Program-made: the position numbers and the translations under genes
Notes under the pieces: model-generated
What the model was told of the DNA's origin: nothing
The model's database searches: none
The model's input: only the letters and a program-made list of their open reading frames with translations
Source: Dipteris shenzhenensis
Taxonomy: Eukaryota
Reading direction: 5' to 3' (one strand)
Length of the DNA: 64,000 nucleotides
Assembly: GCA_047967505.1 (NCBI GenBank)
Contig: CM106538.1
Shown: positions 1 to 64,000 of the stretch, in pieces
Numbering within the stretch: position 1 is the stretch's first letter
How the letters are laid out: each line of letters begins with the position of its first letter

Positions 1-1330
1 CGATGGGAATGCCACTTTGCATGTAAGTCAATTCCACCTATTTGAAGATGTGTGCAAATTATTGTGCCCATCGGATATGCTTTGCATTGTCGATCAAGCA
101 TAAAACACCGTTTTTGCCTTTGTGTTATGCACAACCATATAAAAACATGACTGTAGGCGTGTTATTCAAATAAGTACTTATTTGATGGGGGCTCCACTTT
201 GCACGCAAGTCTATTTCAACTACGTTAAGGTGTGTGCAAAGTATTTTCACCATCGGATATGCTTGCATGGTCGATCACACATTATACACCATTTTTCCCC
301 AGTGATATGGACATTCGCAAAAAAACACGCCCTTAGGTATGTTATCTGACCAAGTACTTATTGGATGGGTGTGCCTCTTTGAGAACATTTCAATACCACC
401 TAGGTTGAGGTGTACGAAAAGTTTTGTGCCCATTATATCCTTCTGCCCATGGTGGATCGAGCATTAAATACTATTTTTGCTCTAGTGTCATGCACATCCG
501 TAAAAAAACACGCTGCTAGGTATGTTATCCGATCAAGCACTTATAGGATGGGCGTGCCACTTTGCATGTAAGTCAATTCCACCTAGTTGAAGGTGTGTGC
601 AAAGTATTGCTCCCTGCGGATATGCTTTGCATTGTCGAACAAGCATAAAACACTATTTTGGCCTTAGTGTCATGCACAACCATCAAAAAACGCGGTCCTA
701 GATGTGTTATTCGACTAAGTACTTATGGGATGGGCACGCCACTTTGCATGTAAGTCAATAATACCTAGGTTGAGATGTGTGCAAAGTATTTTGATGATCG
801 CATATGCATTGCATTGTCGATTAAGCATAAAGCAGCATTTTTGCCTTAGTGTCATGGACAACAACCAATAAAAAACATGGTCCTAGGTGTGATATTCTAA
901 AGAGTACTTATTGAATGGGCGTTCCACTTTGCATGGAATACCATACCACCGCTTTTGAGGCACGTGCAAAGTATTGTGCCCATCGGATATGCTTTACATG
1001 GTAGATTGAGTATTAAATACCGTTTTTGGCCTTGGTGTCATGTACAACTGTCAAAAAACACGATCGTAGGTGTATTTTTCAAACAAGTACTTATCAGATG
1101 GGGATGCCACTTTGCACACAAGTCAATACTGCCTAGGTTGAGGAACGTGCAAAGTCTTGTGTCCATTGGATATGCTTTGCATAGTCGATCTCACATTATA
1201 CACCATTTTGTTCCTAGTGTTATGCACAATCGTCATAAAAATACGTTTGGAGGTGTGTTATCCGAACAAGTACTTATGGGATGGATACGACCTAGGTTGA
1301 GGCATGTACAAAGTTTTGTGCCCATCGGAG
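1..1330. repeat. Satellite array of ~182-bp monomers (block 1, runs off window start)
   Basis: The motif AAGTACTTAT..GATGGG..CCACTTTGCA..AAGTC recurs near 1, 185, 363, 547, 729, 914 and 1097, with a partial copy near 1279. Confidence 0.95.
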
Positions 1331-1578
1331 AAATGTAGATGTGATAATATTAGAAAATTCTCGGTATGTGTATATGTGTGTGTGTGTGGTAAACAATTTT
1401 GATACAACAAAGTAAACACCTAGTGCACAAATTATGCACTTCATACCTTGAGTAAATAATCTTGTTGATGAGGATAAATACACCCTTGAATAAAAGCACA
1501 GTTGTTGTATGACCACAATAGGATCGCTTTGACACCTGTGATTTTGCCCACATGTAAGTTTGCAGATAGTATAAAAAA

Positions 1579-2220
1579 TCATATAATAATATATTAATAG
1601 TTTGCAAATGTGTATAGCAAGTGAGTAATGGGAAGTGGAAGTGGGAGTGAGGAGGGAGGAGTGGAATGGGAGAGGGAAGTAATAGGGTGTATGATAATAA
1701 GTATCAATAATAGTATAATAATATATTAATAGTTTTCAAATGGCAAGTGAGTAATGGGAAGTGGAAGTGACAGTGGGGAGGGAAGAATGGAATGGGAGAG
1801 GGGAAGGTAATAGGGGAGTAGGATAATAAGGGGATGAAATGAGTGAGGGGAGTTAATAGGGGATGAAAAAGAGGAGGGTGAGATGGGGAAATATGGGATT
1901 TTGGGAAATGGGAGGAGTATGGGACGTGGTGGAAATGTGGATGGGAGTGGTGGCAATGGGGGAGGAAGAAGAAATGGATGGGGGGAGGGCTAATGGAAGA
2001 TTGGGATGAGGGATGGGGGTCCAATGGGAGAGGGGGAGTAATGGGAGCCAATGGGAGAGGGGGATAAATGAAAAGCCAATAGGAGAGAGGGGAGGAATGG
2101 AAAGCCAATAGGAGAGGAGGAGGAAAACCTAATTTTTCTTATATATAGTCTTCCTTCTTCATTCATTCTCCCCTCATTTCATTCATTGAAGCAAGAAAGC
2201 AAGGACGATCAAGAAAGCAA
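1579..2220 (+). mobile_element. Possible Helitron-like 5' termini (two in tandem) with CCAAT/TATA promoter cassette
   Basis: A|TCATATAATAATATATTAATAG at 1579 and A|TCAATAATAGTATAATAATATATTAATAG at ~1704 resemble plant Helitron 5' ends. Repeated GCCAATAGGAG and TATATATA (~2140) follow. No hairpin-CTRR 3' end was found. Confidence 0.3.
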
Positions 2221-2279
2221 GGAAGGAAGAGCAAGAAAGCAAGAAAGAGCAAGAGAGAGAAGGGTTCCTGTCAGGAGGG

Positions 2280-5200
2280 AGGAGAAGGAGAGGATGGAGG
2301 GGCAGGAGGGAAGGGAGGAGGAGGGGAGGGAGAGGCAGGGCGGGGTCGAGGGGGGGAGGAGGGAAAGGAGGGGGAAGGGGGGCAGGGGGGGAAGGGGGGG
2401 AAGGGGGGGGGCTGGGGCAACCTCCATGGAGGGGGGGAAGGGGAAGGGGGGGGCGTGGTCGGCACCCCCCCTAGAGGAGGGGAAGGGAGGCGGGGTGGGG
2501 AAAGAGGGGGAAGGGGGGCGGGGCGGGAAGGGGGGAGGGGGGGTTGGCGCCCCCTGGAGGGGGGGAAGGGGGGCGGGGGGGAAGGAGGGCGGGGCGGGAA
2601 GAGGGGGGGCTAGCGGGGGGGGAAGGGGGGAGGGGGCGGGGGGGATGGAGGGGGAAGGGGCGATGGGGTGGCGACCGCGGCCGCCAGCCCTGTGGAGGGG
2701 GAAGGGGGCGTGGATTGGGAAGGGGGTGGGAGGGGGGCACGGGGGGAAGGGGGGAGAGGGAGGGGGGCTGGCGGCCGCGGCCGCCAGCCCTGGGGAAGGG
2801 GGCGTGGAGGGGGCTGGCGGGGGGGGGAAGGGGGAGGGGGGGGCTAGTGCCGCCACTGCCAGCCCTGTGGAGGGGGGGAAGGGGGGAAGGGTGGGTGGAG
2901 GGGGAAGGGGGTGGGAAGGGGGCAGGGGGGGGGAGGGGGGCTGGCAGCCGCAGCCGCCAGCCTTGTGGAGGGGGGGAAGGGGGGGTGGAGGGGAAGGGGG
3001 TGGGAGGGGGGCACGGGGGGGGGGGAAGGGGGGAGGGGGAGGGGGGGCTGGCGGCCGCGGTTGCCAGCCCTAGGGAAGGGGGGTGGAAGGGGCTAGCGGG
3101 GGGGGGGGGGGGAGGGGGGAGGGGGGGCTGGCGACCGCGGTCGCCAGCCCTGTGGAGGGGGGGAAGGGGGGGTGGTGGGGGAAGGGGGTGGGAAGGGGGG
3201 GGGGGGAGGGGGGAGGGGGGCTGGCAGCCGCGGTCGCCAGCCCTGTGGAGAGAGGGAAGGGGGTGGGATGGGGGCGGGGGGCTGGCAGGAGGGGGGGAAG
3301 GGGGGAAGAGGGCTGGCGGCCGCGGCCGCTAGCCCCATGGAGGGGGGGAAGGGGGGGCAAGGGGCAGAGGGGGGAAAGGAGGGGGGAGGTGGGGTGGAGG
3401 GGGGAAGGGGGAGGGGGGGCTGGCGGCTGCGGCTGCCAGCCCTAGGGAAGGGGGAAGGGGGGATGGAGGGGGTTGGCGGGGGGGGAAGGGAGGAGGGGGG
3501 GCTGGCGGCTGCGGCCGCCAGCCCTGTGGAGGGGGAGAAGGGGGGTGGGGGGGTGGAGGGGGAAGGGGGTGGGAAGGGGGTGGCGGGGGGGAAGGGGGGG
3601 GCTGGCGGCCGTGGCCGCCAGCCCTGTGGAGAGGGGGAAGGGGGTGGGAGGGGGGCAGGGGGCTAGCGGGGAGGGAGGGGGGGGGAGGGGGGGGAGGGGG
3701 AGGAAGGGGGTGGGAGGGGGGCACGGGGTTGGCGGGAGGGGGGAAGGGAGGAGGGGGGGGAAGGGGGGAAGGGGGAGGGGGTGGGAGGGAGGGCTGGCAG
3801 CCGCGATCGCCAGAACCCCCTGACGGGGGGAAGGGGGGAAGGGGGGGAAGGGGAGGGGGGGATCGGGACGGGAGGGGAGGGGTCGAGGGGGGGAGAGGGG
3901 GGGTAGAGGGGGGGAGGGTTCTGGCAGCGGAGGGAGGGGAGGGGAGGGGAGGGAGGAGGGGAGGGCAGGGGGTCGAGGGGAGGGAGGGAGGGAGGGGAGC
4001 GGAAGGAGAGAGAGAGAGAGAGAGGGAGAGGAGAGGAGGGAGCTGAAGGAGAGAGAGGGAGAGGAGGGAGGGAGTGAGAGAGAGAGTGAGGGGAGGGAGA
4101 GAGAAAGAGAGAGAGAGAGTGAGGGGAGAAGGTATGGGAAAGAGAGAGGGAGTGAGGGAGAGAGAAACAAGGGAGTAGAGGGAGAGAGGTCGAATTCTTA
4201 CAAGAGCGACAAATAAGATTTGACTTAGGAAAAGAATGAAAGGGACTTACTAGAAGAAAGTATCAAGAAGAATGTTGAACACAAATTTGAATTCTTACAA
4301 CTAAGAGTAGAACTATCACGAGCAAGAGCGACAAATAAGATTCTTGCTCAAATAAGATTCGACTTACTATCACGAGCAAGAGCGACAAATAAGATTCTTG
4401 CTCAAATAAGATTACTATCACAAGCAAGAGCGACAAATAAGATTTGACTTACTATCACGAGCAAGAGCGACAAATAAGATTTGACCTACGAGAAGAATGA
4501 AAGGGACTTACGAGAAGAAAGTATCAAGAAGAATGTTGAAGAAAGTATCAAGAAGAATGTTGAACACAGGGCCGCGGTCGCCAGCCCTGTGGAGAGAGGG
4601 AAGGGGGTGGGATGGGGGCGGGGGGCTGGCAGGAGGGGGGGAAGGGGGGAAGGGGGCTGGCGGCCGCGGCCGCTAGCCCCGTGGAGGGGGGAAGGTGGGG
4701 CAAGGGGCAGAGGGGGAAAGGAGGGGGGGGAGGGTGGGGTGGAGGGGGAAGGGGGAGGGGGGGCTAGCGGCTACGGCCGCTAGCCCTAGGGAAGGGGGGA
4801 AGGGGGGATGGAGGGGGTTGGCGGGGGGGAAGGGAGGAGGGGGGGCTGGCAGCTGCGGCCGCCAGCCCTGTGGAGGGGGGGGAAGGGGGGGAGGGGGGTG
4901 GAGGGGGAAGGGGGTGGAAAGGGGGCAGCGGGGGGGAAGGGGGGGCTGGCAGCCGCGGCCGCCAGCCCTGTGGAGAGGGGAAGGGGTGGGAGGGGGGCAG
5001 GGGGCTAGCGGGGAGGGGAGGGGGGGGGAGGGGGGGGGAGGGGGAGGGGGTGGGAGGGGGGCACGGGGTTGGCGGGAGGGGGGGAAGGGAGGAGGGGGGG
5101 GGAAGGGGGGAAGGGGGGAGGGGGTGGGAGGGAGGGCTGGCGGCCGCGATCGCCAGACCCCCTGACGGGGGGAAGGGGGGAAGGGGGGGAAGGGGAGGGG

Positions 5201-5540
5201 GGATCGGGACGGGAGGGGAGGGGTCGAGGGGGGGAGAGGGGGGGGTAGAGGGGGGGAGGGGTTCTGGCAGCGGAGGGAGGGGAGGGGAGGGGAGGGGAGG
5301 AGGGGAGGGCAGGGGGTCGAGGGAGGGAGGGAGGGAGGGGAGCGGAAGGAGAGAGAGGAGAGACAGAGGGAGAGGAGAGGAGGGAGCTGAAGGAGAGAGA
5401 GGGGAGAGGAGGGAGGGGAGTGAGAGAGAGAGTGAGGGGAGGGAGAGAGAAAGAGAGAGAGAGAGAGTGAGGGGAGAAGGTATGGGAAAGAGAGAGGGAG
5501 TGAGGGAGAGAGAAACAAGGGAGTAGAGGGAGAGAGGTTG
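2280..5540 (+). repeat. G-rich purine-strand tandem array with GGGCTGGCGGCCGCGGCCGCCAGCCC palindromic cores
   Basis: About 18 degenerate copies of a 26-bp palindrome (perfect at 2765-2790) are separated by G-tracts. The array is interrupted by an AT-richer block at ~4190-4570. Confidence 0.9.
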
Positions 5541-5914
5541 AATTCTTACAAGAGCGACAAATAAGATTTGACTTAGGAAAAGAATGAAAGGGACTTACTA
5601 GAAGAAAGTATCAAGAAGAATGTTGAACACAAATTTGAATTCTTACAACTAAGAGTAGAACTATCACGAGCAAGAGCGACAAATAAGATTCTTGCTCAAA
5701 TAAGATTCGACTTACTATCACGAGCAAGAGCGACAAATAAGATTCTTGCTCAAATAAGATTACTATCACAAGCAAGAGCGACAAATAAAATTTGACTTAC
5801 TATCACGAGCAAGAGCGACAAATAAGATTTGACTTACGAGAAGAATGAAAGGGACTTACGAGAAGAAAGTATCAAGAAGAATGTTGAAGAAAGTATCAAG
5901 AAGAATGTTGAACA
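3228..5914. repeat. ~1.34-kb tandem duplication
   Basis: 3228-4568 is repeated at ~4571-5914, with the junction ..TGTTGAACACA|GGGCCGCGGTCGCCAGCCCTGTGGAGAGAGGG. Confidence 0.9.
4200..4490. repeat. Minisatellite (ACTATCACGAG)CAAGAGCGACAAATAAGATT; second copy at ~5548-5835
   Basis: There are five copies of CAAGAGCGACAAATAAGATT per block with variable spacers. Confidence 0.85.
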
Positions 5915-6038
5915 CAAATTTGAATTCAAAAGGAACGTACGAGAAGAAAGTATGAGAAGAATGTTGAACACAAATTTGAATTCAAATTTCGCTCTCTTTT
6001 TTGGAAATTCAAATTTATGCGTAGGAGGAGTGGGCTAG

Positions 6039-6165
6039 TTTTTCTTATATATACTCTTCTTTCCATTCATTCATTCTCACTCTCTCCTCATTTCATTGAA
6101 GCAACCAAGAGCTGAAGAGAAAGGATAAGCGGAGCCTTACTTTTTTCACTTTTTCCAGGTACTTG
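6039..6165 (+). promoter_or_regulatory. TATA/5'UTR cassette paralogous to 2131-2200, followed by a CAG|GTACT donor-like site
   Basis: TTTTCTTATATATA..TTCATTCATTCTC..CTCATTTCATTGAAGCAA is shared with 2132-2194, and T-rich intron-like sequence follows. Confidence 0.4.
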
Positions 6166-6642
6166 CATTCTTTTTCATTCGTCTTGTAATTCTTTTTCTT
6201 TACTTACAATTCTTTTTCAATTAGTTTCTTGTTAAAGTTTTTGAGTTCTATTTCTTAAAATTCGTCTTGTAATTCTTTTTCTTTACTTACAATTCTTTTT
6301 CAATTAGTTTATTGTTAAAGTTTTTGAGGAGGGGGGTCTTTTAGAAGGCATTACAATTCTTTTTAAATTAGTTTCTTATTTGAGTTTTTGAGTTCTATTT
6401 TAATTAGTTTTTTATTTATATTTGAGTTTGTAAATTTGAGAAATGAGAGAATAGGGAGGGAGAGAAAGAGAGAGGAGAGAGGAGAGAGGGAAAGAGAGAA
6501 ATTAAGAGAGAGACGAGGGGCTCTTGGCGACTGTGGCCACCAAAGGGAGAGAGAGAACAGAAATGAGAGAGAGAGCAAGGGGGATGGAGACTCTGAGCAT
6601 GTGCAACATATATCTGTAAATGTAGGTGGCAGAGAATTTATA

Positions 6643-8744
6643 CCCCCCCTGAAGATGTCCAATGGTGCCCATACTTACAGTCCTTTCGGGAGCTGCCAAA
6701 TAGTGTGCTAATGCATCATTGGAAGTGCCAGCTTGAGGGCTCCCACCTCCATCTCTATGAAATTCTAGAGGTGTGCCCCCTCACACAATTCATCATGAAA
6801 TCCTTCGACGATTAGTGACATATGCATCCAAAGTGCACAAGAGGAGGATACACAGCCTTGCCCCTGACACTCCAGTCCCAACAACCGATGCAAATGCTGG
6901 CGGTCTACAGCCACCATGGCGACAACCCTTCTTGAAGCTGGAGAAATTTTGGTGCTACTACCACAATGCACACATCGATTGTTGAGTTCACCCACTGTAT
7001 ATGCTAATAGAACAACGATGGACTTGGGCCAAATTCATAGAACTCCAGTAGAAGGACCCAAATGTGTTGTACAACTTTCCAAGGTACAACTTCCCCAAAG
7101 AGATGACTCGAGGGATTTTTCTTCTGCCTCCAGTCATTCAATGACACATACGGCTCAGTTCCAGATTCTATCATCGTAGCAACGGTACATTTCAACCGCC
7201 TCCTCCTCTTACTCCTCCGTGATCTCCCCACCCACAGTCACCCCATCGACGACCGCCTCCACAATTTGGACAACCAGATTGTCTTCAATCCCGACATCGG
7301 TCATATGCAATTCTAAGGCCTCTGCCTCTACCTCCATGTACACAATCGCCATGGACATCACATCTGCACGTACGAGGATATGCACGCCACCCATTTTTGG
7401 AAGTATCGCTCGCCTCACTCCACGATAATTGGACCACTACACAATCCTATAGACAGTCCTCCCCACCAACCTCCTCCAGCGTAACTGACCCGACCCAAGG
7501 ACAGATCAGCAACAACAAAAAGGGGGCATGTTAACATCGATAAAGTATAGCCGTCGAACATAGGGTAATCGGTGATTAGAGGTGATCAAGCCACATGATC
7601 TACTTCATCGGATAAGCTTGGGGAGTTTGTCCCCCAAATACCCCAAGGCCAGTGATTGCAAGCAATGTGCACATGGAAGGATTACATCTCAAACTCAAGG
7701 AGTTTGATCCCCAAATACCCAAATTCCATGGATTCCAAGCACAGGTTGTATGTTCCAGCTAACACCCCAAGACCAAAGAGTACAAGCAGCGTGCACATTT
7801 CAGGCCTACATCCATGAAAATAGCCATGAAAGAAGTACATCTCAAACTCGGGGAGTTTGATCCCCAAATATCCCGAGGCAAAAGTGTCCAGGCAACGTGC
7901 AGAGGTTATACGTCCCAGCTGCAAGTGCCTGTTAAGTGTCTCACGGGAGTTAAGCCTTGCCACTCTAGGTTTTGAGCCGCGTTCACGAGGTTCGAGCCCT
8001 AAATGGCTTAAGGTGTGAGGGCGCTCAGGGAGTTTGAACCCCAAATCGAGGCTAACACAAGTGCTATTTGGAAACTGACCACCTCCTAATTCCAGGATTG
8101 TCCCAAGTCCTTTAATATGGTTAACACAAGTGCTATTTCAGCTAGTAGGGGAGAGATGGAAAGAATAGTAATATGCCTTAGAACCCTATGGGCCCAAGAT
8201 CCTTTGGTTGCAAAGAGAAGGAGAGTGCTAAAAAGGAAAATGGTTGGCCCTCCCTTCAAAAGGTGACTTGTATAAAAGGCCAAAGTGTTGACTTTGGTCT
8301 TCATTGTTGTTTGCACAATTTTGAATACAAGCTCCCTCTTCTCTTACAAGAGAGTGTTTTGGGTGTTCTCTTGTTTCCATTGTAGTGTCCTTGTGGTTGC
8401 CACTCCATCCCCCTTAACTCTCCTCTTCCCTTCTCCTTCTCCCTCCCTTCTCCCCTCTTTCCCTTCCCTCTTTCTTGTGTGGAATCACATTGCAAGAATC
8501 TGGAGGCCGCTTAAGTGACACTTGCAGATGACTAGTACCTTGCATCACTCTCACAAGAAGTATCTCGGAGTGGAGGCTCCATCGGCATATCTTCAACATC
8601 CCCATGACACGTGAGTCACCGCTGAGACCCACCATAAGTCTTTTTGTTAGATAATGCACTAAAATTGTTTCATCAAATTGTATTAGATCTTAAAGTAACA
8701 TCATTTTACCAACTATCAATTTGTGGATAGAATGCTATGCGCAA
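6643..8744 (+). mobile_element. LTR retrotransposon 3' fragment, copy 1 (internal region + PPT + LTR 7529-~8700)
   Basis: The PPT AAAAAGGGGGCA is directly followed by TGTTAACA (7529). TATAAAA lies at ~8271 and the LTR end TAACA at 8700. The fragment is a direct repeat of 13341-15453. Confidence 0.75.
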
Positions 8745-9520
8745 TGTGAGAGATCTCCTTGTGAGAGAGACTATTGAGAGCCTAGACTCTGTTGAGAGAG
8801 TATTGTGCTTGAGAGAAAACCATTCAAAGAGCGAGATACTACATTTTGAGACCGAGAGAGAGCTCTCTTTGTTGCAGAGAATTTTGAGGTAAACACCTCC
8901 ATCTGCATCCTTTAGTAAGTGCTCACGTAGAGCTCCTTACTAAGATTCTTGGTTGAGGTGGCACTCCATCAATAGTCTCTACTTCTATGTAAATCTCTCA
9001 AGCTATCAGCCCAATGATGCATCTGTGCACCGCTATTGTACTTCTCTTGCACCCCTGCACTACTGATTTCTTGCAATAGAGCTCCCTAGCTCACAAAAAG
9101 GCACCTCCAAAGTCTATGCTACAGCTCTCTTCACTGACAACTATGAAGTCCTATAGCACAATGGTCACGACCTCCACTAGTCTACAGTGGCTCTCCAAGG
9201 CTGCCTTGTACTTGCATCTACAACCGGCAATGGAACATTATAGCAGCACCTCATGAACATCTCCAAGGCTCCATAAGCCTCTCCATCGTCCCAACGGCTC
9301 ACAAAGGCCAAACAACGGCTCCGCTCTGCCAGCCTAAGCTCCGAAGCACCATGCAATGGCCTCTCGAGACTAGCATATGCTTGCGACCACCATAAATGCC
9401 TCCAAACGGCCTACAAGCCTGCCTTGCTCGCGGAGCGCTGTTGGAGAAGGCGAGGCTGGCTTTTTGTTTGCAAGTCATTGTGTAGGAGGCGCTAGAGTCA
9501 TCTCCACCTCCCCCTCCCCC
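8745..9520 (+). mobile_element. LTR-retroelement leader-like fragment
   Basis: GAGAGA-rich then CTCC/CAA-rich sequence is compositionally similar to the leader after the PBS at 26809-27900. It was not aligned formally. Confidence 0.3.
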
Positions 9521-9796
9521 TCCCCCCTCCATCTCCCCCTCCCCCTTCCCCCTCCCCCTCCACCACCACCTGAAAAGGTGTGTACTCCAAAGGGTATGTG
9601 CATGAAGAGGTGTGTACCCTTATGAAGGGTGTGACCCTTGATGAGAGGGTACATTACAATAGAAATGTATCTTGTGAAAGGTTGTGCCTCATAGGAAGTG
9701 TCCCGTCGAAAGGGCAAGGGTTGTGCGCAATTGATTTGCACTTGAAAGTAGAAGTATAGGGAAGGGAGTAGGCACAGGGAAGACTTGATGGTGCAA

Positions 9797-10210
9797 TCAA
9801 TCATGAATGAAAAAAGAAAGCCTTATGAAATATAGCATAATAGAAGCTATAATTTGAGTGAATCTTTGTTCATTTTGGACCCATTGCTGAAGTACCTGAA
9901 AACGAGCCTTCTCCACCTCTGCATGCGGGTATGGAGCTTCTTTGATTTGAGGCTCGGGAGTTGATGTGGATGAGCTCGGCTGCTCATTGCTTGGCGGATA
10001 TGGAGGCACTTGTGCTTTCTTTTTCAGAAGTCGCTTTGGTTGGATTGGAATGATAGGGTCCTTCGTGGCCTCTTTTTGTTGGCGTGTAATTACATTGATA
10101 GGATGTGACTTTACACTTGCCAAACCCAGACTTTGATGGTCGAATTTGAGGCTGAGAAACAAGCTCATGACCCAATCCATGACTTGGTCCCACAAAGCAT
10201 TGATACTGTA
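9797..10210 (-). pseudogene. Probable Ty3/Gypsy gag-protease linker fragment
   Basis: The ORF contains INVITRQQ followed by a Pro/Ser/Lys-rich linker, resembling the VNV(V/I)TR motif of plant Gypsy polyproteins. Confidence 0.35.
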
Positions 10211-11607
10211 CCCATTTTGCATGCAAGTCTGTTTCAACTAGGTTGAGGTGCATGCAAAGTATTGTCACCATCGGATATGCTTTGCATGGCCGATCACGCA
10301 TTATACACCATTTTTCCCCTAGTGATATGCACATCCGTAGAAAAACATGCCCTTAGAGGTGTTATCTGACCAAGTACTTATCGGATGGGTGCGCCTCTTT
10401 GATAACATTTCAATACCACCTAGGTTGAGGCATAGGAAAAGTTTTGTGCCCATCGGATATCCTTTGCATGGTCGATCGAGCATTAAATACCATTTTTACC
10501 TTAGTGTCATGCACATCCGTAAAAAAACACGCTGCTAGGTGCGTTATCCGATCAAGTACTTATGTGATGGGAATGCCACTTTGCATGTAAGTCAATTCCA
10601 CATACTTGAAGGTGTGTGCAAAGTATTGTGCCCATCGGATATGCTTTGCATTGTCGATCAAGCATAAAACACCGTTTTTGCCTTAGTGTCATGCACAACC
10701 ATATAAAAACACGGCCCTAGGTGTGATATTCAAACAAGTACTTATCGGATGGGGGCTCCACTTTGCACACAAGTCTGTTTCCACTAGGTTGAGATGCGTG
10801 CAAAGTATTGTCACCATCGGATATCCTTTGCATGGTCGATCACGCATTATACAACGTTTTTCCCGTAGTGATATGCACATCCGCAAAAAAACACGCCCTT
10901 AGGTATGTTATCTGACCAAGTACTTATCAGATGGGTGTGCCTCTTTGAGAACATTTCAATACCACCTAGGTTAAGGTGTAGGAAAAGTATTGTGCCCATC
11001 GGATATGCTTTGCATGGTCGATCGAGCATTAAATACCATTTTTGCCTTAGTGTCATGCACATCCGTAAAAAAACACACTGCTAGGTGTGTTATCCGATTA
11101 AGTACTTATGTGATGGGAATGCCACTTTGCATGTAATTCAATTCCACCTAGTTTAAGGTGTGTGCAAAGTATTGTTCCCATCGGATATGCTTTGCATTGT
11201 GGATCAAGCATAAAACACCGTTTTTGCCTTAGTGTAATGCACAACCATAAAAAAACACGGTCCTAGGTGTGTTATTCAAACAAGTACTTATCAACTGGGG
11301 GATCCACTTTGCACACAAGTATCTTTCAACTAGTTTGAGGTGCATGCAAAGTATTGTCACCATTGGATATGATTTGCATGGCCGATCACGCATTATACAT
11401 CGTTTTTCCCCTAGTGATATGCACATCTGCAAAAAAACTCGCCCTTAGGTGTGTTATCTGACCAAGTACTTATCGGATGGGTGTGCCTCTTTGAGAACAT
11501 TTCAATACCACCTAGCTTGAGGTGTAGGAAAAGTGTTGTGCCCATCAGATATCCTTTCCATGGTCGATCGAGCATTAAATACTATTTTTGCTCTAGTGTC
11601 ATGCACT
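10210..11607. repeat. Satellite array block 2, ~182-bp monomers in a ~545-bp ABC higher-order repeat
   Basis: The variant GTGCCTCTTTGAGAACATTTCAATACC occurs at ~10390, 10935 and 11481. The orientation is the same as block 1. Confidence 0.95.
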
Positions 11608-12665
11608 TGGGTGTATTTCTTGAATTAAAGATGCATTTCAAACATTAAGGCTATGTCTGAGAAACAACTAGGATGTTACATAAAATGCCTCAGAACATAT
11701 GGAGGGGAGAGCACCTCTGAATTGAGTTTGATGCATATATACAAGATTATAAAGAGAAAAGATAGGGTAAGTTTTGAGATAGCAAGAGATATGATGAATA
11801 AGAAACATATGCCATTGTATTATTGGGCTGAGGTAATATATACAACAATCCATATTATGAAAAGGATGTCTATCACAGTCACAACTTACATGACAATATA
11901 TCAAAAGTTGTGGGGGAGGAAGCTGAATTACCATTGGTTACTAGTCCAAGTGCTGACAAGAGTGTAGGGAAGTATTTACCACCACCACATGCATGAAAAA
12001 TGGCACAAAATGAGACAAAACCACAAGTGTGGAGATCAAAGAGTATCACACATCTAGTTGATATATTGACTTACAAAGGTTTCATTCGGATGTATTTTTG
12101 TTACATGGTTTCTAGAGTACATGTTGAGACTCAAAGAAGCAATTGGAAACAAGGGTTGGGAACATGTTATGGATGAGGAGATGGCTTCCCTCATTAACAA
12201 TAAGATATGGGATTTTTTCAAGCTGGCATAGGAAAAGAAAACTGTAGTTTGCAAGTGGGTGTACAATGTGAAATGAAAAGTGGATTGTGGCATAGAAAGG
12301 TTATGCATAGGCATAAGGTTTTGACTACAAAGAAACATTTAGTCCTATGGCAAATATGGGTATTGAGCATACTATGATTGTATTAGCATCCATTTATGGC
12401 TGGAAATTATGGTGGATGTGAAGGATGCCTTTTTTAATGGAACACTAAAAGAGAAAGTCCTAGGGATACATGCATCCAAAGTACCCGGACTATGTTTGCA
12501 AGTTCAAGAAAGCACTCTATGGATTGAAGTAGGCACCTAGAGCTTGGTGTAAGAAAATCACGAGATTTCTTTAGGATGTTGGGTTCAATCTATCAAATGC
12601 TGATTACTCCCTTTATGTGCCACACATGAAAGATGGAGTGGTGATAATAGTGATTTATGTTGACA
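11608..12665 (+). pseudogene. Degenerate Ty1/Copia integrase-RT fragment
   Basis: Integrase motifs IKCLRTYGGE and MPLYYWAEVIYTTIHIMKR; RT motifs WEHVMDEEMASL..NKIWD, VCKWVYNVK, VKDAFFNG, KKALYGLK*APRAW and IVIYVDN. Many stops and frameshifts. Confidence 0.9.
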
Positions 12666-15455
12666 ATTCCTCAATTTTCAAGCCTGGTGCCACATCATCA
12701 CTGAGTCCCTTAATTATCAAACAGGCGATGAAGTGATGCAAGTCGCAAAGCCTGAGGAACTCATGCCGTGGGTTTGCACACCCAAAAGTTTGCAAGCAAA
12801 CATCAATTGGATAAAGACCTATGGCTGAGCCTCCAATCTCAAGGGCACCTTGCAGCATTCGAGTCCACCATCTATAACCCCCTAGGCATAATAATCCTCT
12901 TCAATAGGGTGCTACAAGCTCTCAAGACTCGCTTGAGTCCTTGGTGGAGTAATTTTGAAACAATTCATGTAGCATACCCTAAGGAAGTCACCAAGGAAGA
13001 ATTCCAAGAAGCCATCACCCTCTTTAATGCTACCCTCCCTATCAAAATTCCGCCACCACCTCCTCTGGATCCCGCCCAACCCACCCAACAAGCCACCTAA
13101 CCCCCCTCCCTCGGACAACATTGCCCGAGTATTCCTCCAATGCCTCTAACACCATCACCGCATAGCACGGGACCTCCCCATCCATCTCCTCTGCCACTCT
13201 AGTCGACCTTCCTGACACAGCCTTCACCATGCTGCTCAAGGTAGCCAATTTTGTATAGGAAGCCGATGCAACAATGCCAAAAGGCACAACAGAGCCGGAG
13301 CCCATGCCCATTGCAAATGCTCCACCATCCCCACCTGCTTCCCCCCCTGAAGATGTCCAATGGCACCCAGACTTGCAGTCCTTTCAGGAGTTGCCAAACA
13401 GTGTGCTAATGCATCATTGGAAGTGCCAGCTCGAGGGCTCCCACCTCCATCTCTATGAAATTCTAGAGGTGTGCCCCCTCACACAATTCATCATGCAATC
13501 CTTCGACGACTAGTGACACATGCATCCAAAGTGCACAAGAGGAGGATACAGCCTTGCCCCTGACGCTCCAGTCCCAACAACCGATGTAGATGCCGGCGGT
13601 CTACAGCCACAATGGCGACTCCCCTTCTTGAAGTTGGAGAAATTTTGGTGCTACTACCACAATGCACACATTGATCGTTGAGTTCACCCACTGTATATGC
13701 TAATGGAACGACGATGGACTTGGGCTAAATTCATAGAACTCCAGTAGAAGGATCCAAATGTGTTGTACAACTTTCCAAAGTACAACTTCCCCAAAGAGAT
13801 GACTTAAGAGGGATTTTGCTTCTGCCTCTAGTAATTCAATGGCACATACGGCTCAGTTCCAGATCCTATCATCGTAGCAGCGGTACATTTCAACTGCCTC
13901 CTCCTCTTACTCCTCCGTGATCTCCCTGTGCAGAGTCACCCCATCGTCTCCATAATCTGGACAACCAGATTGTCTTCAATCCCGACATCGGTCATATGCA
14001 ATTCCAAGACCTCTGCCTCTACCTCCATGTCCACAATCTCCATGGACATCACATCTGCACATACGAGGATATGAACGCCACCCATTTTTGGAAGTATCGC
14101 TCGCCTCACTCCATGATAACTGGACCACTACGCAATCCTAGAGATAGTCCTCACCACCAACCTCCTCCAGCAAGACTGACCCGACCCGAGGACAGATCAA
14201 CAACAACAGGAAAGGGGGCATGTTAACATTGACAAAGTACAGTCGTCAAACACAAGGTAATTGGTGATTAGAGGTGATCAAGCCACATGATCTACTTCAT
14301 CGGCGGATAAGCTCAGGGAGTTTGACCCCCAAATACCCTCCAAATACCCCAAGGCCAGTGATTGTAAGCAATGTGCACATGGAAGGAGTACATCTCAAAC
14401 TCAGGGAGTTTGATCCCCAAATACCCGAATTCCATGGATTCCAAGCACATGTTGTATGTTCCAGTTAACACCCCAAGACCAAAGAGTACAAGCAGCGTGC
14501 ACATTTCAGGTCTACATCCATGAAAATAGCCATGAAAGGAGTACATCTCAAACTAGGCAGTTTGATCCCCAAATATCCTGAGGCAAAAGTGTCCAGGCAA
14601 CGTGCAGAGGTTATACGTCCCAGCTGCAAGCTTCTTGTTAAGTGTCTCGCGGGAGTTAAGCCTCGCCACTCTAGGTTTTGAGCCGCATTCACGAGGTTCA
14701 AGCCCTAAATGGCTTAAGGTGTGAGGGCGCTTAGGGAGTTTGAGCCCCAAATCGAGGCTAACACAAGTGCTATTTGGAAACTTAGGACCACCTCCTAATT
14801 CCAGGATTGTCCCAAGTGCTTTAATATGGTTAACACAAGTGCTATTTCAGCTAGTAGGGGAGAGATGGAAAGAATAGTAATATGCCTTGGAACCCTATGG
14901 GCCCAAGATCCTTTGGTTATAAAGAGAAGGAGAGTGCTAAAACGGAAAATGGTTGGCCCTCCCTTTAAAAGGTGACTTGTATAAAAGGCCAAAGTGTTGA
15001 CTTTGGTATTCATTGTTGTTTGCACAAGTTTGAATACAATCTCCCTCTTCTCTTCCAAGAGAGTGTTTTGGGTGTTCTCTTGTTTCCATTGTAGTGCCCT
15101 TGTGGTTGCCACTCCATCCCCCTTCACTCTCCTCTTCCCTTCTCCTTCTCCCTCCCTTCTCCCCTCTTTCCCTTCCCTCTTTCTTGTGTGGAACCACATT
15201 GCAACAATCTAGAGGCCGCTTAAGTGACACTTGCAGATGACTAGTGCCTTGCATCGCTCTCACAAGAAGTATCTCGGAGTGAAGGCTCCATCGGCATATC
15301 TTCAACATCCCCATGACACGTGAGTCACCACTAAGACCCACCATAAGTCTTTTTGTTAGATAATGCACTAAAATTGTTTCATCAAATTGTATTAGATCTT
15401 AAAGTAACATCATTTTACCAACTATCAATTTGTGGATAGAATGCTATGCGCAACA
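12666..15455 (+). mobile_element. LTR retrotransposon 3' fragment, copy 2 (extra-ORF remnant + PPT + LTR 14221-~15409/15455)
   Basis: The PPT GGAAAGGGGGCA is followed by TGTTAACA at 14221. Candidate ends are TAACA (15409) or CAACA (15455). ORF remnants 12768-13513 lie upstream. Confidence 0.75.
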
Positions 15456-15661
15456 AGTATTCTAGAAATGTATATCAGTACACAACTTATCCATGAGGGC
15501 AATTTCATTACTTATGTGGAAGTCAATTCATAAAAAATTATGTCAACCAATGGACTCGAGGGAGCATATCATCTAGAGGTGCTTAAACAATGCAACAAAA
15601 TTTTAAAAAATGGAATTCATCGATGTGTGGACATGCTTGATTTGTAGTATGTAGGAGTCCT

Positions 15662-16353
15662 TGTTGAGATATGGTGCCATGAGCACATAATTAGAGGCTA
15701 AGTTATGGTATAGGAAAGAATTAAAGTAGCCACCCTAGGATGTGCACTACAGGATGTGGAGATGTGGATGAAGGATATCCACAAGGAGAGATGTGGATCA
15801 GAGGATCCCACTTGTGTTGACTATTCAAAGGGCACTCTCTATAGAAGAGGCCTATCAAGAGGCCTATCATGTATTGTTGATATAGCACATTGGGGAATAG
15901 ATTGAGGTGGCAACACACATGATCCACAACTTGGTACTCACTCTAGTTGCATCAGTAGTAGACTCATTTGGGCATCCTCATCCCAAAGAGGTGGGCAAGC
16001 CATGAAGTTTCCCTTGGACTACTGCTAGGGTTGAGGTCATCAATTTGTGGGGGGGAATGAAGGACAAATTGATGTAATGGGATCTAGAGTCCTAAGGTCT
16101 AAGGTTGTGAGTGTGTGAACACATGGTGTGCCTGGATAGGTGTCAGTAGGTGTGATTGAGTGAATCTAGGTGTGTGGTGTGTGATTGAGAGAATCATGGA
16201 ACTGATCAAGAGATTTGTGGATCAAGATGCTCTAGTGAGCTCATATGTGATGTCACTGTTGGATGTAACTGGAGCCTATATATTGGGCCTGTCTCTCTTG
16301 AATAAACTCTCTCTTTTTGCTTCACTTGCTCAATCCTTCTTGCAACTCCAACA
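15662..16353 (+). mobile_element. LTR (~690 bp), no matching TSD
   Basis: TGTTG...CAACA termini, TATATAT at ~16276 and AATAAA at 16301. The flanks GTCCT/CTAGA differ. It truncates the Copia RNaseH on its right. Confidence 0.6.
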
Positions 16354-19300
16354 CTAGATTCTTGGCCAATGATTGTGTCTATTGATAAAAATAGTATATT
16401 GTTGTTGTCTTTGATTCATCAAAGTCATCTATTTCTGACAATAGTCTTCTAAGCCTTATAGCCTCACATGCACCTGTACTGAGTGCTCTATATTTTGCTT
16501 CAGTTGTAGACAAAGATACAGTTGGTTGTTTGTTTTTGACAACCATAATCTAGCACCTTGACCAAGAAAAAATGCAACCTTGTCTCATGATCTCCGGCAT
16601 AGTCACTCTATCATAGTATCCATGCAACCTTGGATGACTTCCTCTGTATTCTATTCCAAACTGTCTTTAACTCTTATGTATATCAAGACTCTTTTGGTTG
16701 CATTTTAGTGAGATTGGATTTGCCATAATGATCTCCGGCATAGTCACTATCATAGTATCCATGCAACCTTGGATGACTTCCTCTGTATTCTATTCCAAAC
16801 TGTCTTGTAACTCTTATGTATATCAAGACTCTTTTGGTTGCATTCTAGTGAGACTAGATTTGCCATAAACTATGCAAGTCAACTTATTGCATAATAAATA
16901 TATGGTCGTGTGATAGTCAGATATATAAGAGATCCTATGAGCTATTGGTAATACCTATCATTGATAGTAGGTTTTTCTGAACCTTTTGTAAGTTTCAAAA
17001 TCTATTCCATGGTAGTGGCTACAATCTTTGCAATCTACCATATAAAACTTCTTTAAGAGACTGTCAACATATGTTAGCTAACTCGTGAAGGTGCTATCTG
17101 AGTCTCTCTAGAACTCAATACCAATACAATAGTGCATAAGTCCAAGATCTTTCATGTCAAACTCTGCAGTAGATAATTCTTGTTTCAACTTTTTGATGAA
17201 GCTATCATTGTTTTCGGTCACAATCAGATCATCTACATACAAAAGTGCAATAGTGATGTCTTTCCCTTGAACTTTGTAGTAGAGAGTATGATCTGTATTG
17301 GATTTCATGTATCCTAGATTACCAAAATGCTTGTCAAATTGCTATACAAAATTTTTTGTGCTTGCTTTAAGCCATAGAGACTTTTCTTGAGATGGCAACC
17401 TGATTCTCTTTTCTTGGTTCAACATAACCTATTGGTTGTTGCATGTATTATTGTGCAAATCCTTTTGCAACTAGTCTAGATTTGTATCTTTTAATGCTTC
17501 CATCTAGATTGTACTTCACTTTGTAAACCCATTTGTTTGCTATGGCCTTCTTTCCTAATGGAAGGTTGCATAATTCCCAAGTATTATTCTTGTACAAAGC
17601 TTCCATTTCTTCATTCATAGCAGTTTGCCATTCTGGCTTGTTAACTGCATCTTTGAAGTACACTAGCTCTTCTATGGTCATGATGGTAGTCATAAGAGCC
17701 TAATTGGTGGTTTCAACCTAAATTGTTTTGTCTTTCTGAGCATATGTCAATATGGCTAGTGGTATGCTTTCCCTAGTAGACCATCTGAGTTGCTGTTGCT
17801 TCTGTAGGTGATTGAGTAATCTGTGTGTCTATCTCCTATGTATTTGAGGTTTTCCATTTTGATTCGTCATCAAAGATTACATCTCTAGAGATAATGACAT
17901 TCTAATTGATGGGATCATACAACTTGTATGCTTTGTTTTCTTCACTGTAGCCAACCATAATGCATTTATGTGATTGTGCATCCAATTTTTTGCCGATGAT
18001 CATAGTGTATGTGGGCATATGCTATGCAACCAAATATGTGAAGATGCCCAATGCGTGGCTTGTTAGATATGCTCAATGCCCCACCCTCCTGGTAACCACC
18101 AGTGGTCCAAGGTGCTCAAGTTGTAAGGCCCCCATATGAGGAGAAGCCATGTGTGAGCCTGGGACACTGGATGGATCCTGACTTGCATGTCAGATGAGGT
18201 CTATCAATGAGAGTGTTGATGGTAGAAAGGTGATTGTGTGGGAGCCCCTTATTCTTGTTGGGGTTTGGGGCTAGTTGGCCCCTAGCTGGGGGGTCCCAAG
18301 GGAGTTGGTGGTCCCCCTTGGTGGGGTTTCGAGGGCGGGAGCCCCCGAGGCGACGGTATAGGGAATATTCCTTGAATATTCCATGGACAACTAGTCGATT
18401 CCACTAACTAGGTTGACTGGTCGGCTCCACCGACTAGGTCGACTAGTCAACTCCATCGACTACATTGATCCGACTACCACCCTCATAGCTATAAAGAGGC
18501 GACCTCCCCAGTCCATTGTATTAGATTAGTTCAGATCAGATAAGATCTTCCAACTAGTAGCTCTTCACCTAGTATCTATCTAGATCGCCATCTAAGCTCC
18601 ACTATGGGAGTGGACGGGTGGACGGAGCCATCATCTATACTACATCAGTATTGAAGGAAAAGTTTGTTCCTCTCCAATTTGCTATGTACTCTCTATTCTT
18701 TATTCAGTTTCTGTTCCACTGCACCATGTAATTTAACATGGCTTGTGTCTAGTGAATGCTTCATAAGGTGTCATACCCTGAATTGGTTTGATTGGAAGTG
18801 GATTAAGCAAGTAGTTTACTGTGGCAATTTCTTCTACCCAATACTGGTTTGGAAGATACTTCTCAATGAGCATTACTCTAGCATTGTCTACTAAAGCACC
18901 GTTCTTCCTTTCAGCTCTTGCATTTTGCTGAGGAGTATCTGCACAAGTGAATCGTCTTTGAATGCCATTACTTCTGCTGAAGTTCATGAATGCTAAAGAT
19001 GTGTATTCACCTCCTCTTTCTGATCTCATGACTTTGATCTTTTTGCCTGTTTGGTTCTCAACCATCGCTTTGAATCCTTGAAATCTAGCTTTTGTTTATC
19101 GAAGCAACATGCTTCGCAAACTTTTCCAAGAAACTAAAGTTTTGGAATCCCAATTGCCATATTTTGATTTTTGATTTCTATCAAGCTTTTGAAACTGACA
19201 TGTCCATATCTCTTGTGCCATACTACAAAAAGTGGCTTCTATTGCGGTTGAGATGACATGGCATGCAAATTTGGTAGTACTGAAGTTAGCATTATGAACA

Positions 19301-20100
19301 AGAGTCCTTCATTGACTGGTTTTCCTACTAGCTGATATTCTCTAGATTTATCTCTGATAGTGCATTCATCTCCATTGAATATTCCTCGGTAGTTGTGTTC
19401 CGTCATTTTCCCAACTAATAAGAGGTTCTTGCTGAGCTTTGGAACATAGAGTACATCTTTCACCAATCCTTTCATACCATTGAAATTGTTCATAGGGACA
19501 ATGCCATTCTCTTGAATTGAACTCAGTGTATTATTTGCCGTGTAGATGATATTCTTCTATCCTTCTAATGGTTTCATCTCTATGAACCATTCCTGATACT
19601 TTGTCATATGAGATGATGCATCGATGTCAATGTACCAAGGATCTTGATCTGGTTGATCGACTTGATAACTGCATTCCCCTCTTGAATTGCAGTATATGTC
19701 AAGATATACTATTTCAATCTTCTACATATCCTCACTTGCAAGAAACATATTCTTAGGTTCATTGGCATAATGATTGTGACTTGAATGTCCACCGCGATGA
19801 TTTCCTATTTCTCAAAAATTGCCTTGATTACTGCTGGATGGACCCTTTAGTCATACTAGTTCTTGCGGCAATCTCTTTCATAGTGTCCAAACTTATAGCA
19901 ATAATTGCATTGAATGTTTAACATGGATGCATTCCTTCATCCTTGGAATCTTCCTCAATTGGAATGATTTCCTCTTGGTTGTTGATGCTAATGCTGTTGA
20001 GATGTTGATGCTGACTTTGCTGATGATGACCACTTTGCTAAAATGATGTTCCTCACTTGGAAGTTTGCACCACAGAGCGCAATTCGACCCATCCTTATGG
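16354..20100 (-). pseudogene. Degenerate Ty1/Copia gag-pol (zinc knuckle, protease, GAG-pre-integrase, integrase, RT, RNaseH start)
   Basis: CNYCYKFGHYERDC (~19870-19910), WYIDIDASSHMT, VKDVLYVPKLSKNLL, TPQQNARAERKN, WQTAMNEEMEALYKNNTWEL..KWVYKVK..RLVAKGFAQ, LLYVDDLIV and QPTVSLSTTEAKY. There is a ~140-bp tandem duplication at ~16588-16870. Confidence 0.95.
18061..18738 (+). mobile_element. Solo LTR (678 bp) inserted in Copia integrase
   Basis: TGTTA...TAACA termini with 5-bp TSD TGGCT on both sides. The integrase sequence resumes across it. Confidence 0.92.
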
Positions 20101-20308
20101 CCATTTTTAAGATAGTATTGGCAATCTTTTCCACACCAAGATTTTGTTCCCATGCACTCAGCCTTTAAATCCAATTGTTTAACTGCTAGTTCTTGTTGTT
20201 TCTTTGCTAGATTTGCACCAATATTTGGGCTACAACAATGGGCTCTAGTGCAACTTGGTTTGCACTAGTTGCCAAGAAATTTGGAGCTCATGGAGCTAAA
20301 TTCATATG

Positions 20309-22063
20309 ATTTTTTATTTTAAAAAAGAATACTCCACTTAGTTCTCATTTGTGTACAATGTTAGTCACTTTATGTGCAATAGTATTCCTTGAAGCACTAG
20401 ATTCACTTGCATGACTGCAAATCCTTGCCAACACCCATGGAAACAAATATCAACTTGATCTTACAATAATTATCCATACAATCACTCTACCAAATACTTT
20501 ATTAATAGAATTTGCTACCCTTTTTGCTTTTTGTAAATATGAATTGCTGTAATTTCCTAGACAAGACCCAACATCTGAGCCAAATGTTAAGAAAATTTGT
20601 TGCTTTATGCGAGTTCTCAATATTAGATTTGTTCCAATAATATTTGCATTCTACTAGTGGCTAATGCTAAAACTTATTAAATCTCGGTCACACATGACCA
20701 AATCTTGCCACACACTATTTATGGAGTATAATTACTTCAAGATTATGAATAGAGAAAATAGATATCAAAGAGAATACAAAACACACAAATCAGAGACAAA
20801 GTTGACCACACACATGGTACATTCTTGCATTGCTGAACAAAACAACTTTCAAGAAATTCATAAGAACTTATAAGAATTGCATCTAATAAGTTATGAAATA
20901 CATCATCTTCAAGTTACAAGATAAATAACAATAACAAGAAAGCCTCATCAACAAAACTATGTATTCAAATTACAACTGTTGGAAAGATATGAATTCTGCA
21001 ATCATTGCTTAGTATTATGAAGATAACTCTCTCACAAAAAAATCCAATCATGAGATCCCCAATTCGAGATACCATCCAAAACGCATATGAAAGCTAGGAG
21101 GCACACCTTACAGGTGGTGACTCTCCATGTCTGTAACTATGTAAGACATAATTTATGGGTTTTATTTGAATACTAGATGCATAGTTAGCCTATGTATCCC
21201 CGATGCACCTAGTCGCTAGGAATTTGGAGCTTGACTTGAACCCACCTAATGTTTATGGTATCATTCTGGGGAAATAAAAACCATCTTCATGTTGGAACCC
21301 ACATGAAATCTTTCTTTATGAGGTGGGCGACCGTACTTGGCCCTTTCTTTTGTTGGTTTCTCTGTCTTGATGGTCCTAGTTTCTGTATGGTTTTGGGTAG
21401 CTGAGTGGCCAGAACCTTAGGCATCCTTAGGGCCACAGGGGCCAACACTTTGGGGGGCAGATTTTCCACTGATTTTGTTATCTTCTTCTTGGCTTCCTCA
21501 TGTAGAAGGAGTATTGAGGTGCAACCTCCATAGATGAGTATGACCATGCATCGATGCCTGTCGATCTAGAAATATGTTTGCCAACACCATCCTCTTCCTA
21601 GTATCACATGCTCCTCGATCAAGCCTAGGTAAAACATAAAGGCGTGCTCGCACAACATAGTTATTCACTAAGGTGTTGATCATTATGTATCCCCCCATGG
21701 GCATGTAGATATTTTCCATTTACAACACATATCTCTTCAAGATGAGAGACAAGAGGTACCTATGGAAGTTTCTTAAATTTAGGCCTCTTTTTTGCATGCT
21801 GTTTTTTTGTACATAAAGATACCTTGCGAGATATGTTTTTATTATGATATTAAAGAATGCTCAAATTTTTTATTTTAAAAAAGAATACTCCACTTATTTC
21901 TCATTTGTGTACAATGTTAGTCACTTTATGTGCCATAGTGTCCCTTGAAGGACTAGATTCACTTGCGTGACTGCAAATCCTTGCCTACACCCATGGAAAT
22001 AAATATCAACTTGATCTTACGATATTTATCCATACAATCACTCTATTAATTCTTTATTAATAG
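20309..22063. repeat. ~200-bp direct repeats (20309-20508 and ~21865-22063)
   Basis: TTTTAAAAAAGAATACTCCACTTA...CCATACAATCACTCTA..CTTTATTAATAG is present twice. Confidence 0.85.
21287..21720 (-). pseudogene. Ty3/Gypsy aspartic-protease C-terminal fragment
   Basis: A frameshifted LYVLP..HVILGRGWCWQT..ID resembles the retropepsin (D)VILG.PW motif. Confidence 0.5.
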
Positions 22064-22140
22064 CTTCATCTATTTGACAATCAAATAGATCATCTTTTAT
22101 GATAGTTCTAGTGATACATAGAGCTTATTGAAGCTTCATC

Positions 22141-25100
22141 CACAACAACACAATGCATCCATAGACTCACGTATAGACATGTTTCTTGAATTTTAACAAA
22201 AAGTGACATGTCTAGTGAGGAAGAATCCCTCCGTATCCACCATCCGTATCCACCATTGAAAAATGTGGTTGGAGAAAAAAATCAAATGTATGTGTGATCA
22301 ACGTCAAGGAAACATGTATCATTCATGTAGAATTACACTCAATCACATCTCAAAGTATGGAGAATGGGATGGAACCGTATCCATGGTAAGTGTTAAAGCA
22401 TTGAGGTTGATTGAGATACCTATGGGTGTTCAAGTGTTTGATATATGATCCTTTTCTAATTTGATACAAGATGAAGTGCCACACGTGCATATGTTGCCCT
22501 ATGCTCGTCGTGAGGACGCGAAGCATCAGTGATATGAGGTGGGATCTTCAGGAGGGACCATTATGGATGCATGGAGTGATGGTGATAGTAGCCCTCCACC
22601 ATTACCTCATGAGGCCGTGGAGGAGGAGGTGTTCGATGATATAGTGCGAGATTTATTTGCGTATCAATCCTCAAGTAGGCATGATAGCATGGAGCAGAAC
22701 GATCTTTTTACAGCAGCATCAACACCAGTGTTTGAGGGGTGCACATTCTCTATTCTACGTGCCTCCCTTGAGTTACTAAACTTGTAGACCATCTATGGAT
22801 GGAGCAATGCAAGTTTGAATGCATTACTCAAGTAAGCTTTAAAGTCTATTTTGCAAACATGGTGATGCTAGTGGGTCAATTACTAGAATACTTTTTCTCA
22901 TTTATGGTCTTCACGTGCAGGCTATTGTCTAAAATGCTTCCAAGGGAGAATAAATTACCAACCTTCAGAGATATGGCAAGGCAACATGTGACCTCTCTTG
23001 GAGGGTTTGATCACAAGCACATCCATGCATGAGTCGATGATTGTGTTCTTTTTCGTGGACCACATAAGGGGGCAAGAGAGTGTCCTACTTGTGGCGAGGC
23101 AAGATATAGAACAGATCTCAAAACTTTGGATGTGCCTCGTAAGGTTCTGCGACATTTTCCCATAATCTCTTGCATCCAACATCTGTTCAAGTGCAAATCC
23201 ATTGTAGAGCTCATGTCATGGCATTCCTCCCATCGATCAACCGATGGCAAGTGGAGATCTCCCATAGACACTCTTGCGGAAGCATATTAAAGACACATGG
23301 CCAAGCTTCAAGGAAGAACCTAGGAACTTGAGACTTGGATTGGGTATGGATGGTGTGAACCCATTTGGTCTCAAAAGAACCTCTTACAGTGTATGGCCAG
23401 TGATATTGGTGAATTATAATCTTCTACCCTCTATGGTGATTAAGAAAGGACATGTTATGTTAACCCTTCTAATTCCAAGGAAACATAAAGTCAAAAACAC
23501 AGATGTTTATCTCGAGCCTTTGATTGATGAGCTAGAGATACTTTGGAGAGGTATCAAGGTGCATGACATGAGCAGGTCTCCCTCATCACACGAGACTTCA
23601 ATTGCAAGGCAGTTTTGATGTGGACGATGCATGACTTTCCAGGCTATGGCGAGTGTTCAGGTATGCATTGAACTTTTAATTATGAGTAGGCAATCGATGT
23701 GGCACCATAAACCATTAGGAAAAAAGGGAGCTCATTTTGGGGCCTTTTAGGGTTTAGAAAATTAGGCTCTCAACCAATCAAAAGGGGGCCAACATAATGT
23801 TGGAAAAATACCAAAAACCATGTAAAAAGATAAAATAAGTCATATTCAAGATCTATTTTTTAAATTATGTCTGACATTTGTGATCTTCAAAAGATGATTT
23901 TCTATGTAGAATTTGATGATTCTAACATCGCCAGTGCGGGCCAGCTGGCCAAATCACGTTTTAATGCAAATCCCCCACTTCGGGCATTTTTGCCCTTTTT
24001 TGAGCCCCTGAGCATTAGTTTTCGGTGTCTCCAGGGTCAATTAGGGGGTTTGGGCCCACTCCGAATGCACTGGTGACGTCAGAATCATTTACTTTTGCAT
24101 ACAAAATCAAGGACCTTATATATGCATTTAATGTGAAGCATGAGTACTAGACTGACATTTTTGCAATAAGTATTTGTATTTGATGGAATTTCCCATATTT
24201 TGAGTGCAACAAAAATAGGTAAATAGTGAATTTCTTAGAGGGCCCCAAAATGAGTTCCCTTCTTTCCTAATGCCACCTTGCTTATGCATTTGTGTCTATT
24301 GTTTAGGTCTCACTACATCAAGTTACCATGCATGTCCTGTTTGTGGTCCTTCGCTAGTTGCTTCACGAGCAAATGCATTGAATAAGGTCATCTATGAGAA
24401 TCACCATCAATTTCTCCCCCCTGATCATCCTAGATATGTTGCCCCTTGGAATGAAGTCCCCCTAGAGTCACTCACTGTAGGAGATTGGATGAGAATTTGG
24501 GACCTTTCCATGACTCCTCTTCCATGTGGCATGAGCTGATAAGGGTTTCTAAGTATTGTGTGAATGGAAACGCTAACACCATCTTTTGTTTAGATACTCC
24601 ATCTTTAATTGGCTACCACATTGGTCCCACCTCAAGATCAATCACTTGCTTAATCCCATACATATCTTCAAGAATGTAGCATCTACCATTTGGGAACATT
24701 TGAATGGGACAAAAGATCCTGTAGGCATAAGACAGGATCTACACACCACAGGGACGATGCATGAAGCTTGGCCACAAGAGAGGCCAAATGGGCGTGTCTT
24801 TTTACCCCGTGCACCATGGAAGTTATCAAAGCTAGAGATGGTGGTGGCAGTGAAGCGGGCTATCATGATAATTCATACTCCCAGTGGATGCATGAGGTGT
24901 TTGAAGGGGGCCTTCACAAAGAGCAAGAAAATAGGTGTAGAGCAATTATACGGCTTGAAATCTCATGATTGGCACAATATGCTCTAAGTGTGACTTCGCA
25001 TAATCTCTTTTTCCTTCCAAATTTGTGAGTGTAGAAGCAATTAATTAACCATCGCTCATGTGTTCAGTTCATACTACCTACTAGCATTTCTCTTATTTCT

Positions 25101-26523
25101 CATAGTGCATCAAAGGACGTGAAGGATTGTATTTACAAGATGGGCAAGCTTGTGAGGTACTTCACACTATACAAAATGTGAAGCATATCAATACGTGATG
25201 CAAGGTTTTCATATTGCTAATATGGTGCACTTTTTTATTTCTAGGTATGTGAGCTCAAAGGAAATGGATCCCACCATGCTTGAGGATGCTCAAGTTATGT
25301 TAGTAGAGGTGGCTTGTTTATTGGAGGAGACATTTCCACATTCTATTCTCACAAGCCAACTACATCTCATAGTGCATTTGGTGGATGAGATCGCTATATG
25401 CAACACTGTACATGCACGATGGTTGTTCTTCCTCGAGCACTTCATGAAGACCTTTAAGGGTTTTGTGAGGCAAAATGCAAGGCCCGAAGGTAGCATGGCC
25501 GAGGGCTGGTTAGTACAAGAGTCACTTGTATATATTTATGAGTTTCTTGTTGATGTGGATAGCTCTCTCCCACGACTATGGAGAGATGATGAAGACCTAA
25601 GAATGACTATATTGTGCCTCAAGGGAAAGGATGGAGCAAAGTAATGGAGATGGAGTTGCTTAATAATCTAAACCTCTATTGCATGCTTAATAGTAGTGAT
25701 GTGATAAAAAGATCAATGACAAGATACGAGGATGCAAAAGCAAGAAGATAAGGAGAAAGGGCCCTCTTTCGTACACACCACGGATCTTGTGTGCCATACC
25801 TTGAGCATCTAAGATCACTTCCAAAGGATATTCATGTGGATTGGCTACTTAACAAAATGGAGAGAGTAGAGAGAGACGAGGGGATGCATATCACAATGGA
25901 AGAATGGAAGTATGCTAGAGGGTGCATGCAAAAGGTTGGTATATAGAATGTTATGCATAAGTTAGGAGCTTTCAACAATTTATATTATTTATTCAATTGA
26001 TTTTGTCTTGGTATAGTGTACTATGTTCAATGCTATATGGTGTGAGGGCAAGCATTTTTGGACACAATGGATTGATGATAAGAGAAACACACAAGATTGT
26101 GGTGTCATTGCTAGCTGTGAGGGAGCCAATGGAGCCATGGATGATTATTGTGGCATAATTCAAGATATTATTAAGCTTGACTTTTGGTGCTTCTTTGTGT
26201 ATGTTTTGGATGTCAAGTGGTTTAAGGATGTGGTGGAAAAAGGCTCTAATGCAACAATCAAATGCCATGCAAGTGGCTTTGTAACTATTGACTCTACAAA
26301 GTTTTGGCAAAGCAAGAACGACACACTAGTACTGCCGCAACAATGTGAACAGGTACTATACACATATATAAAAATACTCACTTTTTAATATTTGATACCT
26401 TCGATGCAAGGAAAATAACATGTTTGTTTTTGTGTTTGAATAAGGTTTTCTATCAACCAATGGTGGATAATAATAGGTGGTGGCACATCATACCTATTAC
26501 ACCATGTTCCAAAGTGATGTATA
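22141..26523 (+). mobile_element. CACTA/En-Spm family A, copy A1 (left TIR + TnpD pseudogene; no TnpA half; right end missing)
   Basis: TIR CACAACAACACAATGC at 22141. TnpD motifs KIKCMCD..HISKYG, EEPRNLRLGLGMDGVNPFG..SVWPVILVNYNL, HLLNPIHIFKNVA, GLKSHDWH, HARWLFFLEHFMKTFKGFVRQNARPEGSMAEG and YCGIIQDI, with GT-AG introns. Confidence 0.93.
23713..24272. mobile_element. 560-bp MITE with ~32-bp TIRs inside a TnpD intron
   Basis: Left end CATTAGGAAAAAAGGGAGCTCATTTTGGGGCC versus reverse complement of right end CATTAGGAAAGAAGGGAACTCATTTTGGGGCC. It is absent from the paralogous introns at ~34800 and ~51280. Confidence 0.92.
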
Positions 26524-26546
26524 CACAACAAGACAAAGCAACTATA
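26524..26546 (+). mobile_element. Isolated family-A CACTA terminal inverted repeat
   Basis: CACAACAAGACAAAGCAACTATA matches the termini at 31789, 40327 and 54259. It truncates A1 TnpD and is cut by the LTR at 26547. Confidence 0.75.
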
Positions 26547-28053
26547 TGTTGAGAGATCATGATCAACATCATGTGATCATATGTGCATAGCACCATCATG
26601 TGATCATATGGCATAGCACTAACCCAATAGAGTGCTATAAAGGAAACAGTTAGATGCCCTAACCCTAAACAGGTTTGTATATATTCTACATTTTCAACTA
26701 AATCTAGTGTAGAGTTAGTCATTTGTGGTGTGCTCTCTAACTGTGCCCTCTCTCCTCATATCCACTCTTCTCCTCTCCCCTCTTCATATTTTGTCGTGGT
26801 ATCAGAGCTCCCTTGCCTTCCGCTGAGGCATTGCGATTCTTGAGAGAGATTGAGTGATTGAGAGATTGAGTGTTTCCATCCTTTCATTCCGTTGATGAAA
26901 GAGATTTCTGTCCATTTGATTGAGAGAGAAAGTTTCCATCCACTATTCTTTTTGTGTGAGAGAGAGTTCTTTTGGAGAGATTTCCTCTCTCTCAGAGAAA
27001 GAAAGATATAGATGTTCTTTCATATCTATGTGTGACTAAGGTACTCTTATACATTGTCTACTAGTTAGAGCTCATTGACAACAAAGGCAGAGGGAGTTAT
27101 CTGGAAGGAGTTCACAAAGCATTAGCCTATTCTATTCGATAACCTAGGATTCTATAACTATCTGAAGCTGCTCACAGCACCGTCACCTCTCCAAGTGCAA
27201 GAGGTTCCTTCGACTTCAGCAACTCTAAGGCTCTAAGCCCAAAGATCCAAGCTCGCAACAGACTTCCTACGTAGTCCACAGCCGCCTCCATCTATGCTAT
27301 GCATGAGCAACTCATGGGCAACCGCCTCTATAGCTACCTCATAGCTACGCTCCAAAGCTTCAGCTCCTCCCAGAAGACTCCTAATAGTGACTACAACAGC
27401 AAGGCGGCATAGCTCCAAAGCGTCACACCAGCAACACTTCCCACATGGCCTCCTCATAGTATTTGCGGCTCCCCCTCTGAGTCGCCTCCTTCAACAACCA
27501 TCACTTCTCTCAATGACCATCACGTTGCCTCCTATCGATGGATCTTCAATTAGGCTATCATTGACCTTCTATGAGCATCACGCTCCTACTAGATGGATCC
27601 TACATTAAGCATCACTGCACCTAAGCTCCCATATACACTGCTCACCTAGCAGCCAACTACCGCAACCTACCCATCGCTCTGCAACGAAGGATCTACAAAC
27701 GTTTCCAACGATAGGCACTCCAACAAAGCCAAGTCCTCCAAACACGCCATCATAGCACCTTGCCAAGCACACCGTCAACAGCGCCTTGCCAAGCCTCTCC
27801 GTCAAGCCAGTATCTAAACTCCTCCAACCGCCGGGCCATTGACGCGACGCTAGCCTTCCTACAACGATAGCCCAGCCTACCTGCACGGTGATGCCATCTG
27901 CTAGCACGACCTTCAGCATGCTCTAAAGCAGAAGTGAACACTGATTCAAGTGACTCACAACGAGCTCAAATCTCCATCCACCATCAACGCTTATTTGCAT
28001 CACAGGTAACCAAGCTGTCCATCAACGAATGCTACAGTGTCCACAAGCAAAGG

Positions 28054-28237
28054 CAAACTAGGAAGACGAACCGCCCATGTTATAATATGCTCTACACTCC
28101 TCCAGTGCCTTCACCTATGATGACCTACTACTCTCATCACAATCGGCAAACCAGGAAGACGAACCGCCCATGCTACAACATGCTCTACACTCCTCCAGTG
28201 CCTTCACCTACGACGACCTACTACTCTCATCGCGATT
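28054..28237. repeat. ~93-bp tandem duplication
   Basis: CAAAC(T/C)AGGAAGACGAACCGCCCATG...CTACTACTCTCATC occurs twice. Confidence 0.9.
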
Positions 28238-30332
28238 AGCCATGAAGGAAAGGCTCCCATAGCAAAGTCTGCACTGCGGCTCCTGCATCTTCATCAGAAT
28301 CTGCATCTGGAAATTGGAATCTGTGAGGATTTCATCAGAATCTTGTAGATTATGTCGTTCAGAGATCCATACATGGCAAGAACTTCATCCAACTGTTATC
28401 CTCCAGGGTTGGTCAACACGTGTCAACCCCCATCTGCCACATCATCACTTATCTTGCCACATCAACAGATCCAACTCACATGCCACGTTATCAGTGACAC
28501 ATCACCAACTTGCCACCTTACCAAATCCAATCTTTTGCCACCTCATCAATGCCATGTGGCACTTTGACCCTTTGCAGGCACAGTTATCTCTCTGCTAGGC
28601 ACAGTTACTGCATGTGACCCCCTAACTACCACATCATCATTGAGCACATTTGCACTCCTTTTGCCCCTCCACCTAGATCAAGTCGTATCTCTTGATCCAG
28701 GAAGAATTTGAGGGTGCTCCAGAAAGGAAAAATGATCGATTTTTTGTGCTCTATGCACTCATCACATCACGTGCACATTTAGGCACAAGTATCACTCACT
28801 TTTGAGCCTCACCGACAAATCCACTTCCTACATGCACATCAGCCTCTACATCGACGCATCTGACCCAGCACATAAAAAGAACCAAAGAAAATAAATTAAT
28901 TGCTATTCTTTCATTAATCGATAATTGGTATAGATCTAGATCAGAGTAGACCAGATCGCCATAGGGGGGACACTTTGAATTTCCCCAAGTTGCCAATCTA
29001 AGCCATGCCCAAAACTCCCAACTAGTACCTACTCGGAGTTAGTCCCTATGCTCACATATGGTTTCACATCATCACATTACCTGAAACCTGGCACTCATCA
29101 GTTCAGTGAGCAGACTTCAGAGGGTTGAGAGGCATTGCCGATTGATCAATGGGTAGATAGCACATGATTTGATTTTACACACACATGCCATCATTGTAAA
29201 GCCTATTCGGCTATTTCATGGCATTGTGCACTTTATTTCAACCTTGTAAAGCCTCTTGTCCATTCCCGACATCATTTGCCACAAACCTTGTAATTCAGAT
29301 CGGATTATATATATTACAATTCTACCTTCACCGACAGTGCAGATTTCACTTGCTACAATAAGTGTTTTGCACTTGATTCAAACAATGATTTTCACGACAC
29401 TGAGAGTACATTTATTGCACCATGTCTACGAGTAGCAACCTCAATCTATGGTATTTGGTGCAGGCAACATCTTTTGGAGCAACCTATTGCATTGCTCATC
29501 TATTTCTATGGCTAGCTTGCCTCTATCACTAATCTTTCGGTCATCCACCTTGTTCCATCATCTCCTTTGACCTCGGTCCTCTACTATAGCCTGGTATTTT
29601 GTCTACCCCTTTTCTTTGTAACTAATCCTCCTCGCCAGTAAACTTTGACCACAACTCACATACCATGCCTACTTGACAAGATAATATGCTTGTCTTGAGG
29701 ACAACTCTTTAGATTTATAAGTCATTTTTCCATCAATCTCTCTCTTTTAATAGTTATTACATTTGCATGATTAAGCAAGTTTGATCCCTTGCTCACCTTT
29801 TCTCAATATTTTTCCCTTCAATTCAGTTCTTTTAATGTTTGGTAAGTTTGTTGCTTGTTCTTTCAAATGCTTTATTTTGCCATAATTTGTCATTTTTCAC
29901 TATTATTTTAATAATAAGTCTACATATGGTTTTTCTTTTCCATTCTAGATGGTATTGCAACCATTAATAAATATCCATGCAACTTTGTTCCAGTGTGCAT
30001 CTGAAATAATTGTCCTAATGGAATTGCCCCCTACACAATTGCACTATCTTTTATTGGTCACAAGTTGTTTACTTCTTGATTTTCCCTTGTCTATCAGTGG
30101 AAGGTTCCATATTATAAGGTCAATTTATTATCACTCTCGGTAAGGTTACTTACCCTTTCTTCAGATATGGCCGGAATTGCAACACTAATGGCTATCCTTC
30201 CGGCCAATAGTCTATTCCAATTTTTCAAGGCGATGGTATGGAAGGCAAAAGTCATGTTGATTCTTGAAGATGATGATCTCTATGATATTGTTGATGGTAT
30301 GTAGACTTGTAGTGCATAGCCCACATCTGACA

Positions 30333-30663
30333 CAGGGGAATATATCATGGAAGGCCTAGTACTTTAGACTTGGCAAACATTTCATATTGAATAATTAAGG
30401 AGGACAAGCTACCTGCCGATATCCCGTGGGGCCCACTATGTAAAAACCCCATATAACACATGCATCAAGGGGTATTTTTTAAAACCTATATACACCCCTT
30501 CTATATGTTTTGAGATGATTAAAGAATCTCTTATTTAAGAGGATTTCACTTTTTGGATTAAAAAACCCCTTATGTATGTATATTTTCTGTAACTCCATAA
30601 AAATATAAAACCCCTTTCATTGATCGCATGTGCTATCTTACATATTTCTTAGTGATCCCCCTG
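30333..30663. mobile_element. Possible hAT-like MITE interrupting Copia gag
   Basis: CAGGGGAAT...ATCCCCCTG ends and an AT-rich interior, with gag-like sequence on both sides. No 8-bp TSD is visible. Confidence 0.35.
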
Positions 30664-32220
30664 GGGCCAGTATATTATTTTTGCACTTAATGATTCACTA
30701 ATGATGGATGTTTTCCTTACTTACGATGTCGCATGCAACCTGGGCATACCTTGTGTCCACTTTTGAAAAGAAATCCATTATCGAAGTGCTTCATCTTCGT
30801 TCTATGTTGGATAATCTGCATTCCAAGCTTCCTACATCATTGACTACTCATATTGAGTCATTTAAAGACATCGTGAATTAACTTCCTACTACTGGAGCCC
30901 CTATTGTACAATCTCAACTTGTTGCTGAGTGTTAACATAATATCAAAGACGAAAAATATGGCAATATTGTTACCATTATTTCCAACAAGGATGGTATTGA
31001 TTTTAATCGTGCTTGTATGTCTCTAATTGAAGATTCACAGCCACATGAAAGGCGTAAGCATTAGAAAAAGCCAAGGATCTTTATTCAAGTCTATGAAAAG
31101 AAATGGGCAGCTTGGCGGACTAAACAGGATATTGTGATTGTGATGTTTTCTCATTAATAGCCTGCATTCGGATGATTTAATCCTCCGTCTTTGCTCTCTC
31201 AGATTATAGATATATTTGCACTGCTTGATTGTCTCACACATTACAAGACCTAATTGGAGATTATTGGCCATGTCTCACAACATTTCGTCCCGCACTTTTG
31301 CCAGTTGACAAACCTTCGAGAAGGTACAATCTTCCTTTATTAGCTCTCACATTCTTCAAAACCAATGGACCAAAACCGATGGACCAACAACAGACCATTA
31401 CACTGATTATAAACTACGAGGAAAGGGCATGTTCCTCGTTTTTGTAGCTCTTGGAGAGGAAGCGTGCCACCTCTCCAACCACACACTGTGTGGCTATATT
31501 GACTTTATTTATATTTATATATTTATATCTATATTACTTGCAAACCAAAAAAGTATATCTTCTAAATCAATTAAATTTCTCTATTGATGGTTCTTTTTTG
31601 TTTATGCATGTTCTCAATGCGAGTGAACATTTGCCATCAACAAAGAAGATAACCAAGTTGGATGCAAGATTGAAGGATGATGACAACACTATATAGACTG
31701 TATAGCAATGATAAATTATAAGCTCTTATGAGTATATCCTTACTCATGTATTCAATGCACAAAAGACACACACACAAAATCAATAGTACACAACAACACA
31801 AAGCAACTATAGACGCACTTCATAGATGCGCAAAATAGCAGGCGCATCTATAGGCACTATTCGGATAGAGAAATTACGGCCGCTTCTAATAGTGCGTCTA
31901 ATAGCGCATCTATTAGTGCATCTATTATTGCATCTAATACTATGTGTAATAGCACATCTATTAGCACGTTTATTAGCACATCTGCACTATTAATTAGATG
32001 CGGATTTAGATGCAAAACAGAGAATACAGAAAGTGAGATTTTGGGGCAGCCTGATAAATGTACATCAATGCTTTCCAAACATTGCCCATGATTACCAAAG
32101 CACGTAATTTTAACAAAAATATCAATGCTTTTTTGCAAACCCATGCACATATACAATAATTAAGTGAGGTGAGGAGAATGAGACAATATGTAAAATAGTT
32201 TTGCCAATATCAATGATGGG

Positions 32221-35200
32221 CTACAATTCAATCTCATCATCAATGAGATCAACCCTTGCCAAACTATCTACTTCAAAATCCAAACCAGTGTTGAGATCTA
32301 CAAATATATTCAACCCACTACTACTTGTGCTACTCATGTGCTCATCGAAATCAGCATCACCAATGGTAGGCTCGTCCTCACGGGTAATGGCCTCAATATC
32401 TATATCTCCTATCTCATGATCATCCTCCTCTCTCATATCACGATCATCATCACCTCCATGGCCATGATCATCCTCCATATGCTCCATATTAGTAAATGTA
32501 CTATACATCACTTTGGAATGTGGCGTAATAGGTATGACATGCCACCATCTATTATTATCCACCATCGGTTGATAGACAACCTAATTCAAACACAAATACG
32601 ATCATGTTATTTTCCTTGCATCGAAGGTATCAAATATTTAAAAGTGAGTATTTTTGTATGTGTGTACAATACCTGTTCACATTGTTGCAATAGTACTAGT
32701 GTGTCCTTCTTACTTTGCCAAAACTTTGTGGAGTCAATAGTTACAAAGCCACTTGCATGGCGTTTGATTGTTGCATTAGGGCCTCTTTCCACCACATCCT
32801 TAGACCACTTTACATCCAAAACATACACAAAGAAGTGTCAAAAATCAAGCTTAATAATATCTTGGATTATGCAACAAAAATCATCCATGACTCCATTAGC
32901 TCCCTCAAAGCTAGCAATGACGCCGCAATCTTGTGTGTTTATCTTATCATCAATCCGTTGTGTTCAAAAATTCTTGCCCTCAGACCATATAGCATTGAAC
33001 ATAGTACACTACACCAAGACAAAATCAATTAAATAAGCAATCTAAATTATTGAAAGCTCCTAACTTATGCATAACATTCTATATACCGACCTTGCTCATG
33101 CATCCCCTAGCATACTCCCATTCTTCCATTGTGATATGCATCCCCTCGTCTCTCTCTGCTCTCTCCATTTCTTTAAGTAGCCAATCCACATGAATATCCT
33201 TTGGAAGTGCTCTTAGATACTGAGGGTATGGCACACGAGATCCATGGTGTGTACGAAAGAGGGCCCTTTCTTCTTGTCTTTTTGCCTTTGCATCCTCGTA
33301 TCTTGTCACCCATCTTTTCATCACATCACTATTAAGCATGCAATAGAGGTTGATATTAATAAGCAACTCCATGTCTATTACTTTGGTGCATCCTTTCCCT
33401 TGAGACACAATAGAGGTCATCCTTAGGTCTTCATCATCCCTCCATAGTCGTGGGAGAGAGCTATCCACATCAACAAGAAACTCAAAAATATATACAAGTG
33501 ATTCTTGTGCCAACCAACCCTCAGCCATGCTACATTCGAGTCTTGCATTTTGTCTCACAAAACCCTTCAAGGTCTTCATGAAGTGCTCGAGGAAGAACAA
33601 CCATCGTGCATGTACAATACCGCATATAGCAATCTCATCCACCAAATGCACTATGAGATGTACTTGGCTTGTGAGAATAGAAAGTGGAAATGTCTCTTCC
33701 ACTAAACAAACCACCTCCACTGACATCACTCGAGCATTCTCAAGCGTGGTGGGATCTATTTCCTTTGAGCTCACATACCTAGAAAGGAAAAAGTGCACAA
33801 TATTAGCAATATGAACACCTTGCATCCTGTAAAGTACCTCATAAGCTCGCCCATCTTGTAAATACAATATTCACATTTTGTATCCTGTAAAGTACCTCAC
33901 AAGCTCGCCCATCTTGTAAATACAATCCTTCATGTCCTTTGATGCACTGCAAGAAATGCAACTAGGTAGTATGAACTGAACACACGAGGAATGGTTGATT
34001 AGTTGCTTCTAATTCACTCACAAATTTGGAAGGAAAAATATATTATGCACATAAAATACTTACTTGGAGCATCTTGTGCCAATCATGAGATTTCAAGCCA
34101 TATAATTGCTCTACACCTCTTTTCTTGCTCTTTGTGAAGGCCCCCTCCTCATGCATCTAGTGGGAGTACGAATGGTACTGATAGCATGCTTCACCGCCAC
34201 CATCTCTAGCTTTGATAACGTCCATGGTGCGTGAGGTAAAAAAACGCACCCATTTGGTCTCTCTTGTGGCCAAGCTTCACGCATCCTCCCTGTGGTGTGT
34301 AGATTCTCCCTTATGCTTGCGAAATCTCGTATCCCGTTCAAATGTTCCCAAATGGTAGATGCCACATTCTTAAAGATATGCATGGGATCAAGCAAGTGAT
34401 TGATCTTGAGGTGGGAGCAATATGGTAAACGATAAAAGATGGAGTATCTATACAAAAGCTGGTGTTAGCGAGCAATCTTTATTTCTCCTTTATTTTCAGC
34501 CAATATAGCACACAATAGATACAAACCCTTACCAGCTCATGCCAAGTGGTGGAGTCATCGTGGAACCGTACCAAATTCTCATCCAATCTCCCAGAGTGAC
34601 TGATTGTGGGGGGACTTCATTCCAAGGAGCAACATATCTAGGATGATCACGTGGGAGAAATCGATGGTGATTCTCATAGATGACCTTATTCAATGTGTTT
34701 GCCCATGAGGTAACTAGCAAAGGACCACAAACAGGACATGCATGGTAACCCGATGTAGTGAGACGTGAACAATAGATGGAATTAAGAGTTGAAGGTGGGT
34801 TTAGGGTGCCACATCGATTGCCTACTCCTAATTAAAAGTGAAATGCTTACCTGAACACTCGCCATAGCCTAGGAAGTCATGCATCATCCACATCAAGACT
34901 ACTTTGCAGTTGAAGTCTCGTGACGAGGGAGGCCTGCTCACATCATGCACCTTGATACCTCTCCAAAGTATCTCTAGCTCGTCAATCAAAGGCTCCAAAT
35001 CAACATGATGATTTTTGACTTTATGTTTCCCTGGAATTAGAAGGGATAACATAACATGTCCTTTCTTAATAGCCATAGAGGGTAGAAGATTATAATTCAC
35101 CAATATCACTGGCCATACACTGTAAGAGGTGCTTTTGAGACCAAATGGGTTCACACCGTCCATACTCAATCCAAGTCTCAAGCTCCTAGGTTCTTCCTTG

Positions 35201-36360
35201 AAGCTTAGCCATGTGTCTTCAATATGCTTCCATGCAAGAGTGTCTATGGGAGTTCTCCACTTGCCATTGGTTGATCGATGGGAGGAATGCCATGACATGA
35301 GCTCTGCAATGGATTTGCACTTGAGCATATGTTGGATGCGAGGGATTATGGGAAAATGTCGCAGAACCTTATGAGGCACATCCAAAGTTTTGAGATCTAC
35401 TCTATATCTTGCCTCTCCACAAGTAGGACACTCTCTTGCATCCTTATGTGGTCCACGAAACAGAACGCAATCGTTGACACATGCATGGATGCGCTTGTAA
35501 TCTAATCCTCCAAGAGAGGTCACATGTTGCCTTGCCATATCTCTTGAGGTCGGTAATTTATTCTCCCTTGGAAGCATTTTACACAATAGCCTGCATGTGA
35601 AGACCATAAATGAGGAAAAGCATTCGAGTAATTGACCCACTAGCATAATTCACCATGTTTGCAAAATAGACTTTAAAGCTTACTTGAGTAATGCATTCAA
35701 ACTTGCATTGCTCCATCCATAGATGGTCTGCAAGTTTAGTAATTCACTTGAGTAATGCATTCAAACTTGCATTGCTCCATCCATAGATGGTCTGCAAGTT
35801 TAGTAACTCAAGGGAGGCATGTAGAACAAAGAATGTGCACCCCTCAAACAATGGAGTCAATGCTGTGGTAAAAAGATATCATCCTACTCCATGCTATCAT
35901 CCCTCCCTTCGGATTGATGGACATATAAATCCCGCACTATATCATCAAACACCTCCTATTCCACGGCCTCATGAGGTAATGGCGGAGGGCTACTATCACC
36001 ATCACTCCATGCATCAGTAACGGTCCCTCCTGAAGAACCCACCTCATATCGCCGACGCTTCGCCTCCTCACGACGAGCATAGGGTAACATATGCGGGTGT
36101 GGCTCTGCATCATGTATCAAATTAAAACGGGATCATAACTCAAACACATGAACACCCATAAGTATCTCAATCAACCTTAACTCTTCAACACTTACCATAT
36201 TTACGGTCACATCCCATTCTCCATACTTTGAGATGTGATTGAGTGTAATTCTGCATGCACGATACATGTTTCCTCGACATCAATCACACATACATTTGAT
36301 TTTTTGCTCCGATACGGAGGGATTCATTCTCACTGGAGCTACTTGTTGAAGATGAAGACA
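32221..36360 (-). pseudogene. TnpD-like CACTA transposase (multi-exon, disrupted)
   Basis: YKRIHACVNDCVLFRG..CPTCGEARY, VLRHFPIIPRIQHM, RLGLSMDGVNPFG, MHDFLGYGECSG, HLLDPMHIFKNV, HARWLFFLEHFMKTLKGFVRQ and an acidic C-terminal tail. Confidence 0.95.
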
Positions 36361-37282
36361 TCCCATAAATAAGCAACCCAAAAAATTTGCTCTTGCATGA
36401 GTTGTAAATGTTAAAAACTCTGTGGCACATCTAAAAGCACATCTGTATTGTGGTGTGCATCTACAGGCGTGTCTAAGACGTACTATAGATGTGATGATAG
36501 CGCATATTTAAACGCGCATTTAGATGCCCTTTTAGATGGGCTTTTAGGCACGCATATAGATGCGCTTTTAGACACGTAGACTACGAGCTGATTTTCGAAC
36601 CTACTTTTAGCGCGCTTGCTTTTCTTCACATACTTTTAATGTCGCGCGGCTTGCTTTGCTATTGACAGACATAACTCCGGCCATCCACACTTTCTCCAAG
36701 CACCCACACTCATCTCTACACTTACAAAATCATTCCCAAGCACACAAGAGAAGAGTGTGAACAAGGAAGAGAAGAAAGAGTTCAGCAACTTTGAAGAAGG
36801 ACAAGAAGCTTCCATACCTCTATCCAAGGTAAGTCTCTTGACGGTTGATCTTCTTTGGAAGTTGCTCTCTTTGGATTTGTCCTTTATCGTATGTAGGAAA
36901 CAAATGTTTTTGGTACTAGTGTTGTTTTTTTATGTCGGACGCATGTCCTTTTCAAGTTCTTAAAAAAGTGAGTTTGTAGGAGCACGTCTAATAGCGCGTC
37001 TATAGACGCGTCTGTCTTTGGAAACAGACAGCAGTGTCTATAGACGCGCTATTAGACGTAGATATAGACGCACTTTGATAGTCTTAGATGTTTTTTGTTT
37101 TCCTTCCCTTCCCCTTCCCCTTCCACTTCCAAGAAAAGGATTGCATATTGAATGATGGAAATAAGTGATTGCATGAATGAAGAAAGGTATTGCATGAATG
37201 ATGAAAAGGAAAAGGATGAAAAGCAAGGGATTGCATGAATGATGGAAAGGGAAAGCATGATTGAAGAAAGGGATTGCACTCT

Positions 37283-38197
37283 CTATTTTCCTCTCTTTTT
37301 CCTTCTCTCTTTTATCCTCTCTTTCCTTCTCTTTTCGTCTCTCTTATCTCCTCTCTTTCCTTCTCTTTTCATCTCTTTTCTCATCTCTTTCCTTCTCTCT
37401 TTTTCTCTCTTTCCCTCCTCTCTTTTCTCCTCTCTTTCCTTCTCTCTTTTTCTCTCTTTTTCCTTCTCGCTTTTATTCTCTCTTTCCTTCTCTTTTCGTG
37501 GTAATTTTCCTCTCTTATCTCCTCTCTTTTTCTTTCTTTTTCTCCTCTCTTTTCCTCTCCTTTCTCCTCTCTTTCCTTCTCTCTTTTTCTCTCTTTTATC
37601 CTCACCTTCTCTCTCTTTTTCCTTCTCTCTTTTATCCTCTCTTTCCTTCTCTTTTCGTGGTAATTTTCCTCTCTTATCTCCTCTCTTTTTCTCTTCTTTT
37701 CTCCTCTCTTTTTCCTCTCTTTTCTTCTCTCTTTTTCTCTCTTTTATCCCCACTTTTTCTCTCTTTTTTTCCTCACTTTTCCTCCACTTTCTCCTCTCTT
37801 TCCTTCTCTCTTTTTCTCTCTTTTATCCTCACCTTTTCTCTCTTTTTCCTTCTCTCTTTTATCCTCTCTTTCCTTCTCTTTTCCTGGTAATTTTCCTCTC
37901 TTATCTCCTCTCTTTTTCTCTCTTTTTTTCTCCTTTCTTTTCCTCTATTTTCCTCTCTTTTCTACTCTCTTTCCATCTCTCTTTTTCTCTCTTTTACCCC
38001 CACTTTTTCTCTCTTTTTCTCCTCTCTTTTCCTCTCCTTTCTCCTCTCTTTTATCCCCACTTTTTCTCTCTTTTTCTCCTCTTTTCCTCTCTTTCTCTCT
38101 TTTTTTCCCCTCTCTTTTCCTCTATTTTCCTCTCTTTTCTCCTATCTTTCCTTCTCTCTTTTTCTCTCTTTTTTCTTCTTTTTTTCTTTTCTTCAGT
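37283..38197 (+). repeat. Polypyrimidine (CT-rich) tract in first intron of TnpA-like gene; inverted counterpart at ~48318-48980
   Basis: C/T low-complexity sequence with recurrent GGTAATTTTCCTCTCTTATCTCC units, lying between donor AAG|GTAAGT (36829) and acceptor TTCAG| (38197). Confidence 0.85.
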
Positions 38198-38202
38198 TCA
38201 TC

Positions 38203-39580
38203 ATGTGGCCAGGAAGCTCTTCAGCCTCACCTGATCTTCGGGGAGACCATCTTTCGGGAGTTATATAACCTTTAAGGGCACCCTCCTGGGGAGTTATACG
38301 GCTACATGACGGGTACTCTAAACACCCCTAGGAGTCGGTACTAAAAATTCTAAACCACCCCAACCCCACACCAGCTAAGATTACCTCAGTGGAGTCAAGA
38401 TAGCCTAGTCAGCTACAGAGCCGAGCCCCTTTCCCCATGCCGTCAGGAGGCCCTTCTGTATCGCAGAGCCATCGGCATACTCCCATGCAGTCGAGACTTG
38501 GTTCTTTAGCTATGAGTGGTCAGCATAGTCCCCTGCAATCGAAAGTCACTTCTCCAGCTATGAGTGGCCAGCGTACTAGCTCGACACGACATGGTAGCAG
38601 GCGTAGTAGTAGGGAGAGCGGCGGGGGATACATGGCACAGTGCTTTGGGAGGGGTAGTGGTGGGGATGTGGATGATTCAGATGATGCATACGTGCCAGAG
38701 GGTGACGGTACGATCTACTATGACATCACTCAGACAGGAGGCATCTTGATGGATGCACGGGGGAAGCACATCATGGCTTTCATGCACTCTGTAATTGCTA
38801 ACAACTACAGAGATTGTTTATTCACTACAAAGACCATCCAAAAAGATTGGCTGATGAGACCCTTGCTGCTGTTCACTCTAGGTATCCCAATCCCCCCAAT
38901 GTTTAGTTCACAGATAAATGGGCCAAGTCAAAGATTGTTATGATACATAGTAATAAAAGATCTTCGCTTAAGAGGCAGGCACTAGCGGAGATTGCCAGGC
39001 TCGAGGGAGGTCAACCACCAAGGGGCCCGCCCCACACCGCTCACAAGCGTAAGCGAAAGAAAGCAATGAAGGCATTGAAGGTGGACCCCAGTCTGCAGCA
39101 CATGGAGGCACGAAGGATCCAAATGGAGCAATATGGAAGCGTGCATTTTGGAGAAGGGGGTGTTGAATCATGGGAGGCCCAATTTGTAAGTATCGATCTC
39201 AAATTATATTGTTTATGTAGTTTATTAGGAGGTTGTTTCTTTGTACTAACCCCTCCACAAATTGTGTCATCTTGCAGCTTGATATCGTGGGCAGGTAGCC
39301 TACTCCTGTCAAGACAGCCTATCACTGCCACCATCGTAGAGGAGATACATGGAGGCACTTCTATGATGACGAGTTGATTACTGAGGAGCAATATATCTGG
39401 GCTACTGGAGCGCCCCCCCAAGTATTTGAAAGTAATTAAATAATGTCAATATTGTAAGTAAAGATTTGATTTTTCTTACATTGATACATGTTGTCCCTCG
39501 CTTACAGGGCCCTACAGAAGAAGATGAGCAAGGAGGCGCAGAAGGGGGCGAAGAAGGGAGCGAGGATGTGGAGAACTTAG
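38203..39580 (+). pseudogene. TnpA/Ptta-like accessory gene of CACTA A2 (disrupted)
   Basis: Ser-rich N-terminus, then IYYDI..YPNP..KRSSLKR..RRIQMEQYGSVHFGEGG followed by a GTAAGT donor. It parallels the family B ORF at 56810-57391 and lies inside the TIRs. Confidence 0.65.
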
Positions 39581-41124
39581 ATTAGTCGTAGAAGTAGTGC
39601 TAGCTACTCTTTTTTGTACTTAAAGCCACTGGTTTGGCTTCGTGCCTCTCTTGTATATACACTCCTCTTATTTTTTGTACTTGAAGCCACATGACATGGG
39701 TTGGCTTCGTCCTATATGTACATAGAAGCACTTTTTGAGCTATGAATTAATATACACTCTTTTCATTTTTTTGGCTTTCAATTTTCTTGTGCAACGTTCT
39801 ATCAATTAATGCCTTGTGAACTAAACGTTTTGGAGTTGTAATGTTTTATTCGGAATTGTAATCGTCGGCTATAGACGTGCTTGCAAGAGTGCTAATTAAA
39901 ATGCAATTGGCTGTAAGAATTGAATTGCACAATGTGGAAATGGGATTCTTGTAACTACATAGCATACACAACATACACAGCATTCTGTTCAAGCACACAA
40001 AATTCTGCTTTTATTAACAAAAAAAATTCTATAGAGCGTTTATCAAAGCGTCTATAAATGCGTCTATGTATACATCTCTCTGTTCAAGAGGGCATCTATT
40101 TGTGCATTTATAGATGCGTCTATAAACGCGCCTATATACGCATCTCTCTATTCTAGTAGAGCATCTATTTGCGCATCTATAAGCATGTCTGTCTGTTATA
40201 TAGGCGTACCTTTAGATGCGGGTCTGTAGACGCGCCAATAGACGTGCAAATAGACGCACTGTAATGATTTTTTTAAGTTATGGAAATGCATCTATGTGCG
40301 CGTCTGTAGGTGCTTTGTCTTGTGGTGGTAAAACACCATCCCTGAGATTTGCAGGGAGGAACGGGTCCTAATGCACCCATTCTCATGTCTCATTTCCATA
40401 ATTTTACTTGTTCAATTCATAAAACCGTGGGAAACAAAGAATACAACAAACTTCAAGCGAACTCGGGGTCATTGAATGATACATAAATGTGCACCTTAAT
40501 ATAGACGATACATAAACACAACATCATTTTTTGTTGTGGAAACAAAATCACCTAATTTTGCAGTTACAGAAGTGTTAACCTCGATATAGATGATACTAAA
40601 TACAATTGCTATTTTTTTATTTTGAGAACATTAAAAAGGTCTTGTTCTATCGGAGAATTTTACAATTGCATGAGTGTGAACGACTAATTCAAACGGGTCT
40701 CAAGTACTAATTCAAACAGACATGAAGTACCTTGCACTAGCTCAATGCCACCTAGTAGTTTGAACCACGCCTTGCATGATACTAGTTTTGTACCATACAT
40801 TAGCTTGGTAGATTGCAGTCTAACAAATGGAGTAAATGATGATCTAGAGCATTCCCAGAAAACCTTATTCTCACTAGATGCTAAGTTGAAAACTCTGAAG
40901 GTTTTTATTGAAATTTTGCAGCTTTTGAGGGAAAATAGAAATTTACAGCCTTCTATTTTCATATTCATTCAACCTTGGTTTTCAATGCCCTGATCTCAGA
41001 TGATTCAAAAGCCAGTCTTAATGGTAGATTTCCACAACCATTCTCCACCATACTTTCCTTACAGAATTCGATGCTCAAATTCACCTGCAAAATGATGGTT
41101 CACAAGCTGCCCAAGAGCCAAATT

Positions 41125-41400
41125 AAGGATGATCATCGTTGTTGCAACCAGGTCTGTCATACAGGAAAAACTGCAAACTGGGAGACGATCGTTTTCGTTG
41201 ATGATCATCGTTGTTGATGAGGCTGATGATGATCATCGTCGCGGCAACTAAATCTGTCATCCTTCGATCAAGATCCACTGGGAGACGATCGTATTCGTTG
41301 ATGATCATCGTTGCTGATGAGGCTGATGATGATCGTCGCTGCAACTAGATCCGTCATCCTTCGATCAAGACAGAAAAAGACTGCAAACTGGGAGACGATC
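41125..41400. repeat. GATGATCATCGTTG-based tandem repeats
   Basis: Repeated GGGAGACGATCG, GATGATCATCGTTG and GTCATCCTTCGATCAAGA units. Confidence 0.8.
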
Positions 41401-41510
41401 GATCTCTTGCTTGCCTCTCCTCCCTGTTATTATGCATCACCGAGCTAGAAAAGCACCTCATCATATGATGGACAAACTTCAAGCATCAGAATTTATCCGC
41501 CTCCGTGAAT

Positions 41511-43629
41511 CTAGTATTGCCATGGCCTAGTTCCCTCGGATGGCCTTCGTCTCCAGGAGAATTTGGTTTTGTCGGTTGTACACTTGCTGCTTTGATCATC
41601 TTGCCCTGTGCTGCTACTCAATCGCTCGTCGTTTTGTTCATTCAGTCTGCTTCTCCCTTCTAGATCGACAAGATATCCCATATTGCTCTTCAAACGGGTT
41701 AGCATCTTCGTGATCTCGCTCTGGCACTTCATAATCTCTTGCCTCTTAGCCTGTCGCCTGTTCAGCACTTTGAAACTAGCCCACCTATCTTCGACTGTAT
41801 CAATATTTACACCAGATAATCCTTTGCTCCCACTAAACGATTCCCGAGTAGCAATGTCGCCGGATGTATGATAGCTTGGGCAGTCTTCTTTCACGCCAAC
41901 ATTCGAGAGCTTCTTATTAGGTTTGATGATTTCGGCTTTTCCTACGGCCTGAGTCCCGATGCGTTCCAGCGGGCTTAACAAAACATTACTATATAATTGT
42001 GAGGTCGAACTCTCGGAAAGTTTAGAATCGCTTGACCTGCATCATCAAGAACTTTCAAGTTCATCATCAATCTAAGTCCAAAACTTCATGGGATACAACT
42101 CCACGATGTATCCCATGGTCTAAGTCGCGGCTATACTTATAACGTGCACGGATTTATACCGTAACATTCATGGACTCCATTTCAGGAACGTCGACAACTT
42201 GCCTACCGGAAGCAGCGCTAGAAAGAGGACTTACTTCCGGGGACTTCGGTCTCCACTGCGATCACTCCTTTCAATTCTTTTATCCCGGGCTGTGATCTCA
42301 GCGGCCAGATATTCGTCCTCCCAGCTAGACCGAGCGGTAAAGAGCTCAGACTGTTGACTCAAAGCGAGAAATTGGAATGTTAAGGAAGCCAGGAAGGAAC
42401 GTCTTCTAGCAATTTGTGCAAGTGAACTCCGCAATATCAAAAGGCTGTGAACATGAGGTAGGGATATGAGAGAAACGCAATGAGAGGAAAAATGGCACGA
42501 GTACATGGCACACCATATCGCTTATAAAGTTCACGGATGACTGGAAACATATATACCGTCGCCGGAGGATCTTCGTCAAGTTCGTCGGATTCCGCTTCTT
42601 CTCGTGCAGGCGTATCAGACAGATGTAGTAGACGCCTAATCTCATCTTCAATGTACTGGGATTCCAATCTTATTGTTGAGCTGCCGCCATGACTAAGGGC
42701 CAGATTTTCGTGTTCAAGCTCTCGTTGCAGTTTTCGAACCGTCTTCAACAAAGCACCCGTCTTTCCATCAGCCAGTTCGACCTGAAGGTACGCGTCTAAA
42801 AGTTTGTCGTACATAGAAAGCAACGAATCGTCGCCAGTCAGTTCATTCCGAATTGTGATTCTGAGACGTTCCATAACCAGAGGTGTCCTGAGATGTCGGC
42901 GACCAGGGATTAATTATTTCGGTCAAAGCATAACAGCTTACCTGATAAACTTCCAAGCATCCATTCAAGCGTTGCATTTTTCTTGAGGCGTTCATTCTGA
43001 CTTTGGAGAATTTTTCTTGCTCGGCGATCCCTTTTCCTCCGTTGATTGATTAACACATCCTTTCTTTGCATCTCTTCTTCGAGATCCGTTATCCTTGTCT
43101 CCAACTCCTACAGAAATCCATCATGAGAGAAGATATTTAAGAAGATTGCTGCTGCATGGAATATAAACGGAAAATCCTAAAGCCAAAAAACAGGCGGAGA
43201 TTAATTTGTGCCTCCACAGACGCTGGCGGCCGGTTGGAAGATAAAATGAATCGTTGATACCTTTCCTCGATTTCGTTCTTCTTCGAGCAGCCTCTGAGTC
43301 TCTCGAAGCTGTCCCCTGCAATGCTCAGCAGATTTCTCCGCTTCGGTCCGACCAGCGAGATGCGTTCGGATCTGCCTCTTAGCTTCGTTCAGTCTTTCTG
43401 CCGCTATCTGGATCTGATTTCTGCTATCCGCCTTTTCTTTTTCGTAACGCTCCTTCTCCGCCTGAGATTCCAATTTCATATCCTCCATCGTGGTCTCCAG
43501 AAAAGCGACGTACTCCAAGAGCTGGTCACTCTTTCTGACGTATTCATTTGGAAGTCGGGATTTGGGGGTCATGCTTCCCTCCGATTTATCTTGGCGTGAA
43601 GGAGGAGGAGGAGGATAATGTATGGTCAT
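41511..43629 (-). CDS. Orphan multi-exon coiled-coil gene or pseudogene of unknown function
   Basis: Exon 1 (43629-43261, 123 codons, MTIHYPPPPP..EEERNRGK) splices in frame via a GT-AG intron to exon 2 (43107-42942). Further E/K/R/L-rich ORFs lie at 42437-42874, 42231-42351 and 41511-41981. The exon 2-3 join is not in frame by simple GT-AG. Confidence 0.5.
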
Positions 43630-45809
43630 TTTGCTGTGGAGACGAGGAGGATATCTACGTGCAGTTGCGCACGAGGATTGAGTACATATTAATTTGCAGC
43701 TGATTGAGTTCAAGGAAGGTGCAGAGTGCTAGCACTGCGATTGGCAACCAAGATTCTAAGGAAGGCAGATTGCAATGAGGCGATGAGCTGATAATGGATC
43801 GTAACGAGAGGGGATTGAATCTGGGAGATAAATGGGATGTTGAGAGGCAAATTTGTGTAGGAAGACGAGTTGGGTTGGTTGATTGATTGGAAAGCGTCAC
43901 CGAAGAAGAAGAAGAAGCTCGCAGTCGCCGGCCCTAATTAGAAGTTCTACGTGATGATTCATCACGTCCGTTCGCTCAAACATGCAACCTTTCCCCTTCC
44001 ACAAACCATAATTTTTCAACCTTTCAACCCCCCTCCCCGACCTTTCACTTGGCGGGCACATAGCCTCGCGGTGAAGTTATAGAGTATCAACCACCTTCGT
44101 GTCCACACTCCGGAATTCGCAACGTCAGTTGCTCATTGACCTTTGGCTCCTTGTCCTTGCATTTTTAGCTGGGCGGACAGGCAACATGTAAGTGGCCTTT
44201 GGCTAAGTTCAAACGGGGGTGATGCAGCCCAAACCCCCTTTGGGAGGATGGCCATCATCGTGCCATACTCAAATGAGACGACCAGATGAGATATGCCAGA
44301 GATGGTCATTCATTACTTTGCATCGACCACTTCCTATACCTAATAGCTTCACGCTCACGAATATTTTTAACTTGGTGGGTGCTTGGGCAGGGACATGGTG
44401 CCGGATAGATATATCGACCATCAGACCTGAAGTGTGTCAAATTACCTTGCTCTACATACTCCCACACCCCTTTTGTAGTCATGGCAAATTGCCCAATCTG
44501 AACCCACCTTTACATGGTTTTTCATACCCCTCACCTTATCACCTTCTACTTTCACTCCACTCTCATTGTGCATCTTGCTCGGAGGAGATTCTTTGGCCTC
44601 TATGTATTGTTAGCCTTCGGAATCCAAAAACTAGAGCAAATTTTTGAAACAATCTCAACATAGCAAGCTATGAAATTGACAACCATCATCAAAGCCTCAT
44701 GAAGACTACATTACCAATAATCTCACTTGGAGCTCCCTTCGACGCAACATTGACCAAAGGAAAAATTATCACCTCCTAAAACTTTTGCAATCAATGCATT
44801 TGGCCTTCTTACATTCAGCACCTTAAGCTTATGATAGATTCACCTACATCTAATACCGACAAATGTCGAGACTCTCCCATTGTAGATTATCTTTAGTTCA
44901 TGTCTAATGAACATTCAAGATTTGTAGGTTATCAAGCCTTCCCCATGGAATATATCACAACATTGTACTATGATGCCTTTCCAAGTTAACGAACATTATC
45001 GTGGAGCAAAAGCGTCTTATCTACAAGTATCAATATATGCTCCTCTAGGACCTGATGTTATGCAGCCCCTAGATCCGTCTATAAAGAACCAGTATATACA
45101 CTGATCTAAAATTTCCCCCCAATAAAACCACCCCTCTTCACCAAGGCGTGAATATTAGCCCAATGGAGAATTGAAATTCCTTTCTAAGCTGCCTAGCACT
45201 ACAAGACACGGGACTCTTTTCGACGTTGTCTTTTGACACTTCACAGGTGTGGGCACGAAGATCATCGGTAGGTTGGCAGGCGAGAAAGTGTCGGGTGTCG
45301 ATGTAGACATCAAAATAGCAGTCGATATGGTAGTCGGTATAGGGTCGGTATATTCAGACCCCTATACCGACTACTACCAACCCTTGCACCGATGCTTTTA
45401 CTGATGCTTTCATCGACTTTTGGGTACAATTTTCCATACCGATGTTTTATAGAATGTCATTTCCAAGGGTCCCAAAATAATTTTGGACCACAAGTTTGGT
45501 CTTGAAAGATAAAAAATATAAGAGTATGTACACCAAAATTGAGACCAAAACACTCATATATTGATAGTGAACTTAACATACAAATTAATGTACAAAATGT
45601 CACTATAAAAATGTGAGGGCCAAATTACACATAAGAAGTCTCGTTGATGTCAAAACTATGAATCACTAGCATTTACATTGATGGCTTCATCTTGAGCCAA
45701 GATGAAGCCAAGTCTTCATCTTGATGAATCACTAGCATTTACATCTTGAGCCAAGTCTTGTGCACCAAATATGTCTATCTTAAGGTTTACATACAATTGA
45801 TCACCTACA

Positions 45810-47866
45810 TCATCATCTCCTATTGTATGTGTACCTAAGACTTGATCCTCTAGTTCACCGGCCTCTAGTTCTCCCTCTTCTTCCGCAAAGTCGTGATCTC
45901 CACTTCCTCCATTACAATGTCGTTATTGTCACCTTCTTCATGGCCCATATCGTCATCTTCATCCTCTACCCTAGATCCATCAACATCATTATTTGGATCT
46001 TGTACCGGCATCTTCGTATCCACATTCCTATCTTCAAAAATATATTTGCTTTGAGGAGCAATTTGGACCATGTCCCACCATCTTGGATCCAAAAGATCCA
46101 GATGAAAGACCACCTACATTGAATTTACAAAATAGGTGCTAGTAATTATATTCATTTATGCTCAATAATAAAAATGTAAATATATGAACATCTACCAATA
46201 TTTGTTTGAAAACAAAGATATTAGCTTTTCATCAATTCATTAGTGTGTACCTATACACAATGCTCTAGGAGAATAAAGGTAGCACTTTCATCCGTCTAGG
46301 GTCTGGTGGAGTCAATGGCAAAGAACCCACAGCTATCTCTCCTAATGACTAAAGCATTGGGACCATTGTAAATTGTTCTAAATCATTTGACATCAAGAAT
46401 AAAAAAACTAAATCATCTAAAATCAACTTCATAGATGTCATGTATGGTCCCACAATAAATCAACTGCAAGGAGAGAAGATTGGTATCAGAAGCACTTGCT
46501 CGGCTATTTTGTACAAAGTTAGCCATGACTCCACAATCATATGTGACTCTCCTTGAATCAATGCGTTCCACACGAAAATGCCGTCGATATGACCACAATG
46601 CACTATACTTTTTATGCTACAAAAGAACATGATTAAAACAATGAGGATGCATTTTGTAGCGATTGTGATCATAAATACCCAAATTAAGTAGAAAGGTTAA
46701 AAACTTACATATGGCATACATCCGACTGCAAGCTCCCACTCTCAATCGATTACATCCTCTCCATCATGTTCACCTTTACAAAGAGCTTTTTGCAGCCAAT
46801 CAATGGACATGTGTCTATGGAGAAGATCAAGGTCGAGTGGATATGGGACCCTCCGCCTGTGCTCTTGCCTATGCATGACTCTAAATCTTGCCCTCTCATT
46901 TATTCTTTTTGCTTTGGCCTCTTCATATCTCTCTACTCATCTTTGCATCTCGGGACTATTGAGGACATAAAACTTATTGAATTTCTCTCTTTTCTCTTCG
47001 TGCATTTCTCTTTCAACCCCTTTACCTTGGGGATTAACCTCTGCAATGACACAGTCATTGTCCTTGATGTTCCAAGCATGTAGCATATTGGGATCCATGG
47101 ATGCAAGAAACTCTGTGATGTATAATAATGACTCTTGCACATGCCATCCCTACCATGCTTACTTCGGGTCTAGCTCTTTGCCTTTAAAATCCCTTCAAGG
47201 TTTTCATAAACCGTTCAAGAAAAATCATCCAATGACTATGAATGGTTCCAAGAGGTGATTGATTTGTTACTTGCCCAATATGGAAGCTCATGAAAGATAG
47301 ATAGCTGGTCCATACTAGGAGGAGGCTCCTCACTATTAGCTCTCCAATCCCGAATCTAGTCACTTGCCTTCCTACGGACCGATGGTGGGGATCAAGTTGA
47401 CATTCACGTGAAGGATGATCAAGTGAAAGATATTGAGCATGACCTTCATAAACCATCTTCCTCATATGTTTGGAGTGTCGCGCATTCAAACTAGGGCCAC
47501 AAATAGGACAAGCATGGTACCCTTGTGTTTTAAGTCCTACATATATGCATGGATACTTAGGTCATTAAACATGCACAGATCACACCACAATAGAATCATA
47601 AAGCTATCAATAGACATGTAAAAGCACGTACCTGTGCACTCCCCAAATCCTAGATAGTCATGCATGATCCACATCAAAATAACCCTGATGCAAATGTCTG
47701 TAGCTCGCCTCGGGGCTCTAGAAATATCAAAGACACATACGCCCCTCCATAGGGTCTGCAGCTCCTTGATCAAGGGTGCCATGTACGCATCCATATTTTT
47801 GGCCTTGTACTTCTTAGCACAAGTAGGGCAAGCATGAGGTGTCCCTTCTTTATTGTTAACCATGGT
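45810..47866 (-). pseudogene. Family B TnpD, C-terminal portion (internally deleted)
   Basis: PWLTIKKGHLMLALL, YMAPLIKELQTLWRGV, MWIMHDYLGFGECTG, HSHWMIFLERFMKTLKGF, QESLLYITEFL and YDCGVMANF..YCGTIHDIYEVDF. Confidence 0.9.
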
Positions 47867-50800
47867 GCACTGTGCCATGCATCCCCCACCGCTCTCCCTG
47901 CTACTACGCCTGCTACCGTGTCGTGTCGAGCTAGTACACTAGCCACTCGTAGCTGGAGAAGCGACTCTCGACTGCACGGGACTACACTGATAGTCGTAGC
48001 TAGAGAACTGAGTCTCAACTGCACGAGAGTACACCGATGGCTCTGCGATGCAGAAGGGCCTCCTGACGGGGGGAAGGGGCTCAGCTCTATAGCCGGCTAG
48101 CCTGTCTCGACTCCACTAGGGTAATATCAGCTGGTGTGGGGTTGGGGTGGTTTGGAATCTATAGTGCCGACTCCTAGGGGGTGTTTAGAGTACCCGTCAT
48201 GTAGCCGTATAACTCCCCAGGACTGGGAGGGTGCCCCAAAACGTTATATAACTCTCGAAAGATGGTCTCACGAAGATCAGGTGAGGCTGAAGAGCTTCCT
48301 AGCCACATGATGAACTGAAGAAAAGAAAAAAAGAAGATTACTGATGAACTGAAAAAAGAGAGAAAAAGTGGGGATAAAAGAGAGAAAAAGAGAGGGAAAA
48401 AATAGAGAAAAAAAGAGAAAAAGTAGGGATAAAAGAAAGAAAAAGAGAGAAGGAAAGAGAGGAGAAAAGAAAGGAAAATAGAGGAGAAAAAAAGAGAGAA
48501 AAAGTGGGGATAAAAGAGAGGAGAAATGAGAGGAAAAGAGAGGAAAAAAAGAGAGAAAAAGTGGGGATAAAAGAGAGAAAAAGAGAGAAGGAAAGAGAGG
48601 AGAAAAGAGAGGAAAATAGAGGAGAAAAAAAGCGAGGAGAAAAAAAGAGAGAAAAAGAAAGGATATAAGAGAGGAAAATTACCACGAAAAGAGAAGGGAA
48701 AAGAGAGAAAAGGTGAGGATAAAAGAGAGAGAAAGAGAAAGAAAGAGAGCAAAAAGGAGAGGAAAAGAGAGGAAAAAGAGAGAGAAAAAGAGAGGAGATA
48801 AGAGAGGAAAATTACCACGAAAAGGGAAGGAAAGAGAGAATAAAAGAGAGAAGGAAAAAGAGAGAAAAAGAGAGAAGGAAAGAGAGGAGAAAAGAGAGGA
48901 GGGAAAGAGAGAGAAAGAGAGAAGAAAAGAGATGAGAAAAGAGACGAAAAGAGAAGGAAAGAGAGGAGATAAGAGAGAATCACTTTTCTTCATTCATGCA
49001 ATCACTTATTTCCATCATTCAATATGCAATCCTTTTCTTGGAAGTGGAAGGAGAAGGGGAAGGGAAGGAAAACAAAGAAATCTAAGACTGTTCAAACGCG
49101 TCTATATCCATGTCTAATAGTGTGTCTATAGGCGCGGCTATCTGTTTCCAAATACAGATGTGTCTATAGACATGCTCCGACAGACAAACTTTTTTTAGAA
49201 CTTGAAAAGGACATGCACCCGACACAAAAAAACAACACTAGTACCAAAAACATTTGTTCCCTGCATACGACAAAGGACGAATCCAAAGAGAGCAACTTCG
49301 AAAGAAGATCAACCACCAAGAGACTTACCTTGGATAGAGGTATGGAAGCTTCTTGTCCTTCTTCAAAGCTGCTTCTCTTGTTTGTTCACCCTCTGCTTCT
49401 ATTTCTTCTCTTCCTTGTTCACCCTCTTCTCTTGTGTGCTTGGGGATGATTGTGTAAGCTTAGAGATGAGTGTGGGTGCTTCGAGATAAGTGTGGATGCC
49501 CGAAGCTATGTCTGTGAATAGCAAAGCAAGCCGCGTGACATTAAAAGTATGTAAAGAAAAGCAAGCGCGCTAAAAGTAGGTTTGAAAATCCACTCGTAGT
49601 CTACACATCTATATGCGCGTCTAAAAGCACATCTAAACGTGCATCTATCAACACATCTACAGTACGTTTTAGATGCGCCTATAGACGTGCACCATAGTAT
49701 AGACGCGCTTTTAGACGTGCCACAAAGTTTTTAACATTTACAACTCATGCAAGAGCAAATTTTTTGGGTTGTTTATTTATAGGCTGTCTTCATCTTCAAC
49801 AAGTAGCTCCAGTGAGCCTTGAATCCCTCCCTATCCACCATCGCGAAATATGATTGGGGCAAAAAATCAAATGTATGTGTGATCGATGTCGAGGAAACAT
49901 GTATTGTGCACCCAGAATTACACTCAATCACATCTCAAAGTATGGAGAATGGGATCCGACCATAAATATGATAAGTGTTAAAGAGTTAAGGTTGATTGAG
50001 ATACTTATGGGTGTTTATGTGTTTGAGTTATGATCCCGTTTTAATTTGATACAGGATGCAGTGCCACACCTATATATGTTGTCCTACACTCATCGTGAGG
50101 AGAAGCATCGGCGATATGAGGTGGGATCTTCAGTAGGGACCGTTATAGATGCATGGAGTGATGATGATAGTAGCCCTCCACCATTACCTCATGAGGCCGT
50201 GGAGGAGGAGGTGTTTGATGATATGGTGCAGGATTTATATGTCCATCAATCTGAAGGGAGGGATGATAGCATGGAGCAGGATGATCTTTTTACCGCAACA
50301 TCGACTCCACTGTTTGAGGGGCGCACATTCTCTGTTCTACATGCCTCCCTTGAGTTACTAAACTTGCAGACCATCTATGGATGGAGCAATGCAAGGTTGA
50401 ATGCATTACTCAAGTAAGCTTTAAAGTCTATTTTGCAAACATGGTGAATTATGCTAGTGGGTCAATTACTCGAATGCTTTTCCTCATTTATGGTCTTCAC
50501 GTGCAGGCTATTATGTAAAATGCTTCCAAGGGAGAATAAATTACCGACCTCAAGAGATATGGCAAGGCAACATGTGACCTCTCTTAGAGGATTAGATTAC
50601 AAGCACATCCATGCATGCGTCAATGATTGCATTCTGTTTCGTGGACCACATAAGGCTACTTGTTTAGAGGCAAGATATAGAGCAGATCTCAAAACTTTGG
50701 ATGTGCCTTGTAAGGTTCTGCAAGATTTTCCCATAATCCCCTGCATCCAACATATGTTCAAGTGCAAATCCATTACAGAGCTCATGTCATGGCATTGATC

Positions 50801-53800
50801 CTCCCATCGATCAACCGATGGCAAGTGGAGAACTCCCGCAGACACTCTTGCGTGTAAGCATATTGAAGACACATGGCCAAGCTTGAAGGAAGAACCTAGG
50901 AGCTTGAGACTTGGATTGGGTATGGACGCTGTGAACCCAGTTGGTCTCCAAAGCACCTCTTACAGTGTATGGCCAGTGATATTGGTGAATTATAATCTTC
51001 CACCCTCTATGGCTATTAAGAAAGGACATGTTATGTTATCCCTTCTAATTCCAGGGAAACATAAAGTCAAAAATCCTGATGTTTATTTGGAGCCTTTGAT
51101 TGATGAGCTAGAGATACTTTGGAGAGGTATCGATGTGCATGATGCAAGCCTTCCTCGTTATGAGACTTCAACTACAAAGCAGTCTCGATGTGGGTGATGC
51201 ATGACTTCCCAAGCTATGGCGAGTGTTCAGGTAAGCATTGCACTTTTAATTATGAGTAGGCAACTGATGTGGCACCCTAAACCCACCTTCAACTCTTAAT
51301 TGCATCTATTGTTCAGGTCTCACTACATCTGGTTACCATGCATGTCCTGTTTGTGGTCCTTTGCTAGTTGCCTCACGAGCAAACACATTAAATAAGGTCA
51401 TCTATGAGATCACCATCGATTTCTCCCACCTTATCATCCTAGATATGTCGCTCCTTGGAATGAAGTCCCTCCACAATCACTCACTATGGGAGATTGGATG
51501 AGAATTTGTGACAGTTCCATGACTCCTCCACCACTTGGCATGAGCCGGTAAGGGTTTGTAACTATTGTGTGCTATATTGGCTGGAAATAAAGATTGCCCA
51601 CTAACACTTTCTTTTGTTTAGATACTCCATCTTTTATCGTTTACCATATTGGTCTCAATCACTTGCTTGATCCCATGCATATCTTCAAGAATGTGGCGTC
51701 TATCATTTGGGAACATTTGAATGGGACACGAGATTCCGTAGGCATAAGGGAGGATCTACTCACCACAGGGAGGATGCATGAATCTTGGCCACAAGAGAGA
51801 CCAAATGGGCATATTTTTTTACCTCGTGCACCATAAAGGTTATCAAAGCTAGAGATGGTGGCGGTAAAGCGCGCTATCGGATGCATGAGGTGTTTGAAGG
51901 GGTCCTTTACAAAGAGCAAGAAAAGAGGTGTAGAGCAATTATAAGGCTTGAAATCTCATGATTGGAACAAGATGCTCCAAGTAAGTATTCTATGTGCATA
52001 ATATATTTTTCCTTTCAAATTTGTGAGTGAACTAGAAGCAACTAATCAACCATTCCTCATGTGTTTAGTTCATACTACCTACTAGCGTTTCTCACAGTGC
52101 ATCGAAGGACATGAAGGATTGTATTTACAAGATGGGAGAGCTTGTAAGGTACTTTACAGGATACAAAATGTGAATATTATATTTACAAGATGGGCGAGCT
52201 TGTGAAGTACTTTATAGGATGCAAGGTGTTCATATTGCTAATATTGTGTACTTTTTCCTTTCTAGGTATGTGAGCTCAAAGGAAATAGATCCCAGCATGC
52301 TTGAGAATGCTCGAGTTATGTCAGTGGAGGTGGTTTGTTTAGTGGAAGAGACATTTCCACATTCTATTCTCACAAGCCAACTCCATAGTGCATTTGGTGG
52401 ATGAGATTGCTATATGCGGTACTGTACATGCACGATGGTTGTTCTTTCTTGAGCGCTTCATGAAGACCTTGAAGGGTTTCGTGAGACAAAATGCAAGACT
52501 CGAAGGTAGCATGGCCAAGGGTTGGTTGGTACAAGAATCACTTCTGTATATTTTTGAGTTTCTTGTTGATGTGGATAGCTCTCTCCCACGACTATGGAGA
52601 GATGATGAAGACTTAAGGATGACCTCTATTGTGCCTCAAGGGAAAGGACGCAGCAAACTAATAGACACGGAGTTGCTTAATAATATCAACCTCTATTGCA
52701 TGCTTAATAGTGACGTGATGAAAAGATGGGTGACAAGATACGAGGATGCAAAGGTAAGAAGATAAGAAGAAAGGGCCCTCTTTCATACACACTACGGATC
52801 TTGTGTGCCATACCCTCATTATCTAAGAGCACTTCCAAAGGATATTCATGTGGATTGGCTACTTGACGAAATGGAGAGAGCAGAGAGAGACGAGGGGATG
52901 CATATCATAATGGAAGAATGGGAGTATGCTAGGGGATGCATGAGTAAGGTCGGTATATAGAATGTTATGCATAAGTTATGAGCTTTCAATATTTTAGATT
53001 ACTTATTTAATTGATTTTGTCTTGGTGTAGTGTACTATGTTCAATGCTATATGGTGTGAGGGAAAGCATTTTTGAACACAACAGATTGATGATAAGAGAA
53101 ACACACAAGATTGTGGCATCATTGCTAGATTTGAGGGAGCTAATGGAGCCATGGATGATTATTGTGGCACAATCCAAGATTTTATTAAGCTTGATTTTTG
53201 ACGCTTCTTTGTGTATGTTTTGGATGTAAAGTGGTTTAAGGACATGGTGGAAAGAGGCCCTAATGCAACAATCAAACGCCATGCAAGTGGCTTTGTAACT
53301 ATTGACTCCACAAAGTTTTGGCAAAGTAAGAAGAACACACTAGTATTACTACAACAATGTGAACAGGTATTGTATACACATAAAAATGCTCACTTTTAAA
53401 TATTTGATACCTTCGATGCAAGGAAAATAACATGATAGTATTTGTGTTTGAATTAGGTTGTCTATCAACCAATGGTGGATAATAATAGATGGTGGCATGT
53501 CATACCTATTACGCCTACACATTCCAAAGTGATGTATAGTACATTTACTAATATGGAGCATATGGAGGATAATCATGGCCATGGAGGTGGTGATGACTCT
53601 GATACAAGAGAGGAGGATGATCATGAGATAGGAGATACAGATATTGAGGCCATTACCCGTGAGGACGAGCCTACCATTAGTAATGCTGATTTTGATGAGC
53701 ACATGAGTAGCACAAGTAGTAGTGGGTTGAATGTATTTGTAAATCTCAAAACTGGTTTGTATTTTGAAGTAGATCTCATTCAGGATGAGATTGAACCGTA

Positions 53801-54259
53801 GCCCCATCATTGATATTGGCAAAACTATTTTACATATTGTCTCATTCTCCTCACCTCACTTAATTTTTGTATATGTGGCATGGGTTTGCAAAAAAGCATT
53901 GATATTTTTGTTAAAATTACGTGCTTTGGTAATCATGGGCAATGTTTGGAAAGCAATGATGTACATTTATCAAGCTGCCCCAAAATCTCACTTTTTGTAT
54001 TCTCTATTTTGTGTCTAAATCCACGTCTAAATCTGCATCCGATTCATAGTGCAGACGCACTAGTAAACACGCTAATAAGTGTGCTAATAGATGTGCTATT
54101 AGACATGCTATTAAACGCGCTAATAGATACGCTAATAGATGCGTTAATAGACGTGCTATTAGACACACCTATAATTTCTCTATTTGAACAACACCTATAG
54201 ACGTGTCTACTATTTTGCACGTCTATGAAGCGCATCTCTAGTTGCTTTGTGTTGTTGTG
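47867..54259. mobile_element. CACTA family A copy A3, inverted relative to A2, nested in family B TnpD; TnpA-side end deleted
   Basis: Colinear reverse complement of 31789-~38643, with right TIR TAGTTGCTTTGTGTTGTTGTG ending at 54259. Family B TnpD resumes at 54260. Confidence 0.93.
49800..53801 (+). pseudogene. TnpD-like transposase of A3
   Basis: Same motifs as A1 and A2 (LDYKHIHACVNDC, RLGLGMDAVNP, HARWLFFLERFMKTLKGF), with stops and frameshifts. Confidence 0.93.
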
Positions 54260-55275
54260 AATCTGCTGGGATCCTCAAAGTGTCATCGGTGGACCAATGT
54301 GTAGCATGCCACATCATTAGTTGCGCAATGGACATGCATCTGAACATATGCTATATTCTGGGGATGATGGCAAAATGTCTCAAGATCTTCATTGGGATCG
54401 TCTCCCCCAGCAAGTCCTGTCTGTAGCGCTATGCTCCACAGTCCGGGAAATTAACCAAATCAACATACTCATGATGAACCAAAATACAATCATTAGGGCA
54501 AGCATTGATGGTGTTATAATCCATCCCAACCATCGTCAACATCTTCTTTGCTTCGTCTCTGGAATTAGGCCTAGTATTTGGGATATGCAACATCTTCTCG
54601 CACAACGTATTACAATTTGCATATCCAAGAAACCTTGTGAATGAGATACTAATTAATCAAAACAATTAGGAACGATATACTAAGATCAAGGCTCCAAACC
54701 TCATCAAGGCTAAGACACCTATGTCTGGCCATCCATACTTTGCTTGCAAATTCAAGATCGAGAGGCAAGCTCATAGTTTTGACATCCTCGCCCATCATAC
54801 AACATTGTTGATGCCAAATCTCACATCACAATCTCATGCTTAGACATCTCACCCCCATCTCTTGTGGTGCCTCTAAAAAAATAATCCATCGTGTCCACCA
54901 TACCCTCGTCCTCCTCTAGAGGATCATCCTCAAGATCATCTTGATCAAAGTGTGGTGGTGGTGCACATGCTCCCTCGCTACTCTCCTCATTCTGTATAAC
55001 ATAAATAATGCAAGGTTAGTCTATGCAACAAGGACAAGAAATATAAATATCCATGAATCATTCAAATATCATTAGTTTATCGATGATGCACCAGCATGTC
55101 AACTAATATCCCCTTTTGGTGGCACCTCTCCATACATCTGCAAGTGGCGCATTACAATACGGCATTGATGATGAACTCCTTGCCTGCAATGCATGCAAGG
55201 ACAAGCCAATCTCTGACGAAGCCACTTCAAACTCCCAGGAGGTGGCCCCCTATCTAATGAGCTATCACTAATCAT
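54260..55275 (-). pseudogene. Family B TnpD, N-terminal portion
   Basis: LACPCMHCRQG..IVMRHLQMYG (transposase-associated CPC motif) and ILRHFAIIPRI.HMFRC..LMMWHATH. Confidence 0.85.
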
Positions 55276-55503
55276 CCTCTCCACCTGCACACATCCACAA
55301 CCATCCCCCCAAGTCAAGTCAAATACCCAAATCCCCCAAATTCCCTCAAACCCCCTAATCCCCTCTCTTTCCCCAAACACCGTGAGGCCTAAACCCCCCC
55401 AAAAACCCTAAACCCTAAACCCCTAAAACCCCCAAGTTTCATCAATATGGGCATCGGTATATACTAACGACCATACCGATGCTCTGTTTTTATATACCCA
55501 CTT

Positions 55504-55927
55504 TCATACCGATGCCTGTACTGACGGATTCTGGGAACCAAAGACCTGTGATGTTCATCCCATGATGCCATTCAAGTTTTCGTGTATTCTCCTCCCTCGC
55601 TTTTGCTTTTAGCTCCCGATCGCCCACAGCCCTTGCCTCCTCACTCCTGCCTCCTCCCTCCCCCTCCCACCTCTCTATCCTCTCCTACATTGTCCCTTTG
55701 CACCTACAAGATGCCTGTACTTTCATACGGATGCCTGTAATGATGGATTCCAGGAACCAAAAACCTGTGATGTTCATCCCACGATGCCATTCAAGTTTTC
55801 GTGTGTTCTCCTCCCTCGCTTTTGCTTTCAACTCCCGATCGCCCACAACCCTTGCCTCCTCACTCCTACCTCGCTCCCCCTCCCACCTCTCTATCCTCTC
55901 CTACATTGTCCCTCTGCACCTACAAGA
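55504..55927. repeat. ~218-bp tandem duplication upstream of family B TnpA-like gene
   Basis: TCATAC(C/G)GATGCCTGTA...TGCACCTACAAGA occurs twice, followed by donor AAG|GTAAGA at ~55959. Confidence 0.9.
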
Positions 55928-56579
55928 CTTGCTGCTGCAGCTCCCCCTCCATCTCAAGGTAAGAATTCCTCTCTTCCCATGCTATTTTGAACAATTTGTT
56001 TGGTTTCTTTGTCTTTCTTTCTACCTCTCCTCTTGTTTCCCTTCCTTTCTCTAGAGTTTCTCTCCTCCTTTCCTTTCCTTTTCTTTCTCTAAAGATAGAA
56101 ACAATACATGAAAAACAATCATGAAAGAGAAGAGTATGAAAGCTCTACCTATTGTTTTCATGCTCTCTCCTTGTTTGCAGGCTTCTCTATGTCTCCTCAA
56201 TCTGTACCCTTTGGAATATTGCTTCTCCAAACTCCTTTCACTAATTAGTTTTTGTTAAATGGTATGTTTCCTCTCTTTTATAGGGCAATAAACATGAAAC
56301 ACCTCCTCTTTCAAATAGAATCATCCGGTGCCAGGACATGTCATTTCCAAGTAAGAACATGCTTCATTTCTTTTCCTATTTTTCTTTTCGTGAATGCATT
56401 GGCCTACAGCTAGCACCTTCAATGCTAACTGCAGTGATGGGTGTAGGAACTCTCCTCTCTTTTCTCTCTTTTTCCCATCTCTTTTTCTCTCTTTATCTCC
56501 TCTTTTCTCTTGCTCCCCTCTCTTTCTCTCCTTTTCTCCTCTCTTTTCCCTCCCTCTTTTATTCCCTCTCCTACACCCC

Positions 56580-57925
56580 TTGGGGTAGATCAGGGACATA
56601 GATCAGGGATAGCGACGGCTTTACCTACTCAATAGTCATCCCCTATAGCCCCTTTCAAGGGGTCATCACCTAGGCATACCCATCACAGGTCCAAAAATAG
56701 TAGTAAGGGTTGAGGCTGTTGTGGTCGCACGAGGGATGTAGACGAGTTTGCACACTCACATCCCTACAAGTCTCCCCTTCCTCATGAGATGTAATACCAG
56801 TCAAGTCCCTTGCCCTCACCACTCATAGGTGGCAGCAACCCAGAGACCACTTGCTCCCTTACTCCTCGCTCCACCCCTCACTGTAGCTCTGCTACTCCAT
56901 CCACCGCAAATCCTTCGAACTTTGTTTTGCCCAATGACCTATTCTACAGAGTGAACAGTGTTGGGGAGGTTATACAAGATGAGGATGGGAAGGTGGTCAC
57001 AAGATACATGAGGAGGTTGGTGAGCACTTACTTCTTCAATGATATATCCAAACCTTGGAAACAACAGGACAAGAGTGCCAGGGAGGCCTACATAGATGCC
57101 CTCAAGAGACAATTTCCAAATCCTAAAGGGTATGAGTTTGATCAAAATGCCCTACTTACTCGCATGGGGGAGCTCCTTAAGTCTCGTAGATACGAATTAA
57201 GGGAGGTTGTTAAGGAGGGTAGGCACAAGCCAGGATGGGCGGACCCAAAGGATTAGAAGAGAGCGAAGAGGAATTACAAGGAGAATCCAAATGCGTTTGA
57301 GCCTCAACGGAGGGCGGCAAGGATATGCCTGGAGACTGTAGGTCCTTCGCACCTCGAGAGCAGTGGCAGCTTTGGCAACGAGGCATGGGTGGTAAGTATG
57401 TATTTATCTTCTACTAAATTTCTAATATGTTCAATCGTTCAAATGCTCTTCAAATGTCTTGTCACTCATATCTAACTAATTGAATTTGGATCCACAAGAA
57501 TCTCTGATTGGAAGGTCTTCAGACAATGAGGAGTATAGAAGGGCGTTCAACCTTGCAGCCAAGGCATGGTTTAAGGAGAAGGAGAGAGGAGGATTCCACA
57601 TTGATTGGGAAAGGGTGGCAACGCTTCATTGAGTATATCATACTCCTCTTTGTTATCGTTTGACTATCACCATTGTCTTATAATCTACGCTCTTAGTTTT
57701 TCTAACTTGTTTCATTCTTAAGGAGGTATGTTCGACCCATCCGGAGATCTGGACAGAGAGATGGGATTCTAAAGAAGATGCGGTTAGGCTAGCAAAGGAG
57801 GGTGAGGGATTGTGTGCACACAGAGAGACCAAGGGCAAGGAGGATGAGGAGGGCGCATGCAGAGAGACCAAGGGTGAGGAGGGCGAGGAGGACAAGGAGG
57901 GCGGGGACGATGAGGAGCAATAGTA
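56580..57925 (+). pseudogene. TnpA/Ptta-like accessory gene of family B
   Basis: LFYRVN..KPWKQQDK..QFPNPKG..LLKSRRYELR..KPGWADPKD*..RRAAR..GPSHLESSG, then a GTAAGT donor and an acidic tail. The start is approximate. Confidence 0.65.
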
Positions 57926-60288
57926 GGATAGGACATTTAGTCATCCAGTATTTCAGCACTTCTGCCGTTTTGCAGTCGATTACCTTAGCAACCTCTCAGC
58001 GGATTTGCCTTTTTGGAGTTAGCACTTTTGCCATTTTGTAGTGCATTAGCGCATTACTTCAACGGATTTGCCATTTTGTAGCACATTGCTTTGGCACATT
58101 TGCCATTAGTTTGTAGACCTTCTTTGCAAATTTCTAATGTACACCTCCACATTTGTAACATTTAACCGTGATTTTAATGAAAATATATATATGTGGGGTG
58201 GGATGGGACTGAAACAAGCCCCATCCTACTCAACTTTTTTTTAGCTTCTATAAGAACGTCGGTATATATAGATATGTGTACCGACACTGCAGTTTTGGTA
58301 TCTACCAATGATGCCTACACTAACACCCATACTAACATTGTCAGGCATATTTTATTGACGGTGATACCGACTCCTACACCGATGGTTCCTTTGTCACATC
58401 CACACCGACGGACTTTCCGACACTTTCCACTTGTTTTAAAAAAATTCTTCGCATTTAGCGTTGGTATCGGTGTCAAAAAGTGGCCCATGTCTTGTAGTGT
58501 GGGTTAGTATTTATAGCTTTAGATTTGATAATTTCTCTTAAACAATTAACGTAAATTTTTCATATAAGCTCCAAATTTAGCAATTTGCACAAGTCATCTG
58601 GATGCATCTATAAGGTTAGATTTTTCAAATTCTATGTTATGAAAAAATGTATATGAAGGTTAAGTATACTAAAACCTGTTGAAGCCTAGATAATAGCATG
58701 GGTTAATATTTGTAACTCTATATTGGGGAATTTTTAAACCCAATGACCTATCCATTCCTCTTTTCCCCTGCAAATCAAAATACCTCTCTAAGACTTCATA
58801 AGTTTTAGATAACAAGCTCATATAAAGACACTTTCAAAATATTTTTTGCATTCCACCCTTGAATCCATATTCAAAAAATGTGTGTTTATTAGAACTCCAT
58901 CTTGTCCATGTTACTTTCTACACAACACAAAATTACTTGCTTTTATAAGATTTGATGCATTGACAGGTCATACCAATCCACACTACTTTCGTTTTTCTTT
59001 TTAAGATGAATAGCACCATCATGTTGGGCACATAAAAAGGGGAACTTTTCCTTTTTATTGTGTCTTGATCCAAGATTATATGTGAGATATGTAGTGGATA
59101 TGTGTGGCATTATGGCATGCTATGGGATTTCATGGGGTTGATAATGGTATTTCCAGTTGATTTCTTCATAGAGATCAATTGTCTTGGCATTGAAGTCGTC
59201 TTATTATTCGAGTGTATTATTGCATTTTGCTATGTACAAGGGAAAAATCTACCTTTTTTGTTATGTGGAGAACAAGCCTTGTTTTCTTTGGAAAGAAAAG
59301 AAATGAAAGAAAAATTAAAGGGAAAAACTATGCTAGCACCATAATCTCTCCTTAGCTTCTCCCATTGGCTAGCTCAAACCACCACTAGCCCCCTCCAATC
59401 CCCTCCCACCACTATCACCTCGACTCCCTGCCCCTAAGACTCTATCCCTATAGAGATTCGATTTGTCTTCCCCTTCTTTGTCATCCAACTGTCCATCCTA
59501 CTGCATTCTCAATGTACCAAAGGCCATTTTTGGCATCATGCTAGTCCTTGTTGACTTCCTTGGTGGACTAAATTCTTTTAAGGCTCCTAGTTGTGGGTTT
59601 CTTGTGTTCTTTTGATATTCAAGAGTTCAAAGCTTTTTTAGGCAGTTCATAGTTTTTCACTAGGTATTTCTTAGCTTTGTTGGTCATTTCTTTTAAGCTC
59701 AAGAATTTATTAGATTGTGTAAGCTTAGCATGCTCTGTATATTTTGCTCTTTTTTCTTTGATTTTGTCTACGCTTTGCAAACTCGGATTGCTTGTTTTCT
59801 ATTTTCTTTATGGAGTAGAACCTTTGAATGATCAGACACAAGACTGATATTCCCATGTTTTTATGGGTTTCATGTGCCATCACAACAAATATTTATCCAA
59901 AATAAATGTTTTGGGAAGGTCTCAGAAAATTGAAGGGTACTGAGACTCTTCCTTGACTAGACCACAATCAGCCACCGTGCACATGTGTGCAAGATCAATC
60001 GATTGGTTTTGCATTAAGTTGGCCAAACAATATTCGAGCTTTACAATTTTGCATAAATTAGAGTGGAGGCAAGTAGATACATACCTAACTTGCAATGAGA
60101 ACTAGAGCCACCAGCCAGGTAATCCATCAGTCCAAATGGATTTAAGGCCATCTCAATATTTAAGCATCAATCAACCATCGTCCGAAAACGCTTTCGCAAA
60201 TTACAGTGTGTAGGTTAACTTTTTTTCAAAAAAGCTTTGTAGGTTAAATTAGAAAGGCAACAAACATAGAATGCTAGAATGAGGTGAT

Positions 60289-60944
60289 TATAGAAATATG
60301 GTGCAGCTGGAGAGATCATTTGACAACAACGATAGTAAAATAACCAAAGAATAGACACAATAGAGCAGAATAAAAGCTTAGATGGCGATCTAGACACGAC
60401 TCTAGATGGAAAAGGACTTGAGGTAGGGGTATTAGCATTCGATCTTGAGGCTTGGGAAGTGGCCTCCTTATATAGCCCTTTGTAGTAGACCGATTCCACC
60501 ACACTGGTGGGCTGGCGATGGCACATGCATATTGACTTAGCACATTGCATGACTAAGTGTGAGGATGGTGGCACAGGTTCGCTTGAATTTTTCCATCGAC
60601 CTAATACCATTGACATCGACAATTTGCGCGTAAGCGAATTCACATGCAAATGCTCACACGTATGCAACTGAGGGCATAACCTGGATCCCATAGCTAGGGG
60701 CATTACCCCTAGACCCCCAGGATTGGGGGCGCATCCCTCGAACTCCCGAGGAGTAAGTTGTTCATTCTACCATCTCCTAACCATCAAACAGTCAACATGA
60801 GACCTCATCTAGTGTCAAAACTAGGATCCTACCAATGTCCAGTGCTCACACCATGGCTTCTCCTCATCATGGGGGCCTTACAAAAGGGCACTATGGAAAA
60901 TTGGTGGTTACATATGAGAGGTGGTCATTGCACATATACCAAGA
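60289..60944 (-). mobile_element. Solo LTR related to 18061-18738
   Basis: TSD GTGAT on both sides. Its reverse complement shares TGTAAGGCCCCCA..GAGGAGAAGCCATG..GTGAGC, a CTATA(T)AA box and the CTGCACCAT end with the 18061 LTR. The terminal TG/CA are mutated. Confidence 0.85.
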
Positions 60945-61457
60945 GTGATTCAGTGTAGCTAGTGCACAAAGCACATATAATCCTTGGGACTACACCAGCT
61001 TGTGAGAAATGAAAAAGGAAATCTCTAAGGGAGAGAAGATTTACAAGGACATTTTTGCCTTTGTAAGTCATGTAAAGACAAGAATGACCAAATTCATTGC
61101 CTGTTGTGAGAGACATGATGTCCAGCTTGTCACCTTGTAGAACTGTGATAAGCCATGTTCCTTGATGCTAATAGATCCTGGTGTAGATGAGAGTTCAATA
61201 ATCTTCTTATGTTCACTACGATACTGAAAATTTTGATTAAACACTGCAATTGGCCAAGCCAACAACCCACATTCAAACTATCCATATAGGGAGGCAATAG
61301 TAGCCATTCCCACTACATGATAGTATATTACAAATACAAAAGAAAGGGAAACAAACATGGGAATTTTATCATGCAAAGGGAATGAAAATTCATGGGTAAT
61401 GGATCACACATAAAGGGTGCATACAAGGATGGAATGAGTGACAATGGAGACATTTAT

Positions 61458-61462
<5 letters not shown>

Positions 61463-61511
<49 letters not shown>

Positions 61512-61600
61512 TTTTTTTTTGGGTAATACACCCACACACACACACACTTTTTTTTTTGGGGTGATACACACACACACATACACGAGACACACCCAAAAAA
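61463..61600. repeat. (CT)n, poly-T and (CA)n microsatellites
   Basis: Read directly from the sequence. Confidence 0.95.
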
Positions 61601-62282
61601 AACTATTATTTCTTCCTATTCCATATTATTTAAAAGAATGAAACTGAGATGGAACACTATGCCCCCCTCTTTTATATATTCTAAAGCATAAACACCTACA
61701 ACACATATATTACCAAATAGTATATGAATATCAATTTTCATTAAAACTCCCTTTCCCTTACATGCAAGTGAGCCTATGGAAATGGCAAATGAATCCCTTG
61801 GGATTTCTATTGATGCCTAGTTTCATGCCATATCTTTGTGCTTTCAAATTTCCATTTTGATTGAAGAGGAAGTATTGAGAATCATGTTTTGATTGCAAAC
61901 AAATTGCTTATTCTTGGACAGCTCTAATAGGTGTTATATCAAATGGTCACGCATGAAGTTTTAAAGTGCTATATAAGCACTCATGTGTGAAGCAACTAGG
62001 TGTTAGTCAACACATCAAACTTTGTGTTGATCATGAACGAATTATGATTACTCTTATGCCTCATCCTAGATGAGACACTATTTGAAAAACTAGATTGTGG
62101 AATTTTGGAAATAAATGCACCCCACTTATTAATTTCATAACAATGCATAAACTATCCTTGCTACAAATATATTTTGTAAGTTTTAAGAATAAAATCACCC
62201 CTCATTTTGAACTCTCATGGTATACTTACATTTCCCAAACTAACCCCCCAATGCTTTGCATGCCTTAGGATGTTTTCCGCAT

Positions 62283-64000
62283 CACAACTAGTGGAGCACC
62301 GATAAAACTTATGTGAAAAAATTTGTCGGTATACACATCGGTATGTAGGTTGGTATAGATGTTAGAATAGATACCTTTTTTAACATAAAAATTTAGGAAC
62401 ATCTACACCAAGTTTACGATCAAAATACTCATATATTCATGATGAACTTAATATATGAATTGACATACCATAAGTACAAAAGTGAAAGGGCCAAGAAATC
62501 CCTCTCCATGGCAAAATGTATAAGTATAAACTTCATAAATGATATTATTTAGATGTTTGGAGTGTCTACCTCCAAACAATCACCGCAAATATGGCAAGCA
62601 TGGTACCCACTTGTTTGAATATGTTCATGCATAAGAAGGTCATTAGGCATGCATATATTACACCACAAAGCATGGTACCCACTTATTTGAAGATGTTCAT
62701 GCATAAAAAGGTCATTAGTCATGCATAGATCACACAACAAAGCATGTGTATTTAATTCTACGTCCAATCCACAAGCACATACCTGTGCATTCTCTATATC
62801 CTATAAAGTCATGTATGGTCCACATAAAAATTCCCCTAACCAAAAGGTCATCAGTATGCCTTGGAGCTCTACAAATATCAAAGAAACCTATTCCTCTCCA
62901 TAGGGTCTAGAGCTTCTCTATCAATGGTGCCATGTATACATCCAAATTCTTTGCCTTGCTCTTCCTTGGCATAAGGAGAGCAAGCACAAGGTGTCCCTTC
63001 TTTATTGCCATCCATTATGGGATGTTGTATTACCAAAACTATGAGCCATGTTCACCAAGACATTGAGCATTACTTCATGCTATCCATCACAAGCCCAAGA
63101 GATAAGTTGCATGCCTCCTTTACAAAGTCTAGCCACATGTTATCTATGTGCTTCCAAATAGCACAATTTGGAGGAATCCTTAAATTAGGATAATCAGTGG
63201 AGCGATGTGTAGCATTCCATGTCATGCACATAAAGTTATGCTATATCCTCATGATGATCAAAAAGTGTCTCAAGACCTTTACTGGGATGGCCTCACCTTG
63301 CAAGTCCTATCTATAATGATGTGTCCCACAATCTAGACAACTAAGCAAATCATCATGCTCATGATGAAAGAGAATAAAATCATTAATACAAGTGACCAAT
63401 AGGTGTCCATATAGTGTTATAATGCATCCCAACAATGCATCCCAACACTTGTCAACATCTTCTTCACTTCATGTCTTGATGCAGCCTATAAGAATGATAC
63501 TTGGTTTAAGAAAAACCTTTGGAGTAACCTCTTGCAATACATATATGCAAGAAATATTAAGAACGAGATATTAATATTTGTTAAAAGAAGATCCGAAGAT
63601 CAATTAATATATATGCACTAACCTCAATATAGCTGAGACACGTGTCTAATCGACCATATGTTGCTTGCAAAACTAGATTAAAAGGCAACCCATAGTTTTG
63701 ACATTGGAGCACCATCTTATAGTGTTGATTGCAACTCCCACATGATGCTCTTGGACTTGGCATCACATGTACATGTGATGTTGTGCATCTAAAAATTGCA
63801 TCCATCATGTCATCCATCTCCTCATCTCAAATATCAAGGAGATTATCCTCATCTCAGACATGAAGAAAACTATCCTCAAGCTCAAAGTGTGATCTATACA
63901 TCTCTCTAGCACTCCTTGAAGCTCACCTAAATCTCTTTGATTGCATGGTCAAGTCACGCATAAGTATGGGAGCATTTGGGAGGCATTTGGTGATGTCTCA
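62283..64000 (-). mobile_element. Third CACTA family, highly degenerate TnpD fragment (continues past window end)
   Basis: SGYHACHICG, KGHLVLALLMP, LGLVMDS and KVLRHF motifs; TCGGTAT subterminal-type motifs at ~62326-62345; a 72-bp duplication at ~62596-62745. Confidence 0.8.

Follow-up and report, generated by a model that had tools for sequence, protein, structure and literature searches.

Transposable elements at the locus

The window, a stretch of 64,000 nucleotides of contig CM106538.1 from Dipteris shenzhenensis, probably contains a pile of decayed and nested CACTA (En/Spm-superfamily) DNA transposons of two deeply diverged families, named A and B here. A Transposase_21-type DDE transposase was present in all of the elements A1, A2, A3 and B, which places them in this superfamily. 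The Transposase_21 match lies at 34831-35649 (-) in A2 (E = 3.6e-40), at 50799-51194 (+) in A3 (2.4e-35) and at 47540-47938 (1.1e-8) and 47187-47561 (3e-7) in B; A1 matched with 4.2e-32. DUF4218 was found in A2 (33082-33870 (-), 2.4e-21), A3 (52343-52762 (+), 6.2e-15) and A1 (1.1e-22). Among the ORFs of the window DUF4216 had no match at E<=0.01, and Transpos_assoc appeared weakly in the 5' part of B TnpD alone, with an E of 0.0022 that is below the cut-off. Both families probably share one plan: a terminal inverted repeat (TIR), a TnpD-type transposase gene reading outward, a central region, a second gene (ORF2) reading outward on the other strand, and a TIR. TnpD and ORF2 lie head to head. 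The TnpD genes occupy the positions and strands given in the preliminary description, with the ATG at 36327 in A2 (given as ~36360) and at 55275 in B (given as ~55275), and have the expected domains and an N-terminal Cys-rich exon.

A2 (31789..40327) is a complete family-A element of 8539 bp. Its TIRs are imperfect, CACAACAACACAAAGCAAC at 31789 (+) and CACCACAAGACAAAGCACC at 40327 (-), and are flanked on each side by GTA, a 3-bp target site duplication. A pairing of the TIR at 26524 with that at 40327 was rejected because the flanks ATA and GTA differ, while 31789 and 40327 share GTA. The left TIR and subterminal repeats (31789..32100) consist of 12-bp units with a TAGAYGY core, with 10 motif matches in 312 bp and 12/24-bp arrays at 31881-31983 (TRF); the right ones (39901..40327) have 12 matches in 427 bp and a 68-bp x2 array at 40048-40181 (TRF). 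A further subterminal region of family A has 6 matches. The decayed TnpD gene (32494..36327, minus strand) was delimited by its Pfam domains, tblastn and the ATG: P0004/P0001 cover 35854 down to 32664, and a piece of P0136 extends to 32494. The gene carries an in-frame TGA at 36282-36280, where A3 has R, and a 64-bp tandem duplication at 35682-35810 (TRF). It is followed by the central region (36328..38403), with motif clusters, a putative ORF2 5' exon and a CT-rich tract, and then by ORF2 (38404..39215, plus strand). ORF2, recognized by its homologue matches, is composed of a Ser-rich N-terminal part (38404-38631) and a conserved domain (38632-39194), with a frameshift near 38853-38907.

A3 runs from 54259 down to 47868; it is an inverted family-A copy inserted in the TnpD gene of B and cut within the 5' part of its own ORF2. 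Read in reverse, it matches A2 31789-38643 at 82-91% identity, and its TIR lies at 54241-54259 (-). The truncation point 47868 corresponds to A2 position 38643; at the junction 47867/47868, ORF2 sequence abuts the Transposase_21 sequence of B. The TnpD gene of A3 (49800..53573, plus strand), including the N-terminal exon, was identified by both domains and by a tblastn match at 50256-53573. A3 had been described as an inverted A2 layout; this is true of TnpD, the centre and the ORF2 5' junction, but of ORF2 itself no more than the Ser-rich 5' part is left before the truncation. A1 (22141..26523) derives from family A by deletion; it retains TnpD, on the plus strand, but lacks the centre and ORF2. 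Its TIR at 22141 has 2 mismatches, and from 22240 onward it aligns to A3 49825-51283 and A2 36310-35746. At 26524 it abuts a stray TIR.

Element B (45197..58499) spans 13303 bp including A3, with ~6.9 kb of its own sequence; the extent of 54260-58499 proposed previously is too short, as A3 lies within the TnpD gene of B. The TIR CACTACAAGACA is found at 45197 (+) and 58499 (-) with 0 mismatches, and the flanks TAG and TGG match at 2/3 positions. TCGGTR occurs 6 + 6 times in the subterminal arrays. The 5' part of TnpD (54260..55275, minus strand) contains the ATG and the Cys-rich exon, and P0004 aa 169-319 align to 54791-54246; the 3' part (46257..47867, minus strand) corresponds to P0004 aa 367-1020 (both tblastn). 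At the A3 junction the gene lacks about 45-50 codons. The central region (55276..56623) holds TCGGTR motifs, a tandem duplication, a putative 5' exon and a CT-rich tract. ORF2 (56624..57412, plus strand) has 26 homologues with E<=0.001, the best at 1.3e-18, and in tblastn P0121 aa 76-259 aligned to 56858-57412 with E 1.8e-29; it contains an in-frame TAG at 57254-57256.

No DNA similarity was detected between A and B, and their TnpD proteins are only 42-52% identical. Thus, A and B are two families, and B is sequence-divergent as the preliminary description had it. That both are CACTA families holds for the Transposase_21-type transposase, but the termini of family A, CACAACAA... and CACCACAA..., read CACAAC.../CACCAC... 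and not CACTA. They differ by 1-2 mismatches from the 12-mer of B, which indicates a degenerate variant of CACTA termini. None of the copies in the window is intact: besides the nonsense codon and duplication in A2 TnpD, the frameshift in A2 ORF2 and the in-frame stop in B ORF2, A3 is truncated and B is interrupted. The layout of family B is known from one copy. The nearest named relative of the transposase comes from a fern.

The second gene, ORF2

A second gene opposite TnpD had been placed in both families, and homologues of other organisms match the plus strand at 38632-39194 in A2 and 56624-57412 in B. The starts given for it, ~36750 and ~55900, depend on putative 5' exons. A search with B ORF2 found the 26 homologues, 9 of which match the plus strand of A2 ORF2 at E<=1e-3 (best P0138, 5e-28). 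The ORF2 proteins of A and B are linked only via these intermediates, a direct BLASTP comparison not being significant (E about 1). TnpD exons are located N-terminal to the ORF2 domain in 4 of the 26 homologues, which belong to two lineages (P0136/P0143/P0144 and P0141). ORF2 holds the same place in both families and is fused to TnpD exons in these homologues; judged from this, it is a genuine transposon gene family. A profile search retrieved 4 proteins only, all unnamed, and a search for longer proteins homologous to B ORF2 found none. In metagenome contigs, ORF2 occurred at two true loci (L001 and L002, 2.4-2.7 kb) and one doubtful locus (L003), and TnpD was on none of them.

The gene had been called TnpA/Ptta-like, a name that the domain searches do not bear out. 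ORF2 matched no Pfam model, including Transposase_24 (PF03004). This model had no match in 150 + 57 window ORFs of at least 70 aa, in 10 selected ORFs at E<=10, in 54 downstream plus-strand ORFs of at least 25 aa, or in the 26 ORF2 homologues. HMMER-type models, which had been suggested as a check, recovered Transposase_21 and DUF4218 in TnpD but neither DUF4216 nor Transposase_24. In the Atlas language-model search, PF03004 clusters made up 20 of the best 30 named matches with scores of 0.90-0.91, sharing 132-148 features, fewer than the 170 typical within one family; ORF2 may be distantly akin to Transposase_24, and we treat this as a lead only. Searching the Atlas with B ORF2 returned unnamed clusters only, with recognition below the usual level.

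The AlphaFold model of ORF2 (pLDDT 82) has a five-helix domain. Foldseek found no match for it in the PDB at E<=0.001. In a wide fold search with VIA the best Z was 5.6, and several BEN DNA-binding domains scored 4.5-5.2; as this is below the noise level for helical models, no fold was assigned. ORF2 represents a conserved, mostly helical protein family outside Pfam that takes the TnpA slot. It is probably the element's accessory factor, predicted to bind the terminal repeats.

Central regions and proposed divergent expression

The motifs of the subterminal repeats recur between the two genes. In the A2 centre (36327-37250, 924 bp), TAGAYGY occurs 12 times against 0.42 expected (P about 5e-14), and in the A3 centre 10 times; gene bodies have 0.4-0.7 per kb. 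The A2 clusters lie at 36425-36575, and inverted repeats form a 34-nt palindrome at 36984-37059. The CT-rich tract (37279-38183), a 12-bp CT-rich unit repeated x79 (TRF), is on the ORF2 sense strand according to strand skews. In B the enrichment is weak, with 3 TCGGTR matches within 54 bp (55454-55507, P 0.013); a tandem duplication (212 bp) occupies 55500-55927, and the ORF2 sense strand again has a CT-rich tract, at 56451-56552. The putative ORF2 5' exon of A2 ends CCAAG|GTAAGT at 36829/36830, a donor that is conserved in A3, and that of B ends CTCAAG|GTAAGA at 55958/55959. Both exons have an AAG|GTAAG donor and are 500-680 bp away from the TnpD ATG, and the centre also holds a TATA-like box close to the two 5' ends. 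The conserved ORF2 coding sequence is separated from the TnpD ATG by 1.3-2.3 kb, more than a bidirectional promoter of the classic type spans, unless the putative 5' exons are genuine.

The motif clusters and the CT-rich tract fit internal divergent promoters. Because both genes have their 5' ends towards the centre, at 4-4.5 kb from the termini, and the subterminal motifs are repeated there, such promoters appear to be the most likely arrangement. Both genes would be transcribed divergently from one or more promoters in the centre, and this transcription may be under feedback by the element's own motif-binding protein. The transcription starts, the role of ORF2 and the motif binder are predicted here. 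As a whole, the explanation that these are head-to-head elements with ORF2 as an accessory factor and with divergent internal promoter(s) is, on this sequence evidence, the probable one.

An En/Spm-like unit in which the TnpD block alone was inverted is the strongest alternative, though we think it unlikely. ORF2 would be expressed from a promoter at the left terminus with TnpD antisense in a long first intron or, in the mirror case, TnpD would be expressed from the right terminus; only one of the genes would then use an internal promoter, and none would be shared. In En/Spm the TnpD reading frames sit inside intron 1 of tnpA, and since relatives splice TnpD and ORF2 on one strand, inverting the TnpD block once would give exactly this map. 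The subterminal regions hold the motif clusters expected of an ancestral promoter. However, the centre, beside both 5' ends, is where the motifs cluster densely and where the TATA-like box and the short putative 5' exons are found, and a 4.5-kb intron containing an antisense gene is less parsimonious.

Far less probable is an origin of the layout through chance nesting, inversion or deletion in this region, or through misassembly. Nesting and rearrangement are extensive here, with A3 in B and a deletion at one junction, A1 joined to the stray TIR at 26524 and B seen once. But A2 retains its two TIRs and is flanked by a matching 3-bp duplication, the TnpD-centre-ORF2 5' junction is common to A2 and A3 at 82-91% identity and at different insertion sites, and B, despite its lack of DNA similarity to A, repeats the order and strands. 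This indicates that the layout is the elements' own architecture. The capture of ORF2 as host cargo by Pack-CACTA-like acquisition would agree with its lack of a Pfam family match or named homologue, but is just as improbable in view of its constant position and strand in two families with such dissimilar transposases, the TnpD exons preceding the domain in those four homologues and, as a lead only, the Transposase_24 clusters among the best named Atlas matches.

The age of the head-to-head architecture is a separate matter. It had been proposed to predate the A/B split, which is unproven, as two related lineages have the same-strand layout: proteins from these lineages combine TnpD exons with ORF2, which implies that TnpD lies upstream on the same strand. 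Deep nodes lacked resolution in both the ORF2 tree (29 rows; P0145, likely a spurious bacterial Ig-like match, was left out) and the TnpD C-terminal tree (7 rows); the best version of the latter puts one fusion lineage next to A, not B (SH-aLRT 82, weak). One tentative scenario, which we hold to be possible rather than probable, is that this lineage dropped the single terminal promoter and alternative splicing and inverted the transposase block. It would have gained a self-regulated bidirectional promoter with terminal-repeat motifs, maybe derived from the ancestral 5' subterminal promoter. Such a design could be ancient, preceding the A/B split with its relatives reverting, or could have arisen twice.

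Comparison with other two-gene transposons

CACTA elements are the textbook case of two proteins made by alternative splicing from one promoter, with self-regulation by TnpA binding beside that promoter. In En/Spm the one promoter lies beside the 5' terminus, and tnpA contains the TnpD reading frames within its first intron. Families A and B share with En/Spm the Transposase_21/DUF4218 transposase, short TIRs, the 3-bp duplication, subterminal repeats and a second accessory gene. However, both genes of the En/Spm expression unit are on one strand behind a terminal promoter, whereas those of A2, B and, in part, A3 occupy opposite strands and have both 5' ends turned towards the centre. One terminal promoter with alternative splicing therefore cannot yield both proteins. 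ORF2 also has no Pfam match to Transposase_24, unlike the second gene of En/Spm.

Maize En/Spm and Arabidopsis SPM3/SPM7 are described as one transcription unit producing TnpA and TnpD by alternative splicing, and soybean Tgmt* and the lettuce tnpD-tnpA pair as one gene or as contiguous transcription. CACTA elements with separate transposase and accessory genes are described as head-to-tail on one strand, whereas A and B are head-to-head. Our search of published papers found no description of head-to-head CACTA genes. The lineages of P0136/P0143/P0144 and P0141 belong to the same ORF2 domain family as A and B, and a TnpD exon boundary is common to P0143 (...EEWEFSHGCSDK) and A2 (...EEWEYARGCMSK, then GT). 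In these lineages TnpD would lie upstream on the same strand, whereas in A and B it is ORF2 that lies upstream, in inverted orientation.

If the proposed architecture is correct, a second regulatory design exists within the CACTA superfamily, with divergent genes around a motif-rich interior. It would provide a natural test of how the ratio of transposase to accessory protein and self-repression are set. ORF2 is a conserved second-gene family missed by Pfam; automated annotation would otherwise record such elements as transposase only, or take ORF2 for a host gene. Few descriptions exist of the DNA transposons of ferns, the group from which the nearest named transposase relative comes.

Maize MuDR has two genes that are convergent, each expressed from a promoter in its own TIR. 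Like A and B, MuDR is a DNA transposon with two separate genes on opposite strands. However, it belongs to another superfamily and its genes converge from terminal promoters, whereas those of A and B diverge from the centre.

Element structure and transposase genes

The window is repeat-rich eukaryotic plant DNA. Self-comparison revealed three copies of the CACTA family A: A1 (about 22141-26523), A2 (from 31789) and the inverted A3. A2 and A3 share 90.7% identity over 31789-35746 and 54259-50351, 85.7% over 35746-37191 and 50415-48978, and 82.2% over 37508-38643 and 48967-47867. The 19-nt family A terminus CACAACAACACAAAGCAAC occurs at five sites with at most 3 mismatches, versus 0.01 expected: 22141, 26524 and 31789 (+), and 40327 and 54259 (-). 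Because A2 has termini at 31789 and 40327 and GTA on both flanks, it is a complete element (8539 bp) with a 3-bp target duplication. In A1, self-comparison shows 99 bp of terminus fused straight to the 5' region of the transposase gene TnpD; the second gene, ORF2, and the centre, which lies between the 5' ends of the two genes, are absent. The divergent element B is bounded at 45197 (+) and 58499 (-), each terminus being a perfect CACTACAAGACA; its flanks are TAG and TGG, and A3 is nested inside. The preliminary description had gene placement and strands largely right but some borders wrong, and its 4.2-kb B unit was not borne out.

A family-A-type terminus at 26524-26546 (+), CACAACAAGACAAAGCAAC (1 mismatch), abuts the end of A1 homology to A2 (A2 32502). 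Sequence beyond its first 24 bp is unlike family A, and a candidate partner at 30303-30314 (-) has different flanks. An aberrant transposition event at this junction, or a non-autonomous relative nested here, could account for the extra terminus.

When 150 stop-to-stop ORFs (at least 70 aa, 19828-59341) were searched with Pfam, every A copy matched both Transposase_21 and DUF4218: A2 at 34831-35649 (-, E 3.6e-40) and 33082-33870 (-, E 2.4e-21), A3 at 50799-51194 (+, E 2.4e-35) and 52343-52762 (+, E 6.2e-15), and A1 at 23268-23615 (+, E 4.2e-32) and 25156-25641 (+, E 1.1e-22), respectively. The minus strand has two more partial Transposase_21 matches, 47540-47938 and 47187-47561. Among named proteins, the window transposase is closest to one of the fern Adiantum nelumboides (57% identity); a pair of unnamed proteins is nearer (62% and 57%), and angiosperm matches reach at most 47%.

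By tblastn with full-length relatives, TnpD extends from 35854 to 32664 in A2, and in B from 54791 to about 54246, resuming from 47868 to 46257. Since A3 lies between the two B blocks, the gene was split by A3. About 45-50 B codons are absent at the 47867/47868 junction, where A3 ends at the equivalent of A2 38643; one deletion spanning the A3-B border accounts for both losses. The Cys-rich N-terminal TnpD exon has its ATG at 36327 (A2) and 55275 (B). Every A and B copy in the window is decayed. In A2, TnpD carries a 64-bp tandem duplication (35682-35810) and a TGA codon (36282-36280) 15 codons past the ATG, versus CGA (Arg) in A3, the C-to-T change at CpG expected in a methylated, decaying transposon.

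Other repeats were also observed. A further family-B-like TnpD fragment at 62200-63567 (-) (tblastn 63567-62772) is about 40-54% identical to relatives, with about 75-78% DNA identity to B and three clustered B-type TCGGTR motifs at 62200-62400; it probably represents a relative of B that suffered truncation or deletion and extends past the window edge. Two satellite-like arrays of a ~182-bp tandem repeat (1-1284 and 10212-11606) are 74-92% identical within and between arrays. A 2.1-kb direct repeat (6643-8744 and 13341-15453; 93% identity, starts 6.7 kb apart) could represent the two LTRs of a retrotransposon around one array. The block at 2000-6000 is very G+C-rich (74% in 2001-4000), and its plus strand is strongly enriched in G and A (GC skew 0.67). 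It consists of degenerate internal repeats, among them two 1.36-kb copies that are 96% identical (3227-4568 and 4571-5916); its long ORFs gave no Pfam matches. Copia-type remnants occupy 17111-19556 (-), with RVT_2 (E 6.6e-12 and 3.4e-11), integrase core (E 3e-4) and Pol beta-barrel (E 3.8e-10) domains.

Conservation and identity of ORF2

ORF2 lies on the plus strand, opposite TnpD, in A2 (38404-38940 and 38907-39374) and in B (56795-57253 and 57257-57472, one frame with TAG at 57254 between). Searched exhaustively with HMMER, the B ORF had 26 homologous proteins at E<=0.001, including six at E<=1e-10 (best 1.3e-18). When these 26 were compared with the window by tblastn, they matched B at 56624-57412 (+), and nine also matched A2 at 38476-39215 (+; E<=1e-3), led by public protein P0138 (5e-28). 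Direct BLASTP between the A and B ORF2 found no significant similarity; despite this, the shared homologues indicate that the two belong to one family. Four of the 26 (P0136, P0141, P0143 and P0144) carry TnpD segments ahead of the ORF2 domain by tblastn. Captured cargo was rejected: ORF2 is a transposon gene, because its position is shared by two families with transposases only 42-52% identical and because of these four homologues.

An alignment of 21 of the 26 homologues with three window pieces, excluding the four fused proteins and P0145, revealed a Ser/Pro/Arg-rich N-terminal part followed by a conserved domain with the blocks YYD.D..G.I....GK.V, DIL.DW..QP, LH.EFPNP, LKSRR and HLGSGG....FVS. 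The HLGSGG block presumably resembles a Ptta-type protein motif. The AlphaFold model, with five helices, is confident (mean pLDDT 82; at least 90 for 110 of 171 residues); fold searches gave nothing over noise. Pfam Transposase_24 had no match among the window ORFs, 54 more downstream plus-strand ORFs (at least 25 aa) or the 26 homologues, 13 of them screened to E<=10. In an Atlas feature search limited to named clusters, 20 of 30 matches were Transposase_24 clusters (scores 0.90-0.91), sharing 132-148 features, under the 170 typical of one family. This result is the sole pointer to Transposase_24, and the TnpA-like label given at first is unproven.

The centre and its possible role in transcription

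The family A subterminal repeats have a 7-mer core, TAGAYGY, taken from the termini and counted on both strands. It occurs 10 and 12 times in the left and right subterminal regions of A2, 6 times in that of A3, and at 0.4-0.7 per kb in gene bodies. The A2 centre (36327-37250, 924 bp) holds 12 copies, where the frequency outside family A predicts 0.42 (Poisson P about 5e-14); the A3 centre holds 10. Rightward from the TnpD ATG at 36327, A2 shows a TATA-like CATAAATA near 36362 (TATAAATA in A3), a first motif cluster (36425-36575), a stretch ending in the putative donor CCAAG|GTAAGT (36829/36830), a 34-nt palindromic motif cluster (36984-37059), a 0.9-kb CT-rich tract (37279-38183) and the Ser-rich beginning of ORF2. 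The centres of A2 and A3 share 87% identity, and both keep the putative donor. The B centre repeats this plan: the ATG (55275), three TCGGTR motifs (55454-55507, P 0.013; 6 + 6 in the B termini), a 212-bp tandem duplication, CTCAAG|GTAAGA (55958/55959), a CT-rich tract (56451-56552) and ORF2. In both families the purine-rich strand of these CT tracts contains open frames of up to 179 Lys/Arg/Glu-rich codons (37286-37822 and 56324-56602, both -); they gave no Pfam matches and are probably artefacts of repeat composition.

In A and B, both genes are directed to the termini, with 5' ends 4-4.5 kb from each end; the simplest reading is therefore a central transcription start, from which both TnpD and ORF2 would be transcribed. 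A serious alternative is that ORF2 is driven from a terminus and has a long first intron, within which the TnpD block alone was inverted. Under a central start, the copies of the terminal motif in the centre would allow regulation by the element's own DNA-binding protein. TnpA regulates the promoter of maize En/Spm, and by analogy ORF2 is presumably the motif-binding protein. As read from sequence, internal promoters are plausible, with a single bidirectional promoter as one candidate form.

Layout in relatives and known CACTA systems

In P0143, a TnpD exon ending EEWEFSHGCSDK is fused directly to ORF2 sequence; its A2 counterpart ends EEWEYARGCMSK, followed by GT. The last TnpD exon continues into ORF2 in P0136, and ORF2 is fused to a TnpD N-terminal segment in P0144 and to TnpD C-terminal sequence in P0141. 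Because P0136, P0143 and P0144 are near-identical in their ORF2 part, the four proteins represent two lineages. The fusions indicate that these relatives carry TnpD upstream of ORF2 on a single strand, as En/Spm does. In the ORF2 tree, A2 groups with P0138 (100/99), B is unplaced and deep nodes lack resolution. The TnpD phylogeny, a seven-row C-terminal tree, sets same-strand P0143 beside A and not B, weakly (SH-aLRT 82). The proposal that the head-to-head layout predates the A/B split is unsupported by these comparisons; the layout may have a single old origin, which they do not show.

No description of opposed CACTA genes was found in the full-text literature searched, a scope that excluded most subscription papers and Repbase/Dfam/TREP; the layout is probably a new version of a known type, and an earlier description is possible. 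In published accounts, a single gene yields alternative isoforms in maize Spm and in Arabidopsis SPM3/7, and Arabidopsis SPM2/5/6/9 have two genes head-to-tail, which the authors termed unexpected. One gene holds both ORFs in soybean Tgmt*, and a lettuce tnpD-tnpA pair is transcribed contiguously.
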